From a virus (lineage: Duplodnaviria; Caudoviricetes): a stretch of DNA of 56,429 nt. Numbering within the stretch: position 1 is the first letter of the stretch; every line of letters starts with the position of its first letter. This document shows, piece after piece, positions 1-56,429 of the stretch. Made by a program: the position numbers and the translations under genes. A model generated the notes under the pieces. It saw nothing but the letters and a program-made list of their open reading frames with translations, searched no databases and was not told the origin of the DNA. The stretch lies in the IMG/VR virus record IMGVR_UViG_3300032288_000938, positions 1 through 56,429 of that record, one strand, 5' to 3'.

Positions 1-123
1 CTCCACAGTCTCTGCAACGTCTGCCGGGACAGTCTGGGGAGCCGGATTAACCCGGAAAGAAAGAAGGGGGGCCGAAGCCCCCCTCCGGTAGATTAGGCAG
101 CGCCGGGCGAACCGAAGATGCCA
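1..123 (+). repeat. Exact direct repeat of window end (56307-56429); circular assembly overlap
   Basis: 1-123 identical to 56307-56429; it includes the 3' end of the capsid gene, so the contig closes into a 56,306-bp circle. Confidence 0.95.
56..83 (-). terminator. Intrinsic terminator after major capsid gene (copy at 56362-56389)
   Basis: Minus strand GGGGGGC-TTCG-GCCCCCC followed by TTCTTTCTTT. Confidence 0.85.
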
Positions 124-1007
124 AGCGGGTCAGACACGCCGAAGCTATAACGCTCGCGAGCCTTATAGCGGACGTTGCCTGTGTCGAAGTCACCATCCAT
201 CGAGGTGGTCATCGGTGTACGCTCGAAGTGCTTCATGCCATTCGGAACGTCGGTGATGAGGAACCACGCATCGGTGTCGGTCAGATAGTGGTTGACCGAG
301 TAGCCTTCGGGGATCGTCCCGTTGGTCTTGATGGCGTTGATGTCGTTATCGGCAGTCGCCGTGCGGAGTTCAGTCTCCAGCAGGCGGGTAGCCACGAACA
401 TCAGGCTCGGCGGAACAATCAGCTTGCGGGGCTTAGCCGCAATCAAAAGACCGCGCTGATCCTTGAAGGCAGCGATCTGAATGACCGCAGCTTCGAGGGA
501 GGTTTCGTTCAGATCAGCAGCAGTGGAAGGTGTGTTGCTGTTGTAGCCACCACCAACCAGCGGATGCTGGGTGTTGAACAGGGTAACGCCGTCGCCGGAG
601 GTGAAAGCACCGCCAGAGAAGCCGTTGTTCAGCGGATAAGCCGCCTTGACCTGTTTCGTATAGGCCATACCACGGGCCAGAGCCTTGGTATAACGAGCCG
701 AAAGGCTGTCATACAGGTTGTCTTCCATCGCTTCTTCAGTGATGGAGAAACCCATAGCAATGGTTTCGTGGTTGTAACGAGCCGTCCAAGCTTCCTGCGC
801 ATTGTCATAGGCGATGGCAGAGCCTTCAGCCTTGACAGGAGCGGCAGCAAAGCCGGAAAGCTGGACTTCTTCTTCGAAAGAACGCTCAGAAGATTCCGTT
901 TCGTAAATTGCCTCATGCTCGTTTTCGTACTTCTTGTACTCAAGGCCAAACAGAGCGTTTAGGCCGGGGAGCAGTTCTTTGAGGAGTTGTGCGCGACTAA
1001 TAGCCAT
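93..1007 (-). CDS. Major capsid protein (Mu gpT-like)
   Basis: MAISRAQLLKELLPGLNALFGLEY N-terminus and YKARERYSFG C-terminus typical of this capsid family; head-operon position; strong terminator downstream. Confidence 0.9.
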   Translation of the reverse strand: MAISRAQLLKELLPGLNALFGLEYKKYENEHEAIYETESSERSFEEEVQLSGFAAAPVKAEGSAIAYDNAQEAWTARYNHETIAMGFSITEEAMEDNLYDSLSARYTKALARGMAYTKQVKAAYPLNNGFSGGAFTSGDGVTLFNTQHPLVGGGYNSNTPSTAADLNETSLEAAVIQIAAFKDQRGLLIAAKPRKLIVPPSLMFVATRLLETELRTATADNDINAIKTNGTIPEGYSVNHYLTDTDAWFLITDVPNGMKHFERTPMTTSMDGDFDTGNVRYKARERYSFGVSDPLGIFGSPGAA

Positions 1008-1021
1008 GTTCTATGACTCCC

Positions 1022-1693
1022 TTAGAATCCGACCGGGTTCAGGTAAGCATGGCCACCAACCAACGCTGTCGTGGTTGTAGTAGTGGCAGTGCCGCTGGAC
1101 GGGGTCGTTGTGGATGTAGACACGGCGTTAGGCATGTTCCACTTAACCAAAAGGTCAGTGTAAGCATCTCCAACCGTGGAGGTTGTGCTATCCACAAAGC
1201 CAACAATGCGAAGCGGAAGCGTCGCGGTCACATCATAGCTGTTATACACAGCCGAAGTTGTGGAGTTGCCGGTCAATGTGTCGCCGCTGGCCGCGTTAAG
1301 GGCAATGTTATTGCCGAGAGCGGTCTGCGGAACGGTGCCATCGGCCTGAACCTGAAATACCACATCAGGATCATCGACGACATAAGCGTAGGCGTCAGAA
1401 GCCACTGTGCCTGTCGGCCAGTATTGCTTGTAGACGGGGATCTTCAGGTTGGGATCCGTGTAGGCGCAGCCGACAAACACGCCCACAACGCCGGAAGTAG
1501 CCGGAGTTGTGACCGAAGTTGTGACCACAGCCTTACGAAGAGTACCGTCCGAATGAATGTAGACGGGGTCTCCGTAGAAGATATTGGCCGCGTACGCCGA
1601 GGCAATCTTAATAGAGCGGGTTGAACCAGCGTAGGGCTGACCGCCAATAAGATTCACGGGACGAAGACCATAGGGGGCTGCTGTAGTAGCCAT
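1022..1693 (-). CDS. Conserved head-associated protein (possible minor capsid/decoration), Thr-rich C-terminal insert
   Basis: APYGLRPV...IFYGDPV motifs; directly upstream of capsid gene; GAGG RBS. Confidence 0.65.
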   Translation of the reverse strand: MATTAAPYGLRPVNLIGGQPYAGSTRSIKIASAYAANIFYGDPVYIHSDGTLRKAVVTTSVTTPATSGVVGVFVGCAYTDPNLKIPVYKQYWPTGTVASDAYAYVVDDPDVVFQVQADGTVPQTALGNNIALNAASGDTLTGNSTTSAVYNSYDVTATLPLRIVGFVDSTTSTVGDAYTDLLVKWNMPNAVSTSTTTPSSGTATTTTTTALVGGHAYLNPVGF

Positions 1694-1734
1694 ATGTTTC
1701 TACCTCGTTGTTGAATTTGGCGGTCAGTTGCCTG

Positions 1735-2193
1735 TTAAGGTTTCTTTCCGCCGCCGAATGTAACCCTCGTAGACTTCTCTGGTTTCATGAGAGGCATACG
1801 CGGATCGTTTTCACGCATGAAGTTGCGGTCAACTGACTCTGATTGGTTCTCCGCCATCTGTTGATAATAAGCATTACGATCATCAACAATCTCTTGCGGG
1901 GCCTTGCAGAGAAGGAGTCCACCAACTTCAATATTGTCTTGGAACTGGGAATTACGGTCGCGAAGAGCCGTAATTTCTGGATGCTCCTCAGAGCGAACTG
2001 GTTCCCATCCCTGACGGAACTTGGAGCTTACGTTGGTGTTGTCCAGATTCCCACGAGAGGAAGTGCGGACCCAACGATAGGCATAACCATCCTTCCTATT
2101 CGGTTCAGGAAGAACCGAGGGAGGAGTCCAAGTCTTCTTGCGCGAACTAGCTTCGCGGTTCTCGCTTTCGCGAGGTGTGCGCTTATCAGCCAT
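1735..2193 (-). CDS. Conserved head-module hypothetical protein
   Basis: W.PPS.LP, YRWVR, GWEPV and VGGLLLCK motifs; operon context. Confidence 0.7.
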   Translation of the reverse strand: MADKRTPRESENREASSRKKTWTPPSVLPEPNRKDGYAYRWVRTSSRGNLDNTNVSSKFRQGWEPVRSEEHPEITALRDRNSQFQDNIEVGGLLLCKAPQEIVDDRNAYYQQMAENQSESVDRNFMRENDPRMPLMKPEKSTRVTFGGGKKP

Positions 2194-2195
2194 TT

Positions 2196-3125
2196 TTATT
2201 GACCTTTCATCTTTTCGGCGGCGTATTGCTCAACCGTCAGACCGAGACGCTTAGCGAGGGCGACCTCAGTAGCCGTCAGTTTTACCTGCTTGCGCGGCTT
2301 TGCAGCACTGCTGCGTGACGCCGGGGCCACAACATTGGATGTTTGCTGACGACTCTGCCGCTCTGAACGGCTATCATCGACAGGGTCATCAAACATCTCT
2401 GGGAAACGCTTTCGCATCTCCCCATCGAGTGTCTGCCAGTATTCCTCTGTGCGAGGGTCAATACGGTCAAACACAACAATCCGGTCATGGACATGCTTGG
2501 CATAATCAGTCATCAACTGGTCACGCCCGAACCAAGTGTTTTTCTTGGCCCAGTCCACTGCCTTTGGATCAGTCGGCGGACGAACAACAGGCTCATACTG
2601 AGGCTGCCGAACTTCTTCTTCCTGCCTGTAAACAGGACGGTAGTTAACCGCACTGACCTTCTGGACGGAAAGCTCAGCAATCCGCTCTTGGGCGGCTGCA
2701 ATAGCGTCGGCATCGCCGACATCATAAGCTTCCTTAAACTTCTTGCGAGCAAGCTCAAGATCAGACTCGACCCTGCTCTTCGCGTTCTCAACAAGGATTT
2801 CCTCGCCCTTTCGCAGGGCTTCTTCCATCCTCTTTTTCTCATCCATCAGCCTCTTTGCGAGGGCTGTGGCTTCGTTAAGCTGCCGGGCCGCTTCTTCCTT
2901 AGCGCGGCGTTCCTCATGGAACTCATACCGTAGCTTCTTGATACGCTTCTGGACGCCTTCGCTGTAGTTAGCGATTTCATCGTCGTTCGGGATTTCAGGC
3001 TCTTTCCCCTCCGGGCGGCGGGGTCGGCCTTTGTCCTCTTCAGGCGTATCATCGACAATCTCGATTTCAACTTCGTTGGAATCTTCCTTGTCTAACGCGA
3101 CTTCTTTTCCGTCTTCCAGTTCCAT
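2196..3125 (-). CDS. Putative capsid scaffolding protein
   Basis: Acidic N-terminus, long coiled coil, N.WFG motif, C-terminal AKRLGLTVEQYA; between portal and capsid. Confidence 0.7.
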   Translation of the reverse strand: MELEDGKEVALDKEDSNEVEIEIVDDTPEEDKGRPRRPEGKEPEIPNDDEIANYSEGVQKRIKKLRYEFHEERRAKEEAARQLNEATALAKRLMDEKKRMEEALRKGEEILVENAKSRVESDLELARKKFKEAYDVGDADAIAAAQERIAELSVQKVSAVNYRPVYRQEEEVRQPQYEPVVRPPTDPKAVDWAKKNTWFGRDQLMTDYAKHVHDRIVVFDRIDPRTEEYWQTLDGEMRKRFPEMFDDPVDDSRSERQSRQQTSNVVAPASRSSAAKPRKQVKLTATEVALAKRLGLTVEQYAAEKMKGQ

Positions 3126-3487
3126 TATGCCCTCTCAAAGATGCTGGGATCAGTTACGATTCCCTCAACGGTGTCATCATTGATAAGACGGTACTCGCGG
3201 CCCTTGATCTTGAACCGCGTTCCCGAATAGGAACGGAAAATCACATAGTCTCCGGGCTTGCAATAAACGCCGCTAGGGAACCTAGCTTCGTCGGCATAGC
3301 AATCCGGCCCCATATCCAGAACAAGACCGATAATAGATGCAGTCTCTTCCTTTTTGCGAAGATCGTCCGGGCGAATGATGCCCCCGGCTGTCTTCTCCTG
3401 AACCTCGGGGAGAGCGATCAGGATGCGGTAGCCACTTGGTTGTGGCAGTCCTTGTGCAAGCTGGTCAATCTCAGCCTGTGTATACAT
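3125..3487 (-). CDS. groES: Co-chaperonin GroES (Cpn10) homologue
   Basis: P.GYRIL, KTAGGII, GPD, PGDYVIF..YSGT, EYRLINDD; start moved to MYTQAE from ORF 3125..3580. Confidence 0.9.
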   Translation of the reverse strand: MYTQAEIDQLAQGLPQPSGYRILIALPEVQEKTAGGIIRPDDLRKKEETASIIGLVLDMGPDCYADEARFPSGVYCKPGDYVIFRSYSGTRFKIKGREYRLINDDTVEGIVTDPSIFERA

Positions 3488-3550
3488 AAAGCGACTTTCC
3501 GGTGTCGTACCGTTGTGTTGGAGATAAGCGCGAACACAATCCCTAGCACA

Positions 3551-3559
3551 ATAATACCA
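3551..3559 (-). promoter_or_regulatory. Extended -10 promoter candidate upstream of groES
   Basis: TGGTATTAT on minus strand in intergenic DNA; similar elements at 7695, 15340, 50235. Confidence 0.4.
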
Positions 3560-3583
3560 CTCTGGGTGGCTAACCTCCAATAG

Positions 3584-3775
3584 TTAGAGGTCATCGTCCT
3601 TCAAAAGTCTCTCTTCAAGATCAAGGATATGGCGCTCAGCCTGCGCCAAACCCTCAACTTTGCCCACCATGTGCCTATACATTGCGTAATCGCTGGCACC
3701 GCCAGTGGCCATAGAATCCGCCAAATCATTAAGATCTTCGCGGATTTTCTTGCGAATTAGTTCAAATTCCTTCAC
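3584..3775 (-). CDS. Small conserved protein downstream of portal
   Basis: DY..YRHMVG...GL motif; overlaps portal stop. Confidence 0.7.
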   Translation of the reverse strand: MKEFELIRKKIREDLNDLADSMATGGASDYAMYRHMVGKVEGLAQAERHILDLEERLLKDDDL

Positions 3776-6180
3776 GAACCACCCATCAACTTGGTGCTGG
3801 CCTTAACGACCTCTGCTAACTGTTTCGCGTCAAGTTCCTTGTCCCGCACATCAACGTCTGCCATGATTTTTGCCCCGGCAATACGCTCTGCGGAATCCAG
3901 CTTTTCCTTGTCCAGCCGGAGCTTTTCAGCCGCGATCTGGGCGTCAACCATGTCCTTAGCAGCCTTGCGCTGCGACTCCTGAGCCTTGATCTGAAGCTCA
4001 GCCTGCTGCATCTGGATAAGCGGATCCTGAGCCTGAGCCTCGGCCTTCTGGGCCGCAGCCTTAGCCATGCCGTCCTGAAGAACCTTCTGGGCGGCAAGGG
4101 CTTCAACCTGAGCGAGAGTTTGCTCAACCTCTGGTGGGACCTCTTCTCCGGGTGCCGGTAGGGTGACGCCCATCTGCTGCTCAATCTTCTGGCGATACGC
4201 AAAGCCAATATGCTCAGCAATGTGGGATTGCATGGCACCCTGAATGGCACTGGCGAACTGGCTCTGCCCAACCATCTCCTGTATCCGTGGATCTTGGGCA
4301 AACGCCATATGGACTGCCAGATGTGCCTCGTGGTCTTGGTTTGCGAAGGCCATAACCTGATCCTGCTTAAGGATAGCCATGTTTTCAGACACGGGATCCA
4401 TAGGCTTGATTTCGTCCGGAAGCTTCACAATCTCATCGGCTCCCTTGATGCCCATGACTTCAAGGGCCTGCCGGTGGAGAAGCGGGGCGTTGTAAATCTG
4501 CGGGGCCTGCTGCGACATCTGGAGTGCAGCTTGGTACTGCATGAGCCGCTGAGACATGGTGGATGCGTTCGGATCAGAAACCGGGATCACATCAACGCGC
4601 TCGTCAAAATCCTCAAGACGGTTAAACTCGCCGCCGACATCATACTCGTATTCAGGACCCATGTAGTCCTTGATGATCTGAGCGATCAGCTTGAACTCTT
4701 GGTTCATGGCTGCGTGGACGCGAGCCTGCACAGCGGACATGACCTTGAGGTTGCGCTCCAGAAGGGCCAACGTCGTGCCAACGGGCGCGTTCGGGTTCAT
4801 ATCGCCAATGCTTACGTCGGCGATAGAGCCAATGCGGCGACCCTCTTCAGTCAGGGTGCCAAGGAGTTGGTAAAGAACCTGAGATGGCTCCTTATACGGT
4901 AGGAAGGTGATGCTGTCCTTAATGGCACCAGAAGCCACATCAACGTCACGGAACTCGCCCGGCATCAGAGGAGATGAATCACCCTTAATGCGCAGACCGC
5001 GAGCCTTCAGACCGGCGGGGAGGTTTGAGAGCGTACCAGCGTCGATAAGCTGCCGAAGAATAGATGTTGAGGATTTTGCAACCCCGCCAATCAAGTGAAT
5101 AAGCCCGGAGCCGTAGAAGCCAAGGCCCGGCAGATACGGGTAGTGGACAAAGTGCATACGCTTCTGGCGCAGTTCATCATCCTCGCGCCAGTTGCGGCGG
5201 ATGGCCAGAACTTTGCCAGACTGCTTTTCAATTGTGATTACATACGGAAGAGCGATGCCATCTTCGGACTCATAGCCCGGCAGATCGTAGTCAACGTGCA
5301 TCTCAAGGATCAGGTGACGGTCGTCCATATCCCAAGAGGGGTTGTCGCCATCAATCCGGTCGTACTTGTCCTGAATGCTGCTGCGCTCCGGGGTCGGCTC
5401 CGGCAAATCAATATCACGGTAAAAGCCAGACGCCATGAGCTTCTTGACTTCATTCGGATACTTACGCATCACATGAGTGTAGCGCGGGGCTGACTCAAGA
5501 TCAGAAGCGCCGTAAGGGACAATGAAGTCTTCTGCCGGTACGAAATCGGCGCGGGGAACCCGACGAACGGAGTCGTAATAAACCTTCTTGAATGCGGACC
5601 CAGCCAGAGGCTGACGGAACAGAAGCTGCTCCATTTCGGCGCGATAGCCGGGGATCTTCTGCATCACGATGTAGTTCATTTCCTCCCCAACGCGCTCAGC
5701 TTGCTTTGCGCGCTCTGGGGTCAGCTTCCCGATTACCTGTGTACGGACTGGACCTGATGCAGGCACCACTTCCATAATCGTTTGGGATTGATAACGGACG
5801 ACAGCTTCAGCGAGGATTGGGTGATAAACGCCAGAAGCGCCGGGCCACGGAATAGTCCGCTCCTCATACTTCATGCCGAGAAGGTCGAGACCTTCAATGT
5901 AGGATTTTTCCCAATCGCGACGAGATTCCTTATCTGAATTGTAGTCCCCGATCAGGTCGGACGCGATGCTGTCAAGCTCCCCTTCGTCCATAAACTCAGC
6001 AAGGTTAGCATTGAAGTCTTCTTCGTCGCCCTCAATTTCGTCGACCATTTCACCAGAAAAATCTACGACAACCCCGCCGTCCTCGGTCTCGGTTGTTTCA
6101 ATATCGGGGGGAAGCACAACTTCCATTGGCTCTTCCATCGGCAACCCGATTGGGTTTGTCAGCACTGGTTCAATAGCCAT
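3772..6180 (-). CDS. Portal protein (P22-like)
   Basis: 802 aa; PWPGASGVYHP, GSAFKKVY, YLPGLGFYG, LPYKEPS, PVGTT; follows terminase. Confidence 0.9.
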   Translation of the reverse strand: MAIEPVLTNPIGLPMEEPMEVVLPPDIETTETEDGGVVVDFSGEMVDEIEGDEEDFNANLAEFMDEGELDSIASDLIGDYNSDKESRRDWEKSYIEGLDLLGMKYEERTIPWPGASGVYHPILAEAVVRYQSQTIMEVVPASGPVRTQVIGKLTPERAKQAERVGEEMNYIVMQKIPGYRAEMEQLLFRQPLAGSAFKKVYYDSVRRVPRADFVPAEDFIVPYGASDLESAPRYTHVMRKYPNEVKKLMASGFYRDIDLPEPTPERSSIQDKYDRIDGDNPSWDMDDRHLILEMHVDYDLPGYESEDGIALPYVITIEKQSGKVLAIRRNWREDDELRQKRMHFVHYPYLPGLGFYGSGLIHLIGGVAKSSTSILRQLIDAGTLSNLPAGLKARGLRIKGDSSPLMPGEFRDVDVASGAIKDSITFLPYKEPSQVLYQLLGTLTEEGRRIGSIADVSIGDMNPNAPVGTTLALLERNLKVMSAVQARVHAAMNQEFKLIAQIIKDYMGPEYEYDVGGEFNRLEDFDERVDVIPVSDPNASTMSQRLMQYQAALQMSQQAPQIYNAPLLHRQALEVMGIKGADEIVKLPDEIKPMDPVSENMAILKQDQVMAFANQDHEAHLAVHMAFAQDPRIQEMVGQSQFASAIQGAMQSHIAEHIGFAYRQKIEQQMGVTLPAPGEEVPPEVEQTLAQVEALAAQKVLQDGMAKAAAQKAEAQAQDPLIQMQQAELQIKAQESQRKAAKDMVDAQIAAEKLRLDKEKLDSAERIAGAKIMADVDVRDKELDAKQLAEVVKASTKLMGGS

Positions 6181-6188
6181 TTGATACC

Positions 6189-7688
6189 TCAGTAATACGG
6201 TTCATTAGTGGGGAGGCGAGGTGGCACAGGATCGTCCTCCTCATCTGTGTGGATTCTTACAAAGCCGCCTTGGCGGAAGCGCAGGATAGCCTGCGAAACC
6301 GAGTCAACGTAGTCATCATGCGATCCTGCCGGGAACGCGGCGCACTCTTCGATTACTTCTTCGGCCCATCTGGTGTCTGGCACCCATACACAGCCCGATG
6401 CAAAAAGATCCGTGATTGCGTTTACACGAGCAATCTTGTCTTGTCCCCGAGAAGGGGTGAAATCCGTAACCGGAATACCAGCCGCCCGCAGTTCGAAAAT
6501 TAGCGGGGAACCCGAGGCCTTCGCTTCGATTATAACCATATCCGGTGTCCATTGGCGATAATGGTCCATGGCCACCCTCTTCAGTTCCGGAAACTCCATC
6601 TTGTCCTTGAACGCATCCAGAAGGATAATGTTCGGTATCGGGGTCCCCGACTCGTCGTTGTAAAATACGCCCCATGTTGTGCAAGCTGAATAGTCGCTCC
6701 GTTCGGTTTTCTTAAAGGCCGTATCCCACGATACAAGAATTGATTCACAAGGCGGTGGGTGATCTCTGTCCCAGATACGCCACCACTCACGCTTCAGGAG
6801 AGCGCCTTCTTCCGAAGTCGGGTCCTGCTGATACTGAGCAGACCATTTACTAATCGGCAGTTCAGCCTTAAGCTTTTCAAGCTCAGCAAGCGACCAGAAC
6901 TCAGGCCAGAGCGGCTGCCCGGACGGCATGATGGCGGGGAACTCAATAACCTCCCACTCACCAGAGCCATCGCGCTTAATGGACGAATCAATGATCTGCC
7001 CTGTCAGGTCTCGCTTTGACCACCGGGTCATAACGATGATAATGGCCCCGCCCGGCTGGAGACGCTGGCGAGGACCAGAGGTGTACCACTCAAAAACCTT
7101 ATCATACACGCTTGGGTCGAACTGGCCAAGCATGGCTTCCTGTTCCGAGTGCGGGTCGTCGATGATGAGTAGATCAGCACCCTTACCCGTAACAGCGCCA
7201 CCAACACCGATGGCGAAGTATTCGCCCCGCTTGTTGGTAGACCAGCGGCCTGCGGCCTTGCTGTCTGATTGCAGACCTATACCAGAAAACACCTTCTGGT
7301 AGTCTTCAGATCCAACAAGGTTACGAACTTTACGGCCAAATCCAGTGGCCAACTCTGCCGTGTGTGCAGTCTGAATAACCTTCTTTTCGGGGAACTTTCC
7401 CAGAAACCAAGCGGGGAGAAGGTATGAGGCAAACTCTGATTTGGTATGGCGGGGTGCCATATTGATAATCAGGCGTTTGCACTTGCCGTCCGCAACCCGC
7501 TTAAATGCGTCCGCCATAATCTGATGATGCCTGCCGCCAATAAAACCGGGCCACATCATCTTTACGAACTTCATAAAATCATCGCGAGCAGCCTCGCGGT
7601 CTCTCGCCTCGTCAAGGCGGCGCAGTAATTCCAGAATCTCCGGCTTCTCAGAGTCGGGGATTTTTGAGATAATCTCTGCGTAATCCAT
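6189..7688 (-). CDS. terL: Terminase large subunit
   Basis: Walker A variant MAPRHTKS, Walker B LLIIDDP, MTRW, nuclease SWDTA and HDDYVD. Confidence 0.95.
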   Translation of the reverse strand: MDYAEIISKIPDSEKPEILELLRRLDEARDREAARDDFMKFVKMMWPGFIGGRHHQIMADAFKRVADGKCKRLIINMAPRHTKSEFASYLLPAWFLGKFPEKKVIQTAHTAELATGFGRKVRNLVGSEDYQKVFSGIGLQSDSKAAGRWSTNKRGEYFAIGVGGAVTGKGADLLIIDDPHSEQEAMLGQFDPSVYDKVFEWYTSGPRQRLQPGGAIIIVMTRWSKRDLTGQIIDSSIKRDGSGEWEVIEFPAIMPSGQPLWPEFWSLAELEKLKAELPISKWSAQYQQDPTSEEGALLKREWWRIWDRDHPPPCESILVSWDTAFKKTERSDYSACTTWGVFYNDESGTPIPNIILLDAFKDKMEFPELKRVAMDHYRQWTPDMVIIEAKASGSPLIFELRAAGIPVTDFTPSRGQDKIARVNAITDLFASGCVWVPDTRWAEEVIEECAAFPAGSHDDYVDSVSQAILRFRQGGFVRIHTDEEDDPVPPRLPTNEPYY

Positions 7689-7694
7689 GCGAAT

Positions 7695-7703
7695 ATGATA
7701 CCA
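7695..7703 (-). promoter_or_regulatory. Extended -10 promoter candidate giving a leaderless terL mRNA
   Basis: TGGTATCAT ends 6 nt before terL ATG; no SD; upstream terminator at 7718-7754 isolates it. Confidence 0.5.
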
Positions 7704-7716
7704 CGCGGGGTTTAGA

Positions 7717-7843
7717 TAAAGAAAGACCCCCCACGGGGCGAACCATGGGAGGTCAACTAAGCAGGGACTTTCGCGTCTTCAGTGCTGGCTATGACCCAGA
7801 ATGGCATCCCTAACCCGGAGAGGACTTACTCTCTAGCCAACGG
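7717..7843 (-). ncRNA. Candidate ~125-nt structured sRNA with own promoter and terminator
   Basis: TTGACA(7871-76)-17-TAAATT promoter; stem GTTGGCTA/TAGCCAGC; GAGAG/CTCTC; AGGGAT/GTCCCT pseudoknot; terminator GACCTCCCATGG/CCGTGGGGGGTC-TTTCTTT. Confidence 0.6.
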
Positions 7844-7877
7844 GGCCAATTTAGCATCTATTGTTCAGTCTGTCAAG

Positions 7878-7952
7878 TGGTGCCGGGTGAGAGGATTGAA
7901 CTCCCGACCTTCGGTTTACAAAACCGCTGCTCTACCGCTGAGCTAACCCGGC
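7878..7952 (-). tRNA. tRNA-Thr(TGT)
   Basis: GCCGGGTTAGCTCAGCGGTAGAGC...TT-TGT-AA loop...GGGAGTTCAATCCTCTCACCCGGCACCA; cloverleaf with CCA. Confidence 0.95.
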
Positions 7953-8237
7953 GAGGGTTGGGTGCCGATTTAATTTTAAGGGCCGTCCTTAAAAGGCCCA
8001 CCGTTCGCAACCCCGCCACGATAGCGGGCATCTACTAGGCCGAGAAATCCCCTATCGGCTGGGGTAGGTCGTTACCCCTCTTTCTCTTTAACCCAAGAAG
8101 GGACGGGCTATGACCACCGCTACGCAGAAGCCATTGTCTTAAGCCATACCCCCGTCCAGTATGGCAGCATCTCCCTCATCTCTAGGCGGACAAACTTGCC
8201 GCAAGCCAGCCCGCAAGGGGATACAGAACTGGCCGGT
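7953..8237 (-). ncRNA. Candidate structured ncRNA between the two tRNAs
   Basis: At least seven hairpins and a 7-bp loop pseudoknot (GGACGGG/CCCGTCC); no credible ORF. Confidence 0.5.
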
Positions 8238-8314
<77 letters not shown>

Positions 8315-8485
8315 TGTAGGTCCGGGTGGTGAGCTTTTCACCTCGCCTGCTGGCCCGGCCCAGCGCCTCCCCTCCTGCGAACTGCTTGGCCTCTTCAGGC
8401 GGTCCCAAGCAGCCAGAGAGCAACGAACCGTTCCCCACGCTCAACCCCTGAAGGGCTTCTAGGCGGTATCGCTGGCACACTCTCG

Positions 8486-8665
8486 TCACTCCTTTGAGCG
8501 ATCCCGGTAAATCATGTGCATCATGCCATAATCCTCTCCCAAGTAAAGAGGAGCGGGGCTTCCAATTGGCTTCCAGCCATCCTTCTTCATGGCATCAACC
8601 CCGTACATTAGATCTGGGAAATTACTCCCCCATACGATCCTTGTGTCCAAGACCTTGAATGTCAT
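8486..8665 (-). CDS. 59-aa protein, DUF1737-like (not in ORF track)
   Basis: Hand translation MTFKVLDTRIVWGSNFPDLMYGVDAMKKDGWKPIGSPAP...; ATGA overlap with upstream gene. Confidence 0.65.
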   Translation of the reverse strand: MTFKVLDTRIVWGSNFPDLMYGVDAMKKDGWKPIGSPAPLYLGEDYGMMHMIYRDRSKE

Positions 8666-8931
8666 ATTGCCACCGCGATGTATGCGTAGTCTTCGTCACC
8701 AATACGCTCTTGGAAAAGCAATACAGAGCCAGTCTCATAGAACTCCCAAGCCTTTTGGGCCACCCTAAACTCAGGGTAGATCATATCACCTTTTACCATC
8801 TGTGGCATCTTGGACATTCTGTCCTTCATAAGCCAGCCACGATAGTAGCAGATCCGATGTCCCCGCTTGGCGTTTGTAGCCCAGCGGGTGAAATCTTCTG
8901 CGGTGTTGACATATTTGATACCATTAAGCAT
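8662..8931 (-). CDS. Hypothetical protein
   Basis: GGAAGGA RBS; ICYYRG and G.V.L.Q.R...Y.YIA motifs seen in alphaproteobacterial phage proteins. Confidence 0.7.
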   Translation of the reverse strand: MLNGIKYVNTAEDFTRWATNAKRGHRICYYRGWLMKDRMSKMPQMVKGDMIYPEFRVAQKAWEFYETGSVLLFQERIGDEDYAYIAVAI

Positions 8932-8987
8932 TGCTTTTCCTTCCTGCTTTAGCTATAAGAAGATAGCCAGATCAATTGGAGAAGTCA

Positions 8988-9341
8988 ATGAAAAATCGTA
9001 GCTCTTGGACAGAATATGGCGAAGGCCATTACCCTGACTGCCATTATGAGGGGCGGCAATGGCCCGGAAGTGTAAGAGAACTGGTTCTAAACGGCTTCGC
9101 AGACGGAACGTATTTGCGGCAGCTTTATCCAATCCGCTATATCGAAACCGCGTTGTCCGTAAAAAAAGACTCAGAGATAAGGCGGTCAACAAGCAAGACT
9201 TGCTCAAACTGCGCGAATTGGATTGAAACAGACGCCTCGTCCTATGAAGGACTTTGCGCCTCTGAACATAGTTTAGCCGCCACCGCAGATACGGTGGAGG
9301 CTCAGTTCTCGTGCAAGCACTGGAGGGCGAAGGAGTATTAA
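8988..9341 (+). CDS. Counter-oriented hypothetical protein with C-terminal Cys cluster
   Basis: GGAG RBS; CSNCANW...GLC...SCKHW; fills the gap between minus-strand genes. Confidence 0.55.
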   Translation: MKNRSSWTEYGEGHYPDCHYEGRQWPGSVRELVLNGFADGTYLRQLYPIRYIETALSVKKDSEIRRSTSKTCSNCANWIETDASSYEGLCASEHSLAATADTVEAQFSCKHWRAKEY

Positions 9342-9511
9342 TCCTCGTCCTTTGACATGGATGCAATAATTAAAGCGGCTGGCACGGTAATCGGCCACGC
9401 CGCTATATTTACATGAACACGCCAATCTTTCAGATCTGCGTCGTTAGAAATGGCAAACATAAAATCGTTGAGTACCCCAACGACATAAAGGTAGAGAAGA
9501 AACCAGATCAT
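9338..9511 (-). CDS. Small membrane protein
   Basis: MIWFLLYLYVVG...AAWPI; GGAG RBS. Confidence 0.55.
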   Translation of the reverse strand: MIWFLLYLYVVGVLNDFMFAISNDADLKDWRVHVNIAAWPITVPAALIIASMSKDED

Positions 9512-9513
9512 TT

Positions 9514-9720
9514 TCACTCCATGATATATGGGTCTGAGGAAAACACACAAGCATACGAATACAACGGTGGTTCCCCAGTGTTGCTGATTGGACGGAAACC
9601 AGCTTCCTCGGCAGCCTTCACGCAGTCCTCACGTGTCGCATAGATCCCGACCTTTTCACTCCCGGCTGCACCAAAGGAATGCAAAAAGACGAGCATGACG
9701 TAGATGCCAGTCACCATCAC
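9514..9720 (-). CDS. Small secreted/membrane hypothetical protein
   Basis: Hydrophobic N-terminus, two Cys; GAGGAG RBS inside phoH end. Confidence 0.55.
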   Translation of the reverse strand: MMVTGIYVMLVFLHSFGAAGSEKVGIYATREDCVKAAEEAGFRPISNTGEPPLYSYACVFSSDPYIME

Positions 9721-10403
9721 TTCTTCTCCTCTAGGATAAACGCCTCAATCCACATCTTACATATCTCAGAGCGCACCACATCGTCAAGGGTGAACTCAAT
9801 GACGGGTACGGGGATGTTGTATTTCTTCACCATGTGGATGGCCCTACGCAACCCCGAAGTCTCGTGAATGTCGGATTGGGACACATCGCCATTCATAACC
9901 ACAAGACAGTCCTCACCGATGCGGGTGAGAAACATTTTTATCTCATGCGGGGTCGTGTTTTGAGCCTCGTCCAGTATCACGAACGAGTTATCAAATGACC
10001 TACCGCGCATGGTCTCAAAGGGGACGATCTCAATATTGCGGTTCTTGAGCGCAAGCTCCACAACTGCCGGGGTCAAATGCTTGTTCAAAACATCAATGAC
10101 CGGGGCCATCCACGGAGCCATCTTTTCATCAAGCGTCCCCGGAAAATATCCGATAGATTTCCCTGCTCCAATATTGGGCCGGGTCAGGATGATTCTTTCG
10201 ATCCTCTTCTCGTTGAAAAGACTTGCCGCGTATGTGGCGGCTATATAGGTCTTTCCAGTACCGGCAGGCCCTAGAACAATTACCTGTTGGCATTCTTTCA
10301 GAGCCTTTATGTATTCCCCCTGAGTCGGGGTTTTGGGGACGAGAGATATTGACTCTCGCCCCTCATCAAACTTGTTGCGCTTCCGCGTTCCGCTCTTAAC
10401 CAA
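9717..10403 (-). CDS. phoH: PhoH-like ATPase
   Basis: GPAGTGKT, RP, GYFPG, MRGRSF, ILDEAQN, GD..QSD. Confidence 0.95.
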   Translation of the reverse strand: MVKSGTRKRNKFDEGRESISLVPKTPTQGEYIKALKECQQVIVLGPAGTGKTYIAATYAASLFNEKRIERIILTRPNIGAGKSIGYFPGTLDEKMAPWMAPVIDVLNKHLTPAVVELALKNRNIEIVPFETMRGRSFDNSFVILDEAQNTTPHEIKMFLTRIGEDCLVVMNGDVSQSDIHETSGLRRAIHMVKKYNIPVPVIEFTLDDVVRSEICKMWIEAFILEEKK

Positions 10404-10405
10404 TA

Positions 10406-10651
10406 TCAGTACCAGTTTTCGGTCTTGCTAAGGGCATCAACGACTTCCTGAACCGTGTGTTTAACGAACAGGGTATTTGTCTTCTTGCTCATCTTGTTCA
10501 GGGTGTGGGTAATAACCGAAACCCCGGCGTCCTCCGGATGTTGCTCCACAGCCATAATGTTGCTGGGACGAAGGGCGACAGGGACCCCCCGGAGAGAATT
10601 AAAGATAATCATTTTGACTCCTGCTTTGCCAATTTTGTATGTGTGGGACAA
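10406..10651 (-). CDS. Hypothetical protein (start may be 10612)
   Basis: ORF in operon; V....I.AVE and V.HTV.EV pattern. Confidence 0.55.
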   Translation of the reverse strand: MSHTYKIGKAGVKMIIFNSLRGVPVALRPSNIMAVEQHPEDAGVSVITHTLNKMSKKTNTLFVKHTVQEVVDALSKTENWY

Positions 10652-11022
10652 TACGAACTCCCAGCTTCTTTGTCGTGGCCACAGAATAACAGATCTTGCG
10701 GCTCACCCGCAACCCACCGGCAGTGGTTTTGCTCCAACTCCCAGATCTTTACACCGACCCCGTTCAAGGGGATTACCTTGATTTTGGGCGGGCGCACGGG
10801 CTTGATGACCTTTGGTGGACGGAAGCGGATTTTAACCGGGAATCCGGATTTCTCCCGGTAAGGCAAACAAAGGCCGAGCCGATTAGCCCTACCAATAACT
10901 GCATTTCTTGTTTTCCCAAACCTTTTAGCCAGTTCCGTGGCTGACGTTTTCCGATAGTGAAGCCTAAGAATGTCGTCCTGCTCAGGCGTCCATTCAATTG
11001 AGACTACGTTTTGCCCGCTCAT
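10609..11022 (-). CDS. gcrA: GcrA-like cell-cycle transcription regulator
   Basis: WTPEQ...SATELA...TRNAVIGRANRLGL HTH plus ELEQNHCRW..GEP...FCG...SYCPTH. Confidence 0.9.
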   Translation of the reverse strand: MSGQNVVSIEWTPEQDDILRLHYRKTSATELAKRFGKTRNAVIGRANRLGLCLPYREKSGFPVKIRFRPPKVIKPVRPPKIKVIPLNGVGVKIWELEQNHCRWVAGEPQDLLFCGHDKEAGSSYCPTHTKLAKQESK

Positions 11023-11215
11023 GAAGTTCCTCCAAGATTGACATCTCAAGTGTCGCCACAAATGTCTTCATAAGGAAGGACGCATCAAGATCGCTTTCCA
11101 CATTGTGCAGAATAACGCTAGAGCTTCCCTCCTTAACCCCGAGGATAAGGACCACATCGAGATCCAGTCCCATAGCCTCTTTCAGGAGTTCCTTAGCGTT
11201 GCCTTCATCGGTCAT
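10994..11215 (-). CDS. Hypothetical protein
   Basis: ORF with overlapping junctions in operon. Confidence 0.55.
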   Translation of the reverse strand: MTDEGNAKELLKEAMGLDLDVVLILGVKEGSSSVILHNVESDLDASFLMKTFVATLEMSILEELHERAKRSLN

Positions 11216-11754
11216 TTTGTCAAGCTCTTTTTTGCGAATACAGCAAGAACGTACTTTTTCCTGCTCGGATCCTTGGTTTTTGCGTAAATGCCAGCGTTGT
11301 ACAAAAACGCGGCCCTCTTGAGATCCCCGCCAGCCTTGTCAATGGCCATTCTGAGGTACTTCATACCCCAGTATATTCCGATTTGGCAGCCGTTCAAACC
11401 CTGCGCGGAGCCTTTATAACCAATATCGCGGGCAGTTGACGGTTTTATCTGCATAACACCACGCTCATTGGCAGCGCCAATAGCGGAACACCTAAGACTT
11501 GATTCGTGAGTGGCAATGGCAACCGCGAAATCTGCCGGGACACCCCGCGCGCGAGCTTCATCTACCACCATTTGCCGCACTCCACGCTGCGGATGACGCG
11601 CATGGACCTTTGGCGGCTTTACTTTGTGGACTTGGACAGTTTTAACCTTCGGGGTTTCGGGTCCAAGGGAGCGAAAATTTGGAACAACCTTTGAAGCTTC
11701 AGCCCCGGTACACAAGAGAGCCATAAAAGAAGCGGCCAAGATCAACTTTTTCAT
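11212..11754 (-). CDS. Signal-peptide-bearing lytic transglycosylase (SLT domain)
   Basis: MKKLILAA signal peptide; HESS catalytic Glu, GVMQI, G.KYL, YNAG. Confidence 0.9.
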   Translation of the reverse strand: MKKLILAASFMALLCTGAEASKVVPNFRSLGPETPKVKTVQVHKVKPPKVHARHPQRGVRQMVVDEARARGVPADFAVAIATHESSLRCSAIGAANERGVMQIKPSTARDIGYKGSAQGLNGCQIGIYWGMKYLRMAIDKAGGDLKRAAFLYNAGIYAKTKDPSRKKYVLAVFAKKSLTK

Positions 11755-11826
11755 CGGGATACTCCAGATCCGTTAATGAGAAAGACCCCGTCAGGGGTCT
11801 CACCCCTATTATCCCATCCTTTAGGG

Positions 11827-12297
11827 CTATTTATCAACCCCTAAAGGACAAAAATATCCCAGTGCTATTGATTCGTCTAGCTTATTTCCCTTTTTCAGGT
11901 TGTCTTTAGCAGGCAAATACTGCAAATTCTGGAGAATGTGAAGCCCGCAAATGGATTCGTGGCGCAGCGGAACGATGTGATCCACATGAAACCCCGCAGG
12001 ACAATCACGGTAGAACTTGGATATGGCCTTCTTGTCGGCCCAAGACGGCATGGCCTTCATCCTATCGGCAGCCCTGATCCGCCTTTTGTGGATATTGTTC
12101 CTGTCCCAATTGCGCCTCCACAGTTTCCCGGTGGCAGTTTTCAGCCACGCCTTCCTATGCGGAAAGTGACACTCACAGCAACGCCCGCAAGACGACAGCC
12201 TCTGGGCAACATGCCCATGCTTGCATGGCTTGCCGGTGTAATATCTGGTTAAACCGAGGCGCAAAGCCTCAGTGCGGGAGGATGGCAAATCAGTCAA
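11827..12297 (-). CDS. HNH homing-type endonuclease
   Basis: YYTGKPCKHGH...C..C zinc motif; HVDHIVPL...GLH...NLQ...N..K.N. Confidence 0.85.
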   Translation of the reverse strand: MTDLPSSRTEALRLGLTRYYTGKPCKHGHVAQRLSSCGRCCECHFPHRKAWLKTATGKLWRRNWDRNNIHKRRIRAADRMKAMPSWADKKAISKFYRDCPAGFHVDHIVPLRHESICGLHILQNLQYLPAKDNLKKGNKLDESIALGYFCPLGVDK

Positions 12298-12487
12298 CAG
12301 TGGTCCTGCCGAGGGTGATGTTCTTTACGGCGCGAATATGGTCGTTCCGCCAAGTCCAACATTCTCCCGAGTCCTGAAACACAACCCACAACAGGTCGTA
12401 GTCCGGCCCGTAGTCAATCAAGACTTGGGCGTATCCGCTCCCTTTCGGGGTCTCAACGGAAATTGGTGGGTTAAGTTGGAGCATCAC
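12290..12487 (-). CDS. Conserved small phage protein
   Basis: TPKG.G.A..LIDYG...L.WVV...GECW. Confidence 0.65.
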   Translation of the reverse strand: MMLQLNPPISVETPKGSGYAQVLIDYGPDYDLLWVVFQDSGECWTWRNDHIRAVKNITLGRTTVD

Positions 12488-12696
12488 GTTCCCCGGCGCG
12501 CATTGGACATGGCTTCACGCATCCACATGTCGCGCTCAGCCCGCAGTCCCTTGATGTCTTCCTTCAGCATGTCAATCATCTGAAGGTGCTTTTCGCGTTC
12601 CCGGTGCCATTCCAGAAAGTTCTTTTGGCTGAAATCAACCAATCTTTCATCTGGAGTCTTAGGTCCCAATTTAAGCAAGGTCTTAAGGAACTTCAT
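12484..12696 (-). CDS. Hypothetical coiled-coil protein
   Basis: Start set at MKFLK with GGAG RBS. Confidence 0.5.
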   Translation of the reverse strand: MKFLKTLLKLGPKTPDERLVDFSQKNFLEWHREREKHLQMIDMLKEDIKGLRAERDMWMREAMSNARRGT

Positions 12697-12883
12697 CTTC
12701 GGCTCCATTCCAATAGCGGCAATAGAAATGATCCCCCAGCTTGTCAATCAGCCTTTGAGGATACCCCTGCTCAACCAGCCACTCATTTGTGCGGCCCTGA
12801 TGCTCTGGCGGAATTATTTTCGGAAACCCGTAGGCCCAGCCGGACGGTGGGTCGATAAACAGGTTTTTGGTTTTAAGGCTCAT
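12683..12883 (-). CDS. Conserved small phage protein
   Basis: IDPPSGW.YGFPK...WLVEQGYP. Confidence 0.7.
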   Translation of the reverse strand: MSLKTKNLFIDPPSGWAYGFPKIIPPEHQGRTNEWLVEQGYPQRLIDKLGDHFYCRYWNGAEDEVP

Positions 12884-13074
12884 TTACCCTCCAATGCATC
12901 ACGGGCAACATCAGGACAATCATGGCAAGAACCATCTGGAGAAGCGATAAACTCAAGAGCCTTTCGCAACCGCTCAATCTCATCAGCGGCTGCATTGTAT
13001 AAGGCCCCGTCTTCATGAGCATCTATCTTGTATACCGTTTCCCACTTCCGCAGCCGTTCAACAATGTCAGTCAT
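12880..13074 (-). CDS. Small phage protein (MTDIVERLR/AADEIERLR type)
   Basis: Characteristic motifs; ATGA overlap. Confidence 0.65.
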   Translation of the reverse strand: MTDIVERLRKWETVYKIDAHEDGALYNAAADEIERLRKALEFIASPDGSCHDCPDVARDALEGK

Positions 13075-13253
13075 GCCCAACCCATCCAGCGATAAAGCTT
13101 AGATTTTTTGGGGTCAAGGAGGCAGGCCCCGACATCCTCAATAATAGGGATCAAAGCCTCCGACACCGCCACAACAAGATGGACTGCCAGCAGTATCGGC
13201 AGCATAGCCAGTATGTAGGCTACCAAGGTCATGTATTTCAGATTGTCAGTCAT
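13071..13253 (-). CDS. Small membrane protein
   Basis: Single hydrophobic segment; GGAGG RBS. Confidence 0.55.
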   Translation of the reverse strand: MTDNLKYMTLVAYILAMLPILLAVHLVVAVSEALIPIIEDVGACLLDPKKSKLYRWMGWA

Positions 13254-13450
13254 TTCCCCTCCTGCGGCGCTGGTAAAACAATCTCACCCTCAACCATCTC
13301 GACCCAGTCATCAAACTCGATGCGACACGCATTTGGCCAAGCATTGATGGCGGCGGCGATGGCATGTTTCATGTCCACGAAATGACCCCCGCCATACTCT
13401 TCACAAGCGGTATGGATCACCTCATCTGGTATCTGCTCTGGCTTAATCAT
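13250..13450 (-). CDS. Hypothetical protein
   Basis: Start MIKPEQ with GGAGG RBS. Confidence 0.55.
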   Translation of the reverse strand: MIKPEQIPDEVIHTACEEYGGGHFVDMKHAIAAAINAWPNACRIEFDDWVEMVEGEIVLPAPQEGK

Positions 13451-13649
13451 TGACGACCCTCCCCCTCTTGACCTCCAGCATCCACAGGACATCCTTCCTC
13501 AATGCACTAGAAGAATGGCAAACCCGCCCATCATCCTCAATCCAAAGGATGACAATAGGCCGATCCATACCACACCTGTTCAAGGCATCATGGAGAGCCG
13601 CATGGGCGTTCCATTCACGACCCGGCAGGGACTCAATCTCCGCCGCCAT
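13443..13649 (-). CDS. Hypothetical protein
   Basis: Start MAAEIE with GGAGG RBS. Confidence 0.5.
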   Translation of the reverse strand: MAAEIESLPGREWNAHAALHDALNRCGMDRPIVILWIEDDGRVCHSSSALRKDVLWMLEVKRGRVVND

Positions 13650-13887
13650 GCTTGCCCTCCAATATGGCCCGAATCTCCGCTTCAAACCCCGCAGCCAGAT
13701 TAGAATAGTGCATAACGGCCATCCGGCCCGGCGCGGCACACCATGCAATGCGGTTGTGAGCCTCCTCCAACCCCGCCTGAAGGCGCTGAATCTCAGCAAC
13801 GGCGGAGTCGATAATATCGGCGATAGAATCGTCCCCGGCAGCCCTACAGGCCACGGAAGCCGACTTAAGCTTGTTCAGGTCGTACAT
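13633..13887 (-). CDS. Hypothetical protein
   Basis: ORF in operon; AVAEIQRL motif. Confidence 0.55.
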   Translation of the reverse strand: MYDLNKLKSASVACRAAGDDSIADIIDSAVAEIQRLQAGLEEAHNRIAWCAAPGRMAVMHYSNLAAGFEAEIRAILEGKHGGGD

Positions 13888-13890
13888 AGG

Positions 13891-13962
13891 TCAATCCCTG
13901 CTGCCGAAGACCATTAGGAAGACGCCCGATATGAGCAGAAGGATAATGATGAAAGAAAGCAT
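13891..13962 (-). CDS. 23-aa transmembrane micropeptide
   Basis: MLSFIIILLLISGVFLMVFGSRD; AAGGAG RBS. Confidence 0.55.
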   Translation of the reverse strand: MLSFIIILLLISGVFLMVFGSRD

Positions 13963-13978
13963 GGCTCATCTCCTTTGG

Positions 13979-14071
13979 TTATATCTCAAGGTCATCGCTG
14001 AACACAGCCACGACTGCACCCAAAGCGTAGACTATTCCAAGTACGAAGCCATAGATCAGCGCGCTCGTCAT
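13979..14071 (-). CDS. 30-aa transmembrane micropeptide
   Basis: MTSALIYGFVLGIVYALGAVVAVFSDDLEI; fills operon gap. Confidence 0.45.
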   Translation of the reverse strand: MTSALIYGFVLGIVYALGAVVAVFSDDLEI

Positions 14072-14157
14072 AACAAAACCCCGCCAATGTGCCTGCGGCA
14101 ATACGCCTTCGGCTTCTTTGACGGGGTTTTAACACGCGAGGACATTGCTGTCCAGAT

Positions 14158-14436
14158 TTATTTGCGGGATTTGCCCGAACCGGGTTCTGTCATGTATTTG
14201 GACACGATCTTGTCGGTGAGCATTTCCTCAAGGTCATCAATCCTGCATTTGAGGTCAAAGTTGCGCTCAACGAGGGTGTTGATGTTGTCGCTCAAATCCC
14301 GGATCCAGCGTTCAAGCTTCTCAATATCATTGCCGTGGCCAATCAAGGTGGATCCAGAGAAGCAAATAAGAAGCACGATTGAGATTGCACCAATTACCGC
14401 GAGTACAATTAAAGCGATTTCCATAGGGTTCTCCAT
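14158..14436 (-). CDS. Membrane-anchored coiled-coil protein
   Basis: Start MENPME just downstream of promoter; TM then coiled coil. Confidence 0.55.
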   Translation of the reverse strand: MENPMEIALIVLAVIGAISIVLLICFSGSTLIGHGNDIEKLERWIRDLSDNINTLVERNFDLKCRIDDLEEMLTDKIVSKYMTEPGSGKSRK

Positions 14437-14448
14437 TTTTGAAACCCC

Positions 14449-14477
14449 GTTATACGTGAGCCGTCTCCGGCAGTCAA
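14449..14477 (-). promoter_or_regulatory. Sigma70-type promoter for leftward small-gene operon
   Basis: TTGACT-17 nt-TATAAC. Confidence 0.75.
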
Positions 14478-14656
14478 TAACATATACCCCCGTGGGTGTG
14501 GGACTCCAGAAAAAAAAGAAGGGGGTGGGTTTCCCTAGAATGGGTTTTGTGGGGGTTGGGGAAAAGTGGGTCATCGGATGTGGGGAATAATATGTATACA
14601 CGACCCGGCTCGACCACGCCGATTTGCCCCTCCCCCCTCCGGGTGGGGTGCTGCCA

Positions 14657-14671
14657 GAACAAATCGTGAAC
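14657..14671. promoter_or_regulatory. Alphaproteobacterial LexA (SOS) box
   Basis: GAAC-AAATCGT-GAAC matches GAAC-N7-GAAC; intergenic. Confidence 0.6.
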
Positions 14672-14707
14672 CGCTCATTCCGGGCCGCATTGCACCCCGC
14701 ATTGACG

Positions 14708-14730
14708 TTCGGTAATTGGCGATTACCGAA
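14708..14730. repeat. Perfect 9-bp inverted repeat downstream of terS
   Basis: TTCGGTAAT-TGGCG-ATTACCGAA. Confidence 0.6.
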
Positions 14731-14743
14731 GAAACCTTGCGGA

Positions 14744-15262
14744 TCAATGGTTTGCGTAACGCTTGAGCCGCTCGACTAGCTCGCGCTCGATATCAGCGGC
14801 ACTGCCTGCCTGCACTTCCACCTTATCGGTCACCATCCCGGCAAGCTTGGCGGCTAGTGCTGCCGCGCTGACCTTAACGGCGGCAGGTGTTTTCTCGCCT
14901 TCCAGCACATCCCAGACCTGTTTCCAGATCCGATCCTCCGCCCGAGCAGCTACAAGCTGTTTCTGGGCCTGTTTGGCCCTTAATAGCTCCTCCACCCTCA
15001 TTGCCACCTTAGGGTGCTGTGCAAGCTTGCAGGCCTCAGTGTGAACCACTGCCGCCGCCATCCCATCCGCATTGTATGCTGATCGGTATGCCTCTGAATT
15101 AGTTGCGCCATTGGCGAGCGCCTCGGCGAATGCTTCCTGTTTCAGCGTCAGCCCTGATGCCGCCTTTCCCACCGGCCCCGGCTCCACTTTTGCCTTTGGC
15201 TTGTCTTTCCCGCCGTCGATCACCCGCAGCAGGCCTTCTATCGCCTTGTCATCGTCTGTCAT
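14744..15262 (-). CDS. terS: Terminase small subunit
   Basis: LT.KQEAFA...G...SEAYR.AY...A.KL..HPKV..R HTH signature. Confidence 0.85.
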   Translation of the reverse strand: MTDDDKAIEGLLRVIDGGKDKPKAKVEPGPVGKAASGLTLKQEAFAEALANGATNSEAYRSAYNADGMAAAVVHTEACKLAQHPKVAMRVEELLRAKQAQKQLVAARAEDRIWKQVWDVLEGEKTPAAVKVSAAALAAKLAGMVTDKVEVQAGSAADIERELVERLKRYANH

Positions 15263-15452
15263 GTGCCTTGCCTTAATTCCAGGAGCTGCGCCCTGATGTA
15301 TATCCGCCCCTATGTGTGGGGCTGCCTGTTGTGTGTTTCAGTATAGCATGGGCGGCTTCTATCCCCTCAAACGCCGGGTGGCTTTCGGGGTTTTGAAATT
15401 GCGGGGCTTTTAAGATAATTCCCCGCAATGGGCGGTCAATCTCTTTTTGTTA

Positions 15453-15506
15453 TTGACCGTACCAACCCAACCCATATAAAACCGGATTGTTACCGCTCTT
15501 TGAAAT
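15453..15506 (+). promoter_or_regulatory. Early promoter with boxA-like element
   Basis: TTGACC-16-TATAAA then GCTCTTTGAAAT (15495-15506); -35 lies in inverted repeat CGGTCAAT/ATTGACCG. Confidence 0.6.
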
Positions 15507-15812
15507 TGCAAATATGAGCCTTTGGCCCGCGCGATTTACGCCCGCGCGCTGCCAAAACGCCGGGGGTGCTGGCCCCTTAGCAAATCAAGCCAGCCGACGA
15601 AACGCAATGCGGGCAGATGGAACCCGTATCACTGGCCCGGCAAATCGGGGCGGGTGTGCAAAACCACACCAGTGCAAGCGAAAGCTTGACAGCGGGAAAT
15701 AAACCGCTGAAACGCCGCTGATTTAGGGTGCATTGCGTGGAGGGAAAGCGCTGGAACGGGCCGCAAGGCCCGTTCCCCTGCGAAAGCCCGGCAATCAGGC
15801 CGGGCTTTTTCA
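15481..15812 (+). ncRNA. Candidate ~330-nt structured RNA / early leader
   Basis: Many stems with GAAA/GCAA loops, long-range ACGCAATGC/GCATTGCGT, terminator AAAGCCCGGC/GCCGGGCTTTTT. Confidence 0.6.
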
Positions 15813-15825
15813 AGGGAACCAAACC

Positions 15826-15948
15826 ATGCAGCACGACGCCCATGTGAAAGCTTTTTACGCCTATTCAATATTGGCCGCACGACGCGACGCGGGCGCGCGA
15901 TTGCCGTGGGAAGGATGGGGCGACAATGGCCAATGGTGGTTAAAGTAA
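15826..15948 (+). CDS. 40-aa early peptide
   Basis: AAGGGA RBS; MQHDAHVKAF...WWLK. Confidence 0.45.
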   Translation: MQHDAHVKAFYAYSILAARRDAGARLPWEGWGDNGQWWLK

Positions 15949-15986
15949 GTAAAACAATTAATTCCAACCAAGAAAGGGAATGAAAC

Positions 15987-16244
15987 ATGCTAACCGAGGA
16001 ACAAATCGCCAATCAGGCCGAAATTTACAATGGCCGCGCCAATATTGCCGAAATTAACCGGCTTTATCGGGCGCAGGATGAAAGCCACCTATTCCCGATT
16101 TGCGGGAAATTTAACGCCACCGAGCGGGCTATTCGCAAGGCTCGCAAATTTCAATCCGAGGCCGGGGCGGTTTACGGGTTGGAATATTGTTATCTGCTCT
16201 CCGAACTAATCTCCGAGGCCGTGAACGGCCCGGACGCATACTAA
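15987..16244 (+). CDS. Early hypothetical protein
   Basis: CAACCAAGAAAGG leader shared with next gene. Confidence 0.65.
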   Translation: MLTEEQIANQAEIYNGRANIAEINRLYRAQDESHLFPICGKFNATERAIRKARKFQSEAGAVYGLEYCYLLSELISEAVNGPDAY

Positions 16245-16268
16245 TCGCAACCAAGAAAGGAAAAAACC

Positions 16269-17147
16269 ATGAGTAAGTTCAACGCATACGCAGAAGTCAC
16301 CGCAACGGTTCTGGAAGCTATGAAAACAGGCTCGACGCCATGGGTGAAACCATGGCGCGATTTACCAGCGGATCAATCTGGAACGCCCCACAATGCCTTG
16401 ACGGGCCGGGCGTATCGAGGGATCAATAGCTTGTTAGGCTGGATCGCCGCTGAAAAGCATGGCTTTAGCTCGCAAGGTTGGCTCACCTATAAACAGGCGC
16501 TCGAATTGGGCGGCAATGTCAGGAAGGGCGAAAAGGCCCGGCTTCAGGTTGTTTTCTTTAAGCAATTGCAGATTAAAGAAAAGGACAAGGCCGGAAATGA
16601 CGCGCTAAAGAAAATTCCGCTCATCAAGCTTGCCAGTGTGTTCAATGTAGATCAATGCGAAGGCTTGACCTTGCCCAAGCGCAGGACGCCCGCGACACGC
16701 CCGACAAATGCGGATGATCTAGTCAAGGCCATGGCCGAACGGCTCAAAATGAGGCTAAGCATTGCGGGGAACCGGGCTTGTTATATGCCCACGCTCGACC
16801 TTGTACAAATGCCACCCGCCGGGGCGTTCAATGAAGATGCAAGCGCGCTGGCAACATTTTTCCATGAGGCCGGGCATTGGACCGGACATAAAACCCGGCT
16901 CAATCGGGATTTATCCGGGCGGTTCGGAAATGCGGCCTACGCTTTCGAGGAACTAGTCGCGGAATTGACTAGTGCTTTCCTTTGTGCGGCAAACAAGGTC
17001 AACGGGCAATTGCAGCACCCCGAATACTTGCGCCATTGGATCACGGTCATGGAGGGTGACGACAAAGCCTTCATGAAGGCCGCTTCCCTTGCGCAGGCTG
17101 CCGCTGACTATATCAACAAGAGCGAGGAAGTAGAGGAGAGCGAATAA
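16269..17147 (+). CDS. ardC: ArdC-like antirestriction protein (DUF1738 ssDNA-binding plus zincin-like domain)
   Basis: PWVKPW, YRGIN, WLTYKQA..LGG.VRKGEK, VFNVDQ, HEAGHWTGH..RL.R, YAFEELVAEL. Confidence 0.9.
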   Translation: MSKFNAYAEVTATVLEAMKTGSTPWVKPWRDLPADQSGTPHNALTGRAYRGINSLLGWIAAEKHGFSSQGWLTYKQALELGGNVRKGEKARLQVVFFKQLQIKEKDKAGNDALKKIPLIKLASVFNVDQCEGLTLPKRRTPATRPTNADDLVKAMAERLKMRLSIAGNRACYMPTLDLVQMPPAGAFNEDASALATFFHEAGHWTGHKTRLNRDLSGRFGNAAYAFEELVAELTSAFLCAANKVNGQLQHPEYLRHWITVMEGDDKAFMKAASLAQAAADYINKSEEVEESE

Positions 17148-17211
17148 TCCCCTGCGGGGGCTGTCGGGGTTCTAAAAAAACCTTGACGGCCCCGCAAATC
17201 TTCGCTAATAA
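17146..17211 (+). promoter_or_regulatory. Repeat-plus-promoter module, copy 1
   Basis: 26-bp AATCCCCTGCGGGGGCTGTCGGGGTT then TTGACG-17-TAATAA. Confidence 0.75.
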
Positions 17212-17241
17212 ACAATCACCGAACAACAGGAGAGCAGGATC

Positions 17242-17955
17242 ATGACCGCATTTATCTTCACTAGAATTTCCCGCAATGCAAAGACCGGCCCTATCCCGGT
17301 CACAACTACCAGCAAAGATAGCTGCCCGAACGATTGCCCATTTCAAGGCTCGGGATGCTATGCAGAAGCAGGCCCGCTTGGGGCTATCTGGCGGGGCCTC
17401 ACTAAAGCCGGGCCGGATGCAGAATTTCCCAACGGGCGCAACAAAATGGCAAGCCTTGGGTTGGATGCTCTTTTGAAGCACATCCGCAAGCTCCCTGCCG
17501 GGCAATTGTGGAGACACAACCAAGCCGGGGATCTCGTACCCATGCCCGGCACTGGAACAATCGACCGCGACATTTTGAGCAAGCTTGTAGCCTCAAACAA
17601 AGGCAAGCGAGGTTTCACCTACACCCACCACAATGTGCTTCAAAACGAGCAGAACAGGCAGGCCGTGGCGGACGCTGTCAAGGAAGGTTTCGTTATAAAC
17701 CTTTCCGCCAATAACTTGCGCCATGCGGATGCTTTGGCCGATTTAGGAATTGCGCCGGTTTGCACGGTCCTACCCGCCAACGTGATGCAAAACACGACAA
17801 CACCCGCCGGGCGCAAGGTTGTAATCTGCCCGGCTGTTACACGTGATGATGTTTCATGTGAAACATGCGGGCTTTGCGCTAGGTTGCGGGAGGCCATTAT
17901 TGGTTTCCCGGCTCATGGTCCTTCTAAGGCTAGGGCTGGGGCTATTGCGGCATAA
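17242..17955 (+). CDS. Cys-rich putative metal/Fe-S phage protein
   Basis: NAKTG...SCP..CP...GCYA, WRHNQAGD, FTYTH, CPA...C..C.LC. Confidence 0.75.
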   Translation: MTAFIFTRISRNAKTGPIPVTTTSKDSCPNDCPFQGSGCYAEAGPLGAIWRGLTKAGPDAEFPNGRNKMASLGLDALLKHIRKLPAGQLWRHNQAGDLVPMPGTGTIDRDILSKLVASNKGKRGFTYTHHNVLQNEQNRQAVADAVKEGFVINLSANNLRHADALADLGIAPVCTVLPANVMQNTTTPAGRKVVICPAVTRDDVSCETCGLCARLREAIIGFPAHGPSKARAGAIAA

Positions 17956-18009
17956 ATCCCCTGCGGGGGCTGTCGGGGTTTTGACTTTGTCTTGCGTGTT
18001 CGCTAATAA
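17955..18009 (+). promoter_or_regulatory. Repeat-plus-promoter module, copy 2
   Basis: Identical 26-bp repeat then TTGACT-17-TAATAA; shares TTCGCTAATAA with copy 1. Confidence 0.75.
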
Positions 18010-18037
18010 TTCAACACCGATCAAATGGAGGTTTGAA

Positions 18038-18214
18038 ATGGACGTTGTTTCACAAATCATGGCTTACGAAGATGGCTCGCTCGATGAAGCTGGCTCGTTG
18101 GAGCTTTTCCAGCACCTAGTGGATACCGGGCTGGCTTGGCAACTACAAGGACACTATGGACGCACGGCACAACATCTAATTGATGCCGGTATCATCAACG
18201 CGAAGGAGGACTAA
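18038..18214 (+). CDS. Conserved small phage protein
   Basis: FQHLVDTGLAWQLQG.YGRTA; GGAGG RBS. Confidence 0.75.
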   Translation: MDVVSQIMAYEDGSLDEAGSLELFQHLVDTGLAWQLQGHYGRTAQHLIDAGIINAKED

Positions 18215-18217
18215 ACC

Positions 18218-18622
18218 ATGGGACTTGATATGTATCTGTCGGGCCGGAAGGTTCCGCGCTTTGACTTCGAGAACAATGTGGCCACCCGCACCGAGGATGG
18301 CTTCGATCTGGGCCATGTGGAGCTGAAGCTGGCCTACTGGCGCAAGCACGCCGACCTTCACGGCTACATTGTGGAGACGTTCGCGGACGGGGTGGACGAG
18401 TGCCAAGAAATCAATCTTTCCGCCGCAGACTTGCGCCAGATGATTGAGGCTATCAAGGCCGGTAAGCTGCCCGAGACTGAGGGTTTCTTCTTCCGGTATG
18501 ATGGTTATTCCCCTGCTGAGTTTGCTGCCGAGGATGTTCAGAAGCTGGAGAAGGCCCTTGAATGGCTCAACACCAAGCTCGATAATGAGTGGCGGTGTCT
18601 GGTGTATCAGGCAAGCTGGTAA
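18218..18622 (+). CDS. Conserved phage protein (MGLDMY...YWRK...YQASW type)
   Basis: Family motifs, GFFF; AGGAGG RBS. Confidence 0.8.
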   Translation: MGLDMYLSGRKVPRFDFENNVATRTEDGFDLGHVELKLAYWRKHADLHGYIVETFADGVDECQEINLSAADLRQMIEAIKAGKLPETEGFFFRYDGYSPAEFAAEDVQKLEKALEWLNTKLDNEWRCLVYQASW

Positions 18623-18673
18623 CACGCTGCGCTGGCGTCGGGGTTTCAAAATCAATCAACAATGGAGGGTTGA

Positions 18674-18880
18674 ATGTTCTATGTTTACAACTGCACGGAC
18701 GGCAAGCTAGAAGCCGCATGGCGCACAGTCAACGAGGCCGTGGATAGCTGCCAATATCTGACAAAGACACACGCAAAGCAATATTGGGTTCTGGCACGTG
18801 TCTATGACAGCGAGACATACCACAATCAACGGCACGAGGCTCGGATGCAGGCCGAGTTTGACAAATACGGGACCGATTAA
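18674..18880 (+). CDS. Early hypothetical protein
   Basis: GGAGG RBS. Confidence 0.65.
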   Translation: MFYVYNCTDGKLEAAWRTVNEAVDSCQYLTKTHAKQYWVLARVYDSETYHNQRHEARMQAEFDKYGTD

Positions 18881-18890
18881 GGAGAGATCA

Positions 18891-19076
18891 ATGGCTTACC
18901 ATGTAGCAAGAACGAAAGCTAAACCCGGCGAGATCTGGGGCCACCGTTTCACCAATCTGCGCGATGCAATGGTGGCAGCGGAGGAACTCACCCACGACAG
19001 GGGAGAGGCTCACACCGTGTGGGAATTAAAGCAACTCTGGACAGCGGAGGCGGATCATGGAGAGGCGTTGGCTTAA
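18891..19076 (+). CDS. Early hypothetical protein
   Basis: AAGGAG RBS at MAYHV. Confidence 0.65.
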   Translation: MAYHVARTKAKPGEIWGHRFTNLRDAMVAAEELTHDRGEAHTVWELKQLWTAEADHGEALA

Positions 19077-19275
19077 TGAGATCGAGCGCGCCCTGAACCC
19101 TCACGGGATCAGGATTGTTAGTCACAAGGATGGCAAGAAACACGCAAAGATCATGGTGACGGATGGCAAATCAACTCGGTTTATTGTCGTTTCTGTATCA
19201 CCAAGCGACCACCGGGCGACCATGAACATTGTCCAGAACGCGAAAAGGATGCTAAACGCGAGCATCGCAAGATGA
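19057..19275 (+). CDS. Small HicA-like (dsRBD-type) protein
   Basis: GKKHAKI...SVSPSD.R...N pattern; GGAGG RBS. Confidence 0.5.
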   Translation: MERRWLNEIERALNPHGIRIVSHKDGKKHAKIMVTDGKSTRFIVVSVSPSDHRATMNIVQNAKRMLNASIAR

Positions 19276-19472
19276 CGACCTACACCAACAGCATCGCTGG
19301 GTACATCATGCAGGCGTATGATGAACTACCTCAAAGGCTGCGAGAACTGGTGCGGGAAAATGTGGAATTAAAACTGGACCCCGCCCTCTTTATTATTGCT
19401 TTAGAGGACGGGATGAGCGAAGATGAGATCATTAATCTGACAAAAAATGGGAGGGGATGGTGGATGACATGA
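19272..19472 (+). CDS. Hypothetical protein
   Basis: M.AYD.LP..LR motif; ATGA overlap. Confidence 0.6.
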   Translation: MTTYTNSIAGYIMQAYDELPQRLRELVRENVELKLDPALFIIALEDGMSEDEIINLTKNGRGWWMT

Positions 19473-19675
19473 TAGGTTTTGGCAGGCCCGTTCTTGTGCG
19501 GACAAGGCATGAGCTTTTCGGGGGCGTGATCGCCGGGGGTTGGCATGACAAGCACAGCGGTTTGGCTGGGCCGGTTGTGAGAACGCCAGACGGTGCTTTT
19601 GTAAACACCGACTGGAAGCGCATTGTGCGCTACACGGACACGGACGAAATCCCGTGGCAGATTTGGAGGAAATGA
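19469..19675 (+). CDS. Hypothetical protein
   Basis: ATGA overlaps at both ends. Confidence 0.55.
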   Translation: MIGFGRPVLVRTRHELFGGVIAGGWHDKHSGLAGPVVRTPDGAFVNTDWKRIVRYTDTDEIPWQIWRK

Positions 19676-19746
19676 TGCTTGGAATTGTCTTGGTAATGCT
19701 GTTTGGATTTCTTGCCTTCATCAACTACATCTTCGAGGAGGAATAA
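19672..19746 (+). CDS. 24-aa transmembrane micropeptide
   Basis: MMLGIVLVMLFGFLAFINYIFEEE; GGAGG RBS; fills gap exactly. Confidence 0.6.
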   Translation: MMLGIVLVMLFGFLAFINYIFEEE

Positions 19747-19983
19747 ATGGACGATGATGGCTTGTTGGAACGTATCTATATTCTTGGCGAACAACTCACC
19801 GCCGAGATAATCGACCGCACGAACGGCAAAGGTCATTTGATTCTCGGAAGTCTTGCGGTGATCCTTGCCAACCTCGAGGCTCAGCATGAGGGGACAATCA
19901 AAGATGTCCTTGAAGGAACAAAGCTCATTCTGGCTATAAGTAGGGCAGAGGGCGCGGTTCCGGGTAATGATACCATGAACTAA
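19747..19983 (+). CDS. Hypothetical protein
   Basis: GAGGAGG RBS. Confidence 0.6.
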   Translation: MDDDGLLERIYILGEQLTAEIIDRTNGKGHLILGSLAVILANLEAQHEGTIKDVLEGTKLILAISRAEGAVPGNDTMN

Positions 19984-19985
19984 AG

Positions 19986-20015
19986 AAAAAGGGCGGGGAA
20001 ATCCCCGCCCTTTTT
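19986..20015. terminator. Bidirectional intrinsic terminator
   Basis: AAAAAGGGCGGGG-AAAT-CCCCGCCCTTTTT between convergent operons. Confidence 0.9.
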
Positions 20016-20310
20016 ACGCCTTGAGCCTTGTTACGTTGTCCTGCTCTGGTTCCGTGGCAATCTCTCCAGCCAGAGCTATATAAGCTGCCGCATCCACATA
20101 ACTATCAATATGCGTATCTGTCTTTGACAGGCGGCTAATCTTGAGCCACGCCATTGCGCGGGCAACCTGATGGGCGTTGACCGGAACCCCAAAAATCACA
20201 GACCACCCAACGGCAATGTCCTCATGGTTTTTCTTCGCTGGGCCGTAGTCCTTCGCCCGGTCCCCGTTTATCAATTCGCTTGCCGTCTTTAAGATTTCGT
20301 CCCGCGTCAT
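20014..20310 (-). CDS. DUF6378-like phage protein
   Basis: IL..A..LI.GDR..DYG, W, LKISR, DSYVD...Y.AL. Confidence 0.8.
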   Translation of the reverse strand: MTRDEILKTASELINGDRAKDYGPAKKNHEDIAVGWSVIFGVPVNAHQVARAMAWLKISRLSKTDTHIDSYVDAAAYIALAGEIATEPEQDNVTRLKA

Positions 20311-20623
20311 TCTTTTTCTCCAACTCTGTCATTTCAACAATCATCCCCTTCGGGATTGCGATTCTGCCACCAGTAACGGAATCGCCTTCATCTTGGTAAA
20401 GATCCCGGATCACTAAGATGTGATCCTTTTTCTTCGCATACAAGATTCCAACGGTCATAACCTGAACGGGTTCAATTGTGGGATCCCCATGCTTCCATTC
20501 ATTAGTATCCTCAAGAACATCCTTCCAGATGACGAGAACCCAAGGCTTAGAAACCGAAGTCTTTGCTTTCTTTTTGCGGGGCTTGGTCCCCGAAGTCGTT
20601 GTATCGCGTTGTTCCGACATCAT
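20222..20623 (-). CDS. Conserved phage protein
   Basis: VIWKD...W...TVG...IPKGMI. Confidence 0.6.
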   Translation of the reverse strand: MMSEQRDTTTSGTKPRKKKAKTSVSKPWVLVIWKDVLEDTNEWKHGDPTIEPVQVMTVGILYAKKKDHILVIRDLYQDEGDSVTGGRIAIPKGMIVEMTELEKKNDAGRNLKDGKRIDKRGPGEGLRPSEEKP

Positions 20624-22319
20624 AGTAAAGCCTCGTTTCGCCTTGCTTCCCAACCCATGAGAACCTCACCTTCCAAATGTGGATTTGGGCTTCCAGAGGG
20701 TTTTCGTCTGGGATGCGGTGGACAGTCATGCCGCAGTCAGCCTTGGCAAACCAAGCAGCAGAACCACTAATATCATAACCCTTTGGCACAGGCAACTTGC
20801 CATCTGCCCCGCGCTGGAGCTTGGTGGGATGCGCCACAAACCAGATATGGATGCCGTGAGCCATGCAGAATGACTTGATCCGGGTGAGCATCGTGCTGAT
20901 CCACTCGGTCTCAGACACATCACGGGGCCGTTCAATGAAATTGTAGGGGTCAATAACTGCCCCGCGAATACCCATCCGCAGCACTGCCGCCCGGAGCCGT
21001 TCGAGGATGCTGTCCAGATCAGACAATCCACCATCTTCTTGATGAAGAAAAACAAAACGGTCATTCACCCAATCAAACGCTGCTTGGAGTTCATGATCTG
21101 CCATGCGCTTCGTTGGGCCATCAAAGAATGGCTTGCGGACCCTCTTTGAGAGGAGCTTGGCAATATGCAGGCGGGGTTCATTCTCAAATGAGCAGATCGC
21201 AAAGGACCACTTCTCGCTCTCAGCGAGATTAACCATGATCTGATCTACAAACTCAGATTTGCCGGAAGATGGGATGCCGGTCACAACGGTCATCTGCCCC
21301 GGTACAATCGTGTAGAGTTCATCTACGTTATCATATCCGGTTGATGAACCCCGACCGATACCCTTCTCATAAAGTTCACGGATTTGGGCTTCAAACTTGC
21401 CAGCCTCATACAGACCATTGATCGGCCACGGGCTTGGCTTGCTTACAAAGTCTGCAAGGGCTTCCTTGCCATGCGACCTGAGATAATCATTCGCATCCTT
21501 GATGCCTTCCGGCCATTCAATACGCCAACAGCGGTCACGACCAACACGGCGCGCAATCTCTTCGGCAAGGGCCTCACCCTGACTGTCCTTATCAACGGCA
21601 ATCACAATGCGCTTGGCCTTGTCAATAAATGACTTTGCTGCCCACAAGAACCGGAACTTGCTGTCCTCTTCCGGGGTGATCTTGCCATCCACGACCTTCA
21701 TGGGCGCACCATTCGGGACGCTAACGGCAGTAACCCCGGCCTCCATCATGGCTGCCGCGTCAAGCTCGCCTTCAACAATGAAAAAATCCTCACCTTCCAC
21801 GGCATTGCCGATGTTGAAGAATGAGGGAGGCGATTGCCAGCATGTGAACGCCTTGCTTTCAATTGAACGGATTTTTGCACTAACAACCATGCCGTCCTTG
21901 TCAAAGTACGGGAACCCGATGGCGTCTTGCTCTTGACCTACTGCCGGGAAGAACTTGCGGGATTTGAATAAACGAAGCTTATCAGCCGTTTCTTTGGAGA
22001 TGCCCCGCTCTTTGAGCAACCAATCATAATGCTTCTGTTCAAGGGCAGGACATTCTGCGGGGTCCGTCTTTGCGACTGGTTTCTTTTCCATAGGCACGAC
22101 GTTATTCACCCAGCGATCCTCCTTGATTGATCCAGAAACTCCGCAGTGCTTGCAGTCGTAAACAATTCCCATCTCATCTCTCTTTACAGAGAGGCAACGA
22201 TCCTTGCGATTGTACTTGCGTTGATGAGAACAAAATGGACAAGTGGTTCTGGTCTGTCCATAGTTAAGAGCCATCATCTTGATGGCTTGTTCTTCATGCG
22301 AGATGTGCTTTGCGTACAT
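20547..22319 (-). CDS. Twinkle-like primase-helicase (Zn finger, TOPRIM, SF4 helicase)
   Basis: CPFC...CKHC; VEGELD, SVPNGA, D.D..G, KDAND; TGIPSSGKS, IDPYN, VAHP, YDISGSA. Confidence 0.95.
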   Translation of the reverse strand: MYAKHISHEEQAIKMMALNYGQTRTTCPFCSHQRKYNRKDRCLSVKRDEMGIVYDCKHCGVSGSIKEDRWVNNVVPMEKKPVAKTDPAECPALEQKHYDWLLKERGISKETADKLRLFKSRKFFPAVGQEQDAIGFPYFDKDGMVVSAKIRSIESKAFTCWQSPPSFFNIGNAVEGEDFFIVEGELDAAAMMEAGVTAVSVPNGAPMKVVDGKITPEEDSKFRFLWAAKSFIDKAKRIVIAVDKDSQGEALAEEIARRVGRDRCWRIEWPEGIKDANDYLRSHGKEALADFVSKPSPWPINGLYEAGKFEAQIRELYEKGIGRGSSTGYDNVDELYTIVPGQMTVVTGIPSSGKSEFVDQIMVNLAESEKWSFAICSFENEPRLHIAKLLSKRVRKPFFDGPTKRMADHELQAAFDWVNDRFVFLHQEDGGLSDLDSILERLRAAVLRMGIRGAVIDPYNFIERPRDVSETEWISTMLTRIKSFCMAHGIHIWFVAHPTKLQRGADGKLPVPKGYDISGSAAWFAKADCGMTVHRIPDENPLEAQIHIWKVRFSWVGKQGETRLYYDVGTTRYNDFGDQAPQKESKDFGF

Positions 22320-22338
22320 AACCCCCCCAGAGCCAAGC

Positions 22339-22367
22339 ACAATACACGACCAACATTCCCCAGTCAA
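22339..22367 (-). promoter_or_regulatory. Sigma70-type promoter of primase-helicase
   Basis: TTGACT-17-TATTGT. Confidence 0.55.
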
Positions 22368-22419
22368 TAAATATTTAGGTATTGCTCATGAGTTCAGACC
22401 GTTGAATGACAAGCTGATG

Positions 22420-22700
22420 ACGACATAGGAGAACAACCCCCTTGCATTTAAGCAAGAGGGTTGGTCCGCCATGTGCTTGGTCTTGCTCATCGAGACGAGC
22501 CGCCGAACGACAAGGGCGATCTGCTAAACACCGCGATCACCGCCGCATCATCTTATCGGGAGATGGTGTTCTCCCGCTGGCCCCCACAATGCGATTGCAG
22601 ACTCGGGTTGTCGCTTTGGCCAGTACCCACGGTAACGACATATCCCACCGACCCCGCCGTTTGTCCGACAGCCAGTGGGCAACATTCTTAAGGTAACACG
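22420..22700 (-). other. Structured non-coding region (ncRNA or origin-associated)
   Basis: Six or more hairpins and CTGGCC/GGCCAG pseudoknot; no credible ORF. Confidence 0.5.
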
Positions 22701-22707
22701 GCAGATG

Positions 22708-23073
22708 TCATTCCATCAAGATGTCAGAATCCGTGTTCTTTTCCTTATCTACATCTCCAAGGTTGTCATCTATATAAGAACGAATCAAGAACCTGAATGC
22801 CATCGCGCGCTTAAACGCAATTGCTTGTGTTTCTGCCGAGAGGATTGCATTCACGGTATGCCTGACCCGCGTCTGGGACATACCGGCCATGTCGCAAACG
22901 ATCCCAAAATCGTCGCTTCTCATCCATTCAATGACTTCTTTTTTGACTTTGGGGTTGGTTGACGCAGCGTCAATCGCACATTGCATGACTACCGAAATCC
23001 ACAACCTTTGCTCTGGGGTGAATACAGTGTCATCGCCCTTGGCAAGCGGCTCATAGATGCTGCCTTCCATCAC
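22708..23073 (-). CDS. Conserved phage protein
   Basis: PEQRLW..V...A..DA, W..S.DF..VC..AG. Confidence 0.7.
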   Translation of the reverse strand: MMEGSIYEPLAKGDDTVFTPEQRLWISVVMQCAIDAASTNPKVKKEVIEWMRSDDFGIVCDMAGMSQTRVRHTVNAILSAETQAIAFKRAMAFRFLIRSYIDDNLGDVDKEKNTDSDILME

Positions 23074-23423
23074 AGCACCTCTACCAGAATATCAGAGCGG
23101 GGGTTTTCTTTGTCCAAGTGCCAGTAAACGTGGCGTTCTTTGATTTGCCTGTCGTTTTTATAAATGCAATCCTGCATCAAATCCAAGATCAGTGACTCGT
23201 CCAGATCGGGGCGACGCGAGGCATACCAGATGTGGATGGTGACGCGCAAATCTCCCTCAAGGAGGGGGTCCAAGACAGGACATTGCGCCTTGAACATCTT
23301 CCCGTAGTTCAGGGCTTTTTCCGATTTTATGAAAAATTTACCAGTCCATCGCCGGGAATTTGCCTTTGAGGCCGGTTCACCTAAGATTGTGAACTGGATA
23401 ATGCTTGACTCATGGTTTTTCAT
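23070..23423 (-). CDS. rusA: RusA-like Holliday junction resolvase
   Basis: GEPASKAN, RRPDLD, LD.MQ..IY.NDRQI, D..NPR. Confidence 0.8.
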   Translation of the reverse strand: MKNHESSIIQFTILGEPASKANSRRWTGKFFIKSEKALNYGKMFKAQCPVLDPLLEGDLRVTIHIWYASRRPDLDESLILDLMQDCIYKNDRQIKERHVYWHLDKENPRSDILVEVL

Positions 23424-23441
23424 AGGGTATTTCAATGTTCC

Positions 23442-24374
23442 ATGCAAATCACCAATCGCTACAATCTTCCCGCTGCAATCGTTAACAACGTATTGAATGA
23501 CGAGTATTCTCGCGGCGATGCCGTGATTTCCGTCACTCAGTTGTTGAACTCGCCACGCATAGTATTACTACAGCGTGTAAACGAAAGCAAGATGGTGGTT
23601 GACGTTGTGGATCGGCTGCCGTCCATGATTGGCACCGCCATGCACAAGGTCTTGGAAAAAGGAGCAAATCCAGAGGACATTGTTGAGGAGCGGTTCTTTC
23701 TGGACATCCTTGGGTGGCGCGTTAGCGGGGCTGTGGATCTTCAAACCCCGAAACCAGACGGCACTTGGGAAATCAATGACTACAAGATGACCTCCGTCTA
23801 TTCGGTGATGGCCGAGAAGTGGGAATGGGAGGCACAACTTAACATGTATGCCTACCTTATGCGACAATCTAAGGGTAGGCGGGTGTCTTCCATGAAGATC
23901 GTGGCCATCCTTAAGGACTGGAACCGCAAGCAGGGGGCGTTTAAGACCGATTACCCAGAAGCCCCGATTGTTGTGGTGGACATCCCGGTTTGGGATGACG
24001 CCCGGCAGGAAGCCTATATTGAGAGCCGTGTTTTTGAACATCAGAAGAATGCGAACGCGCTTGACAGTGGCGAGCCAATAGACTACTGTACAGACCAAGA
24101 ACGATGGCTCAGGGGCGAGAAGTGGGCTGTCATGAAAAAGGGCCGCAAGTCTGCGGTAAAGCTTTTTGATTCGGAGGAAGAAGCGAATGGATGGATTGGC
24201 AGCCAAGAGGACAGCAACATCCTCTCCGCAGAACACCGCCCCGGAGAACCCATCCGTTGCTCTGGCAACTATTGCGGGGTCGCACAATGGTGCAAACAGT
24301 GGCTTGAGCAATCTGGTCAAGGCGCTGGTGAAGGCTCAGTCGGAATTGAAGAACGCGAGCCTGAACAAGACTAA
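23442..24374 (+). CDS. PD-(D/E)XK exonuclease with C-terminal Cys cluster
   Basis: IGTA.H, E.R, SG.VD, DYK, QLN.Y, RC..YC.V..WC. Confidence 0.85.
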   Translation: MQITNRYNLPAAIVNNVLNDEYSRGDAVISVTQLLNSPRIVLLQRVNESKMVVDVVDRLPSMIGTAMHKVLEKGANPEDIVEERFFLDILGWRVSGAVDLQTPKPDGTWEINDYKMTSVYSVMAEKWEWEAQLNMYAYLMRQSKGRRVSSMKIVAILKDWNRKQGAFKTDYPEAPIVVVDIPVWDDARQEAYIESRVFEHQKNANALDSGEPIDYCTDQERWLRGEKWAVMKKGRKSAVKLFDSEEEANGWIGSQEDSNILSAEHRPGEPIRCSGNYCGVAQWCKQWLEQSGQGAGEGSVGIEEREPEQD

Positions 24375-24756
24375 CCCGCATTTCAAATCCCGTTATGCGG
24401 ACCTTGCGGAAATCCGCGATACGGTTATGCCCGTGCTGTGTAAGCATGGGATTGCGCTTGTGCAGTACACACAGATCGGGGCTGGGGGGTTCTATCTGGT
24501 GACGCGCTTGCTACATGAGAGCGGCGAAATGATCGAGAGCCGTTTCCCTCTTCCTGAGAACACAGACAAGCCGCAGCAGATGGGTAGCGCGATTACCTAC
24601 GCCCGTCGCTATATGATGGCTTCGATTTGCGGGATCACTGCGGAGGAGGATGACGATGGCAATGCGGCGCAGGCTACCAATGAAAGGGGATCGTCCAAGT
24701 CAGGAGGATCCAAAGCCAAACCCGCCACCGCCGCAGCGGACGGAGTCGTATTCTGA
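24304..24756 (+). CDS. erf: ERF-family ssDNA annealing protein (start uncertain; frame open from 24166)
   Basis: AL.KAQ, NPHFKS.YADL, LHESGE, Q..GSAITYARRY, DDDGN. Confidence 0.9.
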   Translation: MSNLVKALVKAQSELKNASLNKTNPHFKSRYADLAEIRDTVMPVLCKHGIALVQYTQIGAGGFYLVTRLLHESGEMIESRFPLPENTDKPQQMGSAITYARRYMMASICGITAEEDDDGNAAQATNERGSSKSGGSKAKPATAAADGVVF

Positions 24757-24961
24757 GGAACCGGGGCAAGACTTCAACTGGGACCTTTACGAGAAAATGA
24801 TGGTAGCCTGTCTCGTAGTTCATAAAACAGTTGATGGCCTAGTCAATATGTGGAAGTCAAACGCCAACATGCTTGACTGGGCAAAGAAGAAGGCACCAAA
24901 CCACTGGCAGCGCATGAGGGATGCGTTCGCCGCCCGTAAATCGGCAATCTTAGGAGAATAA
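24650..24961 (+). CDS. Hypothetical protein (start probably later)
   Basis: L..MWK.N...F..RK pattern; fills operon gap. Confidence 0.45.
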   Translation: MTMAMRRRLPMKGDRPSQEDPKPNPPPPQRTESYSEEPGQDFNWDLYEKMMVACLVVHKTVDGLVNMWKSNANMLDWAKKKAPNHWQRMRDAFAARKSAILGE

Positions 24962-24962
24962 A

Positions 24963-25217
24963 ATGGCCGAGTATGACAACACTAATCGCGGCGTTCTTTT
25001 TAAGAATGATCGCAAAGAGAAGGATACCCACCCCGACTTCACCGGCAGCGGTAATGTTGAGGGCGTAGAGGTTTACATTAACGGGTGGAAGAAAGAGAAG
25101 AACGGCAAGAGCTTTATCTCTTTTAGCTTTAAGCCCAAGGAAGGTGCTGCCCGCCCTGTGGCGAAGCCTGCTCCGCGTCGCGTTGAGCCATCTTTGGATG
25201 ACGAAATCCCGTTCTAA
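24963..25217 (+). CDS. Putative small ssDNA-binding protein
   Basis: YDNTNRG.LFKN..K...HPD.TG; acidic DDEIPF tail. Confidence 0.75.
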   Translation: MAEYDNTNRGVLFKNDRKEKDTHPDFTGSGNVEGVEVYINGWKKEKNGKSFISFSFKPKEGAARPVAKPAPRRVEPSLDDEIPF

Positions 25218-25263
25218 TCGGGAAAGGTTAGGCTGTCGCCCGAATGTACTGATGGCGATAGAG

Positions 25264-25302
25264 CCAGTGGGGTTTTCCTCCTCCCGCGACTGGCACTTTT
25301 TT
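25264..25302 (+). terminator. Terminator-like hairpin after SSB gene
   Basis: GCCAGT...ACTGGC then T-run; preceded by CTGTCGCC/GGCGATAG hairpin. Confidence 0.45.
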
Positions 25303-25797
25303 ATGGAACCCCGCATGTTTACCGTAGAACTCACAGACGCAGAGGTTATGGTTGCCAAGATGCTTGGTGGCCTCCGTTCTATTGTGGGGCGTACTGCCGG
25401 GGTGACAGACAGAAAGGTTGCAAATCTGTCCGGCCTCGCGATTGATGAAGATGGGATGATCGCCGAGTATGCCTTCTGCAAGCACTTCAACATCTTCCCA
25501 GACATCGTGCCGGGGCCTCGTTCGGGGTCCTATGATTGCATCTACAACGGCAAACGCATTGATGTTAAATCAACCCGATACCATTCAGGTAGGCTGCTTG
25601 CCACACTAAAAGACAACCCGGATGTGGACATCTATGTCCTCGGGATCGTAGATGGCAACAAGGTTTACTTCCCCGGCTATGCCACCAAGGCAACCCTATG
25701 CGATGATGAAAATAAAGTTGACCTTGGCCGAGGCGTTGGATATGCCCTTGAGCAAGATAGACTGACCGCCTTTGCCCCCCCACCCAAAGCCGCCTAA
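25303..25797 (+). CDS. Putative restriction-like nuclease-fold protein
   Basis: G.IAEYAF...D...IDVKST. Confidence 0.6.
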   Translation: MEPRMFTVELTDAEVMVAKMLGGLRSIVGRTAGVTDRKVANLSGLAIDEDGMIAEYAFCKHFNIFPDIVPGPRSGSYDCIYNGKRIDVKSTRYHSGRLLATLKDNPDVDIYVLGIVDGNKVYFPGYATKATLCDDENKVDLGRGVGYALEQDRLTAFAPPPKAA

Positions 25798-26062
25798 GCG
25801 CAAGCGCAGCGAGAAGAGAATGCAAGCCGCCAGAGATGGCGGCTGTTCTATCTGTGGGAACCCCGCAGCGGACGCCCACCATCTTCGGATTGTCGGCCAT
25901 GGGCGGGGTCTTGGTGTTAAGAATGGCGACGACTACACGATCCCATTATGTCGGCAGCACCATAATGAGCTTCATTCCTTCGGTGACGAGAAATTATTTC
26001 TGGACATGCACGGACTTGATGTGTTAAGCATACTGGACAAGCTTAATGGAGGGGCTAAATGA
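25772..26062 (+). CDS. DUF968-like HNH/zinc-finger protein
   Basis: CSICG...AHH...G.G.K..D..TIPLC..HH.ELH. Confidence 0.8.
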   Translation: MPPHPKPPKRKRSEKRMQAARDGGCSICGNPAADAHHLRIVGHGRGLGVKNGDDYTIPLCRQHHNELHSFGDEKLFLDMHGLDVLSILDKLNGGAK

Positions 26063-26253
26063 AATCTATGGACATGGTAATGGTTCACGCCAATATCGAA
26101 AATCGCATCCTTTCTTTTGTGAAGGATGCCCCAGATAGCGAATACCAGTTGGGGTATCTCGCTGGCCTTGTGGATCTTTTGGTTGACCTTGGCGGTGTTA
26201 ACTATGAAGACTTCCTTCACATGTGCGTCCACAATTTGAAGAGCAAGGCATGA
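26059..26253 (+). CDS. Hypothetical protein
   Basis: PDS.YQ.GYLA.L; GGAGG RBS. Confidence 0.65.
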   Translation: MKSMDMVMVHANIENRILSFVKDAPDSEYQLGYLAGLVDLLVDLGGVNYEDFLHMCVHNLKSKA

Positions 26254-26393
26254 GCATTTGGTTTCTGTGGGCAATGATGGCCCTGAACGTATTTGCCGCT
26301 GGCTCTCTGCTTATTGACAGGCAATACGCCCTTGCGGTCATGTACGTTTGTTATGCGGTTGCAACAGCAGCAATGACATGGATGGTAAAATGA
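26250..26393 (+). CDS. 47-aa two-TM membrane protein (not in ORF track)
   Basis: MSIWFLWAMMALNVFAAG...; ATGA overlaps at both ends. Confidence 0.6.
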   Translation: MSIWFLWAMMALNVFAAGSLLIDRQYALAVMYVCYAVATAAMTWMVK

Positions 26394-26950
26394 GCAAGCT
26401 TATCAAGTTCGCAAAGGATTTTGCCCTGAAGCACCACGGCAAACAAGAACACGGGTGCCTGAAGATTGACGCCCATCTTGCTGATGTTGCAAAACACGCC
26501 TCGTTGCACATCAAGGACAGTTTCCTTTGGGGTAACTATCACGATGAGGTCGTTGCCGCAGCATGGCTGCATGATGTGATCGAAGACACGAAGGTCACAA
26601 TCCCGCAGCTTTCTGCGGAACTAGATGGGGCCGGGTTTCGTGGGGACGAAGCAGAAATCACCGTTGCCATTGTGAGTGCCGTGACGGATGGGGAAGGTAA
26701 GGGCCGCAAGGAGCGGCACCTGAACACCTACTGGAAGATACGGGACTATCCTCTTGCCCTACTGGTGAAGCTCTGTGACCGCCGCCACAACCACGAACGC
26801 TCCATCAAGTATGGGGAAATCTACGCAGCCATGTATGCGCGTGAATATGATTACTTCAAGTTCGCGCTATGGAAACCTCGCCAGTTTTCAGAGCTTTGGG
26901 CCGAATTAGATAAGCAAAACAAGAAGTTACAGGAGATTGTTGGATGGTAA
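26390..26950 (+). CDS. HD-domain hydrolase, SpoT/Mesh1-like
   Basis: A...H..Q, H...V, AAWLHDVIEDT, V.AVT, VKLCDR.HN. Confidence 0.85.
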   Translation: MSKLIKFAKDFALKHHGKQEHGCLKIDAHLADVAKHASLHIKDSFLWGNYHDEVVAAAWLHDVIEDTKVTIPQLSAELDGAGFRGDEAEITVAIVSAVTDGEGKGRKERHLNTYWKIRDYPLALLVKLCDRRHNHERSIKYGEIYAAMYAREYDYFKFALWKPRQFSELWAELDKQNKKLQEIVGW

Positions 26951-27198
26951 GGAAGGACCGCGACTATGAACAAGAAGCTGAATACCACGCGAAGCCGGAG
27001 CAAAAAAAGCGCCGCGCGCAACGTAACAAAGCCCGTCGTAAGGCAATCAAGGAAGGCCGTGCCAAGAAAGGCGACGGAACCGAGGTGGATCACATCGGCG
27101 CGAAACGCACTGGCTCACTGGATGCCCTGCCTACGCGCGTTGTTGCCAAAAGTGTGAACCGGAAGAAGCAACCCAAGACCAAGGTGCAAGATGTCTGA
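26944..27198 (+). CDS. Small HNH-like protein
   Basis: RDY..E...RAQRN.ARR...KGDG.EVDH...NR. Confidence 0.7.
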   Translation: MVRKDRDYEQEAEYHAKPEQKKRRAQRNKARRKAIKEGRAKKGDGTEVDHIGAKRTGSLDALPTRVVAKSVNRKKQPKTKVQDV

Positions 27199-27322
27199 CA
27201 TTGTGCAGTGGGTAAATGATCTCCCCAAGTGGGGCGGAACCATTTTGTTCCTCGTTTGGTGCTTTGTTTTCACTGGGGTCTTTGCACTTCTTACCTCTGG
27301 GGGTGGCGACGGTCATGACTGA
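27191..27322 (+). CDS. 43-aa membrane peptide (not in ORF track)
   Basis: MSDIVQWVNDLPKWGGTILFLVWCFVF...; AAGGTG RBS. Confidence 0.5.
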   Translation: MSDIVQWVNDLPKWGGTILFLVWCFVFTGVFALLTSGGGDGHD

Positions 27323-27761
27323 GATCCGCGATATTGCGATTAACTTCGAGGCCGTGAAGGTCTCAATGAACCAAGACAAGAATGGCCTGATGCTCAAGCT
27401 CGCCATTCATCCCTCTGACGCGCCGCAAGATCTTGTTGTTGCACCCGTCGGCACCCGCTATATGATTGCTGCCGTAATGCTGAACGACCAAGACGAACCA
27501 ACGATGGGCGTCAAGAAACGTGAAGCGGACACGGTTATATCAATTGCAGGGGCCTTATGTCGTAACAATCGCTTTCAGGATTGGCTGGAGGCAACGGGCC
27601 TTGCGCTTGAGAGTTCCGAGAAGGCTGCCGTTGATGCTGTTCGTGATTTCTGTGGCATCAAATCGCGCAGCGAGTTCTCGACAAACGAAAGCGCGCGCAC
27701 TAAGTTCATGGCGCTGCGTGAACAGTTTGAAGCTGATTATAAAAAGGGGAAGGTAAGATGA
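27315..27761 (+). CDS. Conserved phage protein
   Basis: FEAVK, L.IHP.D.P, GTRY, AG.LC....FQ.W, CGI.SRSE. Confidence 0.75.
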   Translation: MTEIRDIAINFEAVKVSMNQDKNGLMLKLAIHPSDAPQDLVVAPVGTRYMIAAVMLNDQDEPTMGVKKREADTVISIAGALCRNNRFQDWLEATGLALESSEKAAVDAVRDFCGIKSRSEFSTNESARTKFMALREQFEADYKKGKVR

Positions 27762-28570
27762 AAGTAGTTGAAGTCGTCCGCGAATACGCCCGGTCCCGTC
27801 GGTTCACAAACCTTTCCGATAGCACAAAGCGCCAGTATATCTCATCAATGAATGAGATCGAGAAGGCGGTTGGCCAAATGGATATTCAGAGCGTCAAGAG
27901 GCGGGATCTTGTCCGGGCATTTGAGGCATTGGGCGATACGCCAGCCATGGCTAATCGCTTCTGCCGGGTGTGCAGCGTTGTATTCAACTATGCAGTGGAG
28001 ATGGAGTATTGCGGTGGGAACCCCGCCCATCGGCTGACCCCGTTTAAGCTCGGCACGTGGAAGCAATGGACGAAGGAAGAAGTGGACAAGGTGATCGCCC
28101 TTAACCACCCTATCGTAAGTGTGGCTGTTGCTCTGGCCTATTACACGGCGCAGAGAGAGGCAGACATTCTTAAGATGAAATGGTCAGACATCAAGGACGG
28201 GGTTTTGTATGTTAAGCAAAACAAAACCGGGGCTGTCCTTGAGATTATGGTTGCGCCGCAGTTGCAGGCCATTCTGGATAAGCTGCCTAAGACAGGGGAA
28301 CACATCATCCGTTCCAAGGCAGGGGGCCTCGTAACCGGGCCATCGTTCCGGAATATGCTCAAGCGCGTCACGCGGTCTGTCGGGGTTGACGCCCCGTTCC
28401 ACGGATTGCGTAAGACTGTTGGATCGCGCTTGGCAGAGAAGGGCAAAAGCGCAAGTCAAATCGCCGCCATCCTCGGGCATCGTACCCTAAAAATGGCGGC
28501 GCTTTATACGCAACAGGCTGACAGCAAGAAGCTTATCGCCTCTGCTGTCACCTCCCTAGCTGCTGATTGA
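27758..28570 (+). CDS. int: Tyrosine recombinase/integrase
   Basis: R (AQREAD), K (QNKTG), HGLR, LGH and Y (ALYT) catalytic set. Confidence 0.9.
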   Translation: MKVVEVVREYARSRRFTNLSDSTKRQYISSMNEIEKAVGQMDIQSVKRRDLVRAFEALGDTPAMANRFCRVCSVVFNYAVEMEYCGGNPAHRLTPFKLGTWKQWTKEEVDKVIALNHPIVSVAVALAYYTAQREADILKMKWSDIKDGVLYVKQNKTGAVLEIMVAPQLQAILDKLPKTGEHIIRSKAGGLVTGPSFRNMLKRVTRSVGVDAPFHGLRKTVGSRLAEKGKSASQIAAILGHRTLKMAALYTQQADSKKLIASAVTSLAAD

Positions 28571-31500
28571 TTTCATCAATGCGTTGGGTTACGCGGGCTT
28601 CGCGGGAGCGGAGTTCGCGTAGCTTTTCCAGTTTCTGAGACATGGGCGTAACCTTGTCTGCCTCAAGGCGGCGAATCTGGGCGCGGATGTTGTTGAGATT
28701 ATCGGCCATCTTGCGGACCTGTTTGCCCACCCGCAGGACGTTAATGTTTTCCTCGCGGTATTCTCTCAGGGCCTCAGTGTCGCCCATTTTTTTCAGGCGC
28801 GAGATGGTGCGGTTAACCTTATCAACAAGCTGATAAAGCTCATACGCCTCGGTAGCCGCCTGTGGCTGCTTGTCGCGGGCATCCACAAAGAAGCGGCGGA
28901 TGACCGGCAATTGAGACCCCGCAACCGGAAGGCCCTGATTATCAGATCCAAACATATAGGCAGCGCCGCCAATACCCATGCCAATGTAGCTCATGATTGG
29001 GCCACCATAACCGGATATTAGATTGTCAAGCTTGATCGGGCTGATCGGCACAAAACGACCTTCTTCAAAGTCATAGTTGAACGGAAGGAAGCCTGAAAGC
29101 TGACTAAGACCCCGCGCCACATAAGATGTGGAGGCGTTGTATTGCAGGGATGGATCAAGCTGCTCCATGCCGGGCGAGACAAGGGGCTGCCCGGTGTAGA
29201 AATCACGGTTAATCATATTCTCGACAATGGGCAGTGCAGCCTGCGGGATTGGGTTAAACCCAAAAGTGCTGGAGAACTGATTGAACATCAGCTTTGTGGC
29301 AGACCTCATGCTGCGGTTGCCCATGGCCACATCGTAGAAAGTCTGTGGCACGGTCATGAACAAGAAGCCTGCTTCGAACGGCTTCGGGATTTGGAAATAC
29401 TGCCCCTTCTGTCCGGGTATCGGGATCAGAATGTTTGCGTCCTTGATGTATTGAGGAAGCTGTTGATAATCCTCGTCATCTTCAAGGAGCAGTGAGAGGG
29501 CCATCGCTGCGGCTGTTAGTGCCATACCACGGACAAGAACGTGTGTGCCGCGCTGGCGCTCAAATGAAAGCTGCTCACGCCCGGTGACTACGCCTGCGGC
29601 AGCCTTCATGCCCGTGTAGAGAACATCAAAGCCTTGGATGCGCGCGTTCAAGAAGGGAACCATGCGTGTCCACATCCTCAACCCGGCACTGTGACCAGAG
29701 CGAGAGAAGTTCATAATGCTCAACGCGCGGTAGGCTGCGGTAAAGTCGCTGGCCCCATCGCGCTTTGCTGCATCGTAAACCGCAATGCGTGTGGCTGCGT
29801 CTGAAGCTTCGGACCAAGATCCGAGCTTGTCCCACGCTCCCGTCAGGGCTGATGTCATGTTTGGCAGGCCCTGAACTCTTGTCAGCTTTTTGCGCATACC
29901 GGCGACAATCTTCGCCATCGGCTTTTGCGCCTCGTCAAAGGAGCCGACAATGCCATAACTGCGGAGGGCTTCGAAGGATGCGGACGAATTGAGCGCGCTA
30001 ACAAACCCCTTGAATGTTTGGAACGGATTAGCCCCAGAGCCAGCGAGGACCCAAGTGGACACCGAGTCGCGCATCAGGTTGGCGACCATGAAGCCGGGGT
30101 CGCGAGTAACCATTTCGCGGAGGAAGTTTGCGGGCATACCGGCCAACTCCAAGAACAGGCTTGGGGAGGCGAAGTCATTGCCGGAAAGACCAATGGTGAA
30201 CAGTGGGTCCCTTGAAGCGAACGGAACCTCAACGCCATTGATATATGTATAAAACGTCTTATCGTCAAACCCGTCTGCGCGGCTTGGCGTTTCGATGGTC
30301 ACGTTACCATCTTCATCTTCAAAAGCCCGCAACCGCTTAACCACACCTGTGGCTTCGCCAACACGAAACGCCTTTTGAGTAGCCAATGTGCGAAGGATTA
30401 CGTTGTTCCAGAAGGCAACATTGTGCATCATGGCAACGATTGGGTCTGCCATCAGATTGCCGGTTGTGCTGCCTTCATATGGCTTAAAGCGGATGCGCGA
30501 GGCAAGGCCTCCAGAGGTTTCCTGTACAACATCGCCTTCTTCAAGCTGGCGGTACATGCTGTAATAATTCTGCTGGTCGGTGAACTCTTCAAAAAGTTCC
30601 TGAGAAAGGTAGCCACTATCGCGGACCGCCTCAAGCAGCTTCGTATTGAAACGCTGGTATGACTCAAATGCTTCCTTGATGATTGGGTATTGCTCCGCAA
30701 GGGCATCTGCCGCATCAATGTATTCTTGCGTGATGTCTTCTGGAATTTCCTTGCCCTCGGACAAGCGCCTCTTTGACACTTGGGCTACTGCATAGCTGCG
30801 GAATTGTTCGGTAAGATCCCCGCCTCCGGGGCCACCAGTGATGATTCTTTCAAGAACCTTCAGTGGGGAGTCAGCCTGATCCCTTTCAATGTACATATAG
30901 GCCGAGTTTGGGTCAGCCCCCTTACTGATTGAAACCGCCTCGCGCTTCTCATTCAAACCCCGAATTACGGGAGCGCCATGGTACGCAGCTTCCACCGTGT
31001 AGTGGCTTGAGCGTTGCATCATGTCGGCAGCTTGGGTCGCCGAGTATTCTGCAAATTGAGCTTCGTCGGGATTCAGTGCGCCTGTAAGAAACGCCTCACG
31101 CTCTTTCTTCGTGATCTGCCCCGTTTTTTGGACATAATAAACGCGGAACATATCGGCGAGCCTGCCAATGCCTTCACGGCTGCTGATGCCACCGAGAACA
31201 CCCATGAGTTTTTCACCGGGCGTAGAGGCAACATGTGTGGCGGCAAAGATGCGCTTGTTCGCATCTTCCATCTCCGGTGGCATGGGTATAACTTGCGGGA
31301 TCGTAGACAGCTTGCGGACTGCATCCCTGACGGACTGATTGGCCAAGTCAACGTCTGCTTGTGTTGCTTCTCCGGATTTTGTTACATTTTCCGCGATGTC
31401 AACCGCAGTTTTTATTTCAGTCGTGATGCTGGGAATTACTGATAGCTTAATGTTTTCTTCTTCTGGACTAAATGTTCCACGGTTGCTCGTAGATTTAATT

Positions 31501-34500
31501 TGCGTGGCCTTAAATGCAATGTAACTATCGCTACCTTTGTCCTCGTATTGGTTGCGGTATACGATCCCATCATAACCTTCGGACTTTGCCTGAGCTATAG
31601 CTTGATCCCATTCTCCATTTGCCCCACCAAGGTCTGCCATCCGTTTTGGGTTTTGCATTGACAAGTACGCAGATGTTACCGTCCCCAACTCAAGAGGGTC
31701 AGTATCGTCGTTGGCAATCATCTCTAATACATTTGAGCGGCCATGCGCGAGGGCTGTTTCTTGATCCTGAAATCCAACAAACCCAAGCTCTTCGGATGTG
31801 ACTCCGTCTGTATCAAAGTGCCAAAGCCCATCATCATTTTGATATGTTTCAACACCCATTGCGGCGTCATCGGCGCGCTTTCCAGTGGCGCGGTCAATCG
31901 CAGCTTGCCTTGTTCCAAAGTGCATTCCGCTCCTTGGAATATCTTCGTCCTCATTGAATGACCCAAAGTGATGAACAACGAGCGGCTTGCCCTGCTCATC
32001 AAGAACCTTGCTGCGTTTGAACCAGTTTTTGAACTCTTTTGTTTCCACAGCAGGAGCAATGGAGAACTTGCGGGCGGCGGCTTGTGGGGCGGTCACCACT
32101 ACAGATGTCTTGCCTACACCCGGCCCCTTTTCCACCGTGTAGCCATCCGGCACCAAAGATTTTACATAGTTGACAAGCTCTTGACCGTCATATCCTTTTT
32201 GATAGACGTATTTTTTCTCTTTCCGTTCAAAAACCCAATAAGCTTTCGGCTCTTTTGCTTTCTTAAAGTTCTTTGTGCGGTCAATGTCATCCTTGAATGC
32301 GCGAGAACCAATAATTGCGATCCCGCCCGGCGCAACCTTTTTAACGATGTCACGAACAACTTGATCGCGCAGTTCTGGCTCCAAAACATTTACAACATTC
32401 AAGCTAACGACGGCATCATACCTGTCCTTGATTTGGCTTGATTTTGTAAAGCTGGGTGGGATTTTACTCTCCCACTTCTTTGTATTGATTTCATAGGTGT
32501 CTACTGGGGCGGAGTTTTCTTCACGCATAGCGTCAGCGCCAAGTCCCAGACCGGCACCATAATCCAAAACATTCCTCGCCAGCGGAAGGTTTTCCTTGAT
32601 GTAATTTGCAGCTTTCCTGTACGACCCAATAGTTATCGCACGTTGCGTTGAATCAGAACCTTCTTGTCCCGGAATGTCACCTTCATCTTCCGGCAGCGCA
32701 GACAGTTTGCGAACCCCGCCCTCAACAGCGCGAGCTTCGCGAGCGCCAATCTTGCCAGCCTCAATATCCTTGAAGATCTGGCCAATCTTGGCGTCACGAT
32801 AGCCATTGAACAGGCGCTTGAAGAACTCGACAACGCGACCGAACACACCCTTCGGTGTACCTTCCAGCTTGAGCTTGCCAGCGCGGGCGTCACGGAACAT
32901 TTCCGCAACTGCCTCTTCGTGGATCATCTCCTCATTGAGAGAGCCGTCGGGGTTCTTGTAGCCTTCAACGGTGGCGTACATCCGAACCGCGCGGTCGTAA
33001 TAGGTAAATTGGTTGCCTTGGTATTTGGTCCGTTCGGCAGCCTTGAAGAGCGTGGACAGTTCCCCACCCTTGAACAAGCCAAGGTTGGACAGCGAGTGAA
33101 TGACCTCATGGTTCATCACATCAAACAGCTTGTCCACCATCTGGTCGGTGGTGAGGTTTGGATCATAGAGATTGTACGAAAGATATATTACATCTCCCGC
33201 TGGTGACGCCGCGCCCTCGGCGATACCCTTCCCCTGACGAACAACATCATCAAGTTGAATGCGAACATTCTTGCCCACGATGGGTGCAAGCCGGGCATTG
33301 AGGGCCTTTGATACGGCATCCTTCTTCGCCTCGAACTCTTGCAGTTTTTGGACGCCCTCTGGCGCAGTCACGACGGGCTTAAATAAAGCCTGTAGGGACG
33401 GCTTATATTCTTTGGGTGGCTTGGCTGCTGGTTGTTCTTGAACAGCCGCTGGCGGTGCCTCTGTGGGGCTTACAGGGGCTACTGCGGGGGTTGCCTGCGG
33501 CGCTGTCGGGGTTTCAACGGTGGCTGCCGGGGAGGGGAAAATGGACGCCATCGGCGGGCGCACCGGAATACCACCGGGGATGGCGGGCTGTTCGGCTTGG
33601 CTGATTGCAGGCTGTGTCTGGGGAGGAGGGATCTCGGCTGCCGTGGTGGATACCGGTGGAGGTGCCACGCCCTCGGGGGGCGGGGCCTCGACTGGCGCAA
33701 TGCGCTTCTTCTTCCCCTTCTTGGGGACAGCGGGTGTCGCAATCTCGGCGGCCTGTATCGGCGTCGCACCGACTTGCTGGATAGTTTCAGCAATGGCTGC
33801 CCCTGTGGTAGCTTGGCCAACCGGGGTTGTTGGCAATTGAGCCGGAGCGGGAGCCAAGGCACCAGCAGCCTTAAGCTCCTTGGCGATCTTCTTACCCTGC
33901 GCCTTTTCTTGTTTAGTTGTCTTGCCTTTGGTTGTGCGCGCAGCTTCTGCAATCGTCGGACGAACAAACGTCACAGTGCCGGGGCTGTCTTTTTCATACT
34001 GCTCGGCGGCTAAGAATGCGGCATCTTTTGTGCTGAATGTAGCGGCGGGCTTGCCGGTAGAGTCAACAATTTTGTAATTGAACCCCTTCTCGGTATTGTC
34101 TGCCAGCTTGATGCTAATTTCACCACTAGGCGCATTCTTAAGAAGTTCGTCACGACCAGCGATAGCTTCTGCCCGGATGCGTTCTGGTGTCTTTTCGGCA
34201 GCCTGCCGAGCGTTTTCCTTCTCAAGCTGAGTAAATGCAGTGCGCATTTTGCCAGCCTTGCGGCCAGCCATAAGCTGAAGGATAACGTCAAGCGTACCAC
34301 CAGCCGCACCGCCGACGCCTGCGTTTGAGAGGATGCCCTCTGTAATGTCAAGGTCGGGGTTATAGTAACCCTGCTCAACAAGATTCTGAGCGCCTTGCGC
34401 GATGGCTTCCTGCGCGCCTTCTTCTGTGGCAGAAACAAGCGCACGCTTGACGGCATTTTCCACAGTTTTTGCAACCCCGCCTGCTTTTGACACGGGGACG

Positions 34501-35132
34501 CGAGCAAGGATCTCCTCAAGGGGTCCCATGAACCTACCGAGAGGAATAATATCCGTGAGGCCGATAGCCCCGCCAAGACGCTGTGATGCGAGGCGGTCTT
34601 CTGGGGAGACTTCAGCCCCCGTCTGAGCCTCTTCAGCCATGCGACTTTGGATTTGTTGAGTTGTCCCAAGGGGGACCGACTGCGCACCGGCTGCGGCATA
34701 TCCAAGTCCGCGAGCCAGCTTAGCACCCGTTCCAAGAACCTTTGCCCCTTTTGCAATAGCAGTGCCGGGGACAAGAAATGAAGCAAGGCTACCAAGGCCA
34801 CCAGCGACAGCTTCAGCCGTCGTGGCTTCCTTGGTTGGGTCAATCCCGAGAATGTCTTGAGTTATTTTTTTAGCGCCGGTACTAAATTTCCCTGCTGCCG
34901 TTTCTTCTGGCTTGGCAGAGAAAAGACCAGCAACGCCAAGGGGTACGTCAGTAAACCCGGTAACAAACCCCTCTGCCAAAGACGGCAATACTCCTCCGCG
35001 CCCGGTGGGTGCAGAACCCTGTCCAATTTTGGGGAGGATGTCGGTTTCAATTGCAGATGCGATCTGCGTGTCCGACATTGAGTCCGGAAACTCGACATTC
35101 CCGAGTCCGGGGACCTCAACGATCTTTGGCAT
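28548..35132 (-). CDS. Large polyvalent internal virion/ejection protein (zincin-like peptidase, SAM methyltransferase, ART-like, LPD38-like)
   Basis: HEVIH...EEAVAE; LDYGAGLG and YDAVVSLNVVNV; FKNWF...GKPLVV...HFG...GYDGIVY...QIKS; IPKPFE.G. Confidence 0.8.
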   Translation of the reverse strand: MPKIVEVPGLGNVEFPDSMSDTQIASAIETDILPKIGQGSAPTGRGGVLPSLAEGFVTGFTDVPLGVAGLFSAKPEETAAGKFSTGAKKITQDILGIDPTKEATTAEAVAGGLGSLASFLVPGTAIAKGAKVLGTGAKLARGLGYAAAGAQSVPLGTTQQIQSRMAEEAQTGAEVSPEDRLASQRLGGAIGLTDIIPLGRFMGPLEEILARVPVSKAGGVAKTVENAVKRALVSATEEGAQEAIAQGAQNLVEQGYYNPDLDITEGILSNAGVGGAAGGTLDVILQLMAGRKAGKMRTAFTQLEKENARQAAEKTPERIRAEAIAGRDELLKNAPSGEISIKLADNTEKGFNYKIVDSTGKPAATFSTKDAAFLAAEQYEKDSPGTVTFVRPTIAEAARTTKGKTTKQEKAQGKKIAKELKAAGALAPAPAQLPTTPVGQATTGAAIAETIQQVGATPIQAAEIATPAVPKKGKKKRIAPVEAPPPEGVAPPPVSTTAAEIPPPQTQPAISQAEQPAIPGGIPVRPPMASIFPSPAATVETPTAPQATPAVAPVSPTEAPPAAVQEQPAAKPPKEYKPSLQALFKPVVTAPEGVQKLQEFEAKKDAVSKALNARLAPIVGKNVRIQLDDVVRQGKGIAEGAASPAGDVIYLSYNLYDPNLTTDQMVDKLFDVMNHEVIHSLSNLGLFKGGELSTLFKAAERTKYQGNQFTYYDRAVRMYATVEGYKNPDGSLNEEMIHEEAVAEMFRDARAGKLKLEGTPKGVFGRVVEFFKRLFNGYRDAKIGQIFKDIEAGKIGAREARAVEGGVRKLSALPEDEGDIPGQEGSDSTQRAITIGSYRKAANYIKENLPLARNVLDYGAGLGLGADAMREENSAPVDTYEINTKKWESKIPPSFTKSSQIKDRYDAVVSLNVVNVLEPELRDQVVRDIVKKVAPGGIAIIGSRAFKDDIDRTKNFKKAKEPKAYWVFERKEKKYVYQKGYDGQELVNYVKSLVPDGYTVEKGPGVGKTSVVVTAPQAAARKFSIAPAVETKEFKNWFKRSKVLDEQGKPLVVHHFGSFNEDEDIPRSGMHFGTRQAAIDRATGKRADDAAMGVETYQNDDGLWHFDTDGVTSEELGFVGFQDQETALAHGRSNVLEMIANDDTDPLELGTVTSAYLSMQNPKRMADLGGANGEWDQAIAQAKSEGYDGIVYRNQYEDKGSDSYIAFKATQIKSTSNRGTFSPEEENIKLSVIPSITTEIKTAVDIAENVTKSGEATQADVDLANQSVRDAVRKLSTIPQVIPMPPEMEDANKRIFAATHVASTPGEKLMGVLGGISSREGIGRLADMFRVYYVQKTGQITKKEREAFLTGALNPDEAQFAEYSATQAADMMQRSSHYTVEAAYHGAPVIRGLNEKREAVSISKGADPNSAYMYIERDQADSPLKVLERIITGGPGGGDLTEQFRSYAVAQVSKRRLSEGKEIPEDITQEYIDAADALAEQYPIIKEAFESYQRFNTKLLEAVRDSGYLSQELFEEFTDQQNYYSMYRQLEEGDVVQETSGGLASRIRFKPYEGSTTGNLMADPIVAMMHNVAFWNNVILRTLATQKAFRVGEATGVVKRLRAFEDEDGNVTIETPSRADGFDDKTFYTYINGVEVPFASRDPLFTIGLSGNDFASPSLFLELAGMPANFLREMVTRDPGFMVANLMRDSVSTWVLAGSGANPFQTFKGFVSALNSSASFEALRSYGIVGSFDEAQKPMAKIVAGMRKKLTRVQGLPNMTSALTGAWDKLGSWSEASDAATRIAVYDAAKRDGASDFTAAYRALSIMNFSRSGHSAGLRMWTRMVPFLNARIQGFDVLYTGMKAAAGVVTGREQLSFERQRGTHVLVRGMALTAAAMALSLLLEDDEDYQQLPQYIKDANILIPIPGQKGQYFQIPKPFEAGFLFMTVPQTFYDVAMGNRSMRSATKLMFNQFSSTFGFNPIPQAALPIVENMINRDFYTGQPLVSPGMEQLDPSLQYNASTSYVARGLSQLSGFLPFNYDFEEGRFVPISPIKLDNLISGYGGPIMSYIGMGIGGAAYMFGSDNQGLPVAGSQLPVIRRFFVDARDKQPQAATEAYELYQLVDKVNRTISRLKKMGDTEALREYREENINVLRVGKQVRKMADNLNNIRAQIRRLEADKVTPMSQKLEKLRELRSREARVTQRIDEINQQLGR

Positions 35133-35150
35133 ATTCAGAGCCTGTCTTTA

Positions 35151-37526
35151 TTATTGGCCTGCTGGAACTAGCGAACGGGTTGCGGGGTCGTATCTGGTTC
35201 CGGCTGAGCTAATTGTACCACCGAGACCAGCAAGGCTCCTATACATGGCGGCAAGCTGACGCATCTCAGCCAAGGACTCCGGTGTGGCACCTTCCGCCAT
35301 GGCCTTAACAATCTCCGCATCAAGCTTGTTTGCCTCTTCGAAATATTTCTCCTTGCTGATTGCACCAGCCATCGCTGCCTTCTGAGCATCAATCGCAGCC
35401 TGATAACGGAGTTTGGCAATATCGCCTGCCCCTTCAAACGGGGCCATGCGCTGCCTCATTTGAAGTTCGCGAATCTTGTCACGAGCGGCTTGGTCCTGCT
35501 CCTCACGGGCAGAAAACGCCTGCTGTAAGCCACCCCGGAATCCTTCGCCAAGCGGGCCACCCGTGGCAATCATCCCAATCCCAAGCTGGCGAAGAAGGAA
35601 AGGAAGGCCACCAGCCTCTTGCTGACGGGCAAGCATTTCATCCTCTTGCTGTTTGTACTCAGCAGCAAGATCCGTGTCGCGCTTTGTTAAGTACGCAATG
35701 TACTCATCCATAGCGGAAGGTCGCGCGGCCAAGCGAGCAGCCTCTTCTCTCTGGCTGATTTCGCGAGCGCGCCTCATGCGCTCACCGACATCCAGATCAT
35801 ATGGGCGGCTAGGCAATTCGCCATCTTCTGCGTAGTAACCCATCGGACCACGGGGGCCAGTCCTAGAGCCTGCGGGGGCCAGTATCACTCCCGCTTGTCC
35901 ATTGGTTCCCTCAGTGGGGCGAAGTTGCTCAAGTTGCCGCCTGCGCTCTTCAACTACAGAAGGGGGCAGACCCAAAGAGCGGAAGCCTTCCGCCTCGCTC
36001 TCAAGACGACGAAGCTCCTCTTCGCGGCGGATCTGTTCCATCTGCTCGGGCGTCGGGCCACGGCCAACCGCAGGGAATGCACGAACAGGCCCATCAGATC
36101 CGCCAGCCATGCGAACGGCACCGCCTTCTGCCATGTACTGCTGGCGAAGCGTCCTATACCGAGCAAGAATATCATCAACGGACTGACCACCAATATTCTG
36201 GACAAGCCTCGGGTCGCCGCGCTGCATCGGGGGAGGTTGAAGTGGTTCTTGCTTCTCTTGCCCCCTAGCAAACAGAGAAGAGCCAAGCTCACGCATTCCC
36301 TTCTTTGCGTCTGGGCTTCCTAGTGCGCCTGCGAGCAAAGATCCAATACCGCGCTCTTGAGGCTCGGGCATGACCCCGCCAGAGAGGATACCAAATTCGC
36401 GATCTGCGGGGTTCATAATATTCATAGCAACACTCGGTTCTGATTGAGGAATGTCGGGTTTATATGAGTTTAGGGGTGACGCGGGGACGTTTGGTTCAGT
36501 TTGGGGACCATCCATGTCCTGAGCGGTAACGGCAGCAGGAGTAATGACGGGTTCAGGCTGGGCAACACCCATCTTCCGGTTGCTCCAGTTTACCACATCA
36601 GCCGCTGTCATTTTTTTAAGAAATGGATTGGCCTTTATAACTTCTTCGCTAAGGACGCGTGCGGCGGGGGCATTAGGGTCTGCACCAAGAATTTTCTTGG
36701 CACCCCGCCCACCGAGGAAATGAGCAAGATAAAGATTGCCTTCTGATGGCTCATAACCGGCAGAACTCAAAACAGCTGCATTGTCTCTCTTGTACCAGTC
36801 GATTGCGTCTTTTGACATTTCAGGATCGAACTTCAGCCGAAGAGCTTCCCTCTCCCCAACGCGGTCTACGAGACCGGGGTGCCTTTCTTTTAGATACCGA
36901 AGCCATGTGGAGTCAATGAACTGGCCAAGACCAGCGGCGCTGGACCGTGGATTCTTGGCCATCGGGTCAAAGCCGCTCTCGACCCCGACCAACTTATTTA
37001 CGAAAGATCCATCCGCAAGACCGATTATGCCGCCATCGGCATACCCATTTGGCTGCTCATAATAAGATGGGGCGTTTGGCCCATCCTGCTGCCCACCATC
37101 AAACTGAGGCTGCGGCATGGGGATAGACGGGTTCTGGATGCTGATATTGTTGTTTGTTACTGGGGGAGATGCCTGCGGGGTTGTGTTCGGAGTGAACATA
37201 TTAGGCGCTCTGTTATCCATTCCGAACTGCATAGGCGGCTTAGGCGGCTGTGGGGTAAAACCACGTACACCAGCGTTAGCCATGGATTGAGCGGGGGAGA
37301 TGAAGCCGCCGTTAGCAAATGCCTGCGGCGCTGTCGGGGTTCCAATAATATCCTGAACAACCGTCGTTTGCGGAGCGGCAGCAGCCGACTCGCGTATCTT
37401 GTCACGGCGAACAACCTCAGACAGGACAAGGTATTGCGGCACAGTACCCGTTGGCTGAGAAAGCTCCTGCTTCAACCTGTCGTCGGGCAGGCCACGGAGC
37501 ATGTCTTGAAGCTGTACTACGTTCAT
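35151..37526 (-). CDS. Internal virion/ejection protein with lytic transglycosylase domain
   Basis: VESG.DP.AKNP.SSA.GLGQFI.STW, LYLAHFLG; repeated A-x-GG motifs. Confidence 0.8.
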   Translation of the reverse strand: MNVVQLQDMLRGLPDDRLKQELSQPTGTVPQYLVLSEVVRRDKIRESAAAAPQTTVVQDIIGTPTAPQAFANGGFISPAQSMANAGVRGFTPQPPKPPMQFGMDNRAPNMFTPNTTPQASPPVTNNNISIQNPSIPMPQPQFDGGQQDGPNAPSYYEQPNGYADGGIIGLADGSFVNKLVGVESGFDPMAKNPRSSAAGLGQFIDSTWLRYLKERHPGLVDRVGEREALRLKFDPEMSKDAIDWYKRDNAAVLSSAGYEPSEGNLYLAHFLGGRGAKKILGADPNAPAARVLSEEVIKANPFLKKMTAADVVNWSNRKMGVAQPEPVITPAAVTAQDMDGPQTEPNVPASPLNSYKPDIPQSEPSVAMNIMNPADREFGILSGGVMPEPQERGIGSLLAGALGSPDAKKGMRELGSSLFARGQEKQEPLQPPPMQRGDPRLVQNIGGQSVDDILARYRTLRQQYMAEGGAVRMAGGSDGPVRAFPAVGRGPTPEQMEQIRREEELRRLESEAEGFRSLGLPPSVVEERRRQLEQLRPTEGTNGQAGVILAPAGSRTGPRGPMGYYAEDGELPSRPYDLDVGERMRRAREISQREEAARLAARPSAMDEYIAYLTKRDTDLAAEYKQQEDEMLARQQEAGGLPFLLRQLGIGMIATGGPLGEGFRGGLQQAFSAREEQDQAARDKIRELQMRQRMAPFEGAGDIAKLRYQAAIDAQKAAMAGAISKEKYFEEANKLDAEIVKAMAEGATPESLAEMRQLAAMYRSLAGLGGTISSAGTRYDPATRSLVPAGQ

Positions 37527-37528
37527 CT

Positions 37529-38554
37529 TCAGTCGCGCTCCCTCATGATGCGGTCAAGATCCATGACCCCGCCATCCTTGAACCCAAGCATACTGCCAAA
37601 CCAAGGAGACCCAAGGGCATACATACCAAGGCCAGCAATCGTGGAGCCGAAACTGGATGGCTGCTTTTGCGTTGTTTGAGACCCCGCAGGCGCGCCATAA
37701 GCAATGGCTGCATAGTCTGCAAGTTCTTTCTTTGCGATGTCTCTTTGCTCAATAAACTTGCGCAACTCTTCGTCAAGGAGAGCCTGCTGATAAGCCTGTT
37801 GCTGAGATCCGATACCACGGAGTCCCTCAAGTCGCTGAAGCTCCATGGCGCGTTCTTTTTCGCCAAGCTGGCCAAGCTGCTCTGCCGCAGTAAGGCCAAA
37901 CTGGCCACGCTCAAGCGCGGCTTGTTCAGCAAACTGCCGTGATTGCTCTGTGTCAAGCGCCGCTTTACGGGCTGCTTCCTGCTGGCCAATTGCAAGCGCA
38001 CTAGCGCGGTCAAATCCTTCGGCCAGCATCTTGGCCTCAGTGTCTGCGGCAAGCTGGCGATATTCGCGGTTCTGAAGCTCGGACTCAATTGCGCCACGGC
38101 TGCCACCCAAGGCACCGGCTGCGGCCTGACGGGTGCGCAGAGCGGCGGCTTCTTCGCCTTGGCGACGCTGTATACCACCGAGCGCGGCGTCAATAGCCTG
38201 TTGCTGATATGGGTTCAGATATTCGCGGATCTGTTCGCCGGTCAAGCGGTTGGGGTCAAACTGTTGACCTTCAAACCCCGGACGGCCAGATACGGAACCG
38301 GCAGCAGCCCCGGCCATTTCGCCAGCCTCTCCAAGCCTGCCAACACCGGCAGTCAGGTCGCGAATGCCACCAAAGTAACGCTGTGTGTCTGGCGTGAAGC
38401 CAGCAACAGTTTCGCCCTCGTACTGTGGGACCCCTTCCTTGCGCTGCAAATATTGCTGCTTGCCTTGCTGAAGCGCAAACTGAACGTAAGGCTTGAGCAT
38501 TGGATCAAGCTGCTGCGTCGTTGTGGAAGACCCACCGCCCTTGCCGCCACCCAT
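37529..38554 (-). CDS. Putative DNA ejection/pilot protein
   Basis: GGGKGG start, YLNPY, AGALGGSR, Q/A-rich helices. Confidence 0.7.
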   Translation of the reverse strand: MGGGKGGGSSTTTQQLDPMLKPYVQFALQQGKQQYLQRKEGVPQYEGETVAGFTPDTQRYFGGIRDLTAGVGRLGEAGEMAGAAAGSVSGRPGFEGQQFDPNRLTGEQIREYLNPYQQQAIDAALGGIQRRQGEEAAALRTRQAAAGALGGSRGAIESELQNREYRQLAADTEAKMLAEGFDRASALAIGQQEAARKAALDTEQSRQFAEQAALERGQFGLTAAEQLGQLGEKERAMELQRLEGLRGIGSQQQAYQQALLDEELRKFIEQRDIAKKELADYAAIAYGAPAGSQTTQKQPSSFGSTIAGLGMYALGSPWFGSMLGFKDGGVMDLDRIMRERD

Positions 38555-38555
38555 A

Positions 38556-38975
38556 TTATATTTCCTTCTCGAAGATCACGAGGTTTGATTTCCAGCCCCT
38601 TGACTTTAGGATCTTTTCCCAACCCCGCCTGCCAATAAGCTCTAAATTGTTAATTTTGAGATCGCGAGCATAGCTCTCCATAATCTCAAATAGTTCATCC
38701 GCCCATTCATCTAGACGTTCACCGCCAAGATGCTCTCCAGTCAGAGCTGCCCCGGCAGGATATAGCTTTATGCGGATCGTAAAGGCACCAACCAGATTGA
38801 TGGCGGAGCCTTCGTAGGCAACCCAGAGACTCTGGTTCCCTCTCATAAGGTCTTCGTAAACATCTTCCGGTTCAATCTTGTGACTGGAATACTCGAAGGC
38901 TTTAGAGAGGAGGGGAAGTGCCAAGCCCCAATAGTCATCCACCATATCTGGTGGAACGGCGCTAATCTTAATCAA
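38556..38975 (-). CDS. Conserved protein, possible GNAT-like fold
   Basis: LWV, GG.....W, GR.GW motif before ejection genes. Confidence 0.55.
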   Translation of the reverse strand: MIKISAVPPDMVDDYWGLALPLLSKAFEYSSHKIEPEDVYEDLMRGNQSLWVAYEGSAINLVGAFTIRIKLYPAGAALTGEHLGGERLDEWADELFEIMESYARDLKINNLELIGRRGWEKILKSRGWKSNLVIFEKEI

Positions 38976-39481
38976 GCAGGCATAACCTTGTCGTGGTTTA
39001 TTTCGCCATTATCGCGAATGCGCTTTGTGGCTTCACCTTTGACGCGAGAAACCATACCATCAAGGACCTTCGCGCCTGCTTCGCTAGATCCATCGCCCAG
39101 CGCAGATACCACACGCGCAGGGACAACATACTCGCCGTCGGATAGCAAAACCTTGCCTCGGTTGTCAATTGTGCCTGCGATCAGGTCATCAACACCGCCA
39201 CCGGGGCCACGAATCATTCCGCCCTTATCCATTGCATACGCCATCTGCGGGGTTTCGCCCGGAGGGATTGGGGGTAAGTTCATAATGCCTCCCCCATCTG
39301 CAAAATTATATGTCGGATAATTTGCCAAGCCCGGCAGGACTGGCGCGCGTCCAATGGGCATACCCGTAACAGATGTTGGCATAGCCATTCCGCCGCCACC
39401 GGACTGCTGTCCGCCGCCCAAAAGGCTACGGATCCCGCCCATGACGAGAGATGAAAGCATACCTGTGACAAGTGGGATCAT
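38972..39481 (-). CDS. Conserved virion-module protein with GPG..D.I.A...LSDGEYV domain
   Basis: GGMIRGPGGGVDDLIAG...LSDGEYVVPA.VVS.LGDGSSEAGA. Confidence 0.7.
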   Translation of the reverse strand: MIPLVTGMLSSLVMGGIRSLLGGGQQSGGGGMAMPTSVTGMPIGRAPVLPGLANYPTYNFADGGGIMNLPPIPPGETPQMAYAMDKGGMIRGPGGGVDDLIAGTIDNRGKVLLSDGEYVVPARVVSALGDGSSEAGAKVLDGMVSRVKGEATKRIRDNGEINHDKVMPA

Positions 39482-39744
39482 GTTACAATCTTAAGTGTAC
39501 CGCCGTCAGACCACACATCTCCTGATTTCAGGCCGGTGGCGGACGTTGGGATGTTGACGATATTTAGGCCAGATTTGGCTTTGCTGTTTACACCGGCTAC
39601 GGGACCGCATGTAATTGGTCCGACGCTCTGGAACTGATTAAAGATCGTTTCAAGCTGCCGGATAAGCAGATTCATATGCTGCTGAGAATACTCTGGGGGC
39701 GGAAGCGGTAATGCGCCTCTCGCAACGCCGGGTGTAGTTGTCAT
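39478..39744 (-). CDS. Small virion protein
   Basis: LP.PP.EY, PTSA.GL..GDVW. Confidence 0.6.
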   Translation of the reverse strand: MTTTPGVARGALPLPPPEYSQQHMNLLIRQLETIFNQFQSVGPITCGPVAGVNSKAKSGLNIVNIPTSATGLKSGDVWSDGGTLKIVT

Positions 39745-41906
39745 CTGCGGCCATCCAATCTGATGTCAAAACGGGGTGTTCCGAGACGCCAAGCCACACC
39801 CACTTCGTCGCTAGACACCCTTAGTATAACAGATCTACCCCTGATTCTGGTAAACAACTGTTCGGTAAAGCTATTTACCGAATAGTTGTAGCTGACCGGG
39901 TTGCTGTCTGCCGCACCCTTTACGGACCCCGGATACATCTGCGGTTTAATAGCAAAGTCCACAGACCTATTCGGGCTGTAGTCGCCAGTATTACGGAAAG
40001 AAATATCCGGGATAATACGGGATACGAACGCGATCTTGTCGCCATCTTCTATCTCAACGGGGCTGGATTCAATGTAGGCCACAATTGGACTGGGCGGGTT
40101 TGTAGAGCCGTCGTCTGTCCCGACCTCATGATAATAAGTGTAGTTATCAGAGCTTGTCGCGAGAGGGTTCGCACCAAATCCGCGATCTGCCCAAGTCGTT
40201 CGTGACATAGTCCCATAATACCACGCCTTCTCTGCGTAGTTATAGGTGACGTAGCTATCGTTCTCGTCCGAGTTGGCTGATGGGTAGAACCATGTCACCT
40301 CATTGTTTGAACTATTTATGCCAGCGTAAATCTTGTACCGCTGTTCAAAGTTCAAATTCAAAAACACCTTTTCGCGGACCGTGCATGGCATTCGGTTCAC
40401 GGAGCCGTCGTAATAATAAAAGTTGTCGCTGCCCATCCAAAAGGATGTGTTTACGGCAGTCGCTACCGTATTGGGGCCAATAATATCAATGCCACTGGAA
40501 ACCAGTGTTGCAGTGAATACATATGTCCCACCTTGATACTGAAGCGAATACAAAGCAGAATCCGTCCACACGAGAACTTCCTGACGGGTCTGCTCAGCGG
40601 TCATGATGAATGAGCCATTAGACAAGCGCAAGGACCCCGCGTTCTCTGCGGTATCTGCCTCGTCCCAATTAAGATAACTTCGATCCGTTGACCAGCGAAT
40701 GAGCATTTTGTCTTGTGCGCCGCCGCCAAATGGGTCTGCCCCAAAAGCAATCGTATGCTCGCCAATGTCAGACACAAGAACCTTAGAGGCTATGGTTGGG
40801 CAGTCGGTAGCGCCAACTATGTCCACAATATTCTTTGCACGCTGAGTCGGGGTATTCTCCACCCATACATAAATACCGCCATCGCGCGGGTTCATAATCA
40901 GGTCTTCGCCAAAATTGTCAAGTGACCAAAGACGAAGCTGAAGCTGTAAGCTTGATTCGGTCGCGGCTTGTCCCCAGCCGGTAGCAGTGCCGCCATTTGC
41001 AGTGGAAATGTAAGTCAGCATCGTTGCAGCTTCGCTGCTTGTGCCGTTTCCGCTTGCAGTCTTTTGGGTGGTAACGGTTATGGTATTCGTACCAACGGAC
41101 ACAATTGTAAATGCGCGGTTAATGAATTTCACATCAATACCGCCAATGGCCGTTGTCAGGCCCGAAATTACAACAGAATCACCGGCAAGAAGCCCATGAG
41201 AATTGTATGTTATGACAATATCGGCGCTGCCGCTGGTGGCGGCGATGTCGCCTGATGTAACGGTCAAAGAAGAGGTAGGTGCGTTTGCGCCGCCAAATGG
41301 GCCTGCGCCCCAGCCTGTGCCGACAACCAGAGAGTCAAGACCAATGTTAATTTGGTACGCAGCGACTACACTGGCACCGCCACCAGATGCAGAAGAGGTC
41401 GCCGTTGTCGCGACAATGATTTCGTAATTATTGGCATCAATAACATGAGTGACCTCATGCTCCTTATTAAGGTCTGCCGCTGGGACCCCGCCTACAGTTG
41501 TAGCCCCAGAAAAGGTTACATAATCGCCCTCAATACATCCATGTGCGGTGTCCGTGACCTTTACAGTCTTGGATCCGTTTGTTGTCGTAAATGGATTGTT
41601 GTTGATTGTAGAGGATGCTCGGAGTGGAGTAACATCTTGATACTCAGAAAGTGAACCACCATTGATGTACACCTTCTTGCTGGTCGCAACAGATGTATAA
41701 ATTGTCCCGTTCAACGACGCCCAGCGCAAAATATCGCGAGCTGTTCCAAGGAACGGGGTGTTCAAAAACCTTTGCCATCCGCCAATCTTTTCCGGCAGAC
41801 CGTTACGGAAACGCACCTTGTCAGAGTCATACCAACCTCCAGTGTTGGTGTACTCTGTCAAGTCACGGTTGATGCCGGGATTGAACTTTAGCTTGGATAG
41901 AGGCAT
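39741..41906 (-). CDS. Tail/head-closure protein (P22 gp10 / nozzle-like)
   Basis: PGINR, RFR.G.PEKIGGW, WSLDNFGEDL, IRWS, WRLG..R.D...DGRR. Confidence 0.75.
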   Translation of the reverse strand: MPLSKLKFNPGINRDLTEYTNTGGWYDSDKVRFRNGLPEKIGGWQRFLNTPFLGTARDILRWASLNGTIYTSVATSKKVYINGGSLSEYQDVTPLRASSTINNNPFTTTNGSKTVKVTDTAHGCIEGDYVTFSGATTVGGVPAADLNKEHEVTHVIDANNYEIIVATTATSSASGGGASVVAAYQINIGLDSLVVGTGWGAGPFGGANAPTSSLTVTSGDIAATSGSADIVITYNSHGLLAGDSVVISGLTTAIGGIDVKFINRAFTIVSVGTNTITVTTQKTASGNGTSSEAATMLTYISTANGGTATGWGQAATESSLQLQLRLWSLDNFGEDLIMNPRDGGIYVWVENTPTQRAKNIVDIVGATDCPTIASKVLVSDIGEHTIAFGADPFGGGAQDKMLIRWSTDRSYLNWDEADTAENAGSLRLSNGSFIMTAEQTRQEVLVWTDSALYSLQYQGGTYVFTATLVSSGIDIIGPNTVATAVNTSFWMGSDNFYYYDGSVNRMPCTVREKVFLNLNFEQRYKIYAGINSSNNEVTWFYPSANSDENDSYVTYNYAEKAWYYGTMSRTTWADRGFGANPLATSSDNYTYYHEVGTDDGSTNPPSPIVAYIESSPVEIEDGDKIAFVSRIIPDISFRNTGDYSPNRSVDFAIKPQMYPGSVKGAADSNPVSYNYSVNSFTEQLFTRIRGRSVILRVSSDEVGVAWRLGTPRFDIRLDGRR

Positions 41907-41915
41907 TGCATAGCC

Positions 41916-42275
41916 TTACGAAAGCTGCTTGAGCTTGTAGATGGTCTTTAGGTAAATTGCCGTAATTTCGTCAACGATATTTTCCAAAGCCGGTATTTCG
42001 CTTGCAATATGCTCGCGATGTTCATTAATCCAGTTTGCTTCGTCAGACAGGTGAGAGAGAATATCCTTCACTGGTTTGACTGCCGGAATCTCAAGTGGAT
42101 CAACTACTTTACCAGCGGCACCCATATACGCTTCAACAAGCTTGTCAATGCCGTCGATGATGTCATCATAAAATGCACCAAGGGCTTCATGCTCCGCGAA
42201 ACTTTTTGTACGCCAATGGGCAAGATGAGCGCAGTTGCGGGTGCAGAAAACCTTCTGGATAAGCTCGTTCAGCAT
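41916..42275 (-). CDS. Ferritin/Dps-like protein
   Basis: H..HW.T.SFA.H.AL..FY, D..VE.Y.G, YKL..L. Confidence 0.8.
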   Translation of the reverse strand: MLNELIQKVFCTRNCAHLAHWRTKSFAEHEALGAFYDDIIDGIDKLVEAYMGAAGKVVDPLEIPAVKPVKDILSHLSDEANWINEHREHIASEIPALENIVDEITAIYLKTIYKLKQLS

Positions 42276-42284
42276 TTTTCCAAC

Positions 42285-43712
42285 TTATGTCTTGATGATG
42301 TAGTTAAGGATAATTGTTGGCTGCACGTTGTTGTGTGCGCCACCGCCGCCAACTGTCTGCGTAAAAGGTTGCGAAGAGGCTGAGCTAGTCCCAAACCCGG
42401 CATCTGCGGCTTGGGAAGCCAAGCCCGGCACATCTGTTGTTGTTATGCCATACACACCGAGATCAATGTTGCTTTTCGTAAGACCGCCAGACCCGTGTTT
42501 GTGGGCTGGCATTTGTGCTTCTGTAAGGGTATGTGTCTCAAGACCGCCGGTCCCACCAAGGATGTCGCCATCTACGCCGCCAGAGGTGCCAGTAAGACGA
42601 TTTGCGGAAGATCCGCCCATGTCATCTTTACCAGCGGCAGTGCGACCGCGAAGGTCAGGAAGATTGAATGTAGTTGAATTATCGCCGACGCCGTATGTTG
42701 TGCCAATGATAGCAAACAGGTCTGCGTATGTTGAGCGCGATACGGCCTGACCAAAGCTGAGAAGCCAGCCAGATGGCGCGGTCGTTCCCGCAAACGGCAT
42801 CACGGAACCTGTCGGGATCAGAAACCCTCCGGCACCGTTAATAAGAACGGAACCTGTACCTTTTGGGGTCAGGTTAATATCAATGTTTGTGTCTGGGCCG
42901 GTGGCTGCGATAATCGCCGCATTGCCGGTTGTTGCCGATACGTTGGCAGGAGAGGCAATAGTTTTATTTGAGAGCGATTGAGTTCCTGTGAGGGTTGCGA
43001 CCTCAACCCCGCCAGCCTTAACAACGCCAGTCCCCTTGGGTGCAAGCAGAATGTCAATGTTGGTGTCCGACCCACTGCTGGAGATGGAGGGTCCTGACCC
43101 TGTCGCGGCATTTGCCACGGTAATTTCGTTTACGGCTGAAGCAACCGTGTCCATGACAATAAGCTCATTGCCATTTGCATCGGCAACAAACCCACCGTCT
43201 GCAAACTTAGGGGCCGTGAGCGTCTTATTGGTGAGAGTCTGTGTCCCCGTGTTTGTAGTTATTTCGGAACCGCCCACGGTCGCACCGGCGGCGAGATCTT
43301 CAACTGCGTTGTAGAATGTACCGTTGCCACCGCCAGCATCCTTGTCACAAAACACGATGGCGGAAGAGTTTGCCGGTACTGAAACCCCGCTGCCGGAGGT
43401 CGTCTTGATTGTGTGCGAGTCAGCGGTTTCGTTGCGGACGATATAAACCTTATCCACATCGGGAGCAATAATATTGCGGGATGCCCCCGGCGTCCCCTTG
43501 AGGATCAGCGTCATATTGCGAGATTCGTCGGAAGCGCCGTTGGCAAACTCAAGCGTGTAATCGCTGCCAGCCAGCGTGATTTCCTGAACCCCGCAGATTG
43601 CCTGTTCAATCAAGGTCCCAAGGTTTGTGTTGGTCGTGTTGTTCCACGCGCCGGACTGTTCACCGGCACCGATAAGTTCAATACGAAGATTTGGGGAAAA
43701 TGTAGAAGCCAT
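42285..43712 (-). CDS. Tail fibre with tail-collar domain
   Basis: PTG..MPFAG..APSGWL...GQAVSR.TYA.LF..IGTTYG, FNLPDLRGR, HNN.QP...NYIIK. Confidence 0.85.
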   Translation of the reverse strand: MASTFSPNLRIELIGAGEQSGAWNNTTNTNLGTLIEQAICGVQEITLAGSDYTLEFANGASDESRNMTLILKGTPGASRNIIAPDVDKVYIVRNETADSHTIKTTSGSGVSVPANSSAIVFCDKDAGGGNGTFYNAVEDLAAGATVGGSEITTNTGTQTLTNKTLTAPKFADGGFVADANGNELIVMDTVASAVNEITVANAATGSGPSISSSGSDTNIDILLAPKGTGVVKAGGVEVATLTGTQSLSNKTIASPANVSATTGNAAIIAATGPDTNIDINLTPKGTGSVLINGAGGFLIPTGSVMPFAGTTAPSGWLLSFGQAVSRSTYADLFAIIGTTYGVGDNSTTFNLPDLRGRTAAGKDDMGGSSANRLTGTSGGVDGDILGGTGGLETHTLTEAQMPAHKHGSGGLTKSNIDLGVYGITTTDVPGLASQAADAGFGTSSASSQPFTQTVGGGGAHNNVQPTIILNYIIKT

Positions 43713-43720
43713 TTGCGTTC

Positions 43721-44683
43721 CTACGCTGCTATTTCAGTCCAGTTGGGGGACTGTGTGTCTGATACTGGTGTCCAGCCCGGAGACTGGGTGTCTACCACGG
43801 GCGTCCAATTCGGGTTCTGGGAGTCGTTAACTGCCGTCCAATTCGGGGTTTGAGCGTCTGAAACATTTACCCAATTGGCGTTCTGATCTGTGTTAATTAT
43901 ACTCCAGACCAGTACATTTCCGATAAACCCAGTGGCAGAAAGCCCTATTACATAAACAGTTGCCGTATTAACGACCACCGCATTGCCGACATCGCCGGTA
44001 GCGGAAACGCCGGTAACAAAGACCGTTCTTGGCAGTCTGACGGTTACATCGCCAACTGCGCCCGTGCCTTCTACCCCAGTGGGGTAGACATTGGCATCCC
44101 CGGTCGCAACTACGGTCCCGAGCGACGCCGTGAGCGGGGTTCCTACAGGATAGACATTACCCTTGGCAGTGACCGTTACATCGCCAACAGCGCCAGTTGC
44201 GGACACACCTGTAGGCTGTACTGTTGACTTTGCCACAACCGTAACAGACCCCGCCACGCCGGAGGCGGATACCCCAGTCGGATACACATTGGCAGCAGCC
44301 GATACGGCTAAATCGCCGACTTCGCCTGTGGCAAACACCCCGGTTGGGAATATTGTGGCAGACTGCTCGACGGTGACATCGCCAATCTGGCCGGTCGCCT
44401 CTAGACCGAGAACGGCAATATTACCGTCTGTGGATACGGCAACAACGCCAGTCTCGCCAGTTGCCTCTACCCCAGTTACAGGGGCGTTGGCCGCTGCGCT
44501 GGCTGTCGGGGTTCCAAGCTGGCCTGTGGCAAAGACGCCAACGGCGTAGACAAGGGCGTCGGCCTCAACAGCAAGCGTGCCTACGGCCCCGGTGGCCGAC
44601 ACCCCGGTTACATTGACAGACACATTCGCAGAGGACTGGAATGCGGTTGTCTGAAATGCACTAGATTGAAAGGCTGCGGCCAT
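43721..44683 (-). CDS. Repetitive beta-rich virion protein
   Basis: About ten TGV.ATG.VG.V.V repeats; C-terminal 11-aa Q.PNWT.V.D repeats. Confidence 0.7.
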   Translation of the reverse strand: MAAAFQSSAFQTTAFQSSANVSVNVTGVSATGAVGTLAVEADALVYAVGVFATGQLGTPTASAAANAPVTGVEATGETGVVAVSTDGNIAVLGLEATGQIGDVTVEQSATIFPTGVFATGEVGDLAVSAAANVYPTGVSASGVAGSVTVVAKSTVQPTGVSATGAVGDVTVTAKGNVYPVGTPLTASLGTVVATGDANVYPTGVEGTGAVGDVTVRLPRTVFVTGVSATGDVGNAVVVNTATVYVIGLSATGFIGNVLVWSIINTDQNANWVNVSDAQTPNWTAVNDSQNPNWTPVVDTQSPGWTPVSDTQSPNWTEIAA

Positions 44684-44695
44684 AGCCTACCTTAA

Positions 44696-44833
44696 TTAGG
44701 TGGGCTTCACGGGCCACACCGGGTTAAATGGGTCTGAGGTGTTCTCAGGGAGATCACGCAGGGCTTAACGATATGAAGCCCATTCAGCCTGCTTCTCGGG
44801 GCCATAATAGGCCCAGCGGTATAGTAATTGGCA
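44696..44833 (-). pseudogene. Remnant of tail-fibre assembly chaperone gene
   Basis: ...KQAEWASYR*ALRDLPENTSDPFNPVWPVKPT; in-frame TAA at 44765-44767 where Gln is usual; no start. Confidence 0.75.
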
Positions 44834-44846
44834 CTAGATAAGCTCC

Positions 44847-46460
44847 TCAAATTAAGCTTGCAAAGTATGTTGTTATAATAGCGCGTCCGTTTGCGCCAGC
44901 ACCAGAGTTTCCGGTTTCCGAGCCGCCGCCTCCACCACCCGGAGCGGTTCCAGCCGTTGCATTGTTGGCATCAAAAGCTCCAGCACCACCAGCACCGCCA
45001 TAAAAAGAAACACCGCCAGCACCGGGGCCGGGTGAGCTATCAACCGCACCAGCGCCACCGCCTCCGCCTCCATAAACTGAAGAACCACCAGCGCCGTTAG
45101 TATCGCTTGAATTATTTGTTGAACCTCCACCACCACCACCACCAAAGGAGCCATCAGTACCATTTTCGCCGTTCACGCCACTAATGCTGGTTCCGTCACC
45201 TCCATTACCCGCAAGTCCAGCACCATTTCCGGCAGTTCTGCTAGTAGAACTAACACCAGCAGAAAATGGTCCTCCGCCACCACCGCCACCACCAGCCACT
45301 CCATCTACTCCTCCGCCACCACCGCCATATGCATAAACCAATGTTCCAAAGGATGTCGTACCACCTGCGTTTCCATCTGCGTTGGCAGTTACAGACGCCC
45401 CACCCGATCCGATTGTAACTGCGGTATCTGAAAGAGAGGAGTAATTAAGGATTACCTCATTGTATCCACCACCACCACCACCTCCTCCCGGCACTGAATT
45501 AGCCCCTTTGGCACCACTGCCTCCGCCACCCCAAAGCTGGACCTTGACATATTGGAAATTACCAGAAGGTTTTGTCCAAGTTCCACTGGAGTTGAATGTT
45601 TGCACATCAATAGTTGTTGACCAAGATGGAGCAGCACTTGCACCAGAAGACAAAATCACAGAACCAGAAGAACCATAATTAGCGCCGCCGATACCCCACT
45701 GACCAGCATTGCCAATACGGAATCTTTCGGTAACGGTAGATGCGCCGTCTGCCGTTGTGTAAAACGCAATTCTACCCGGCATGTCATTTGTGCCGGGGGT
45801 TCCATCAATCGCCACCTGAATGCGGGCGGTCGGTATAAGAGCCGAATTGTCGGAGCCATAGAAGCGGAAGTCGCCTACGGTATCTCCAGACTGGACAACA
45901 GAATAGGTTCCGTAAGATCCGCCACGGGATTTGCCAAACCAGTTTACCTGACCTGTGGCCGTGTTGCCCCAGTCAACCCCGCCATACCCACCTTCAGCAA
46001 GAACGTCCGTGTGAGACTGGAACTGTGTTTGCACAGTTTCAAGAGTAAGCGTCTGCCCATAACCAGCGATAGCGTGACCAGCGGCAGTAATAACAAATGG
46101 AGTCGAGTCAGGGCTTGTTTCGTCTTCGACACGAAGGGCGTCTGCCGTGCCAAGCTGCGTAATGCGAAGAGCGGGGTTTGAATTATCGGTTGTTTCGATA
46201 ACCTGAGCCGCCGTGAAGGTATTGATTGAGTTAACCTGCGGTGTCGTACTGCTTACAGCAAGCGACCCCGATGATAGGTTTAACCCCGTCCCAACAGAGA
46301 TTTCCTCGGCAGAACCAGTTCCAGACGATGTCCGCCCGATCAAGCGGGCGGTGGCAAGCGTGAGATCGTGTTCAGCGTTCCAGTTGGAAGGCCGAACAAG
46401 ACTGGTATCCCCTCCATCGGCGACTGCCGACTGGAAGTTATGTTTAAGGGAAATCGCCAT
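44847..46460 (-). CDS. Tail fibre with glycine-rich C-terminal domain
   Basis: VRPSNWNA.H N-terminus, DMPGR..F.TT.DG, F.SSGTWTKP followed by GGGG repeats. Confidence 0.8.
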   Translation of the reverse strand: MAISLKHNFQSAVADGGDTSLVRPSNWNAEHDLTLATARLIGRTSSGTGSAEEISVGTGLNLSSGSLAVSSTTPQVNSINTFTAAQVIETTDNSNPALRITQLGTADALRVEDETSPDSTPFVITAAGHAIAGYGQTLTLETVQTQFQSHTDVLAEGGYGGVDWGNTATGQVNWFGKSRGGSYGTYSVVQSGDTVGDFRFYGSDNSALIPTARIQVAIDGTPGTNDMPGRIAFYTTADGASTVTERFRIGNAGQWGIGGANYGSSGSVILSSGASAAPSWSTTIDVQTFNSSGTWTKPSGNFQYVKVQLWGGGGSGAKGANSVPGGGGGGGGYNEVILNYSSLSDTAVTIGSGGASVTANADGNAGGTTSFGTLVYAYGGGGGGVDGVAGGGGGGGGPFSAGVSSTSRTAGNGAGLAGNGGDGTSISGVNGENGTDGSFGGGGGGGSTNNSSDTNGAGGSSVYGGGGGGAGAVDSSPGPGAGGVSFYGGAGGAGAFDANNATAGTAPGGGGGGSETGNSGAGANGRAIITTYFASLI

Positions 46461-47056
46461 TACTGCGCCACTCTGTTGCTCTTACGAATGTTCTCTTCTG
46501 CCGTCAGTATTTGCAAGTTTGACGGTACATGGAGGCCGGATACGGTTTTCCCGCGAAGGGGAATAATGTGGTCAACGTGATGCGGGATCCCAGTGGAGTC
46601 TGTAAGCTCCTGTGCGCGACGATAGATGTTCTCTATCTTAACACGGGAGCCAAAACAGACGGGAACCCAAGGCGGAACTGCGCGCGTTTTGGCCAGCTTG
46701 TAACGCTTCTTGGCCGCATTGGATTTGCCACGATTTTTACGGGCGTATTCCTTGGCAGCTTCGAGGCGCTTTTCGCGGTGTTTAGCGTAAGCCTCGCGGT
46801 TCTGTTGGCGGCTTTTTTCCGGGTCAGCCCAGTATGCTTCTTTTTGAAAGTTTGGGTTTTTGGAGACCCGTCGATTGTAGTACTTTTTTTGTCTCTGCCT
46901 TGACTTTCCCACGTCTTGAAAATATCTTTTCGATGACGCTGCCTTATGGCAGTCCTTGCAGTTACTTCGCAATCCATCAGAAGCAGTCTTGTGTCCATAG
47001 AACTGGTCACAAGTTTTCTCAGCGTTGCATGTAATGCAGATTTTCGTCTGCATCAC
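46460..47056 (-). CDS. HNH homing-type endonuclease
   Basis: K.C..C...K...F...C..C N-terminus; [19 protein letters not shown]...EN..KSN. Confidence 0.85.
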
Positions 47057-47484
47057 GCTATGCGGATTATCGCGTCTGTTGCGTTTGCGGTGGGGAAGAC
47101 CACAACAAAGTCTCCGGAGGTCGATGTCTTATCACCACCAAAAGCCAACACCGCAACAGCTTTATCAGACTTGCTGCTGTTGTAAATCAATGCACCGTTG
47201 GCGGTGATCGTGGCGTTAGACCAAGTCGTATCCGCAAAGTCCGTGAACGCTGTAGTTCCCGATGTAGTCGGGGTCACGTTAGACAGAGTGTTACCACCAG
47301 TTGTGTAGCCGTTACCGTTCGCCACTTCGTTAGATGTGGTGTATGCGGTTGTGGACGCACCGAGTGTGGCAGACGATGTATACAGGGCGATCTTGAATGT
47401 ATCACCTGTAGACGCCGTGAAGTTGTGGGTAGCCGTCAGAAGCTCCTGCTTGAAGCTAGTCGGCATTGCTTGGCTAATGGCCAT
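47053..47484 (-). CDS. Conserved virion structural protein
   Basis: SFKQELL...HNF...[22 protein letters not shown]. Confidence 0.75.
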
Positions 47485-47768
47485 TATAGTCTCCTAATCA
47501 GGTCAGCCACATCATTGTGGCCTGCTTCTTTCAGTTTTGCGGCCAGAGTTGTCCGGTCGCTGTTGATGGCCTGCTTCATGTAGTGAACAATCGCGGGCCG
47601 CATCGCCTCGCGGAATGCAATCGCCTGATCCTTGATGGCAGGTGGTGCAGTATCCGCGATGTGAATAATTTTATTAAGCAGACGCTCCGTCCACTCTTCT
47701 GCCGTAAAACCACGGTTCTGCGTGGTTTCAACGTACACGGGGCCAAGCCCCATCATGGTTTCAAACAT
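47484..47768 (-). CDS. Conserved hypothetical protein
   Basis: TT.NRG...EE, I.DQA.AF, SDRTT. Confidence 0.7.
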   Translation of the reverse strand: MFETMMGLGPVYVETTQNRGFTAEEWTERLLNKIIHIADTAPPAIKDQAIAFREAMRPAIVHYMKQAINSDRTTLAAKLKEAGHNDVADLIRRL

Positions 47769-48400
47769 CAGTTAGGCTTTACTCTGGTCTCGCCGTTGCG
47801 GTAAGTGTCAGACCGATCCCTGCCTTCGCCCAATGTCTTAAGCTGAGTGAGCGCATCAATGTAGCGGTTGGCATACACTTCCATGAGTTCTGGATCACCC
47901 TTGAGAACCGTATAACCCTCAACCAAGCAACCGTACAGAAGCGCATTCTCAGCATTATCGCCTAGCCAGCTTGTACCCGTGTCTACGATGGATGCTGGCT
48001 CATAGTAGTAGTGAAGCTCAAAGTCGTAACCCGATGTCGGGGTTGGACCCAAAAGAAACGTATTGTCGTCGAACAGGGCGTAGTATTTTGGAACCCCGGT
48101 CGTGGCCGCTGTTGGATATGCCTCACGAATAAAAGCAACATCCTTCGGCAGAAGATAAGACTGCTCTCCGCTGACAATCACAGCGAGAGAGTAAGCAGAG
48201 AGGAAATCAGACGGGGTTGCAAGATACTTGACCCCGCCCGTCGCGTTCCCTGTTACGTTCTTGCGAAAGTTAGGAAGCTGCACCGAGCGGACAATACGCT
48301 CTTCGGCCTGCCGGATGATTGTGTCCGTCATGCCTCCGAGGCCATCGTCGTCTGTCTGGAGATAGGCCCAGATCTGGTTTTTAAGCTCGGTGTAGTTCAT
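47768..48400 (-). CDS. Putative head-tail adaptor protein
   Basis: MNY.EL...I, QAE.RI, G.PKYYA, GPTP, LLYG.L.E. Confidence 0.75.
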   Translation of the reverse strand: MNYTELKNQIWAYLQTDDDGLGGMTDTIIRQAEERIVRSVQLPNFRKNVTGNATGGVKYLATPSDFLSAYSLAVIVSGEQSYLLPKDVAFIREAYPTAATTGVPKYYALFDDNTFLLGPTPTSGYDFELHYYYEPASIVDTGTSWLGDNAENALLYGCLVEGYTVLKGDPELMEVYANRYIDALTQLKTLGEGRDRSDTYRNGETRVKPN

Positions 48401-48403
48401 TTA

Positions 48404-48580
48404 TCAGCCGTTCTTGGAGAAGGTCTTACCCTTTGTCGCGGCACCAAAACCACGCATGGTCTTGTCTTTCGCGATCTTGGGCATCAAGCCAGTATACACA
48501 CCCATGGACATGCCGCCTTGGATTGTGGCAACATTCTCTTCTTTCTGAGAACGGGTCTTCTTCTTCACATCGTTTGCCAT
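48404..48580 (-). CDS. Small basic protein
   Basis: MANDVK...MRGFGAATKGKTF. Confidence 0.65.
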   Translation of the reverse strand: MANDVKKKTRSQKEENVATIQGGMSMGVYTGLMPKIAKDKTMRGFGAATKGKTFSKNG

Positions 48581-48581
48581 G

Positions 48582-49121
48582 TTACTTACCCTTAACCTTG
48601 CCGCCAGACTTGAGGTTGGCAGCGGGGATGCGCTTGGCCGACTTGTGGGCAGCAACCTTCTCAAGGCGACCAGACCCAGACCCAGCACCAGCGGTCATCT
48701 TGACAGCACCGCCCTTGGCATACTTAGATACCTTGCCGCCATTTTTGCGGTACAAAGCAGGCATCCCGCCGATAGCTTCCATGGCCCCGCGAACACCTTG
48801 CGGAACTGTCTGGCTGCCGCCTTGTCCGCCCTTGCCGCTGCCGATAGACGGCTTAATTGGCATACCCGGACGGGTTGGGAACCCCGGAAGGGTCTTCACC
48901 ATGTCACGGCCATCACGGCGCATATCGCGGCGCATATCGCGGCGCATCCCGCGATCCATTTCAGCGGGGCCGCCCATAGCCATCTTTGGAACTTTGCCGC
49001 CGGGTGTGGCGTTAGAGCCAGTCCCCTTGCGAGCAATACCGCCGCCCTTGAGGGCCATACCAACGCCCTTGCGGGCCAAACCACCGCCACGCATGGCGGA
49101 CTTACCTGTCTTACCCTTCAT
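48582..49121 (-). CDS. Basic Gly-rich protein with repeated x-x-GG motifs
   Basis: Seven GG motifs; MRRD tandem; AAGGAG RBS. Confidence 0.7.
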   Translation of the reverse strand: MKGKTGKSAMRGGGLARKGVGMALKGGGIARKGTGSNATPGGKVPKMAMGGPAEMDRGMRRDMRRDMRRDGRDMVKTLPGFPTRPGMPIKPSIGSGKGGQGGSQTVPQGVRGAMEAIGGMPALYRKNGGKVSKYAKGGAVKMTAGAGSGSGRLEKVAAHKSAKRIPAANLKSGGKVKGK

Positions 49122-49131
49122 GGGGGACTCC

Positions 49132-49512
49132 TTAGATGTTCGGGTCGTACTGCCCGTTGTTGAGAACGATTACTGTACCGATCTGTCCCTGACAGAATAC
49201 AGCGTTATTTCCTACAATACCACCAACCGAGTTATTCTGCATAAGCGCGACAACATCTTGCCACCCAAACAAAGCCTCGCTGACAACCTTAGCGGTGTCT
49301 GGGCGGGGATCCCGCAAAGCCTGCGGATCGTTGACTGGGAACATGCCCAAGAACAACTGCGGATGGTCTTTATCAAGGCATTCATTGCAAACCTTTAGGT
49401 TTGTATTCCTGCCCTTGATTGGCTGGAAGTAAAGCTTAGCCAAGTCGGCCCTGAACCCGCAACGGTCGCAGAACCCGAATGCCCGCCTACCCTTGGCATA
49501 TGGGACACTCAT
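49132..49512 (-). CDS. Conserved zinc-binding virion-module protein
   Basis: CDRCGF...VC.EC.D.DHPQ...DPQALR.PRPD. Confidence 0.75.
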   Translation of the reverse strand: MSVPYAKGRRAFGFCDRCGFRADLAKLYFQPIKGRNTNLKVCNECLDKDHPQLFLGMFPVNDPQALRDPRPDTAKVVSEALFGWQDVVALMQNNSVGGIVGNNAVFCQGQIGTVIVLNNGQYDPNI

Positions 49513-50213
49513 TAGTAGCCCCCGAAGCCTACATACGGGAGGAAGCGATCTGGCGCGCGGTCTCGGTCTTCAGACGCTGCAAGCGTGAACTGCTCTTCGT
49601 ACAGGCCCTTTAGCAACTGAATGCGATCAGCCGCTTCGGGGTTTTTAAGCGCAATGTAATAAGCCAGACCGGAGACAAGGGCTGGCAGGAAGCGGACAGG
49701 GATGTCAGCGTTATTCGCTGCGCTGGCTCCGGTGTCCTCAATACGTCTCAGATACCAGTATACCAGCGTGTAGGTTGTGCTGCTATCTGGGACCGGCCAA
49801 ACCGTCACCGTCGGTGAGATCTGCCGATTGACGTAAATTTGGAGGGGCCTGCCCTGCGTGGACTTGGTCGGGATTGCGGCATAGTCGGAAACCGAAATGC
49901 GCTGCATCGTAATGTCGGTGTTTACACCAGAGTTGTTGGTGCGGATTACATGCTCGATCATGTCAATCATGTCCGCAGGAACCCCGTTGGCGACGGTATA
50001 TGTTGCTTGTCCGGGGACAAGGGTTATAGTGCCGGTTGCAATAGTCCAAAGGTTCAACCCCATGTTGGACCATTCGGCACACAGCAGATTGAGACTGCGG
50101 CGGGCAGTCTTCATGTCGTAGCCTGAGCGCAACTCAAGACCGGCGCGCTCAAAGGCTTCTTCGACAATCTCTGCGATGTCAAGGTTGAATGTAGCTGTGC
50201 CGCTGGTTGTCAT
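49512..50213 (-). CDS. Putative tail tubular/adaptor protein
   Basis: EEAFERAG, TARRSLNL...W.N.G.NLW, GRP.Q, WPVPD, GLAYY. Confidence 0.75.
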   Translation of the reverse strand: MTTSGTATFNLDIAEIVEEAFERAGLELRSGYDMKTARRSLNLLCAEWSNMGLNLWTIATGTITLVPGQATYTVANGVPADMIDMIEHVIRTNNSGVNTDITMQRISVSDYAAIPTKSTQGRPLQIYVNRQISPTVTVWPVPDSSTTYTLVYWYLRRIEDTGASAANNADIPVRFLPALVSGLAYYIALKNPEAADRIQLLKGLYEEQFTLAASEDRDRAPDRFLPYVGFGGY

Positions 50214-50296
50214 GTATCTACCTATTTATAACCGATTATACCATGAATGCCGTATACAGGGCTATACATAGGTATATAAGGGTAAACCCGTTATAA

Positions 50297-50362
50297 GTGT
50301 GCATCCCCGGCTGATGACCACACTGGGTTCATATACAGCCCGCCTACCCAAACGATGCACTT
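50297..50362 (-). other. Compact pseudoknot-like element
   Basis: GTGCATC/GATGCAC outer stem with interleaved TGGGT/ACCCA and GGCTG/CAGCC. Confidence 0.45.
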
Positions 50363-50372
50363 CCCGACTCTA

Positions 50373-50516
50373 CTAGTACTTACCGCGATCACCCTTCATA
50401 GGGCTTTTGGGACCTAGGGACTTGCTATGGCGTCTTGCCTTTGGCAGGCTGCGACGCTTGCTGCGGGATTTTGATAGTTTAAGAGATGCCCCAATATTGA
50501 TCTTACTGGCAGCCAT
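50373..50516 (-). CDS. 47-aa highly basic peptide (not in ORF track)
   Basis: MAASKINIGASLKLSKSRSKRRSLPKARRHSK...; TAATG coupling with upstream gene. Confidence 0.6.
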   Translation of the reverse strand: MAASKINIGASLKLSKSRSKRRSLPKARRHSKSLGPKSPMKGDRGKY

Positions 50517-52006
50517 TAGACACACCGCCCCCTAGTCTTGCCGCGAGATGCAATGCCGTCTGCCTTGGCAACGCGGCCACCACTCTTCATTGTTTTGGGT
50601 TTAGCACCACGGCGTAGGTGCTTTTTCCCGCGCCTACGGATTGGCTCCTTATCTTCTCCACCGCCCGGCCTGTCCCTAAATGGCCCACCGGAAGAAGAAA
50701 AATTGGATTGTGAAGCACGATCACCGGCAGCAACAACACTTGGAGAAGTGGTTGGCTTCTGAGGCCCCGCAGGGCCACTATACACAGGACCTTCGGTCGG
50801 GCCAGACATGCCCGGCAGTCGGCTTTGATCCTTGTCTAAGAATTGACTTCCGAACTCAGGACCAACGGTTTCACCAGACATTCCCGGCAACCGGCTTTGG
50901 TCCTTGATAGAGCCAAAGGATCGGCTTGAATACGGGGAGGCAGGGTTAAATGAGCCAACCTTCGGGCCGAGGCTTGTCACCCCTGCCCCCTTGGGGACGC
51001 TTACGTTAAAATTGTACCCAGCAATTTTGGCTGGATAAGAGTTGTACGCAGACTCGTCAAAGCCGCTTGGGGTTGGGTATCTCAAGCCAGCGAGTCCACT
51101 CCCAATCAACACGCTGCCTTCAGGGAGTTGCTTGGCAAATTTAGCGGCTTGTTGAGCGGTCATTGGCTTCTGCGAACGCGCGAGCAGGCTTTGACCAATA
51201 TCGGTCTCCGCAAATGGGGTGAACTGCTTGCTCTGAGTGAAGGTAACGCTGCCCGGAACAACCGACTGTTGGTCAAGATAGCTAGGGCGGAATGAAGGAG
51301 CGGCAGGGCTTGCCTGCGTCGGAGTTGGAGAAAATGGCCTTGACGGCATAACCGCAGGCCGCTGCGGGGTTGGAGTCACAGGACGAGCAGGCATTGACCT
51401 ACGCGGCACCGGCTCGCCAGCCGGGGCCATGTAGGGATTTTCCCAATCAGGCGTCATTTCAAGCCGGTCTGCAATCTTGCCCTTCGGGGTAAGTGACTGG
51501 ATAGAAGTCCCCCTAATAGAAGGATCTCTCAAGTCTTGCTGCGCCAAGTCATTATAAACACCAGCCAGCATCTGAGCGCGGCCACTATTGATCCCAGCCC
51601 CCGTCATTGCGCGAGCGGGGTCAGAACCGAGCCGTGCCAATTGCCCAGCGGCAGATCCTCCGCTTGGACCAGACGGCCTCGTTCCACCAAACCCGCCTTC
51701 GCGAGTACTTCCTGCGAGGCCACGCGGTCCCTCACCGCCACCGCCCATCTGGCCTGAGCCACCGGGCCTCATGCCCCCGTCCCGCGTTGAACCGGCAAGA
51801 CCACCACCACCGGAGGAACCACCGGGCCTTGACCCCGCCCCTGCAAACCCACCTTCACGGGTAGAACCGCCTAGCCCGCTAGACGAACGCGCGCTCTCTG
51901 GCTGACCACCCATGAACCCGCCAAGGGACATCCTCTTGACGCCATCGGAGCGGGGGGTTGTTGCTCTCGTAAAACCCTTGCGGGCCTTTCCATCACCACG
52001 GGCCAT
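50516..52006 (-). CDS. Low-complexity G/P/S-rich protein with internal repeats
   Basis: GSTR[ED]GG x3, KDQSRLPGMSG x2; C-terminal DGIASRGKTRGR. Confidence 0.7.
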   Translation of the reverse strand: MARGDGKARKGFTRATTPRSDGVKRMSLGGFMGGQPESARSSSGLGGSTREGGFAGAGSRPGGSSGGGGLAGSTRDGGMRPGGSGQMGGGGEGPRGLAGSTREGGFGGTRPSGPSGGSAAGQLARLGSDPARAMTGAGINSGRAQMLAGVYNDLAQQDLRDPSIRGTSIQSLTPKGKIADRLEMTPDWENPYMAPAGEPVPRRSMPARPVTPTPQRPAVMPSRPFSPTPTQASPAAPSFRPSYLDQQSVVPGSVTFTQSKQFTPFAETDIGQSLLARSQKPMTAQQAAKFAKQLPEGSVLIGSGLAGLRYPTPSGFDESAYNSYPAKIAGYNFNVSVPKGAGVTSLGPKVGSFNPASPYSSRSFGSIKDQSRLPGMSGETVGPEFGSQFLDKDQSRLPGMSGPTEGPVYSGPAGPQKPTTSPSVVAAGDRASQSNFSSSGGPFRDRPGGGEDKEPIRRRGKKHLRRGAKPKTMKSGGRVAKADGIASRGKTRGRCV

Positions 52007-52016
52007 TGTGGCCTCC

Positions 52017-52247
52017 TTAACAGATTCTGCCTTTGGTTTTTACGCGAGAAAGACCATCGCCGCGCACTGCGCCGCCGCTCTTCATACGGGGCTGAAATTT
52101 TTGCATGATTGCGGGTGGGATATTCATACCAGCCTTCTCAAACTTACCAATCATCTTCCCAGCCCATTTACGTGCGCCGCCGTTACCGCTTGGCATACCT
52201 TTTGATTTTGCTAGGCCGCTTAAGTAACTAAATGGATTACCAGCCAT
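52017..52247 (-). CDS. Small basic protein
   Basis: MKSGGAVRGDG...KTKGRIC. Confidence 0.7.
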   Translation of the reverse strand: MAGNPFSYLSGLAKSKGMPSGNGGARKWAGKMIGKFEKAGMNIPPAIMQKFQPRMKSGGAVRGDGLSRVKTKGRIC

Positions 52248-52528
52248 TAGCAGATCCTTCCTTTAGTCTTACCGCGAACTGCGGCACCATCAACCTTACC
52301 GCCATGCTTAAAATCAGAAGGCTTAAAGCCTTCCAGCATAATTTCGTCGTTGGCATCGCCCTGACTGACTACACCGCTTTTTACGTCTTCCACCGTGATC
52401 TTGCGGCGCTTCGGCGCAGGCATCTTGGGGCGGGGCCTCGGGAGAGGCTGCTCCTTCTTCTTGGCATTCTCTTCCATAGCAGCAATCAAGGACTGCATAC
52501 CAAGCTTATCTTGTTCTGAAATGCCCAT
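52247..52528 (-). CDS. Small basic protein
   Basis: FKHGGKVDGAAVRGKTKGRIC. Confidence 0.7.
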   Translation of the reverse strand: MGISEQDKLGMQSLIAAMEENAKKKEQPLPRPRPKMPAPKRRKITVEDVKSGVVSQGDANDEIMLEGFKPSDFKHGGKVDGAAVRGKTKGRIC

Positions 52529-52713
52529 TACTTTTTCTTTCCTTTGCGCGCTTCGCTAAGAGCGATAGCGATTGCCTGTTTCGGGTTCTTCACAACCGGG
52601 CCTTTCTTGGACCCCGAGTGGAGCTTGCCCGACTTGAACTCCTTCATAACCTTTTTAACCTTACCGGGGGCCTTCAGAACTTGTTTAGTCATGCTGGGCC
52701 GAGAGATAGCCAT
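52528..52713 (-). CDS. DUF6496-like small basic protein
   Basis: KVM.EFK.GKLHSG...V.NPKQAIAIALSEAR. Confidence 0.8.
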   Translation of the reverse strand: MAISRPSMTKQVLKAPGKVKKVMKEFKSGKLHSGSKKGPVVKNPKQAIAIALSEARKGKKK

Positions 52714-52714
52714 T

Positions 52715-53200
52715 TTAAGCCTCGTTCCTTGAGAGAGATGTTTGTGCGGTTAATATGACCCGCCCCGTTTTGGAGAGCGGGAATGTTTCAGGCCAGCGGG
52801 TTTCAACGTGACGGTCTTTTGCGACGCGAGCCACATTGACCATATCAGACTGATTGCCGCCAAGAATGTGATAAGCATCTTTGTCTTCCCCAACGTAGAA
52901 TCCAACGTGTCCACCACCAGAGCGTTTGAACACCATGATAGCCCCGACAGTAGGTTCGCAAGCGCGGCCATAGTCAGACCATCCAAGGGCAGAAAGTGCA
53001 TCCTGCTGAACTGGGAACCCAGCAGCCCTAACACAGTGTGCCACAAAAAGGCCGCACCACGGGATAGAGTCATCTTTGTAAAAAGATGAAATCCAGCCGC
53101 CAATATTCTTGGCCCACTGGATAATGACGGGGTTGTTAGATTTCCCGGCAAACTCTTTTGTGCCATTCAGGGAATAGGCTATTTTCATCCACGGTGGCAT
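52715..53200 (-). CDS. TIGR02594-family (NlpC/P60-like) putative endolysin
   Basis: PW...A...G..E, D.IPWC..FV, A..W, GGHVGF, LGGNQSD.V. Confidence 0.85.
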   Translation of the reverse strand: MPPWMKIAYSLNGTKEFAGKSNNPVIIQWAKNIGGWISSFYKDDSIPWCGLFVAHCVRAAGFPVQQDALSALGWSDYGRACEPTVGAIMVFKRSGGGHVGFYVGEDKDAYHILGGNQSDMVNVARVAKDRHVETRWPETFPLSKTGRVILTAQTSLSRNEA

Positions 53201-53421
53201 TATCGGCCTGCCATGAAGTCAAACGCCTTGAATATAAGGCCACCAAGGGCTGCGCCAGCGGTTCCCACCATGAGAAACACGCGCCAGCCGCCAGCGGCTT
53301 GATCGAGCTTCTGACGGATGAACTTGATGTCACCCTTAAGCTCGGCCATATCGTCTTCAAGCTTCTGCACTTGGATTTCTAGTTTACCGACAGCCACGCT
53401 AAGATCCGTAAAATCACTCAT
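53200..53421 (-). CDS. Small coiled-coil membrane protein (lysis cassette)
   Basis: Coiled coil then GGW and TM segment. Confidence 0.6.
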   Translation of the reverse strand: MSDFTDLSVAVGKLEIQVQKLEDDMAELKGDIKFIRQKLDQAAGGWRVFLMVGTAGAALGGLIFKAFDFMAGR

Positions 53422-53422
53422 A

Positions 53423-53632
53423 TTAAAGCTCCGCAGAATCTTGCTTAAACGGAGCGCATGTTCCTGCCCATTTTATAATCTCGCCAGACTCCATCCTCTT
53501 GTTCATGAACTCTTGCACTTGAGGCTTTTCTGGACATTCCGGAAGAACGCTGTGCTTAATTTCCATCATACCATTTGGGAGTACGACTGCGAGAATGAAT
53601 ATATACAGGGTCATTTGGACGTTCCCTTCCAC
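53423..53632 (-). CDS. Hypothetical protein
   Basis: Hydrophobic N-terminus, CP...W..C; operon context. Confidence 0.55.
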   Translation of the reverse strand: MEGNVQMTLYIFILAVVLPNGMMEIKHSVLPECPEKPQVQEFMNKRMESGEIIKWAGTCAPFKQDSAEL

Positions 53633-54015
53633 TTGTCAAAGCTGCGGGCCGCTGTCACACCAAGCATTGCCGTAACAAGAGCCATCATGGCATCTGTATT
53701 TGGCTCGGGAAGCGGGGTTGTAACGCCAACAATGGCGAGAAACCAAGAAAGGATAGGCTGTAGGAGAAAGGCATACCCGAGTGAAACCCCGCCCATCCAT
53801 CCAATAAAAGGACGCCATCCTGCCACGAAGATGCTCGAATGAGCAGCCTCAACCTTGTTGACTTCCATCTGCGCTTCAGACTGTGCGGCAGCATACTTTA
53901 GGAGGTCAGACTGCATCTCAAGGGATGCGCGCTCACGGGCTGCCGGGTCTGGGATCCGGTCAACCAGCTTGCCAATCATTTCGAGTCCGGGGCCGAGGAG
54001 AGCTTGGAACATCAC
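53611..54015 (-). CDS. Holin, GTA-type 3TM family
   Basis: IPDP, NK.EA.H.S.FVAGWRPFIGW, MLG....RSFDK.KG. Confidence 0.85.
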   Translation of the reverse strand: MMFQALLGPGLEMIGKLVDRIPDPAARERASLEMQSDLLKYAAAQSEAQMEVNKVEAAHSSIFVAGWRPFIGWMGGVSLGYAFLLQPILSWFLAIVGVTTPLPEPNTDAMMALVTAMLGVTAARSFDKWKGTSK

Positions 54016-54263
54016 CGATACCCTTTTGCGATTTTTGCAGCCGACTTTGGCTGCTTAGAGAATTGTTTGCCGGATTTAAGCGCCTTGCGCTTCTCACGGG
54101 TGGAAGCTGCATAAACGCCCGGAGGCATGGCCTTAATTGCCTTTTCAGGCAGATAACGCTCGCCTGTGGCCTTTGGCCCCTGCGTGGACGGCTTGCCGGA
54201 TTTTGTCCGCCATTTCTGGGCTGTCCAAGCCTTCAGAGACTGCTGTGGCTTCTTTAGCGGCAT
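54012..54263 (-). CDS. DUF5872-like basic protein
   Basis: Q.SL..WT.QKWRTKSGK, GERYLP, KQF.KQP. Confidence 0.75.
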   Translation of the reverse strand: MPLKKPQQSLKAWTAQKWRTKSGKPSTQGPKATGERYLPEKAIKAMPPGVYAASTREKRKALKSGKQFSKQPKSAAKIAKGYR

Positions 54264-54451
54264 CAGTCTTTATAACCTCCGCCAGCCTTTTTATACTGCG
54301 CAGCGAGCATCTGAGCCTTGCGGGCCGACCACTGGCCGGGTTTACCACCCTTGCCTCCAGCCTTCACACGCTCAAAGATAGCCTTGCGCATACCGGGCTT
54401 TGTGTAGTTACCGGCAGCATTTACTTTGCTCTTGGTTGGTTTCTTTGCCAT
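54263..54451 (-). CDS. Small basic protein (DUF5872-associated)
   Basis: NYTKP..R, GGKPGQWSARKAQ, YK..GGGY. Confidence 0.75.
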   Translation of the reverse strand: MAKKPTKSKVNAAGNYTKPGMRKAIFERVKAGGKGGKPGQWSARKAQMLAAQYKKAGGGYKD

Positions 54452-54711
54452 TAGCAGTTCCACGCCCTGAGAGACTTGTTGATGCGGCTGTTTGGATCGT
54501 TCGCCGTCTTGGAAGATGTGAGTTTCTTCTTCATTCCTGACATCCGCGCGCAGAACGACTTACGGCGTCCAGCGTCAGCCTTTGTCTTTGGCTTAGGTGC
54601 CGGGGGCTTCAGGTTCATGCCCTGAGCCTTCGCAGAGGCGCGTCCCTTAGCGTTTAAACCGCCTTTGGGGTTTTTGCCTTCCTTACGAGTCCATGCTGGG
54701 GAGCTTGCCAT
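54451..54711 (-). CDS. DUF6321-like basic protein
   Basis: PAW.RKEGKNP.GGLN.KGR, RRKSFCARM, SL..W.C. Confidence 0.75.
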   Translation of the reverse strand: MASSPAWTRKEGKNPKGGLNAKGRASAKAQGMNLKPPAPKPKTKADAGRRKSFCARMSGMKKKLTSSKTANDPNSRINKSLRAWNC

Positions 54712-55490
54712 TATGCACCATCGTTCTTTACTAATACCAAAATGAACATCGAGGAGCAGGCGTTATTTTCCGAACTTCCAAAACCCTGCGCCTCAACCGT
54801 CGTTTTTTCGGGGATAGCAACCGGATATTCAAATGCGTAATCGGCAGTGCCGTTGTTGAGAGTAGTTACAGCAGCCGTCAGCCTGATGTCATTTGTCCCG
54901 CGAGTCATAAGCCGACCAGTGACCGCGTTTGATCCTCCAGCCTGACCCGTAGAAAAAAGACCCTGCGCAAGGTAGCCAGTATATCCTGCCGGGATTGTAA
55001 AGCTGCCCGTAATTCGGTTGTTGTAATCGTAGGCCACGATGTCATATATCGTAGCCGGGACGCCAGCGGTTACGGTTCCTGTCCCAATGTATATGTTTCC
55101 GGCAGCCCCATTTAAGCTCCCGGCTGTGGCAACATATGCAGAGTTGATGTGTAGGTATGAGTTGACCGTCGTTACGGCTGTCTGACCGTTCATTGTTACA
55201 GTCTCGGAAATCTCATTGTGGTTTCCGTCAAGACCGCCGATAAATACGGTTCTAGCTCCCGTTCCGTTTGCCGTATCGTTGGCGTTTGCGGAACTAACCT
55301 TCATCTGAATGGCAGCAGCCGGGAACGGCAAAAGACCGCCGCCCGGCCATATGGTTTCTGGAGTTGAGTCAACGTCGGGGTTGTAACCAAAAACCACGAC
55401 AGAACGATGCCAAGCAATCTGGCCACGGGCGACCTGAAGCTCGAACGGCTCAAACTTGCCGCGTTGTGTAACTGAAGCAATCTCAGCCAT
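54711..55490 (-). CDS. Conserved virion-module protein
   Basis: FELQVARGQI, FGYN.DVD, GTGART, IPEKT. Confidence 0.7.
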   Translation of the reverse strand: MAEIASVTQRGKFEPFELQVARGQIAWHRSVVVFGYNPDVDSTPETIWPGGGLLPFPAAAIQMKVSSANANDTANGTGARTVFIGGLDGNHNEISETVTMNGQTAVTTVNSYLHINSAYVATAGSLNGAAGNIYIGTGTVTAGVPATIYDIVAYDYNNRITGSFTIPAGYTGYLAQGLFSTGQAGGSNAVTGRLMTRGTNDIRLTAAVTTLNNGTADYAFEYPVAIPEKTTVEAQGFGSSENNACSSMFILVLVKNDGA

Positions 55491-55502
55491 TCGAGCCTCC
55501 GG

Positions 55503-55784
55503 TTAAGCCTGATAGAACACCGTCACCGAAGTGGCGTTGGTGAGGTCGAGATACACGCTTGACTCAAAAAGGATTCCGTCATTTGGAATAATGATGTTGC
55601 CGGAGTAGTTGGCTCCGATAGCAACAGACAAGCGTGTCGTGCCGCTGGAACCACCATCCTTAAGGACAACAGATCCGGCAGTAGTTGTTGTAACGTGGAC
55701 ACCTTTCACACGGGCGCGGGAGGCATAAATGTCCCCGTCGTCCGTGCGAGTGGTGGCCTGAATATTGGATGTGTTAATAGCCAT
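55503..55784 (-). CDS. Conserved small virion protein
   Basis: RARVKG, LKDGG.SG, IP..GILF, TVFY. Confidence 0.7.
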   Translation of the reverse strand: MAINTSNIQATTRTDDGDIYASRARVKGVHVTTTTAGSVVLKDGGSSGTTRLSVAIGANYSGNIIIPNDGILFESSVYLDLTNATSVTVFYQA

Positions 55785-55806
55785 ATTGGCCTCCTACGAG
55801 GCCGAA

Positions 55807-56283
55807 TTACGACACAGCGGCGCTGAACGGCGTAGCGACGGTTCCAGAGCCAACCAGAACTGCACTCACGATCCAAAGATTCGTGGCGGCGTCCTTAAGC
55901 TCAACATAAGACCCAGCCAGACCGCCAGTTGTGCTGCCGTTCATGGTGATGGTGTCGGATGTAGCTGTGGTATAGAAAGCACCCGGAGTCGAGGCAGTCA
56001 CGACCGCAGCACCCTGCATGACATCGGTGGCGTCGGCCACAGAGATCGTTGTGGAGTTGCTGGTCACAGTTGTGCCGAGAAGGATGCGATAGACGGCCTG
56101 AGTGCCGGTCGCGGCTGGGAGCGTAATGGCCGTGCCAGCGGCGCGATTGATGTTGGCTGTGATGCCGTTGTAGCTGTCATCGAGCGTGAGCGTGGAAGCT
56201 GTGATCGAAGACGAAACGGAGTCTGTGCCAGAAATGAAACCGGCCTGAGATACGACTGGGCCGGAGAATGTAGTGCGAGCCAT
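55807..56283 (-). CDS. Conserved head-associated protein following the capsid gene across the join
   Basis: MA.TTFSGPV.S..GF; TLPAATG; ATPFS. Confidence 0.7.
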   Translation of the reverse strand: MARTTFSGPVVSQAGFISGTDSVSSSITASTLTLDDSYNGITANINRAAGTAITLPAATGTQAVYRILLGTTVTSNSTTISVADATDVMQGAAVVTASTPGAFYTTATSDTITMNGSTTGGLAGSYVELKDAATNLWIVSAVLVGSGTVATPFSAAVS

Positions 56284-56290
56284 GATTGCC

Positions 56291-56361
56291 TCTTGCAGGA
56301 GATAGGCTCCACAGTCTCTGCAACGTCTGCCGGGACAGTCTGGGGAGCCGGATTAACCCGG
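56291..56361 (-). ncRNA. Probable Mu-gpT-DE RNA motif (partial copy at 1-55)
   Basis: Directly downstream of gpT-like capsid gene; pairings CCGGG/CCCGG, GGCTCCCCAG/CTGTGGAGCC, TTGCAG/CTGCAA. Confidence 0.65.
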
Positions 56362-56429
56362 AAAGAAAGAAGGGGGGCCGAAGCCCCCCTCCGGTAGATT
56401 AGGCAGCGCCGGGCGAACCGAAGATGCCA

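Follow-up and report, generated by a model that had tools for sequence, protein, structure and literature searches.

A conserved, structured RNA gene of a new family, predicted immediately upstream of terL in a clade of uncultivated freshwater phages

The window analyzed here, i.e., the whole stretch of 56,429 bp, is a complete IMG/VR virus genome with terminal repeats and a G+C content of 53%. The terminase gene terL (6189..7688, minus strand; 499 aa; PHROG 38, E 1.8e-107) is the first gene of a long minus-strand structural block, in which the portal and head genes follow, and an integrase gene is located at 27758-28570 of the same phage. Reading along the minus strand toward terL, the order is tRNA-Pro (8314-8238), a spacer of 285 nt, tRNA-Thr(UGU) (7878..7952, minus strand; detected by both Rfam and ARAGORN), a single nucleotide after the CCA end of this tRNA, and the -35 box of an RNA unit that occupies 7876-7716 on the minus strand between tRNA-Thr and terL. 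The initial annotation described this unit as complete, ORF-less and running from promoter to terminator right upstream of terL, which agrees with our finding that no conserved ORF is present on either strand; the coordinates that it gave for the promoter, the closing stem, the internal hairpin, the complementary AGGGAU and GUCCCU segments and the 12-bp terminator are all correct when read on the minus strand. The spacer inside the tRNA array (7953-8237) holds a second structured RNA of about 285 nt, also undescribed.

The promoter of the unit resembles those read by the host sigma-70 RNA polymerase, and 10 of its 12 consensus positions are matched. The -35 hexamer TTGACA (7871..7876, minus strand) is invariant in all ten distinct members of the family described below, and an extended -10 element, TGc TAAATT (7848..7856, minus strand; TG at 7856-7855, hexamer at 7853-7848), follows it after 17 nt. 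This spacing is constant in 10/10 distinct members while the spacer sequences are unrelated, and in the -10 hexamer position 2 is A in 10/10 and position 6 is T in 9/10. The neighbor upstream of the promoter varies among members and can be tRNA-Thr, tRNA-Asn, the 3' end of another structured RNA or an ORF. Similarity between members starts 7 nt past the -10 hexamer, with the opening nucleotide of the closing stem. Because this is where a start site is expected after a -10 element, transcription probably starts near G7841, and with an end in the U-tract the predicted primary transcript would be about 124 nt long (7716..7841, minus strand). Both the production of the RNA and its exact ends are predictions from the DNA sequence.

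The 5' part of the predicted RNA can be folded into two stems, P1 and P2. P1, the closing stem, pairs GUUGGCUA (7834..7841, minus strand) with UAGCCAGC (7784..7791, minus strand) over 8 bp; double-sided changes are found in five of these eight pairs, and 95% of the alignment cells are paired. P2 (7818..7833, minus strand) is a hairpin with arms GAGAG and CUCUC (7833-7829 with 7822-7818) and the loop UAAGUC; all cells are paired over its 5 pairs, one of which is changed on both sides (A-U/G-C/G-U), and L083 and L091 carry an extra hairpin of 15 nt within the loop. When the closing stem and the first hairpin were scored over the ten distinct members, 6 of 18 pairs were found to be changed on both sides, and 97.8% of 180 cells were paired vs. 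25-52% when the partners were slid by 1-3 columns. The covariation score of the stems was reached by none of 500 column shuffles, a result obtained on ten related sequences from one vertically related clade and hence on few independent events. The minimum free energy of the unit is -46.1 kcal/mol (z = -1.04), and 28 of 200 shuffled sequences fold as well; the case for more structure than expected by chance is therefore comparative, since thermodynamics alone is not significant. The initial annotation had proposed a homolog search upstream of terL with a covariation analysis, and the outcome, ten distinct members with covarying P1 and P2, bears out its structured RNA.

P2 is joined to the 3' strand of P1 by the core of the RNA, CCGGGUUAGGGAU-N-CCAUUCUGGGUCA (7792..7818, minus strand), in which 26 of 27 nt are invariant and only N (7805) varies. 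For comparison, terL DNA from the same ten phages (1,290 nt) has a mean pairwise identity of 78%, with 52% invariant columns and a longest invariant run of 8 nt. Part of this core invariance could be due to ascertainment bias, but the core is also unchanged in all nine loci found through a terL-side pattern that ignored it, and looser core patterns retrieved no variants. Two proposals were obtained for a third helix within the core, namely a single helix rich in G-U pairs (RNAalifold) and an alternative P3 formed by GAU-(N bulge)-CC and GGGUC; neither has covariation support because both sit in invariant sequence. It was suggested in the initial annotation that the RNA is pseudoknotted through AGGGAU (7811-7806) and GUCCCU (7763..7768, minus strand). 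The complementary segments are indeed present: AGGGAU never varies among members, and GUCCC is kept in 7/10 distinct members within an otherwise variable tail, with UCCCU in one more. The pseudoknot itself is plausible rather than proven, and it competes with the possible third hairpin for the same GAU.

A CA-rich, variable linker of 25-60 nt separates P1 from the intrinsic terminator. In the window the terminator hairpin (7725..7754, minus strand) has 12 bp, including two G-U pairs, and is followed by the U-tract UUUCUUUAU (7716..7724, minus strand), which occupies the would-be -35 position of the terL promoter; the terL ATG lies 28 nt beyond the U-tract. All ten distinct members carry a G+C-rich hairpin of 9-13 bp followed by a U-tract, although the hairpin sequences differ, and the distance from the end of the terminator stem to the late -10 hexamer, counted on the alignment, is 23-25 nt in each of them. 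G-U pairs in the structure appear only in the minus-strand reading, and the two in the terminator would become C-A mismatches if the plus strand were read instead, which makes the unit strand-specific. No terminator is found between the tRNA genes and the unit, so that this terminator would also end the tRNA operon. Its fixed position fits a role in insulation and leaves some room for a functional link to the late promoter.

The start of terL has a conserved anatomy of its own, which the initial annotation had missed and which bears on the choice between a small RNA gene and a 5' leader. An extended -10 element, TGG TATCAT (7695..7703, minus strand), lies 6 nt before the terL ATG and is the probable late promoter, of which only the -10 box and no -35 box is present. 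Counting TATCAT, TATTAT, TATAAT or TATGAT as late -10 hexamers, a hexamer is located exactly 6 nt before the terL ATG in 10/10 RNA-bearing members (with TATTAT in L083 and TATAAT in L091) and in 8/8 loci of a sister clade that lacks the RNA. In seven of these sister loci (L011-L016 and L021) TATAAT directly adjoins the CCA end of tRNA-Thr and is separated from the ATG by 6 variable nt, while L019 has TGG-TATGAT, 6 nt and ATG. No Shine-Dalgarno sequence was found before terL (ccccgcgtggtatcatattcgc-ATG), whereas sites of the GAGG/AGGA type precede many of the phage's other genes. Since the distance of 6 nt from the -10 hexamer to the ATG is constant although the letters in this gap vary, and no room is left for a leader, the terL mRNA is probably leaderless, as judged from established promoter geometry. 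The same geometry persists in the sister clade, and terL would thus be expressible without the RNA in cis; because the sister clade has the late -10 without the unit, the unit can be regarded as having been inserted where the tRNA array would otherwise meet the late promoter.

So far, the family comprises 13 copies with ten distinct sequences, all located directly upstream of terL. A scan with the exact 24-nt core retrieved 11 contigs, each with the unit immediately before terL. A terL-box pattern that did not include the RNA matched 11 places, of which nine are contigs of the core scan, each of them carrying the RNA, and two are chance occurrences in unrelated AT-rich phages. By blastn and nhmmer over 80 terL-related IMG/VR loci, an RNA homolog was found only in L002, whose terL is 93% identical, and with a covariance model (R1) run on these 80 loci and 19 pattern-hit loci L002 alone rose above noise; across about 120 loci in total, R1 revealed no further credible member. 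Looser core patterns gave 40 and 12 matches; those not already known either did not exceed 20.6 bits or consisted of only the 18 pattern bases, and were attributed to chance. In other collections, the exact core had no match in genome_contigs, where 14 terL loci also gave no credible match (best 13.4 bits, E 0.22), and two in metagenome_contigs, one being the contig of L090 and the other nearly identical to it. R1 had no match in three MAGs holding related terL contigs or in 151 genomes of the order of one MAG; both searches were run with no positive control and are no proof of absence.

Judged by terL, the nearest named phages are 023Pt_psg01 and the Pelagibacter phages HTVC027P and HTVC023P, at 55-61% identity. 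The terL tree comprises 94 rows and groups nine of the RNA-bearing ones in a single clade (support 97); the remaining RNA-bearing locus, L091, falls in an unresolved three-way split with this clade and an RNA-less clade of eight rows (support 100), and the RNA-bearing rows together with the sister clade, 18 rows in all, have a support of 96. The eight sister loci, with terL 73-76% identical, have neither the RNA nor a terminator at the site, which is taken by tRNA-Thr in L011-L016 and L021 and by other sequence in L019. Presence and absence of the RNA thus vary among otherwise collinear relatives, and a single gain or a single loss would be enough to account for this pattern. Because all ten members come from one vertically related clade, an RNA that always precedes terL is indistinguishable from a mobile cassette. 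Part of the region 7000-9000 was also found in 20 freshwater DNA runs from 11 studies; the matching sequencing runs listed were all DNA, with no RNA run among them. Contigs from four freshwater DNA runs were examined. In those from three runs, belonging to three different studies, the unit is identical to that in the window, and this recurrence argues that it is not an assembly artifact. The contig from the fourth study is a variant with 17 substitutions and 5 indels, all within 7714-7785, which hit the terminator, the linker and the 3' strand of P1 and leave the core, P2 and the promoter untouched.

The RNA does not match any family to which it was compared. With Rfam 15 at gathering thresholds, the whole window yielded two tRNAs only. 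When 7600-8500 was searched at E<=10, only two more alignments appeared, each of them to the terminator and below its cut-off: SpF11 (24.6 bits vs. 54) and NsiR1 (15 bits vs. 39); no riboswitch, leader or aptamer family of Rfam matched the unit, and nothing was found at the RNA in seven related loci at E<=1. ARAGORN detected only tRNA-Thr and tRNA-Pro, with no tRNA or tmRNA at the unit, and the Rfam tRNA clan had no match at 7716-7876 at E<=10. A blastn search of 7640-8400 against 50,697 phage records matched 327 of them, and the best 40 of these matches cover the two tRNAs only. The proposal in the initial annotation of a novel phage small RNA therefore holds at the sequence level. No description of the RNA was found in the main texts of the literature on HTVC023P, on phage small RNAs and morons, and on leaderless terminase genes; passages of PMC9599517 contain no relevant mention of tRNA, promoter or noncoding RNA.

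Base-pairing targets were also sought within the genome. In a duplex scan of the core and linker against both genome strands, the best match, apart from the antisense of the RNA itself, did not stand out from the background tail. The idea that the RNA controls the leaderless start of terL by antisense pairing was considered and rejected, as pairing of the RNA with the first 40 nt of terL was the same as in shuffled controls for 10/10 members.

Taken together, the comparative evidence indicates that the unit is a real, conserved and structured non-coding RNA gene of a new family, known so far from one clade of uncultivated freshwater phages. For its function, we lean toward an autonomous, moron-like structured small RNA that acts in trans through its core, with a terminator that shields the leaderless late promoter; this reading has somewhat better than even support in our judgment. 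A moron in the classical layout is a sigma-70-driven, terminator-bounded insert that is expressed independently of the phage program, and the presence of such an insert in an integrase-bearing phage speaks for the moron reading. According to this proposal, a cassette with its own promoter and terminator would have entered the stretch that separates the tRNA cluster from the late promoter in a clade of freshwater podophages. The sigma-70 RNA polymerase of the host would initiate near G7841, and the first 62 nt would fold into a junction closed by the 8-bp P1, with the 5-bp P2 abutting P1 and the invariant 27-nt core serving as the functional surface. GUCCC in the variable CA-rich linker may fold back onto AGGGAU, and the strong intrinsic terminator would end the RNA at about 124 nt. 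The core would then bind a highly conserved partner in trans, which may be a protein of the host or the phage, a small ligand or an RNA that is itself conserved; action in trans is the most likely mode. As a second job, the terminator would stop transcription from the tRNA operon and from the unit's own strong promoter exactly at the -35 position of the late promoter.

The constant position before terL and the spacing of 23-25 nt mean that a cis role at the late promoter would also fit. A distinctly less probable proposal is a late-gene switch built around the leaderless operon, in which the junction RNA senses a host factor or metabolite, or binds polymerase or ribosomes. That such a switch, through the terminator or in trans, times the transcription or translation of the operon from terL to the tail genes is likewise a rather unlikely idea. 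In one version of the switch, UAGGGA would pair with the 3' end of 16S rRNA and favor leaderless messages; in another, polymerase would be passed from the terminator to the late promoter.

If the promoter at 7876 were instead the true late promoter, the RNA would be a cis-acting leader of the late operon, i.e., a sensor, a polymerase modifier or a PR'-tR' module; it could be riboswitch-like, HK022 put-like or of the lambda PR'-tR' type with antiterminator- or ligand-dependent read-through, and its terminator would control terL and about 40 kb of structural genes. The order of the elements is that of an attenuator (promoter, a junction of about 62 nt with invariant nucleotides, linker, terminator and a gene 28 nt further on), the unit heads the long block of terL, portal and head genes, the RNA is never found apart from terL (10/10 members), the terminator lies at a constant distance from the terL -10, and GUCCC could switch between AGGGAU and other partners. 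Passages of PMC7547250 further describe host-polymerase phages such as lambda and Stx phages as often having antitermination at the head of the late genes (PMC7547250). Against such a leader, a read-through mRNA with a leader of about 150 nt would translate terL poorly for want of a Shine-Dalgarno sequence, and the -10 hexamer is held 6 nt before the ATG despite differing letters, as it is in the RNA-less sister clade. Moreover, inspection of folds and alignment revealed no conserved antiterminator pairing with the 5' arm of the terminator across members, no Q-like antiterminator was detected among 51 ORFs compared with PHROGs (E<=1e-5), although small unannotated ORFs remain, and no riboswitch or leader family of Rfam matches. 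A cis-acting leader is thus considered unlikely, but it is the main alternative. Little probability is given to an incidental RNA, whose promoter and terminator would only insulate the -35-less late promoter or deliver polymerase to it, as polymerase can slide after termination and initiate again close by. The U-tract at the late -35 position, the stem-to--10 spacing of 23-25 nt in 10/10 members and a terminator that also ends the tRNA operon, with no other in between, agree with this idea. Compensatory substitution in the stems combined with a core fixed at 26 of 27 positions, however, would not be seen in an incidental transcript; insulation needs a terminator only, and the sister clade has no such cassette.

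The position next to terL had led the initial annotation to consider, with reservation, an analogy to the packaging RNA of phi29, which here would bind the portal or procapsid and bridge it to the terminase. Position by terL and portal, a similar size class and a multi-helix junction are all that speak for it. The analogy is not supported: terL encodes a full-length classical two-domain terminase with the nuclease half, and the RNA is absent at the site in the eight sister loci, five fragments from the sister clade also giving no match. None of three near-complete relatives (90-100% complete, terL 55-69% identical) has a match anywhere at E<=1, with the positive control at 82 bits, and no pRNA match was obtained with Rfam 15 in the window, in 7600-8500 at E<=10 or in seven related loci. 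By inspection, the P2 loop (UAAGNC or 15 nt longer) varies in length and has no conserved complement, which leaves no conserved loop-loop complementarity, and the promoter of the unit is of the host sigma-70 type, upstream of the late genes and insulated from them. A packaging RNA is consequently very improbable. Even less credence is given to a small protein as the cause of the conservation, whether encoded antisense (MTQNGIPNP...) or on the RNA strand. The antisense frame does start with ATG/GTG ACC CAG AAT GGN ATC CCT AAC CCG, so that the variable base falls on a third position, but all other third positions are invariant, unlike those of coding sequence. This frame was rejected, as two members (L083 and L089) have a stop after 14 codons and a third, L090, is thrown out of frame by a 1-nt indel, and no ribosome-binding site or promoter was found before its start. 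A small ORF in the sense direction was rejected as well: its sole AUG contains the variable core base and is lost, as AUU or AUA, in 6/10 distinct members. The compensatory changes in P1 and P2 also fit an RNA and not a protein.

To our knowledge, very few phage small RNAs outside the model coliphages have comparative support. The RNA has a clean gene anatomy, covarying stems and an unusually rigid core, and is hence a promising candidate for an RNA that binds a protein or a ligand in abundant freshwater phages. In addition, the locus displays a conserved, apparently leaderless start of the terminase gene and late operon, which in the sister clade is fused to the CCA end of tRNA-Thr. Together with the RNA of about 285 nt, it forms a small, convenient system in which to study how early RNA genes are kept apart from late genes by a phage relying on the host polymerase. 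Should the RNA gate the late operon, a new regulatory principle would emerge; if it is a small RNA acting in trans, a new family would be added to the known ones.

Several known systems resemble the unit in part. The pRNA of phi29, which is not known to be encoded beside the ATPase gene of that phage and for which Rfam holds a family, is also a phage-encoded structured RNA of roughly 120 nt near packaging genes, but it shares no sequence or structure match with the RNA studied here, belongs with a different terminase type and uses loop-loop pairs for multimer rings, of which no counterpart was seen in this RNA, which in addition is not conserved in close terL relatives. Species 1 and 2 of T4 (rnaC and rnaD) are small stable RNAs by the tRNA cluster that are cut from the tRNA precursor. 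The shared feature is a small RNA beside phage tRNA genes, and in this the RNA of about 285 nt at 7953-8237 is an even better fit; the unit, unlike rnaC and rnaD, has its own conserved promoter and terminator. In terminator riboswitches and HK022 put, a promoter-proximal structured RNA contains invariant unpaired nucleotides and is followed by a terminator and a gene. The unit shares this layout, but no known aptamer family matches it, no conserved antiterminator was seen, and terL seems to have its own -10 and lacks a leader-type ribosome-binding site. DicF, IpeX and AgvB/AsxR are morons or prophage-encoded stand-alone small RNAs. With these the unit shares its own promoter and terminator, a place between conserved functions, patchy presence and an integrase-bearing phage, and it differs from them in being highly structured, in that its most conserved part is no obvious linear seed, and in being sampled in one insertion context only.

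A parallel in layout is found in the lambdoid phages. According to passages of PMC7547250, the short PR'-tR' RNA of Stx phages (StxS) has gained trans-acting small RNA functions in the lysogen, and this type of short RNA is made from a constitutive sigma-70 promoter with an intrinsic terminator at the head of the late genes (PMC7547250). The unit resembles the modules of the lambda 6S RNA and StxS in this respect, and its terminator follows the promoter within about 200 nt, as in a late module of the lambda type. In the lambdoid phages, as described in the same passages, this very promoter drives the late genes after antitermination by Q, and the late genes have ordinary leaders (PMC7547250). 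The unit differs in that terL seems to have its own -10 and a leaderless start, no Q-like gene was detected among the 51 ORFs compared with PHROGs, and the sister clade lacks the unit. Its RNA is predicted to be a junction fold with an invariant core and would be no by-product, and it shows no sequence similarity to the lambdoid short RNA.

The tRNA array upstream of the large terminase gene (terL) contains a second conserved structured RNA of about 285 nt (7953-8237, minus strand), which is located between tRNA-Pro and tRNA-Thr and is larger than the small structured RNA (sRNA) that lies between tRNA-Thr and terL. No match for this RNA was detected by Rfam or ARAGORN. Its 5' domain includes a long hairpin and the helix GGACGGG/CCCGUCC, and its 3' domain, about 135 nt in length with GGCACC(A/C) as its terminus, is closed by a helix that covaries among the homologs (GCCGAC/GUCGGC, GCCGAU/AUCGGC, and GCCAG/CUGGC). 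Compensatory changes were identified at 10 of the 23 predicted pairs in the 3' domain and at 4 of the 44 in the 5' domain. The RNA is probably excised from a tRNA precursor.

Among the loci of other viral contigs, full-length copies of the ~285-nt RNA were found in L084/L092, L086, and L172, and the 3' domain only was found in L088 and L090/L156. L172 represents a different phage, in which the homolog carries an insert of ~95 nt, is positioned between tRNA-Arg and tRNA-Thr, and is followed by neither the sRNA nor terL. In the window, a promoter-like site (TTGACT-17-TATCTT; 8960-8988, minus strand) lies ahead of the tRNA array and of small ORFs, and it may drive an operon of tRNAs and structured RNAs. 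Only weak terminator-like sites were found on the minus strand from this site to the sRNA terminator.

Two members of the sRNA family (L083:1460-1535 and L091:1460-1535) contain a 15-nt insertion in the loop of P2, the first hairpin of the sRNA. The insertion folds as an extra hairpin, flanked in both members by the same asymmetric internal loop (A-R-C opposite UAGUA-W), which could be a defined RNA motif.

The structural block led by terL extends past the low end of the record, where a head protein is encoded at 93-1007 (minus strand), and resumes from the high end (28548-56283, minus strand) with tail and ejection genes and a 2,194-aa protein. Because this block spans both ends, the terminal repeat of the record is probably a sign of a circular or permuted assembly, not of physical genome ends. 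Two endonuclease VII/HNH-like genes (11827-12297 and 46460-47056, both minus strand; PHROG 1035), one of which is enclosed by the tail-gene block, may encode homing endonucleases. The presence of a tyrosine-integrase-like gene (27758-28570, plus strand; PHROG 1, E 1e-41) points to a temperate phage. The terL relatives in genome_contigs yielded no prophage copy; they were short contigs from MAGs of varied taxonomy, including several assigned to Burkholderiales.

The upstream sequence suggests that terL is leaderless. Just before the gene, the window (7686-7703, minus strand) and loci L011-L016, L019, and L021 carry a -10 hexamer, and its distance to the terL ATG is exactly 6 nt in all 10 sRNA-bearing members and in 8 of 8 loci of the sister clade, which has a related terL without the sRNA. 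Sister-clade loci have TATAAT as this hexamer, joined to the CCA end of tRNA-Thr. More distant terL relatives, such as L020, L022, and L058, possess ordinary Shine-Dalgarno leaders.

Follow-up and report, generated by a model that had tools for sequence, protein, structure and literature searches.

What is encoded by the 285 nt that separate a tRNA-Pro gene from a tRNA-Thr gene in this phage? The window (the whole stretch of DNA analysed, 56,429 bp) is a complete viral record with direct terminal repeats, and most of its annotated genes lie on the minus strand (PHROGs annotation). A sequence-only reading had taken the spacer for one structured RNA. Its coordinates (7953-8237) and its tRNA-Pro and tRNA-Thr flanks proved exact by ARAGORN and Rfam, and every complementary word quoted in that reading is present in the sequence. 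The folded part of the spacer (hereafter, the element) starts 3 nt past the encoded CCA of tRNA-Pro. The main features of the window are as follows.

93-1007: major head protein (PHROGs)
3772-6180: portal (PHROGs)
6189-7688: large terminase (PHROGs)
7878-7952, minus strand: tRNA-Thr(tgt), downstream neighbour of the element (ARAGORN and Rfam)
7953-7957, minus strand: linker between the element and tRNA-Thr (read from the sequence)
8238-8314, minus strand: tRNA-Pro(tgg), upstream neighbour of the element (ARAGORN; Rfam tRNA, 67.9 bits)
9717-10403: PhoH-like protein (PHROGs)
27758-28570: integrase (PHROGs)
Other genes of the window: a small-terminase-like protein, a primase/helicase and a 2,194-aa protein (PHROGs)

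The minus-strand spacer folded with a minimum free energy of -111.2 kcal/mol (z = -0.94). Two hundred dinucleotide shuffles averaged -106.3 (sd 5.2), and 31 of them folded as well as or better than the spacer; the plus strand gave z = -1.08. Folding no better than shuffled controls, together with a lack of conserved homologues, had been named as what would speak against a structured RNA. The fold is indeed no better than the shuffles, but conserved and covarying homologues exist, and the finding therefore survives.

No Rfam family was matched over the element by cmscan, either in the whole window at the gathering score or in 7600-8600 at E ≤ 10, and six homologue loci searched at E ≤ 1 gave tRNA or tRNA-overlapping matches only. 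The models of GOLLD/ROOL, ribozymes and antitoxin RNAs had no match in the window or in these six loci, and those of tRNA, tmRNA, Tymo_tRNA-like and YrlA RNAs had none over the element. The sequence-only reading, which named GOLLD and ROOL as large phage RNAs beside tRNAs, had proposed an Rfam scan; by that scan the element is related to neither. Whether introns were allowed or thresholds relaxed, ARAGORN found no tRNA in the window spacer, and none of the sequences tested had a tmRNA. A single tRNA-Tyr(ata) call of low score, within the copy of the spacer on contig L005, came up at the loosest threshold.

Relatives in phage tRNA arrays

Relatives of the spacer were found by word and pattern scans of IMG/VR and by one metagenome scan, which contributed one contig. 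About 16 further phage or metagenome contigs hold a copy (about 17 with the window), and they fall into three sequence clades that have almost no stem sequence in common. The GC content is 0.54-0.59 in the window clade and 0.40-0.42 in the other two.

An exact-word scan with an 18-mer recovered only the L005 contig; two loci from a 17-mer scan (L087 and L089) were chance matches. In L005, the element and tRNA-Thr form one block about 95% identical to the window, with unrelated flanks, a tRNA-Arg(tct) upstream of the element and a 104-nt insertion. L184 and L187 share the window's first 145 nt and then have a different 3' part, L185 and L190 (= L192) hold a full-length element at the end of the array, directly ahead of a promoter and the terminase gene, and L186 (= L170) has the second module only. 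R1, a covariance model made from the first 145 nt, gave weak matches in L158 and L108, both tRNA-rich loci. A second model (R2), which took in these two, was run unfiltered on 92/93 loci with the T-arm word of the window's tRNA-Thr, and added six loci (L099, L103, L150, L154, L157 and L159; 41-46 bits). The window copy scores 148-158 bits against R1 and R2. Covariance-model searching, which had been suggested as a check, did return homologues.

Among 50,697 INPHARED records of cultured phages, blastn with the window region matched 327, in the tRNA parts only, and blastn with the L158 element gave no match. In 185,579 prokaryote species genomes, a first pattern scan gave 0 matches and the searches overall no convincing one. 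Three matches in a second genome scan were forced by the pattern, and the best genome match (L196, 13.5 bits) was unconvincing, having no tRNA nearby and lying antisense to its flanking genes. The idea of a decayed tRNA-Asn was also dropped: rhizobial N4-like phages with a similarly spaced Pro-Asn-Thr array align in the tRNAs only.

All copies lie inside tRNA arrays of viral contigs, on the tRNA strand, with the following neighbours.

Window and L186: tRNA-Pro upstream, tRNA-Thr downstream
L005 and L187: tRNA-Arg(tct) upstream, tRNA-Thr downstream
L158 and L108: tRNA-Arg(tct) upstream, tRNA-Asn downstream
L158 in coordinates: tRNA-Arg 74-148, then a hairpin and the element, then tRNA-Asn 307-382
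L099 and L103: tRNA-Asn upstream, tRNA-Ile downstream
L099 in coordinates: tRNA-Asn 571-647, element 650-777, tRNA-Ile from 777

In the minimal forms, 4-7 nt separate the element from each tRNA. The closest relative of the window by large terminase (L006, 93% amino acid identity) has a tightly packed Pro-Gly-Thr-Asn array without the element, and a tRNA-Gly sits in the slot. The core occurs in small phages (56 kb) as well as in large ones (about 165-200 kb), and their packaging genes are unrelated; no homologue of the window terminase is present in the complete 196,948-bp record that contains L158 (0 of 4 records searched match). In two complete records, one element copy per genome was found. 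A genome search with R2, whose first-look filter lacks the sensitivity for this family, overlooked clade 3 in the very records that carry it. The varying neighbours, the tRNA in the slot of the nearest relative and the unrelated terminases together suggest that the element behaves as a mobile cassette of tRNA arrays among unrelated phages.

Predicted fold of the core and of the 3' extension

The shared core corresponds to 8237-8100 of the window and is about 125-145 nt long. The predicted fold is a tandem of two H-type pseudoknots separated by 3-5 nt, and each of the two holds an inserted hairpin.

8166-8237, minus strand: module A, the first H-type pseudoknot, in which S1 and S2 cross
8234-8229 with 8209-8204, minus strand: S1 (GGCCAG/CUGGCU)
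8224-8215 with 8177-8167, minus strand: S2, 8 of 10 pairs changed on both sides
8202-8186, minus strand: inserted hairpin of module A (GCGG/CCGC), in the third loop of pseudoknot A
8100-8165, minus strand: module B, the second H-type pseudoknot, formed by pairing of the H1 loop to the tail
8165-8143, minus strand: hairpin H1, 6 of 7 pairs covary
8157-8151 (GGACGGG) with 8107-8101 (CCCGUCC), minus strand: pseudoknot B, H1 loop to tail, 3 of 7 pairs covary
8142-8135, minus strand: A-rich junction
8134-8110, minus strand: hairpin H2, 9 of 10 pairs covary
8110-8108, minus strand: conserved UAG

In the core alignment (15 sequences, 14 distinct rows, three clades), 97.8% of cells pair, and the figure for six slid controls is 36.9-45.5%. 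This alignment favours the nested helices, which belonged to the covariance model behind it; pseudoknot B and S1 did not belong to that model. Twenty-six of the 34 pairs are changed on both sides, compared with 4-8 in the slid controls, a count that reflects few independent events because sequences within a clade are near-identical and the sampled family is small (about 17 contigs, 3 clades). None of 500 shuffles reached the covariation score of the core. MAFFT alignments of the window clade alone gave pair counts that agree in direction.

The S1 register is the natural ungapped one, in which S1-5' through S1-3' takes up 31 nt in every one of the 14 sequences from the three clades; MAFFT was unable to align S1 between clades. 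The sequence-only reading had listed GGCCAG/CTGGCT as a stem. In this register it is paired in 111 of 112 cells, the slid controls reach 38-44 of 112, and every one of the 8 pairs shows two or more pair types. The strands are GGCCAG/CUGGCU in the window, UCAUGCAG/CUGCAUGA in clade 2 and GCACAAAA/UUUUGUGC in clade 3. For S2 they are AUCCCCU/AGGG-A-GAU in the window, UAUUGUUU/AAACAAUA in clade 2 and UCCUAUC/GAUAGGA in clade 3. The crossing order of S1 and S2 was the best crossing pair in 7 of 7 representative sequences covering all three clades; it was matched by 0-3 of 300 shuffles in the AT-rich clades and by 11-88 of 300 in the GC-rich clade. The hairpin in the third loop of pseudoknot A is optional across the family, and GCGG/CCGC, also on the earlier list of stems, is invariant in the 6 sequences carrying it and absent from the other two clades.

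The stems proposed from the single sequence for module B held up well. GCCATAC/GTATGGC is H1, ATGGCT/GGTCAT turned out to be the base of the longer hairpin H2, and the match of the loop GGACGGG to CCCGTCC (8101-8107) is pseudoknot B, whose 7 pairs are 100% paired. Across the family, a loop of the form CUG-NNN-GGGG pairs with CCC-NNN-CC located 3' of H2. The triplet that varies is GAC/GUC in one clade, AGU/ACU in another and UCU/AGA in the third, giving three consecutive covarying pairs with three pair types next to four invariant ones. The unpaired CUG, GGGG, AAGA.A.AA and UAG are conserved across clades while the stems vary freely.

The pairing also indicates the strand: G-U pairs are frequent on the minus-strand reading and would be A-C mismatches on the opposite strand, so the RNA strand is the tRNA strand. 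The element is non-coding, with indel lengths that are not multiples of three and substitutions that are compensatory. A tmRNA-style short tag ORF through H1 was ruled out by a 1-nt insertion in L190 that shifts the frame. Two helices drawn by RNAalifold were dropped for conflicting with the covarying H1, namely one joining the 5' end to the H1 loop and a GGCU/AGCC helix, the latter also reading A-C/C-A in L184 and L186 (by eye). As judged from these comparisons, the spacer encodes a real, conserved and strand-specific folded RNA on the minus strand.

The 3' half of the window copy has a different distribution and a predicted fold of its own.

7958-8096, minus strand: domain C, a lineage-specific 3' extension common to L005, L185 and L190 (= L192) only
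8096-8091 and 8059-8054 with 7969-7964 and 7963-7958, minus strand: closing helix of domain C (RNAalifold)
8078-8066, minus strand: mini-hairpin
8028-8012, minus strand: hairpin CCCGC/GCGGG
7999-7980, minus strand: hairpin GGGCC/GGCCC

In domain C, 96.6% of cells pair, compared with 34-45% when slid, and 12 of 30 pairs covary among 4 sequences; the structure was derived from the same 4 sequences, which biases the pairing figure upwards. The closing helix has 13 pairs, three of which covary (RNAalifold), with UUGGGU (8096-8091) and GCCGAU (8059-8054) pairing with AUCGGC-ACCCAA (7969-7958). A second partner for 8094-8090, also covarying, lies at 8070-8066 (by eye in an alignment), and a choice of the 5' strand of domain C between 8070-8066 and 7963-7958 is a possible conformational switch.

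The earlier stems fared less evenly in this domain. CCCGC/GCGGG is supported by a change from C-G to U-A in L005. Three of the eight listed stems lack support: L185 and L190 disrupt GGGGTA/TACCCC, a covarying long-range helix (GCCGAY/RTCGGC) takes the place of the local GCCGA/TCGGC, and TTTTAAGG/CCTTAAAA is replaced by the covarying GGGCC/GGCCC hairpin. The proposal of one 285-nt structured RNA was therefore right as to structure but not as to a single unit: a widespread core of about 140 nt joined to a lineage-specific domain of about 140 nt makes the element modular.

In L185 and L190 the 3' end reads GGCACCA, resembling the acceptor end of a tRNA, and is inside the covarying helix. A tRNA-like reading of domain C (GCCGAY...RUCGGC-ACCA) was weakened by the covariation of ACC(C/A)(A/G)A with UUGGGU/UCUGGU. 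A degenerate tRNA-like stretch (T-arm and CCA) is found in L187 in place of the window's domain C.

Assembled contigs from four RNA-library runs, which hold no information on RNA ends, include the tRNAs in all four; three (X2, X22 and X23) cover tRNAs only. In the freshwater library X1, two contigs cover 7961-8093 and, as part of the downstream leader, 7760-7857 in an L185-like order, a signal that could be DNA carry-over. Over 7961-8093 they are about 86% identical to the window, with 18 and 13 differences. An index of public runs gave matches in small shares only.

Candidate functions of the element

From its comparative record, the spacer is judged to be a member of a family of compact structured RNAs that form cassettes in phage tRNA arrays and for which we found no earlier description. 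The literature search covered titles and abstracts, with most subscription journals and supplements outside its coverage, and an earlier description of the motif is possible.

We favour, at a probability of roughly 0.55, a trans-acting role: the element would be transcribed along with the tRNAs, and tRNA-processing enzymes would excise it as a stable small RNA. The element would have no promoter of its own and would be transcribed together with tRNA-Pro and tRNA-Thr from an upstream promoter. Within the precursor, cleavage by RNase P where tRNA-Thr begins would free and define the 3' end of the element, and endonucleolytic 3' processing of the upstream tRNA would free its 5' side. The two compact pseudoknots would make the released RNA nuclease-resistant and long-lived, and it may then act in trans during infection, with translation, tRNA metabolism or a host nuclease as guesses for its target. 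RNase P makes tRNA 5' ends and RNase E/Z with exonucleases makes 3' ends, and it is from these established roles that we infer excision. No promoter-like site was found between tRNA-Pro and tRNA-Thr (the first one downstream is at 7876-7848, past tRNA-Thr), and the element is flush with the tRNAs, which makes release by tRNA processing the simplest reading.

We hold more tentatively that the core of about 130 nt may be a new functional RNA class, either a self-cleaving ribozyme that matures the array or a pseudoknot mimic protecting phage translation through the capture of a host enzyme that processes or cleaves tRNAs (RNase P/E, an anticodon nuclease or a ToxN-like toxin), with domain C as an add-on.

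It seems unlikely that the element is a purely cis-acting spacer of the precursor, for example an exonuclease roadblock or folding insulator, with no life after processing. Compact pseudoknots stall exonucleases, which counts for such a role, and the element always abuts tRNAs and has neither promoter nor terminator of its own. However, most tRNA junctions in the same arrays measure 1-8 nt and do without a spacer of this kind, and the variety of neighbours (Pro, Arg or Asn upstream; Thr, Asn or Ile downstream) indicates that no particular tRNA is served. The conservation of loops and junctions across clades of 40-59% GC suggests a specific binding surface rather than a generic block.

Ranked behind the spacer role, and doubtful in our view, is the idea that the element itself matures the tRNAs beside it, as a self-cleaving ribozyme of a new kind or as some other cis-acting element for processing. 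The invariant unpaired CUG, GGGG, AAGA.A.AA and UAG form a pattern typical of catalytic or ligand-binding cores. In the HDV fold, a single nested double pseudoknot (P1-P2-P3-P1.1-P4), P3/L3 is present and the catalytic C comes first in J4/2, whereas the element is two independent tandem H-type knots. Module A has 3-5 nt between S2-5' and S1-3', at the place of P3/L3 and with no room for P3; module B has 1-2 nt between PK-5' and H1-3'; and the nucleotides leading into the 3' strand of the pseudoknot read (U)AG, which offers no C as a candidate for the J4/2 cytosine. Theta (minimal HDV-like) ribozymes, which mature phage tRNAs at their 3' ends, do resemble the element as small pseudoknotted RNAs directly 3' of phage tRNAs, and PMC10879173 describes them as double pseudoknots with a cleavage site within 5 nt of the tRNA 3' ends. 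S1 similarly begins 3-7 nt past the upstream tRNA in five loci, but a 31-nt hairpin in L158 and another module in L190 part the element from the upstream tRNA. Rfam gave no ribozyme match, HDV-type or other (window at E ≤ 10, six homologue loci at E ≤ 1), and the flanking tRNAs encode CCA and look like ordinary substrates of RNase P/E.

A special case of the favoured trans-acting RNA would be a decoy or inhibitor directed at a host defence or at a nuclease that targets tRNAs or RNA, and this we consider improbable. Pseudoknotted RNAs inhibit ToxN-type toxins (PMC5449768), tRNA arrays are called putative anti-defence units in PMC12803027, and the element comes and goes as accessory genes do. 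The link is wholly circumstantial, however, and the element has no ToxI-like repeat structure and no similarity to Rfam antitoxin RNAs. That the element is decayed tRNA genes or neutral junk structured by chance, as the single-sequence z of -0.94, the tRNA-Gly in the L006 slot and the tRNA-like stretch at the domain C place in L187 might suggest, is very improbable given compensatory changes in 26 of 34 core pairs over three clades, two conserved pseudoknots, a core kept between phages with unrelated terminases, and a window spacer that neither ARAGORN nor the Rfam tRNA model matches.

Comparison with known RNAs and significance

T4 RNAC (species 1) and RNAD (species 2) are small stable RNAs 119-139 nt long, on the tRNA strand and directly after tRNA-Arg in the tRNA region. 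The element resembles them as a non-coding RNA inside a phage tRNA region, and it too follows a tRNA-Arg(tct) in four loci. Their position offers a precedent for the reading as a stable trans-acting RNA; PMC3014915 and PMC9697503 give their functions as unknown. R1 with filters off gave a best score of 3.6 bits in 69000-75000 of NC_000866, and no homology to rnaC or rnaD was found there. Judged by eye, the 3' ends of both look tRNA-like, RNAC finishing with a T-arm-like hairpin and RNAD with ...CACCA; in contrast, the core of the element is two pseudoknots, and its ACCA-like end (L185 and L190) is inside a covarying helix.

GOLLD and ROOL are likewise phage-encoded and occur with tRNA arrays. 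In PMC12286853 they are described as structured RNAs of phages and prophages, of unknown function, with multiple pseudoknots and often beside tRNA islands, in agreement with the sequence-only reading on this last point; many GOLLD members exceed 800 nt there. Both are far larger than the element, which has no Rfam match to them and gives no hint of nanocage assembly.

The element shares the layout of classical H-type pseudoknots, with stem 1, very short loops 1 and 2, stem 2 and an A-rich loop 3. An A-rich third loop is found in the knots of telomerase RNA, SAM-II, preQ1-II and viral frameshift sites, which are cis-regulatory or parts of larger RNPs. The element differs from them in lying between tRNA genes, with no ORF to regulate, and in the extra hairpin in loop 3. 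By analogy, its A-rich loop 3 (AAGA.A.AA) could lie in the groove of stem 1 as a triplex.

RNAC and RNAD of T4 have been known for 50 years and GOLLD and ROOL since 2009-2017, and to our knowledge none of them has a known function. By sequence and predicted fold, the element is placed with these enigmatic structured RNAs of phage tRNA islands and is apparently homologous to none of them. It stands out as a compact and sharply defined fold with covariation support in every helix, and, with a core of about 130 nt, it lends itself to structure probing, to crystallography or cryo-EM, and to assays of ribozyme activity and pull-downs. The tRNA arrays of these phages exchange non-tRNA cassettes slot by slot, and viral tRNA-array spacers longer than about 100 nt are therefore worth mining.

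Region between the tRNA array and the terminase gene

The minus-strand region from the tRNA array to the start of the large terminase gene (6189-7688) was compared over window positions 7876-7716 (-) with the corresponding sequences of L006, the nearest relative by large terminase, and of three contigs with the structured RNA element or part of it (L185, L186 and L190). The features of this region are as follows.

7876-7848 (-): sigma-70-like promoter TTGACA-17-TAAATT, directly after the tRNA array
7841-7787 (-): highly conserved structured element of ~55 nt, 3' of the promoter
7754-7716 (-): intrinsic-terminator-like hairpin with T run, 3' of the structured element
7703-7686 (-): conserved block GTGGTATCATATT, between the terminator-like hairpin and the terminase ATG (7688)

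The closing stem of the ~55-nt element is GGCUA/UAGCC in the window and GGUCA/UGACC in L190, and no Rfam match at gathering score was obtained for 7876-7716 (-). Lying just 5' of the terminase gene, the region looks like either a small RNA gene of its own or an antitermination cassette of a late promoter. In the alignment the block at 7703-7686 is kept in five phages; it can be read as an extended -10 (TGG TATCAT) ending 6 nt 5' of the terminase ATG, and a Shine-Dalgarno sequence is absent. The terminase may be translated from a leaderless mRNA.

RNA modules and tRNA-like sequences in the arrays

The copy of the element in the contig L005 carries a 104-nt insertion (1572-1675) with GNRA-capped hairpins. 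A block of ~60 nt is common to this insertion and the Gly-Thr spacer of another phage (L129, 214-272; nhmmer E 1.5e-4), which suggests that the arrays hold one more exchangeable RNA module. Two contigs have a conserved module of ~80 nt, AAUAAUCCCG.UCGGG...CCGAGCGGGAUUAC, 5' of the element:

L184, about 850-922: ~80-nt module
L190 (reverse complement), about 915-994: ~80-nt module; 5' of it, a sequence containing a T-arm and CCA, without a tRNA call by ARAGORN

In the reverse complement of L187, a degenerate tRNA-like sequence lies at about 800-880, the place of the 3' part of the element in the window (domain C, 7958-8096 (-)). Its T-arm, GGGUUCAAGUCCC, is canonical and its end, ...CCCCUACCA, resembles that of an acceptor stem; no tRNA is called here by ARAGORN.

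Flanking and opposite-strand signals, and lifestyle

8315-8485 (-): 171-nt non-coding stretch, from the stop of a 59-aa ORF to tRNA-Pro
27758-28570 (+): tyrosine-integrase-like gene (PHROG 1, E 1e-41)

The 171-nt stretch is missing from relatives (L186 has 6 nt at that place). None of the loci retrieved for comparison holds a homologue of it, and it folds with a z-score of +0.16. Inside the element, the GGGGTA/TACCCC hairpin, taken as its reverse complement (window 8061-8078 (+)) and followed by a T-rich run, has a terminator-like score on the plus strand; this signal is probably fortuitous, because there is no end of a plus-strand gene close to it.

The species-representative genomes yielded no prophage copy of the element. 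The phage, whose genome has direct terminal repeats and carries both a tRNA array and the tyrosine-integrase-like gene, may be temperate.

Follow-up and report, generated by a model that had tools for sequence, protein, structure and literature searches.

The DNA considered here (the window) is a complete virus record of 56,429 bases, the 56.4 kb genome of a temperate phage. Its minus-strand genes include those for the major head protein, the portal, the large terminase and the small terminase (terS, 14744-15262), and the window also has genes for a tyrosine integrase, a primase-helicase and a polyvalent protein of 2194 residues. A 563-bp gap, in a genome that is otherwise densely coded, separates the start of terS, which is read leftward from 15262, from the first rightward ATG at 15826. 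The rightward (plus-strand) operon that follows contains small ORFs, two of which separate the leader from an ArdC-like anti-restriction gene (16269-17147), together with DUF7227 and DUF7417, and it ends at a bidirectional terminator (19986-20015) with no other strong terminator inside the operon. The host is probably an alphaproteobacterium, judging by a GcrA-like gene in the phage and by its ArdC, whose best matches are on alphaproteobacterial plasmids and in Caulobacter and Brevundimonas phages. The element described below has been met in only a few freshwater phages, all uncultivated.

Two sets of sequences were available for comparison. L002 and L003, two IMG/VR contigs nearly identical to each other, are the only relatives with a comparable map, and their terS is 77% identical to that of the window. 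The near relatives, denoted by X, are contigs from four freshwater metagenome runs that were aligned to 14700-16400 (1701 nt) and are used as consensus sequences.

Promoters, palindrome and repeats

The features of the gap, in order of position, are these:

15392-15402, plus strand: TTTGAAATTGC, first copy of a direct repeat of 11 bp, ahead of the rightward promoter; a possible DNA site
15412-15439, minus strand: leftward sigma-70-like promoter of the terS operon (TTGACC, 16-nt spacer, TATCTT), its -35 box conserved in L003
15433-15459, no strand assigned: palindrome CGGTCAAT-N11-ATTGACCG, which contains the -35 boxes of both divergent promoters
15453-15480, plus strand: rightward sigma-70-like promoter, TTGACC (15453-58), N16, TATAAA (15475-80)
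15495-15506, plus strand: boxA-like word GCTCTTTGAAAT, paired inside a small predicted hairpin (15495-15519)
15521-15556, plus strand: predicted hairpin TTTGGC.CGCGCG / CGCGCG..GCCAAA, with TTTGGC at 15521-26 and GCCAAA at 15551-56
15562-15577, plus strand: hairpin GGGGGU-GCUG-GCCCCU, from the MFE pairing 15562-67/15572-77
15590-15745, plus strand: structured core, with a long-range helix (15602-10/15730-38), a junction helix (15635-52/15713-29) and three hairpins
15653-70, 15675-88 (CAAGC-GAAA-GCTTG) and 15690-15709, plus strand: the hairpins of the core, from the predicted fold
15753-15776, plus strand: conserved 10-bp hairpin GGAACGGGCC-GCAA-GGCCCGTTCC, with a GCAA loop, directly before the terminator
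15782-15810, plus strand: predicted intrinsic terminator, stem GAAAGCCCGGC/GCCGGGCUUUU (11 pairs, 15782-92/15799-809), loop AAUCAG, U run 15806-10
15812-15828, plus strand: first ATG (15826), preceded by the ribosome-binding site AAGGGA, which can base-pair with the 3' arm (15772-77) of the hairpin before the terminator

The promoter that the earlier note had proposed ahead of the leader is plausible, and both of its hexamers are kept in L003; our promoter scan missed it because its second hexamer, TATAAA, lacks a final T. Judged by its position, transcription from it would start near 15486-15488. The block that holds the two back-to-back divergent promoters (15323-15460) aligns with L003 and L002, and within it the palindrome is invariant between the window and these two contigs, which are also the only ones in IMG/VR that contain the exact palindrome pattern. 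The second copy of the 11-bp repeat lies at 15499-15509, 107 bp from the first, and even with one mismatch allowed the repeat has only these two matches genome-wide. No protein repressor was recognised among the annotated genes of this temperate phage.

Coding status and predicted fold of the leader

The ORFs found within the leader score -0.18 and -0.15 for codon use, values typical of wrong frames, where 62-codon pieces of real genes score 0.29 +/- 0.13 and only 0.6% of them fall below 0. These ORFs have no matches to Pfam or PHROG families, there is no similarity between the leader ORF and the ORF at the same place in L003, and a C15659>T substitution in relatives places a stop in the 34-codon leader ORF. 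We therefore rejected a protein-coding leader on the combination of negative codon scores, absent Pfam and PHROG matches and the stop variant. The 40-codon ORF that starts at ATG 15826, beyond the terminator, also has a non-coding-like score (-0.08). This supports the description of a non-coding region on the plus strand, set between a plausible promoter and a real-looking intrinsic terminator at the head of the rightward (ArdC) operon.

A 336-nt stretch of the leader has a predicted folding energy of -149.8 kcal/mol (z -3.74), and none of 100 dinucleotide shuffles is equally stable. The excess stability is located in the core and in the two 3' hairpins: on the plus strand the core (15590-15745) has a z of -3.66, with none of 200 dinucleotide shuffles as stable, and the 5' third (15486-15600, 115 nt; z -0.64) is no more stable than its shuffles. 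Among 1124 GC-corrected 250-nt segments of the genome, 15601-15850 ranks first on the plus strand, with a scan score of z -3.23 vs -2.89 for the next segment, and it ranks second on the minus strand. The leader has a GC fraction of 0.594 vs 0.532 for the genome.

Most of the pairings drawn in the earlier note are recovered in this fold. The 9-bp long-range helix, which is also recovered as an inverted repeat, and the CAAGC-GAAA-GCTTG hairpin are where they had been placed, as is the TTTGGC/GCCAAA pairing. The proposed GCTGGC/GCCAGC hairpin (15568-73/15589-94) fares less well: both sequences are present, but the hairpin is absent from the MFE, which prefers to pair 15562-67 with 15572-77. Its loop had been proposed to pair near 15719, and this pairing is weaker than proposed: it amounts to 6+4 bp with a bulge and competes with the better nested 7+4 bp that the same segment forms with 15635-48 in the MFE; the loop sequence that would pair with 15719-28 is, moreover, altered in the relative X4. 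The leader had also been called GNRA-rich, and GNRA-capped hairpins are indeed denser in it than in the genome (2 in ~330 nt vs 42 in 112,858 nt, the whole genome on both strands), but there are just two such loops. A tRNA-like reading of the four-way junction was rejected, as ARAGORN and Rfam find only the two known tRNAs.

We scored the variants listed for the near relatives against the fold predicted from the window itself. These comprise 15 leader substitutions, nine tabulated and six taken from a by-eye alignment of a 30-letter loose end of X4. None of the 15 breaks a pair of the plus-strand MFE, whereas on the minus strand three to four of them do break pairs. In simulations that scatter these changes over random positions, the probability of zero disruptions is 0.01 for the nine tabulated substitutions and ~5e-5 or less for 13-15. 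The changes at 15537 (T>G) and 15550 (T>A), both in the hairpin at 15521-15556, and those at 15659 and 15663 fall in loops or bulges; those at 15606, in the 9-bp long-range helix, and at 15691 turn A-U pairs into G.U pairs; and the one at 15681 turns the GAAA loop into GCAA, so that the loop is still a GNRA. In X4 the hairpin at 15562-77 has a double change, in which G15564-C15575 becomes U.G and G15562.U15577 becomes G-C. The listed core variants (15606, 15659, 15663, 15681 and 15691) are structure-compatible. The plus-strand assignment, which the earlier note had based on the GNRA loops, finds support both here and in the stability of the core, whose z of -3.66 compares with -2.70 on the minus strand. 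Scored in this way, the structure-preserving variation suggests that the body may matter within this lineage.

Conserved ends and exchanged bodies among relatives

The earlier note had placed both a GCAA-capped hairpin and a terminator before the first ORFs, and both are present; the module that they form with the ribosome-binding site and the ATG (15745-15828) aligns with L003 and L002. In L003 the hairpin keeps 8 of the 9 shared pairs and has a longer stem, and it is also kept in X5, despite a different body and a different terminator in that contig. The predicted terminator has the GC stem, the 6-nt loop and the run UUUUU (15806-10) of an intrinsic terminator, although that run has only five U; with its stem extending into the U tract, it escaped the rule of our scan. 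Relative to L003 it has one compensatory pair (G-C to A-U) and one change of G-C to U.G, and in X5 its place is taken by another hairpin with three T in a short run behind it. The pair U15773-A15818, part of an extension in which the ribosome-binding site pairs with the 3' arm of the hairpin before the terminator, is C-G in L003 and is likewise compensatory. The covariation controls are flat, with the observed values reached by 250 of 500 and 128 of 500 shuffles in a comparison of only two distinct sequences. From the end of the terminator to the first ATG there are 15 nt in the window, and the first ORFs start ~15-20 nt after the terminator in the window, in L003 and in X4. A riboswitch-type switch between terminator and antiterminator is not supported, as the best duplex (-14.5 kcal/mol) is equalled by 67% of shuffled leaders, which puts the alternative terminator-arm pairing at chance level, and a forced antiterminator is 9.8 kcal/mol worse than the MFE.

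Between these ends the body of the leader, ~285 nt, cannot be aligned with L003 (the best blastn hit has an E of 0.038 and is on the wrong strand; tblastx E 1.1), and the L003 body is no more stable than its shuffles (z +0.10). Because the body is unconserved in the nearest relative, it is not, by these alignments, a conserved RNA family across this phage group, and because the L003 body is both unrelated and unstructured, a structured body is not a requirement that the group shares. The near relatives show where the exchanges fall. The 1946-nt contig X3 is ~94% identical over 15499-15812 (20 differences and 1 gap), and it has 81 different letters where the window has 15460-98, and different sequence where the window has 15813-16245; X5 keeps 15745-83, with a body of 96 letters instead of 15577-15744; and X4 departs from the window immediately after 15817. 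In these comparisons the position of the hairpin plus terminator is constant, and the body, the segment with the -10 box and start, and the first ORFs appear as cassettes that are exchanged. On the predicted fold, the folded body is kept as an RNA structure in this lineage, yet is a swappable module.

Relatives beyond these are sparse. A search with terS in metagenomes gave 49 loci, of which only L002 and L003 are close, and in genomes it gave 2 loci, both distant; in six terS relatives at 39-41% identity the gene order is different. In a phage collection nothing matched 15263-15986 at the DNA level and 14000-20000 gave a single match of 107 nt, and motif scans of IMG/VR matched only the contigs L002 and L003, one motif being without any match. 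One further locus, L068, is syntenic (ArdC 66%, terS 36%), and its gap of 655 bp shows no significant structure (z -1.6) and is possibly filled by a 132-codon ORF with a hydrophobic stretch, a possible membrane protein. We also considered a long structured leader as a rule before phage ArdC genes and rejected it: in a spring-water phage the ArdC gene is preceded by an AT-rich, unstructured stretch of 490 nt (z -0.08) in which no plus-strand terminator was found.

The body also has no counterpart among known RNA families. Rfam 15 at gathering thresholds, applied to the whole window, returned only two tRNAs; with E up to 10, 15250-16000 gave 13 weak matches, the best with an E of 0.15 and all below threshold, of which 12 lie on the hairpin and terminator at 15729-15829. 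The novelty that the earlier note had suggested is thus upheld in so far as the leader matches no Rfam family. A single-sequence covariance model of the core, R1, found no other copy in 58 other loci or in pLS20, and a full-text literature search with narrow terms found no description of the element. From these observations, the region is a non-coding, structured plus-strand leader that ends in a conserved hairpin and a terminator.

Readings of the leader and comparison with known systems

The reading we favour, tentatively and at somewhat less than an even chance, is that of an attenuating and insulating 5' leader of the rightward operon with a lineage-specific structured RNA body. Host RNA polymerase would start at the sigma-70-type promoter (15453-15480), make ~325 nt of folded RNA and then meet the GC hairpin (15753-76) and the intrinsic terminator (15782-15810). 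Because there is no room for another promoter after the terminator, the operon would be expressible only by read-through, and the terminator would therefore both attenuate and insulate. By default transcription would stop there and leave a ~325-nt RNA, with only some transcripts going on to become early mRNA, and the folded body (core 15590-15745) would most likely tune, in cis, how often termination occurs or what becomes of the leader. That transcripts terminate in vivo, and that the body affects read-through at all, we infer. No factor that would control read-through, such as an antiterminator protein, was recognised in the annotation of the window.

The lambda late promoter makes a short terminated transcript and is followed by a leader-terminator attenuator before a phage operon. 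The layout here would be alike in its promoter, its few hundred nt of untranslated RNA, its intrinsic terminator and its operon, with read-through needed and the short RNA as the default; unlike that system, the genes here are of the early anti-restriction type rather than late, the body is unusually structured, and no Q-like, N-like or other antiterminator protein was recognised. The kind of element, a leader with an attenuator, is thus ordinary, and the RNA body is unclassified.

The closest match in layout is EGeRS1 of the Bacillus plasmid pLS20, which is described as a ~325-nt, GC-enriched, branched structure directly before the ribosome-binding sites of ardC and other establishment operons (PMC8708921). 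It blocks transcription from upstream in one orientation only, by a mechanism given there as still unexplained, and is described as having no detectable promoter (PMC8708921). The GC-enriched, branched structure before the ribosome-binding site of an ArdC operon, here with a terminator, would be a likeness of layout and not of descent: when 15263-15826 was compared with the 854 bp that precede ardC in pLS20, blastn reached an E of 0.71 at best, and model R1 found no match. Unlike EGeRS1 as described, the leader here follows a conserved sigma-70-like promoter, two small ORFs precede the ArdC gene, and the element belongs to a phage of a probably alphaproteobacterial host. If the attenuating leader is real, the phage gates its first-expressed anti-restriction operon through a terminator behind a long folded leader, by a logic that resembles that of the unexplained GC-rich elements before ardC on Bacillus plasmids. 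The exchange of cassettes between a fixed promoter and a fixed terminator would then provide a natural set of variants for telling passive insulation from active control of read-through.

The earlier note had offered two interpretations, a novel early ncRNA and an RNA-based antitermination device. In the first of these the terminated ~325-nt RNA would itself be the product, acting in trans as, for example, a decoy or regulator of the host or its defences, with the genes served by leaky read-through. We regard this as possible though unlikely. The leader would be a discrete promoter-to-terminator unit, and the operon that it heads has an ArdC-like gene. Near relatives preserve its structure, on the plus strand specifically, and its body behaves among relatives as an exchangeable cassette, much as accessory anti-defence genes often do. 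Against this, the complementarity of the leader to the rest of the phage is not above chance (longest exact match 13 nt, E 0.22), the Rfam search that returned no family covered the phage immunity RNAs of that library, no homologue appeared in the 58 other loci, and the tight spacing from the terminator to the first ribosome-binding site points to a role in cis. Leader-derived immunity RNAs are known from P4, P1/P7 and N15 and are represented in Rfam. The likeness to them would lie in a structured leader RNA of a phage operon linked to premature termination, in a phage where no repressor protein was recognised; the differences are that, with E up to 10, no Rfam match was found here outside the terminator region, and that the internal complementarity is an inferior alternative that is lost in a relative.

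The second interpretation, a cis-acting RNA antiterminator like HK022 put or conAn2, strikes us as distinctly unlikely. On this view, binding of the folded leader to the polymerase would let only transcripts from the leader's own promoter pass, and the terminator would block stray transcription. The layout of promoter, structured RNA, terminator and operon is what such a device would require, and the variants indicate structure under selection. In HK022, putL and putR encode RNAs of ~70 nt with two stem-loops, in a sequence common to lambdoid put elements (PMC9378689), and put RNA binds the beta' zinc-binding domain of polymerase and suppresses termination. Like put, the leader RNA would follow directly on an early phage promoter and could act in cis on polymerase while still nascent, without a dedicated protein. 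Two or three hairpins are predicted in 15495-15577, within the first 115 nt of the leader, which are not significantly structured (z -0.64); unlike put as described (PMC9378689), the leader has its significant structure in a 156-nt branched core ~100 nt from the start. In addition, the L003 body is without excess structure, and only one terminator stands before the operon end, so that processivity is not obviously needed. The conAn2 elements of pLS20-type conjugative plasmids are 260-600 bp long and let transcripts pass terminators, and they are active although only 30-40% identical among plasmids (PMC8191782); by this measure the sequence divergence of L003 would not be fatal to this reading. 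They resemble the leader as large, poorly conserved, structured RNAs near the head of a mobile-element operon. As described, however, conAn2 is found on Gram-positive plasmids, downstream of the conAn1 gene, and depends on ConAn1 for its long range (PMC8191782). The gene upstream of the leader is the divergently transcribed terS.

A broader proposal makes the leader a swappable, RNA-only control or counter-defence module at the entry end of the phage that is made first on infection and that either licenses its own read-through, as a proteobacterial-phage counterpart of conAn2 or EGeRS1 ahead of ArdC genes, or decoys host defence, with bodies that differ between lineages without being related and that sit between one and the same promoter and terminator. 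We consider this, too, rather doubtful.

That the leader is a functionless spacer, GC-rich filler that folds because it is GC-rich, we hold to be improbable. It would account for the unrelated and not unusually stable body of L003, for a 5' third that is not unusually stable in the window itself and for the modest genome-wide outlier score (z -3.23 vs -2.89). Shuffles that preserve dinucleotides are, however, clearly worse (0 of 200), the listed variants avoid breaking helices, and such filler would stand in a genome that elsewhere is densely coded.

We give very little credence to an element that works as DNA, be it an origin, a packaging or end site next to terS, an array of operators or a single-strand promoter like those that precede anti-restriction genes on conjugative plasmids. 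The gap adjoins terS, direct repeats flank the promoter, and both strands of the region fold better than shuffles. On the other side, the listed variants keep pairs only on the plus strand, whose MFE includes six G.U pairs; a terS that is 77% identical comes without a conserved body; the fold is branched and not a single long hairpin carrying -35 and -10 boxes; and in the conserved hairpin the distance between half-sites in L003 is 4 bp different from that in the window, as would suit a stem and not a dimer site.

The comparison with lambda nut can be set aside: the leader is not a nut site, and a boxA and boxB hairpin recruiting Nus factors and a phage N-like protein has next to no probability. 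We judged the word at 15495-15506 against the boxA consensus. The boxA-like motif that the earlier note reported is there, with its GCTCTTT core 10 nt from the inferred start, but its frequency is at chance (GCTCTTTRA occurs 2 times in the genome vs 1.18 expected), and it is absent from L003. In X2, a near-identical strain, a T is inserted after 15498, within the word, and its 5' flank (15460-98) is swapped in the X2 and X3 relatives. The word is base-paired in the predicted fold, and its 3' part falls in the second copy (15499-15509) of the 11-bp direct repeat, the first being ahead of the promoter. A boxB-type hairpin beside the word is absent; the nearest GNRA hairpin is the 5-bp GAAA hairpin at 15675-88, whose loop is still a GNRA (GCAA) in relatives and which lies ~170 nt downstream. 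No N-like or Q-like family was found among the 93 ORF translations of the window with Pfam and/or PHROGs. The same 7-mer also occurs in L068, inside the possible membrane-protein ORF.

Sequence elements around the divergent promoters

The leader of the rightward, ArdC-containing operon would be transcribed from a sigma-70-like promoter (15453-15480) that lies back to back with that of the leftward terS operon (15412-15439), and two repeated elements lie in and around this pair:

15433-15459, palindrome CGGTCAAT-N11-ATTGACCG, containing the -35 boxes of both promoters
15392-15402 and 15499-15509, exact 11-bp direct repeat TTTGAAATTGC, copies 107 bp apart

The palindrome is unchanged between the window and two related, mutually near-identical contigs (L003 and L002), and it could be an operator as well. 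The copies of the 11-bp repeat flank the rightward promoter on either side, and a search of the whole genome with one mismatch tolerated revealed no further copies. A shorter element, the 8-mer ATGGGCGG, occurs 12 times genome-wide (3.2 expected; none of 100 shuffles had as many), and two of its copies, at 15348 and 15428, fall within the conserved block upstream of terS.

Start and end of the rightward operon

At -0.08, the codon score of the 40-codon ORF that comes first past the leader terminator (15826-15948) resembles that of non-coding sequence, although the ORF's ribosome-binding site and ATG can be aligned to L003. The earliest convincing gene of the operon is the one at 15987-16244 (codon score 0.25). 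At its other end, the operon is separated from convergent leftward genes by a strong terminator:

19986-20015, bidirectional terminator, a 13-pair stem between A and T runs

A similar motif also occurs in L068, a syntenic phage that is more distantly related, where it stands ahead of two separate genes in the ArdC operon (1282-1340 and 2410-2465); in this motif, GATCGAAACG is followed by a hairpin, a GCAGCG...CGCTGC hairpin and then CTGATGA...ATCAG.

Host, lifestyle and other structured regions

Several features elsewhere in the genome bear on the biology of the phage or are themselves structured:

7878-7952 and 8238-8314, minus strand, tRNA-Thr(TGT) and tRNA-Pro(TGG) genes
10609-11061, minus strand, GcrA-like cell-cycle regulator homologue (Pfam E 8e-21)
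27758-28570, integrase gene
28548-35132, minus strand, polyvalent protein of 2194 residues
28586-28625, 18-pair hairpin at the junction of the integrase and polyvalent-protein genes

Taken together with the ArdC matches, the GcrA-like gene points to an alphaproteobacterial host. Pfam and PHROG scans of the window ORFs that were tried returned no CI/Cro-type or other recognisable repressor. The polyvalent protein contains LPD38, ADP-ribosyltransferase-like and methyltransferase-like segments, and its presence alongside the ArdC-like gene suggests that the phage invests heavily in counter-defence. Finally, in the GC-corrected scan of fold stability, the stretch 8700-9050 ranks second genome-wide on each strand, with z between about -2.9 and -3.0; it adjoins both tRNA genes and is overlapped by ORFs on either strand.

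Follow-up and report, generated by a model that had tools for sequence, protein, structure and literature searches.

The twelve-base motif GCTGTCGGGGTT is the most extended, one-strand-only subclass of a lineage-specific word, CGGGGTY (weak extended form CGGGGTT-YYAA), which this phage lineage keeps at about one copy per 0.9 kb through synonymous codon choice. The analysis covered the whole 56,429-nt stretch of phage DNA (the window) and close and distant relatives of the phage.

Copies of the twelve-base motif

Exact copies of GCTGTCGGGGTT were found at 17160, 17969, 33502, 37330 and 44502, all five on the plus strand and each with a CTGCG box 2 or 3 nt upstream, as the original prediction had listed them. 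The absence of a reverse copy, noted earlier by eye, held for the exact motif (0 on the minus strand). When up to one mismatch was allowed, the window contained 11 matches, 10 on the plus strand and one on the minus strand (GCTGGCGGGGTT, 43005-43016), whereas 100 dinucleotide shuffles gave 0.37 on average and never more than 2. Composites of box and motif (CTGCG-N2/3-motif) numbered six on the plus strand, five exact and one variant (CTGCGCTGGCGTCGGGGTT, 18627-18645), and none on the minus strand (Table 1). This variant corresponds to the one predicted at 18628, whereas the one placed at about 28372 is TCTGTCGGGGTT at 28376-28387 and lacks CTGCG. The other plus-strand copies with one mismatch were located at 15381, 32943, 48033 and 1065.

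The composites group as three near-identical pairs. The copies at 17160 and 17969 have 26 nt in common; those at 18634 and 44502 have CGCTGCGCTGGC and the core in common, with a 1-nt indel; and 33492-33513 is identical to 37320-37341 over 22 nt, both encoding TPTAPQA in minus-strand genes, as had been observed before. The 44502 copy reads TPTASAA in the same frame as the 33502 and 37330 copies. All three coding copies lie on TPTA in low-complexity linkers, and ACC CCG AC is used for 7 of the 10 TPT tripeptides. The CTGCG box falls in differing reading frames among the coding composites, and it was found in every pair, at a chance of about 0.004 per site for CTGCG at N2-3 upstream. In 300 synonymous-codon shuffles, the mean plus-strand count of GCTGTCGGGGTT was 2.02, a value essentially accounted for by the fixed pair of intergenic copies, so that the three in coding sequence are unexpected. 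The late-gene copies are antisense, as predicted, but those of the early region, described as sense, are intergenic and co-oriented with the early genes.

Table 1. Positions of the motif copies and associated features in the window (G1 and G2, close relatives).
Feature	Position	Motif span	Strand	Context	Remarks
Composite copy 1, CTGCG-GGG-GCTGTCGGGGTT-CTAA	17152..17175	17152-17171	+	intergenic	ArdC-like gene stops 5 nt earlier; a sigma70-like -35 box follows after 11 nt
Composite copy 2, same as copy 1 over 26 nt	17961..17984	17961-17980	+	intergenic	after the stop of the DUF7227 gene; adjoins -35 box TTGACT
Composite variant, CTGCG-CT-GGCGTCGGGGTT-TCAA	18627..18649		+	intergenic, after the stop of gene 18218-18622	position kept in G2
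Composite copy 3	33495..33517	33495-33513	+	antisense in the gene of a 2194-aa polyvalent virion protein	encodes TPTAPQA in a Pro/Ala-rich linker
Composite copy 4	37323..37345	37323-37341	+	antisense in the gene of a 791-aa SLT-domain ejection protein	22 nt same as copy 3; not conserved in G2
Composite copy 5, TPTASAA	44494..44517	44494-44513	+	antisense in the gene of a 320-aa protein	exact in G1, where the surrounding region has ~75% identity
Weak variant GCTTTCGGGGTT	15381..15392		+	724-nt non-coding region	60 nt ahead of the first early promoter-like site; variant shared with the G2 copy that follows DUF7227
Variant TCTGTCGGGGTT	28376..28387		+	sense in the integrase gene	no CTGCG box; preceded by hairpin CGCG-TCA-CGCG
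One-mismatch copy GCCGTCGGGGTT	32943..32954		+		no upstream box; probably belongs with the plain heptamers
One-mismatch copy GATGTCGGGGTT	48033..48044		+		no upstream box; probably belongs with the plain heptamers
Heptamer family CGGGGTT/AACCCCG	1..56429		both		30 on +, 32 on -
T7-gp4-like primase-helicase gene	20547..22367		-		putative motif reader
Sigma70-like promoter match TTGACC-N17-TATAAA	15453..15481		+	early region	first of three
Other two early sigma70-like promoter matches	17183, 17981			early region

Two known kinds of element were also considered for these sites and rejected. An intrinsic terminator consists of a stable G+C hairpin followed by a T-run, and the stems found here are 3-5 bp long. 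An N4-type hairpin promoter would call for a phage-encoded virion RNA polymerase; neither an RNA polymerase family match nor a DxDGD motif was found in the 2194-aa virion protein, which showed LPD38, ART-PolyVal and methyltransferase-like matches.

Genome-wide enrichment of the heptamer

The heptamer CGGGGTT occurred 30 times on the plus strand and 32 times on the minus strand, where about 8.6 and 6.7 copies, respectively, are expected from synonymous-codon shuffling, and the maxima in 300 shuffles were 14 and 13. It ranks first among all 7-mers (z = 12.7). The excess is about eight-fold, on both strands and in all frames, with an enrichment of 4-8 fold over the codon-shuffled null in six of six orientation-by-frame classes, and permutations of the same composition occurred just 1-11 times per strand. 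Heptamer counts and coding copies of the twelve-base motif both exceed this null, against which the original prediction had proposed to be checked. Following CGGGGT, T (62 vs 15.9 expected) and C (35 vs 13.4) were enriched, whereas A or G was not (17 of 114 vs about 14). CGGGGTY totals 46 copies on the plus strand and 51 on the minus strand, and a weak extended consensus, K-K-CGGGGTT-Y-Y-A-A, was apparent. The mean gap between CGGGGTY copies was 1227 nt on the plus strand and 1106 nt on the minus strand; heptamer spacing was random-like, with CVs of 1.04 and 1.03 and gaps of up to 8.8 and 7.7 kb, and few copies lie in the head module (about 55.4 kb through 7.7 kb).

The strand polarity that had been claimed survives for the extended prefix and fails for the shorter forms. 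A GCTGT prefix (at least 4 of 5 matches) precedes 9 of the 30 plus-strand heptamers vs 1 of the 32 on the minus strand (Fisher p = 0.005), whereas the core is balanced (30:32) and G[GT]CGGGGTT is unpolarised (13:13). The GTC-on-plus and GGC-on-minus polarity of the 9-mer follows from coding constraints, as the codon-shuffle null predicts from gene orientation. Only the extended form, with its CTGCG-N2/3-GCTGT prefix, is truly one-stranded, at few independent sites (about 4-6); an oriented binding or loading site is plausible.

Conservation in relatives and words of other lineages

CGGGGTT was enriched 9.4-11.5 fold in G1 and G2, the only close relatives found in public collections. The enrichment did not recur in about 70 more distant relatives, did not exceed 3 fold in the scored, more distant DUF7227-phage loci, and was absent from 14 MAG contigs with related TerL. 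Heptamer sites were conserved at 11 of 18 and 7 of 14 positions, compared with about 0.19 and 0.11 expected from identity; conservation of the heptamer positions is far above background, but the positions also turn over. As for the individual copies, 44502 is found in G1, and 17969 and 18634 are found in G2 with sequence changes, while 37330 and 44502 are absent from G2. Four composite-like copies were identified in G2, all on one strand, two of them at new places, and GTC is present in just one of the four; its early copies (2892, 3605 and 4008) each follow a stop codon and precede the next gene. The window phage, G1 and G2 also have in common a near-total avoidance of CCWGG and CAGCTG.

The enrichment in all classes, the recurrence in close relatives only and the conservation with turnover support well that the heptamer signal acts on DNA and is lineage-specific. 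That the motif acts as DNA, as originally proposed, is further supported by its coding and intergenic copies and by the different frames of CTGCG.

As a lead, different enriched words ending in a T7-type core were seen in two further lineages, TTTTGTC in L027 (22 vs 3.1 expected) and TTGTGGT in L032 (31 vs 2.6 expected, followed by C in 11 of 31), although these KKGT-ending words were picked post hoc and other lineages show palindromes instead.

A primase template site as the candidate function

Our preferred reading, to which we assign a probability of only about 30%, is that the phage's own T7-gp4-like primase-helicase uses CGGGGTY as its preferred template site. The encoded protein matched T7 gp4 structures (E = 2e-12, residues 118-578) and contains Toprim and DnaB-like (DnaB_C) domains and an N-terminal zinc ribbon (CPFC...CKHC, of the form CxxC...CxxC, residues 43-75). 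CGGGGTY contains the T7-type pentanucleotide GGGT(C/T) and would template the primer pppACCCCG, with the last pyrimidine cryptic, and the sites on both strands would lie at roughly Okazaki-fragment spacing. The plus-strand composites carry, in addition, a TGTC upstream and, roughly a helical turn away, a second CG box. They may serve for high-affinity priming or loading on the strand used as the lagging-strand template, such as the strand displaced during rolling-circle replication.

T7 primase sites are described as 5'-(G/T)2GTC-3' with an influential 10-nt 3' flank. Just 26 of the 177 pentanucleotide sites are strong; these lie on the lagging-strand template at distances of 1-6 kb, and their division between the positive chain (19) and the negative chain (7) follows fork direction (PMC12839067). 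As in T7, a gp4 homologue with a zinc ribbon is present here, the word ends in GGGT and a pyrimidine (GGGTC in T7), and information reaches about 10 nt past the short core. Unlike in T7, selection at synonymous sites maintains the word throughout the genome and on both strands alike, its final base is T more often than C, and flank preferences differ. For the T7 core with its cryptic 3' C the picture is mixed: the 35 CGGGGTC copies contain GGGTC, the commoner CGGGGTT (62 copies) ends in T, and the composite has CTGTC rather than (G/T)2GTC. Were GTC the catalytic centre, the 3' flank would also be G-rich in place of the A/T-rich one preferred by T7 (PMC12839067).

Several observations count against a primase as the reader. 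The random-like spacing is one of them, as selection for coverage should even it out, and a single lagging-strand template does not explain a heptamer without strand bias (30:32). To our knowledge, known primases recognise trinucleotides, so a selected 7-11-mer would be unusual. In addition, the L032 word is followed by any base, and the lone GTC among the G2 composites, the post hoc choice of KKGT words and the palindromes of other lineages point the same way. A broader and more doubtful proposal is that freshwater HTVC023P-like podoviruses carry lineage-specific priming words, that is, 7-11-mers in about ten-fold excess under synonymous-site selection, all with a T7-type core at their end (GGGTY in this phage, TTGTC and TGGTC elsewhere). 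The extended specificity of the gp4-like primase and the entire genome that it copies would then co-evolve, and the one-stranded composites would mark the lagging-strand template of rolling-circle replication.

Alternative explanations

The plus-strand composites could instead be the sequences recognised when virion DNA is nicked site-specifically on one strand, as happens in phages tf, phiKMV and T5, with the plain heptamers a separate phenomenon; we regard this as unlikely. Phage tf has 14 TACTRTGMC sites, on the top strand only and across convergent gene sets, and the corresponding sites are a bipartite CGACxxxxxCCTA/CTCCGG in phiKMV-like phages and R/GCGCRGG in T5 (PMC3517423). Such sites have a one-strand, asymmetric consensus of 9-19 nt, sometimes bipartite, in a handful to 14 copies, and those of tf/LUZ24-like and phiKMV-like phages cross the convergent transcription units of podoviruses (PMC3517423). 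The composites resemble them as a long, bipartite and asymmetric motif in multiple copies on one strand (composites 6:0, exact 12-mer 5:0) that spans two convergent gene sets, coding and non-coding, in a podovirus-like genome, with the 44502 copy exact in G1. However, the sequences are unrelated, no nickase candidate was found in the phage, and the late-gene copies are not conserved in G2. The core is as common on the opposite strand, which has no reported parallel in the nick systems compared (PMC3517423). Nicking also leaves unexplained why the early-operon copies lie right after stop codons (three of three in the window and three in G2). This placement between a stop codon and the next gene would suit an intercistronic element of the plus-strand early transcripts, such as a hairpin stabilising, processing or attenuating RNA, with the late-gene copies unrelated or secondary. 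Short G+C hairpins do lie just upstream, with stems that differ yet remain complementary (CCCC/GGGG, CCCGC/GCGGG, CCCCC/GGGGG and CGCG/CGCG), distant relatives have ordinary terminator-like hairpins in the same spot after the DUF7227 gene, and each of the three best sigma70-like early promoters has a copy in front of it. We nevertheless consider an RNA element improbable: the stems are just 3-5 bp with no T-run, no Rfam family was matched, a terminator scan of 15000-20000 gave no terminator-like site at any copy, and the antisense late-gene copies with the CTGCG box in a different frame are left unexplained. Moreover, no new promoter separates four of the six early copies from the ribosome-binding site and ATG that directly follow them, which makes efficient terminator function impossible.

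The heptamer itself might be a host word, for instance an uptake-type sequence or a Chi-like signal for recombination or against degradation, accumulated by a temperate phage, with the 12-mer as its strong or extended version. In its density, its occurrence on both strands and its lineage specificity, the heptamer looks like an enriched host word. The phage has an integrase gene, the avoidance of CCWGG and CAGCTG by all three phages suggests a common host, and the head module is word-poor, as a recently imported module would be. The USS and DUS of Pasteurellaceae and Neisseriaceae belong to competent hosts; they are found roughly once per kb on both strands, in genes in preferred frames, and are conserved above background. 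The heptamer is like them in density, strands, location in genes and conservation; unlike them, it has no host genome among the 406 sampled. The 401 alphaproteobacterial and 5 MAG genomes reached at most about 340 copies per Mb vs about 1100 per Mb in the phage, a weak test as they represent a small fraction of species, and the best-looking genome (G109) had 83 heptamers vs about 74 expected from composition in 373 kb, which is no enrichment. Phages with abundant oriented Chi are documented, such as LLS with 23 sites, 20 of them in one orientation, and MD8 with 32 and 0 of GCTGGCGC (PMC12315714). As in these temperate phages, a short G/T-rich word is far over-represented here and its extended form is orientation-biased, and the 12-mer starts with GCTG, like enteric and Pseudomonas Chi (PMC12315714). 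However, LLS and MD8-like phages have no Rec modules and rely on the known Chi of their host (PMC12315714), whereas the present phage has its own ERF and PD-(D/E)XK exonuclease. Chi is a word of 5-8 nt with an orientation relative to the DNA end; the heptamer is unoriented (30:32), and the oriented form, conserved over at least 19 nt, is too long. Overall, a host word appears improbable. We are equally sceptical that selection acts on the heptamer only and that the extended form is functionless, its flanks homogenised by short-patch gene conversion between dispersed copies and its one-strand pattern due to small-number chance. The three near-identical pairs, the ERF and exonuclease, the location of all coding copies on TPTA linkers with 7 of 10 TPT using ACC CCG AC, and a 9-mer polarity explained by coding constraints are all compatible with conversion. 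It accounts poorly for CTGCG at N2-3 in every pair despite the chance of about 0.004 per site, for the prefix bias (9/30 vs 1/32, p = 0.005) and for the four same-strand composite-like copies in G2, two at new places, and conversion alone would yield inverted copies too.

Implications for freshwater phages

The heptamer is most likely the recognition signal of a DNA-handling enzyme, which may be the freshwater phage's own primase. If this is true, the phage genome would have been shaped to suit the sequence that its own replication enzyme prefers, and primase specificity would be legible directly from genomes, providing a handle on replication direction in uncultured phages. Whatever the mechanism, the eight-fold, all-frame, both-strand excess of the heptamer is a strong DNA-level constraint on phage coding sequence, and related lineages have different words. 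The reading of codon usage, host prediction and motif scans of abundant freshwater phages is affected by this constraint.

Genome Organization of the Phage

The 56,429-bp sequence is a complete IMG/VR virus record, and its 123-nt terminal direct repeat was read as an assembly overlap. Its gene content is that of a temperate, podovirus-like phage. The nearest named phages by TerL were relatives of the HTVC023P/027P type of pelagiphage (55–61% identity), and several freshwater metagenome runs contained contigs with DNA near-identical to the window. The GcrA-like regulator hints at an alphaproteobacterial host. Comparison of the window with known RNA families gave two tRNAs and nothing else.

Predicted features of the phage genome
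Feature	Position	Strand	Block
Major head protein	93–1007	-	Head/packaging
Cpn10/GroES-like protein and PhoH	3125–3580, 9717–10403	-	
Portal	3772–6180	-	Head/packaging
TerL	6189–7688	-	Head/packaging
tRNA-Thr(TGT), tRNA-Pro(TGG)	7878–7952 and 8238–8314	-	
GcrA homologue	10609–11061	-	
TerS	14744–15262	-	Head/packaging
Early to middle block	~15.4 to 28.6 kb	+	
ArdC-like protein	16269–17147	+	Early to middle
DUF7227	17242–17955	+	Early to middle
Primase-helicase	20547–22367	-	Inside early to middle
PD-(D/E)XK exonuclease	23412–24374	+	Early to middle
ERF	24166–24756	+	Early to middle
Integrase	27758–28570	+	Early to middle
2194-aa polyvalent virion protein	28548–35132	-	Convergent late
791-aa SLT-domain protein	35151–37526	-	Convergent late
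Tail genes		-	Convergent late

The divergent TerS and early genes are separated by a 724-nt non-coding region (15263–15986), a candidate for an origin or a regulatory role, in which a weak motif copy and the first early promoter-like site accompany an inverted repeat (TTGCGGGG...CCCCGCAA). The integrase, a tyrosine recombinase of only 270 aa, has the central and catalytic domains and lacks the arm-binding N-terminal domain; no attP was identified. Its gene converges on that of the 2194-aa protein with a 23-nt overlap (28548–28570) and no terminator between them, and plus-strand early transcripts could extend across the late genes in antisense orientation.

Certain words were strongly avoided. 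CCWGG was almost missing (one site per strand against ~114 expected under codon shuffling), as was CAGCTG (1 against 23), and both were also missing from two close relatives, G1 and G2. Words containing TCGA or ACGT were partly depleted. This pattern suggests that all three phages strongly avoid restriction in a host they have in common. A second enriched word besides the heptamer described below, TGCCGGG/CTGCCGGG (42 against 13, and 21 against 4.8; for example at 2881, 33525 and, on the minus strand, 13840), had no extended consensus, and part of its excess may be a by-product of avoiding CCWGG at codon pairs such as Pro-Gly.

Genome-Wide Enrichment of the Heptamer

The genome carries a two-tier signal that is real, acts at the DNA level and is specific to the phage lineage. 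Its larger tier is the heptamer CGGGGTT (reverse AACCCCG), which occurred 30 times on the plus strand and 32 times on the minus strand, against ~8 in all expected from base composition. The original prediction had proposed a codon-shuffled null as a check; when synonymous codons were shuffled within genes, 8.6 (plus) and 6.7 (minus) copies were expected, and the observed counts exceeded all 300 shuffles (maxima, 14 and 13). No other 7-mer exceeded this null as strongly as the heptamer (z = 12.7), and permutations with its composition occurred only 1–11 times per strand. CGGGGT (114 against 43) and CGGGGTC (35 against 13.4) were also in excess, with enrichment confined to T or C at the last position and none for A or G. 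The flanks added a little information (K-K-CGGGGTT-Y-Y-A-A on both strands). CGGGGTY was present once per ~1.1–1.2 kb of each strand; heptamer spacing was not even but random-looking (CV ~1), and the word was nearly missing from the head module and the gene of a 721-aa virion protein. CCWGG avoidance did not account for the excess, as CCGGGGTT covers only 6 of the 62 heptamers. Searching the literature for this heptamer brought up only unrelated papers.

Composite Copies and Strand Polarity

The smaller tier is the one first noticed, as a strand-polarised 12-mer thought to act as DNA. This motif proved to be a real signal and its most conspicuous tier, but not the whole of it. Five exact copies of GCTGTCGGGGTT were confirmed, all on the plus strand, and allowing at most one mismatch gave 11 matches (10 on the plus strand) against 0.37 expected; dinucleotide and codon shuffles ruled out chance or codon usage as the source. 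A CTGCG box lies 2–3 nt upstream in six plus-strand copies and in none on the minus strand. These composites, named by their 12-mer starts, form three near-identical pairs: 17160/17969 share 26 nt, 33502/37330 share 22 nt as predicted, and 18634/44502 share CGCTGCGCTGGC plus the core with a 1-nt indel. The three early composites are intergenic, immediately after stop codons, whereas the three late ones lie antisense within structural genes, each encoding TPTA in a Pro/Thr/Ala-rich linker. The Thr-Pro codons of the motif are ACC CCG, which the two phage tRNAs do not read directly. Because the reading frame of the CTGCG box at 44502 differs from that at 33502 and 37330, the box is kept as DNA and not as peptide; with the 4–8-fold heptamer enrichment in all six orientation-by-frame classes, this bears out the proposed action as DNA.

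The claim of strand polarity held only for the extended prefix. At least 4/5 matches to GCTGT preceded 9 of 30 heptamers on the plus strand and 1 of 32 on the minus strand (p = 0.005), while the core heptamer itself was balanced. The 9-mers GTCGGGGTT (12:1, plus:minus) and GGCGGGGTT (1:12) also appeared polar, but this bias was rejected as a signal because the codon-shuffled null predicts the same T/G choice by gene orientation and G[GT]CGGGGTT was balanced (13:13). A generic upstream hairpin was not strand-specific either (five on plus, six on minus in the window). With pairs counted once and two new G2 sites added, about six independent events underlie the polarity of the extended prefix, which is moderately supported as real.

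Conservation in Relatives

Only two close relatives were found in public collections: G1 (18.2 kb, 79% nucleotide identity; a metagenome contig extended it further) and G2 (31 kb, 73%). Heptamer excess was 9.4 fold in G1 and 11.2 fold in G2, and at most 3 fold in the more distant DUF7227-phage loci scored. Scans with structural proteins (156 loci) gave multi-copy excess in two G1-derived loci only. A first metagenome scan detected no relative, and a second nothing beyond contigs resembling G1 and one fragment at 64%. Cultured phages had no DNA match to the region or the element. In IMG/VR, the composite pattern gave 19 single matches, the only relative among them being locus L006, and TCCCCTGCGGGGGC occurred at 119 loci, with the heptamer behind it in G2 only.

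In aligned regions, G1 preserved 11 of 18 window heptamers and G2 preserved 7 of 14, against fractions of ~0.19 and ~0.11 predicted from overall identity, while 8 of 19 (G1) and 12 of 19 (G2) of the relatives' aligned sites were missing from the window. Since heptamers were kept above the identity expectation and others were new, the word is under purifying selection and at the same time undergoes renewal. G1 retains the 44502 composite without change, whereas G2 has neither this copy nor the one at 37330. G2 does keep the copy that follows DUF7227, as CCCGC-TCGCC-GCGGG plus GCTTTCGGGGTTTCAA, and the one that follows the next gene, as CCCC-TGC-GGGG plus GCGGCGGGGTT. It has two more composite-like copies at other places, and all four share one strand. 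The G1-lineage contig L205 lacks ~59 codons from the N-terminal part of the gene for the 791-aa protein (window 37283–37480), including the 37330 copy, through either a deletion or an assembly gap.

Possible Functions of the Signal

An early-operon RNA element would fit the placement of the early copies after stop codons and their covarying short hairpins, and ordinary hairpins occur at the same spot in distant relatives. However, it leaves the late-gene copies unexplained, and downstream of four of six early copies comes a ribosome-binding site but no promoter. Intrinsic terminators did not match, and for an N4-like hairpin promoter the RNA polymerase was not found. The composites fit very well the signature of strand-specific nick consensus sites, which passages of PMC3517423 describe in tf, phiKMV and T5, and by this analogy they are candidate nick sites. 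Alternatively, flank homogenisation by gene conversion could have produced the pairs, which would then have no function of their own.

The heptamer might instead be a host word of the Chi or uptake type, for which phages rich in oriented Chi are a precedent (excerpts of PMC12315714). However, the phage has its own Rec module, and 5 MAG and 401 alphaproteobacterial genomes reached at most ~340 copies per Mb, a bound unchanged without two of the 401 flagged as unpublished, against ~1100 per Mb in the phage. The best-looking genome from host sampling, G109, stood out against a reversed-pattern control, yet was unenriched against composition and was CCWGG-rich. A host search by TerL scan of genome contigs yielded 14 MAG contigs that encode a related TerL, all without the word or any heptamer excess. 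The word tracked the phage lineage and no sampled host.

The reading we favor, tentatively (probability roughly 0.3), is that the phage's own T7-gp4-like primase-helicase would read CGGGGTY as its recognition word. Its gene matched T7 gp4 structures (E = 2e-12) and encodes an N-terminal CxxC...CxxC. T7 priming sites are given in passages of PMC12839067 as 5'-(G/T)2GTC-3' with a 10-nt 3' flank; the same passages describe strong sites as 26 of 177 pentanucleotides, 1–6 kb apart and oriented with the fork (positive chain, 19; negative chain, 7). CGGGGTY likewise includes GGGT plus a pyrimidine, but differs from T7 in its flank preferences. The random spacing, the lack of strand bias of the heptamer and the lack of GTC in most G2 composites count against this reading, and a literature search on over-represented primase sites gave nothing useful. 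Within this phage group, two further lineages were enriched in words of their own, TTTTGTC (L027/L028; 22 against 3.1) and TTGTGGT (L032/L031; 31 against 2.6, with C next in 11 of 31). Further enriched words among relatives with the DUF7227 protein (including L066, L030 and L042) were the palindromes CAAGCTTG and TCGGCCGA, and GGCGCTG. That TTTTGTC and TTGTGGT end in a T7-type core supports primase recognition only as a lead, because it was noticed post hoc and other lineages have palindromes. No DNA polymerase family match was present among the ORF translations scanned (a non-exhaustive 36 against PHROGs and 65 against Pfam), and the phage may replicate with the host polymerase plus its own primase-helicase.
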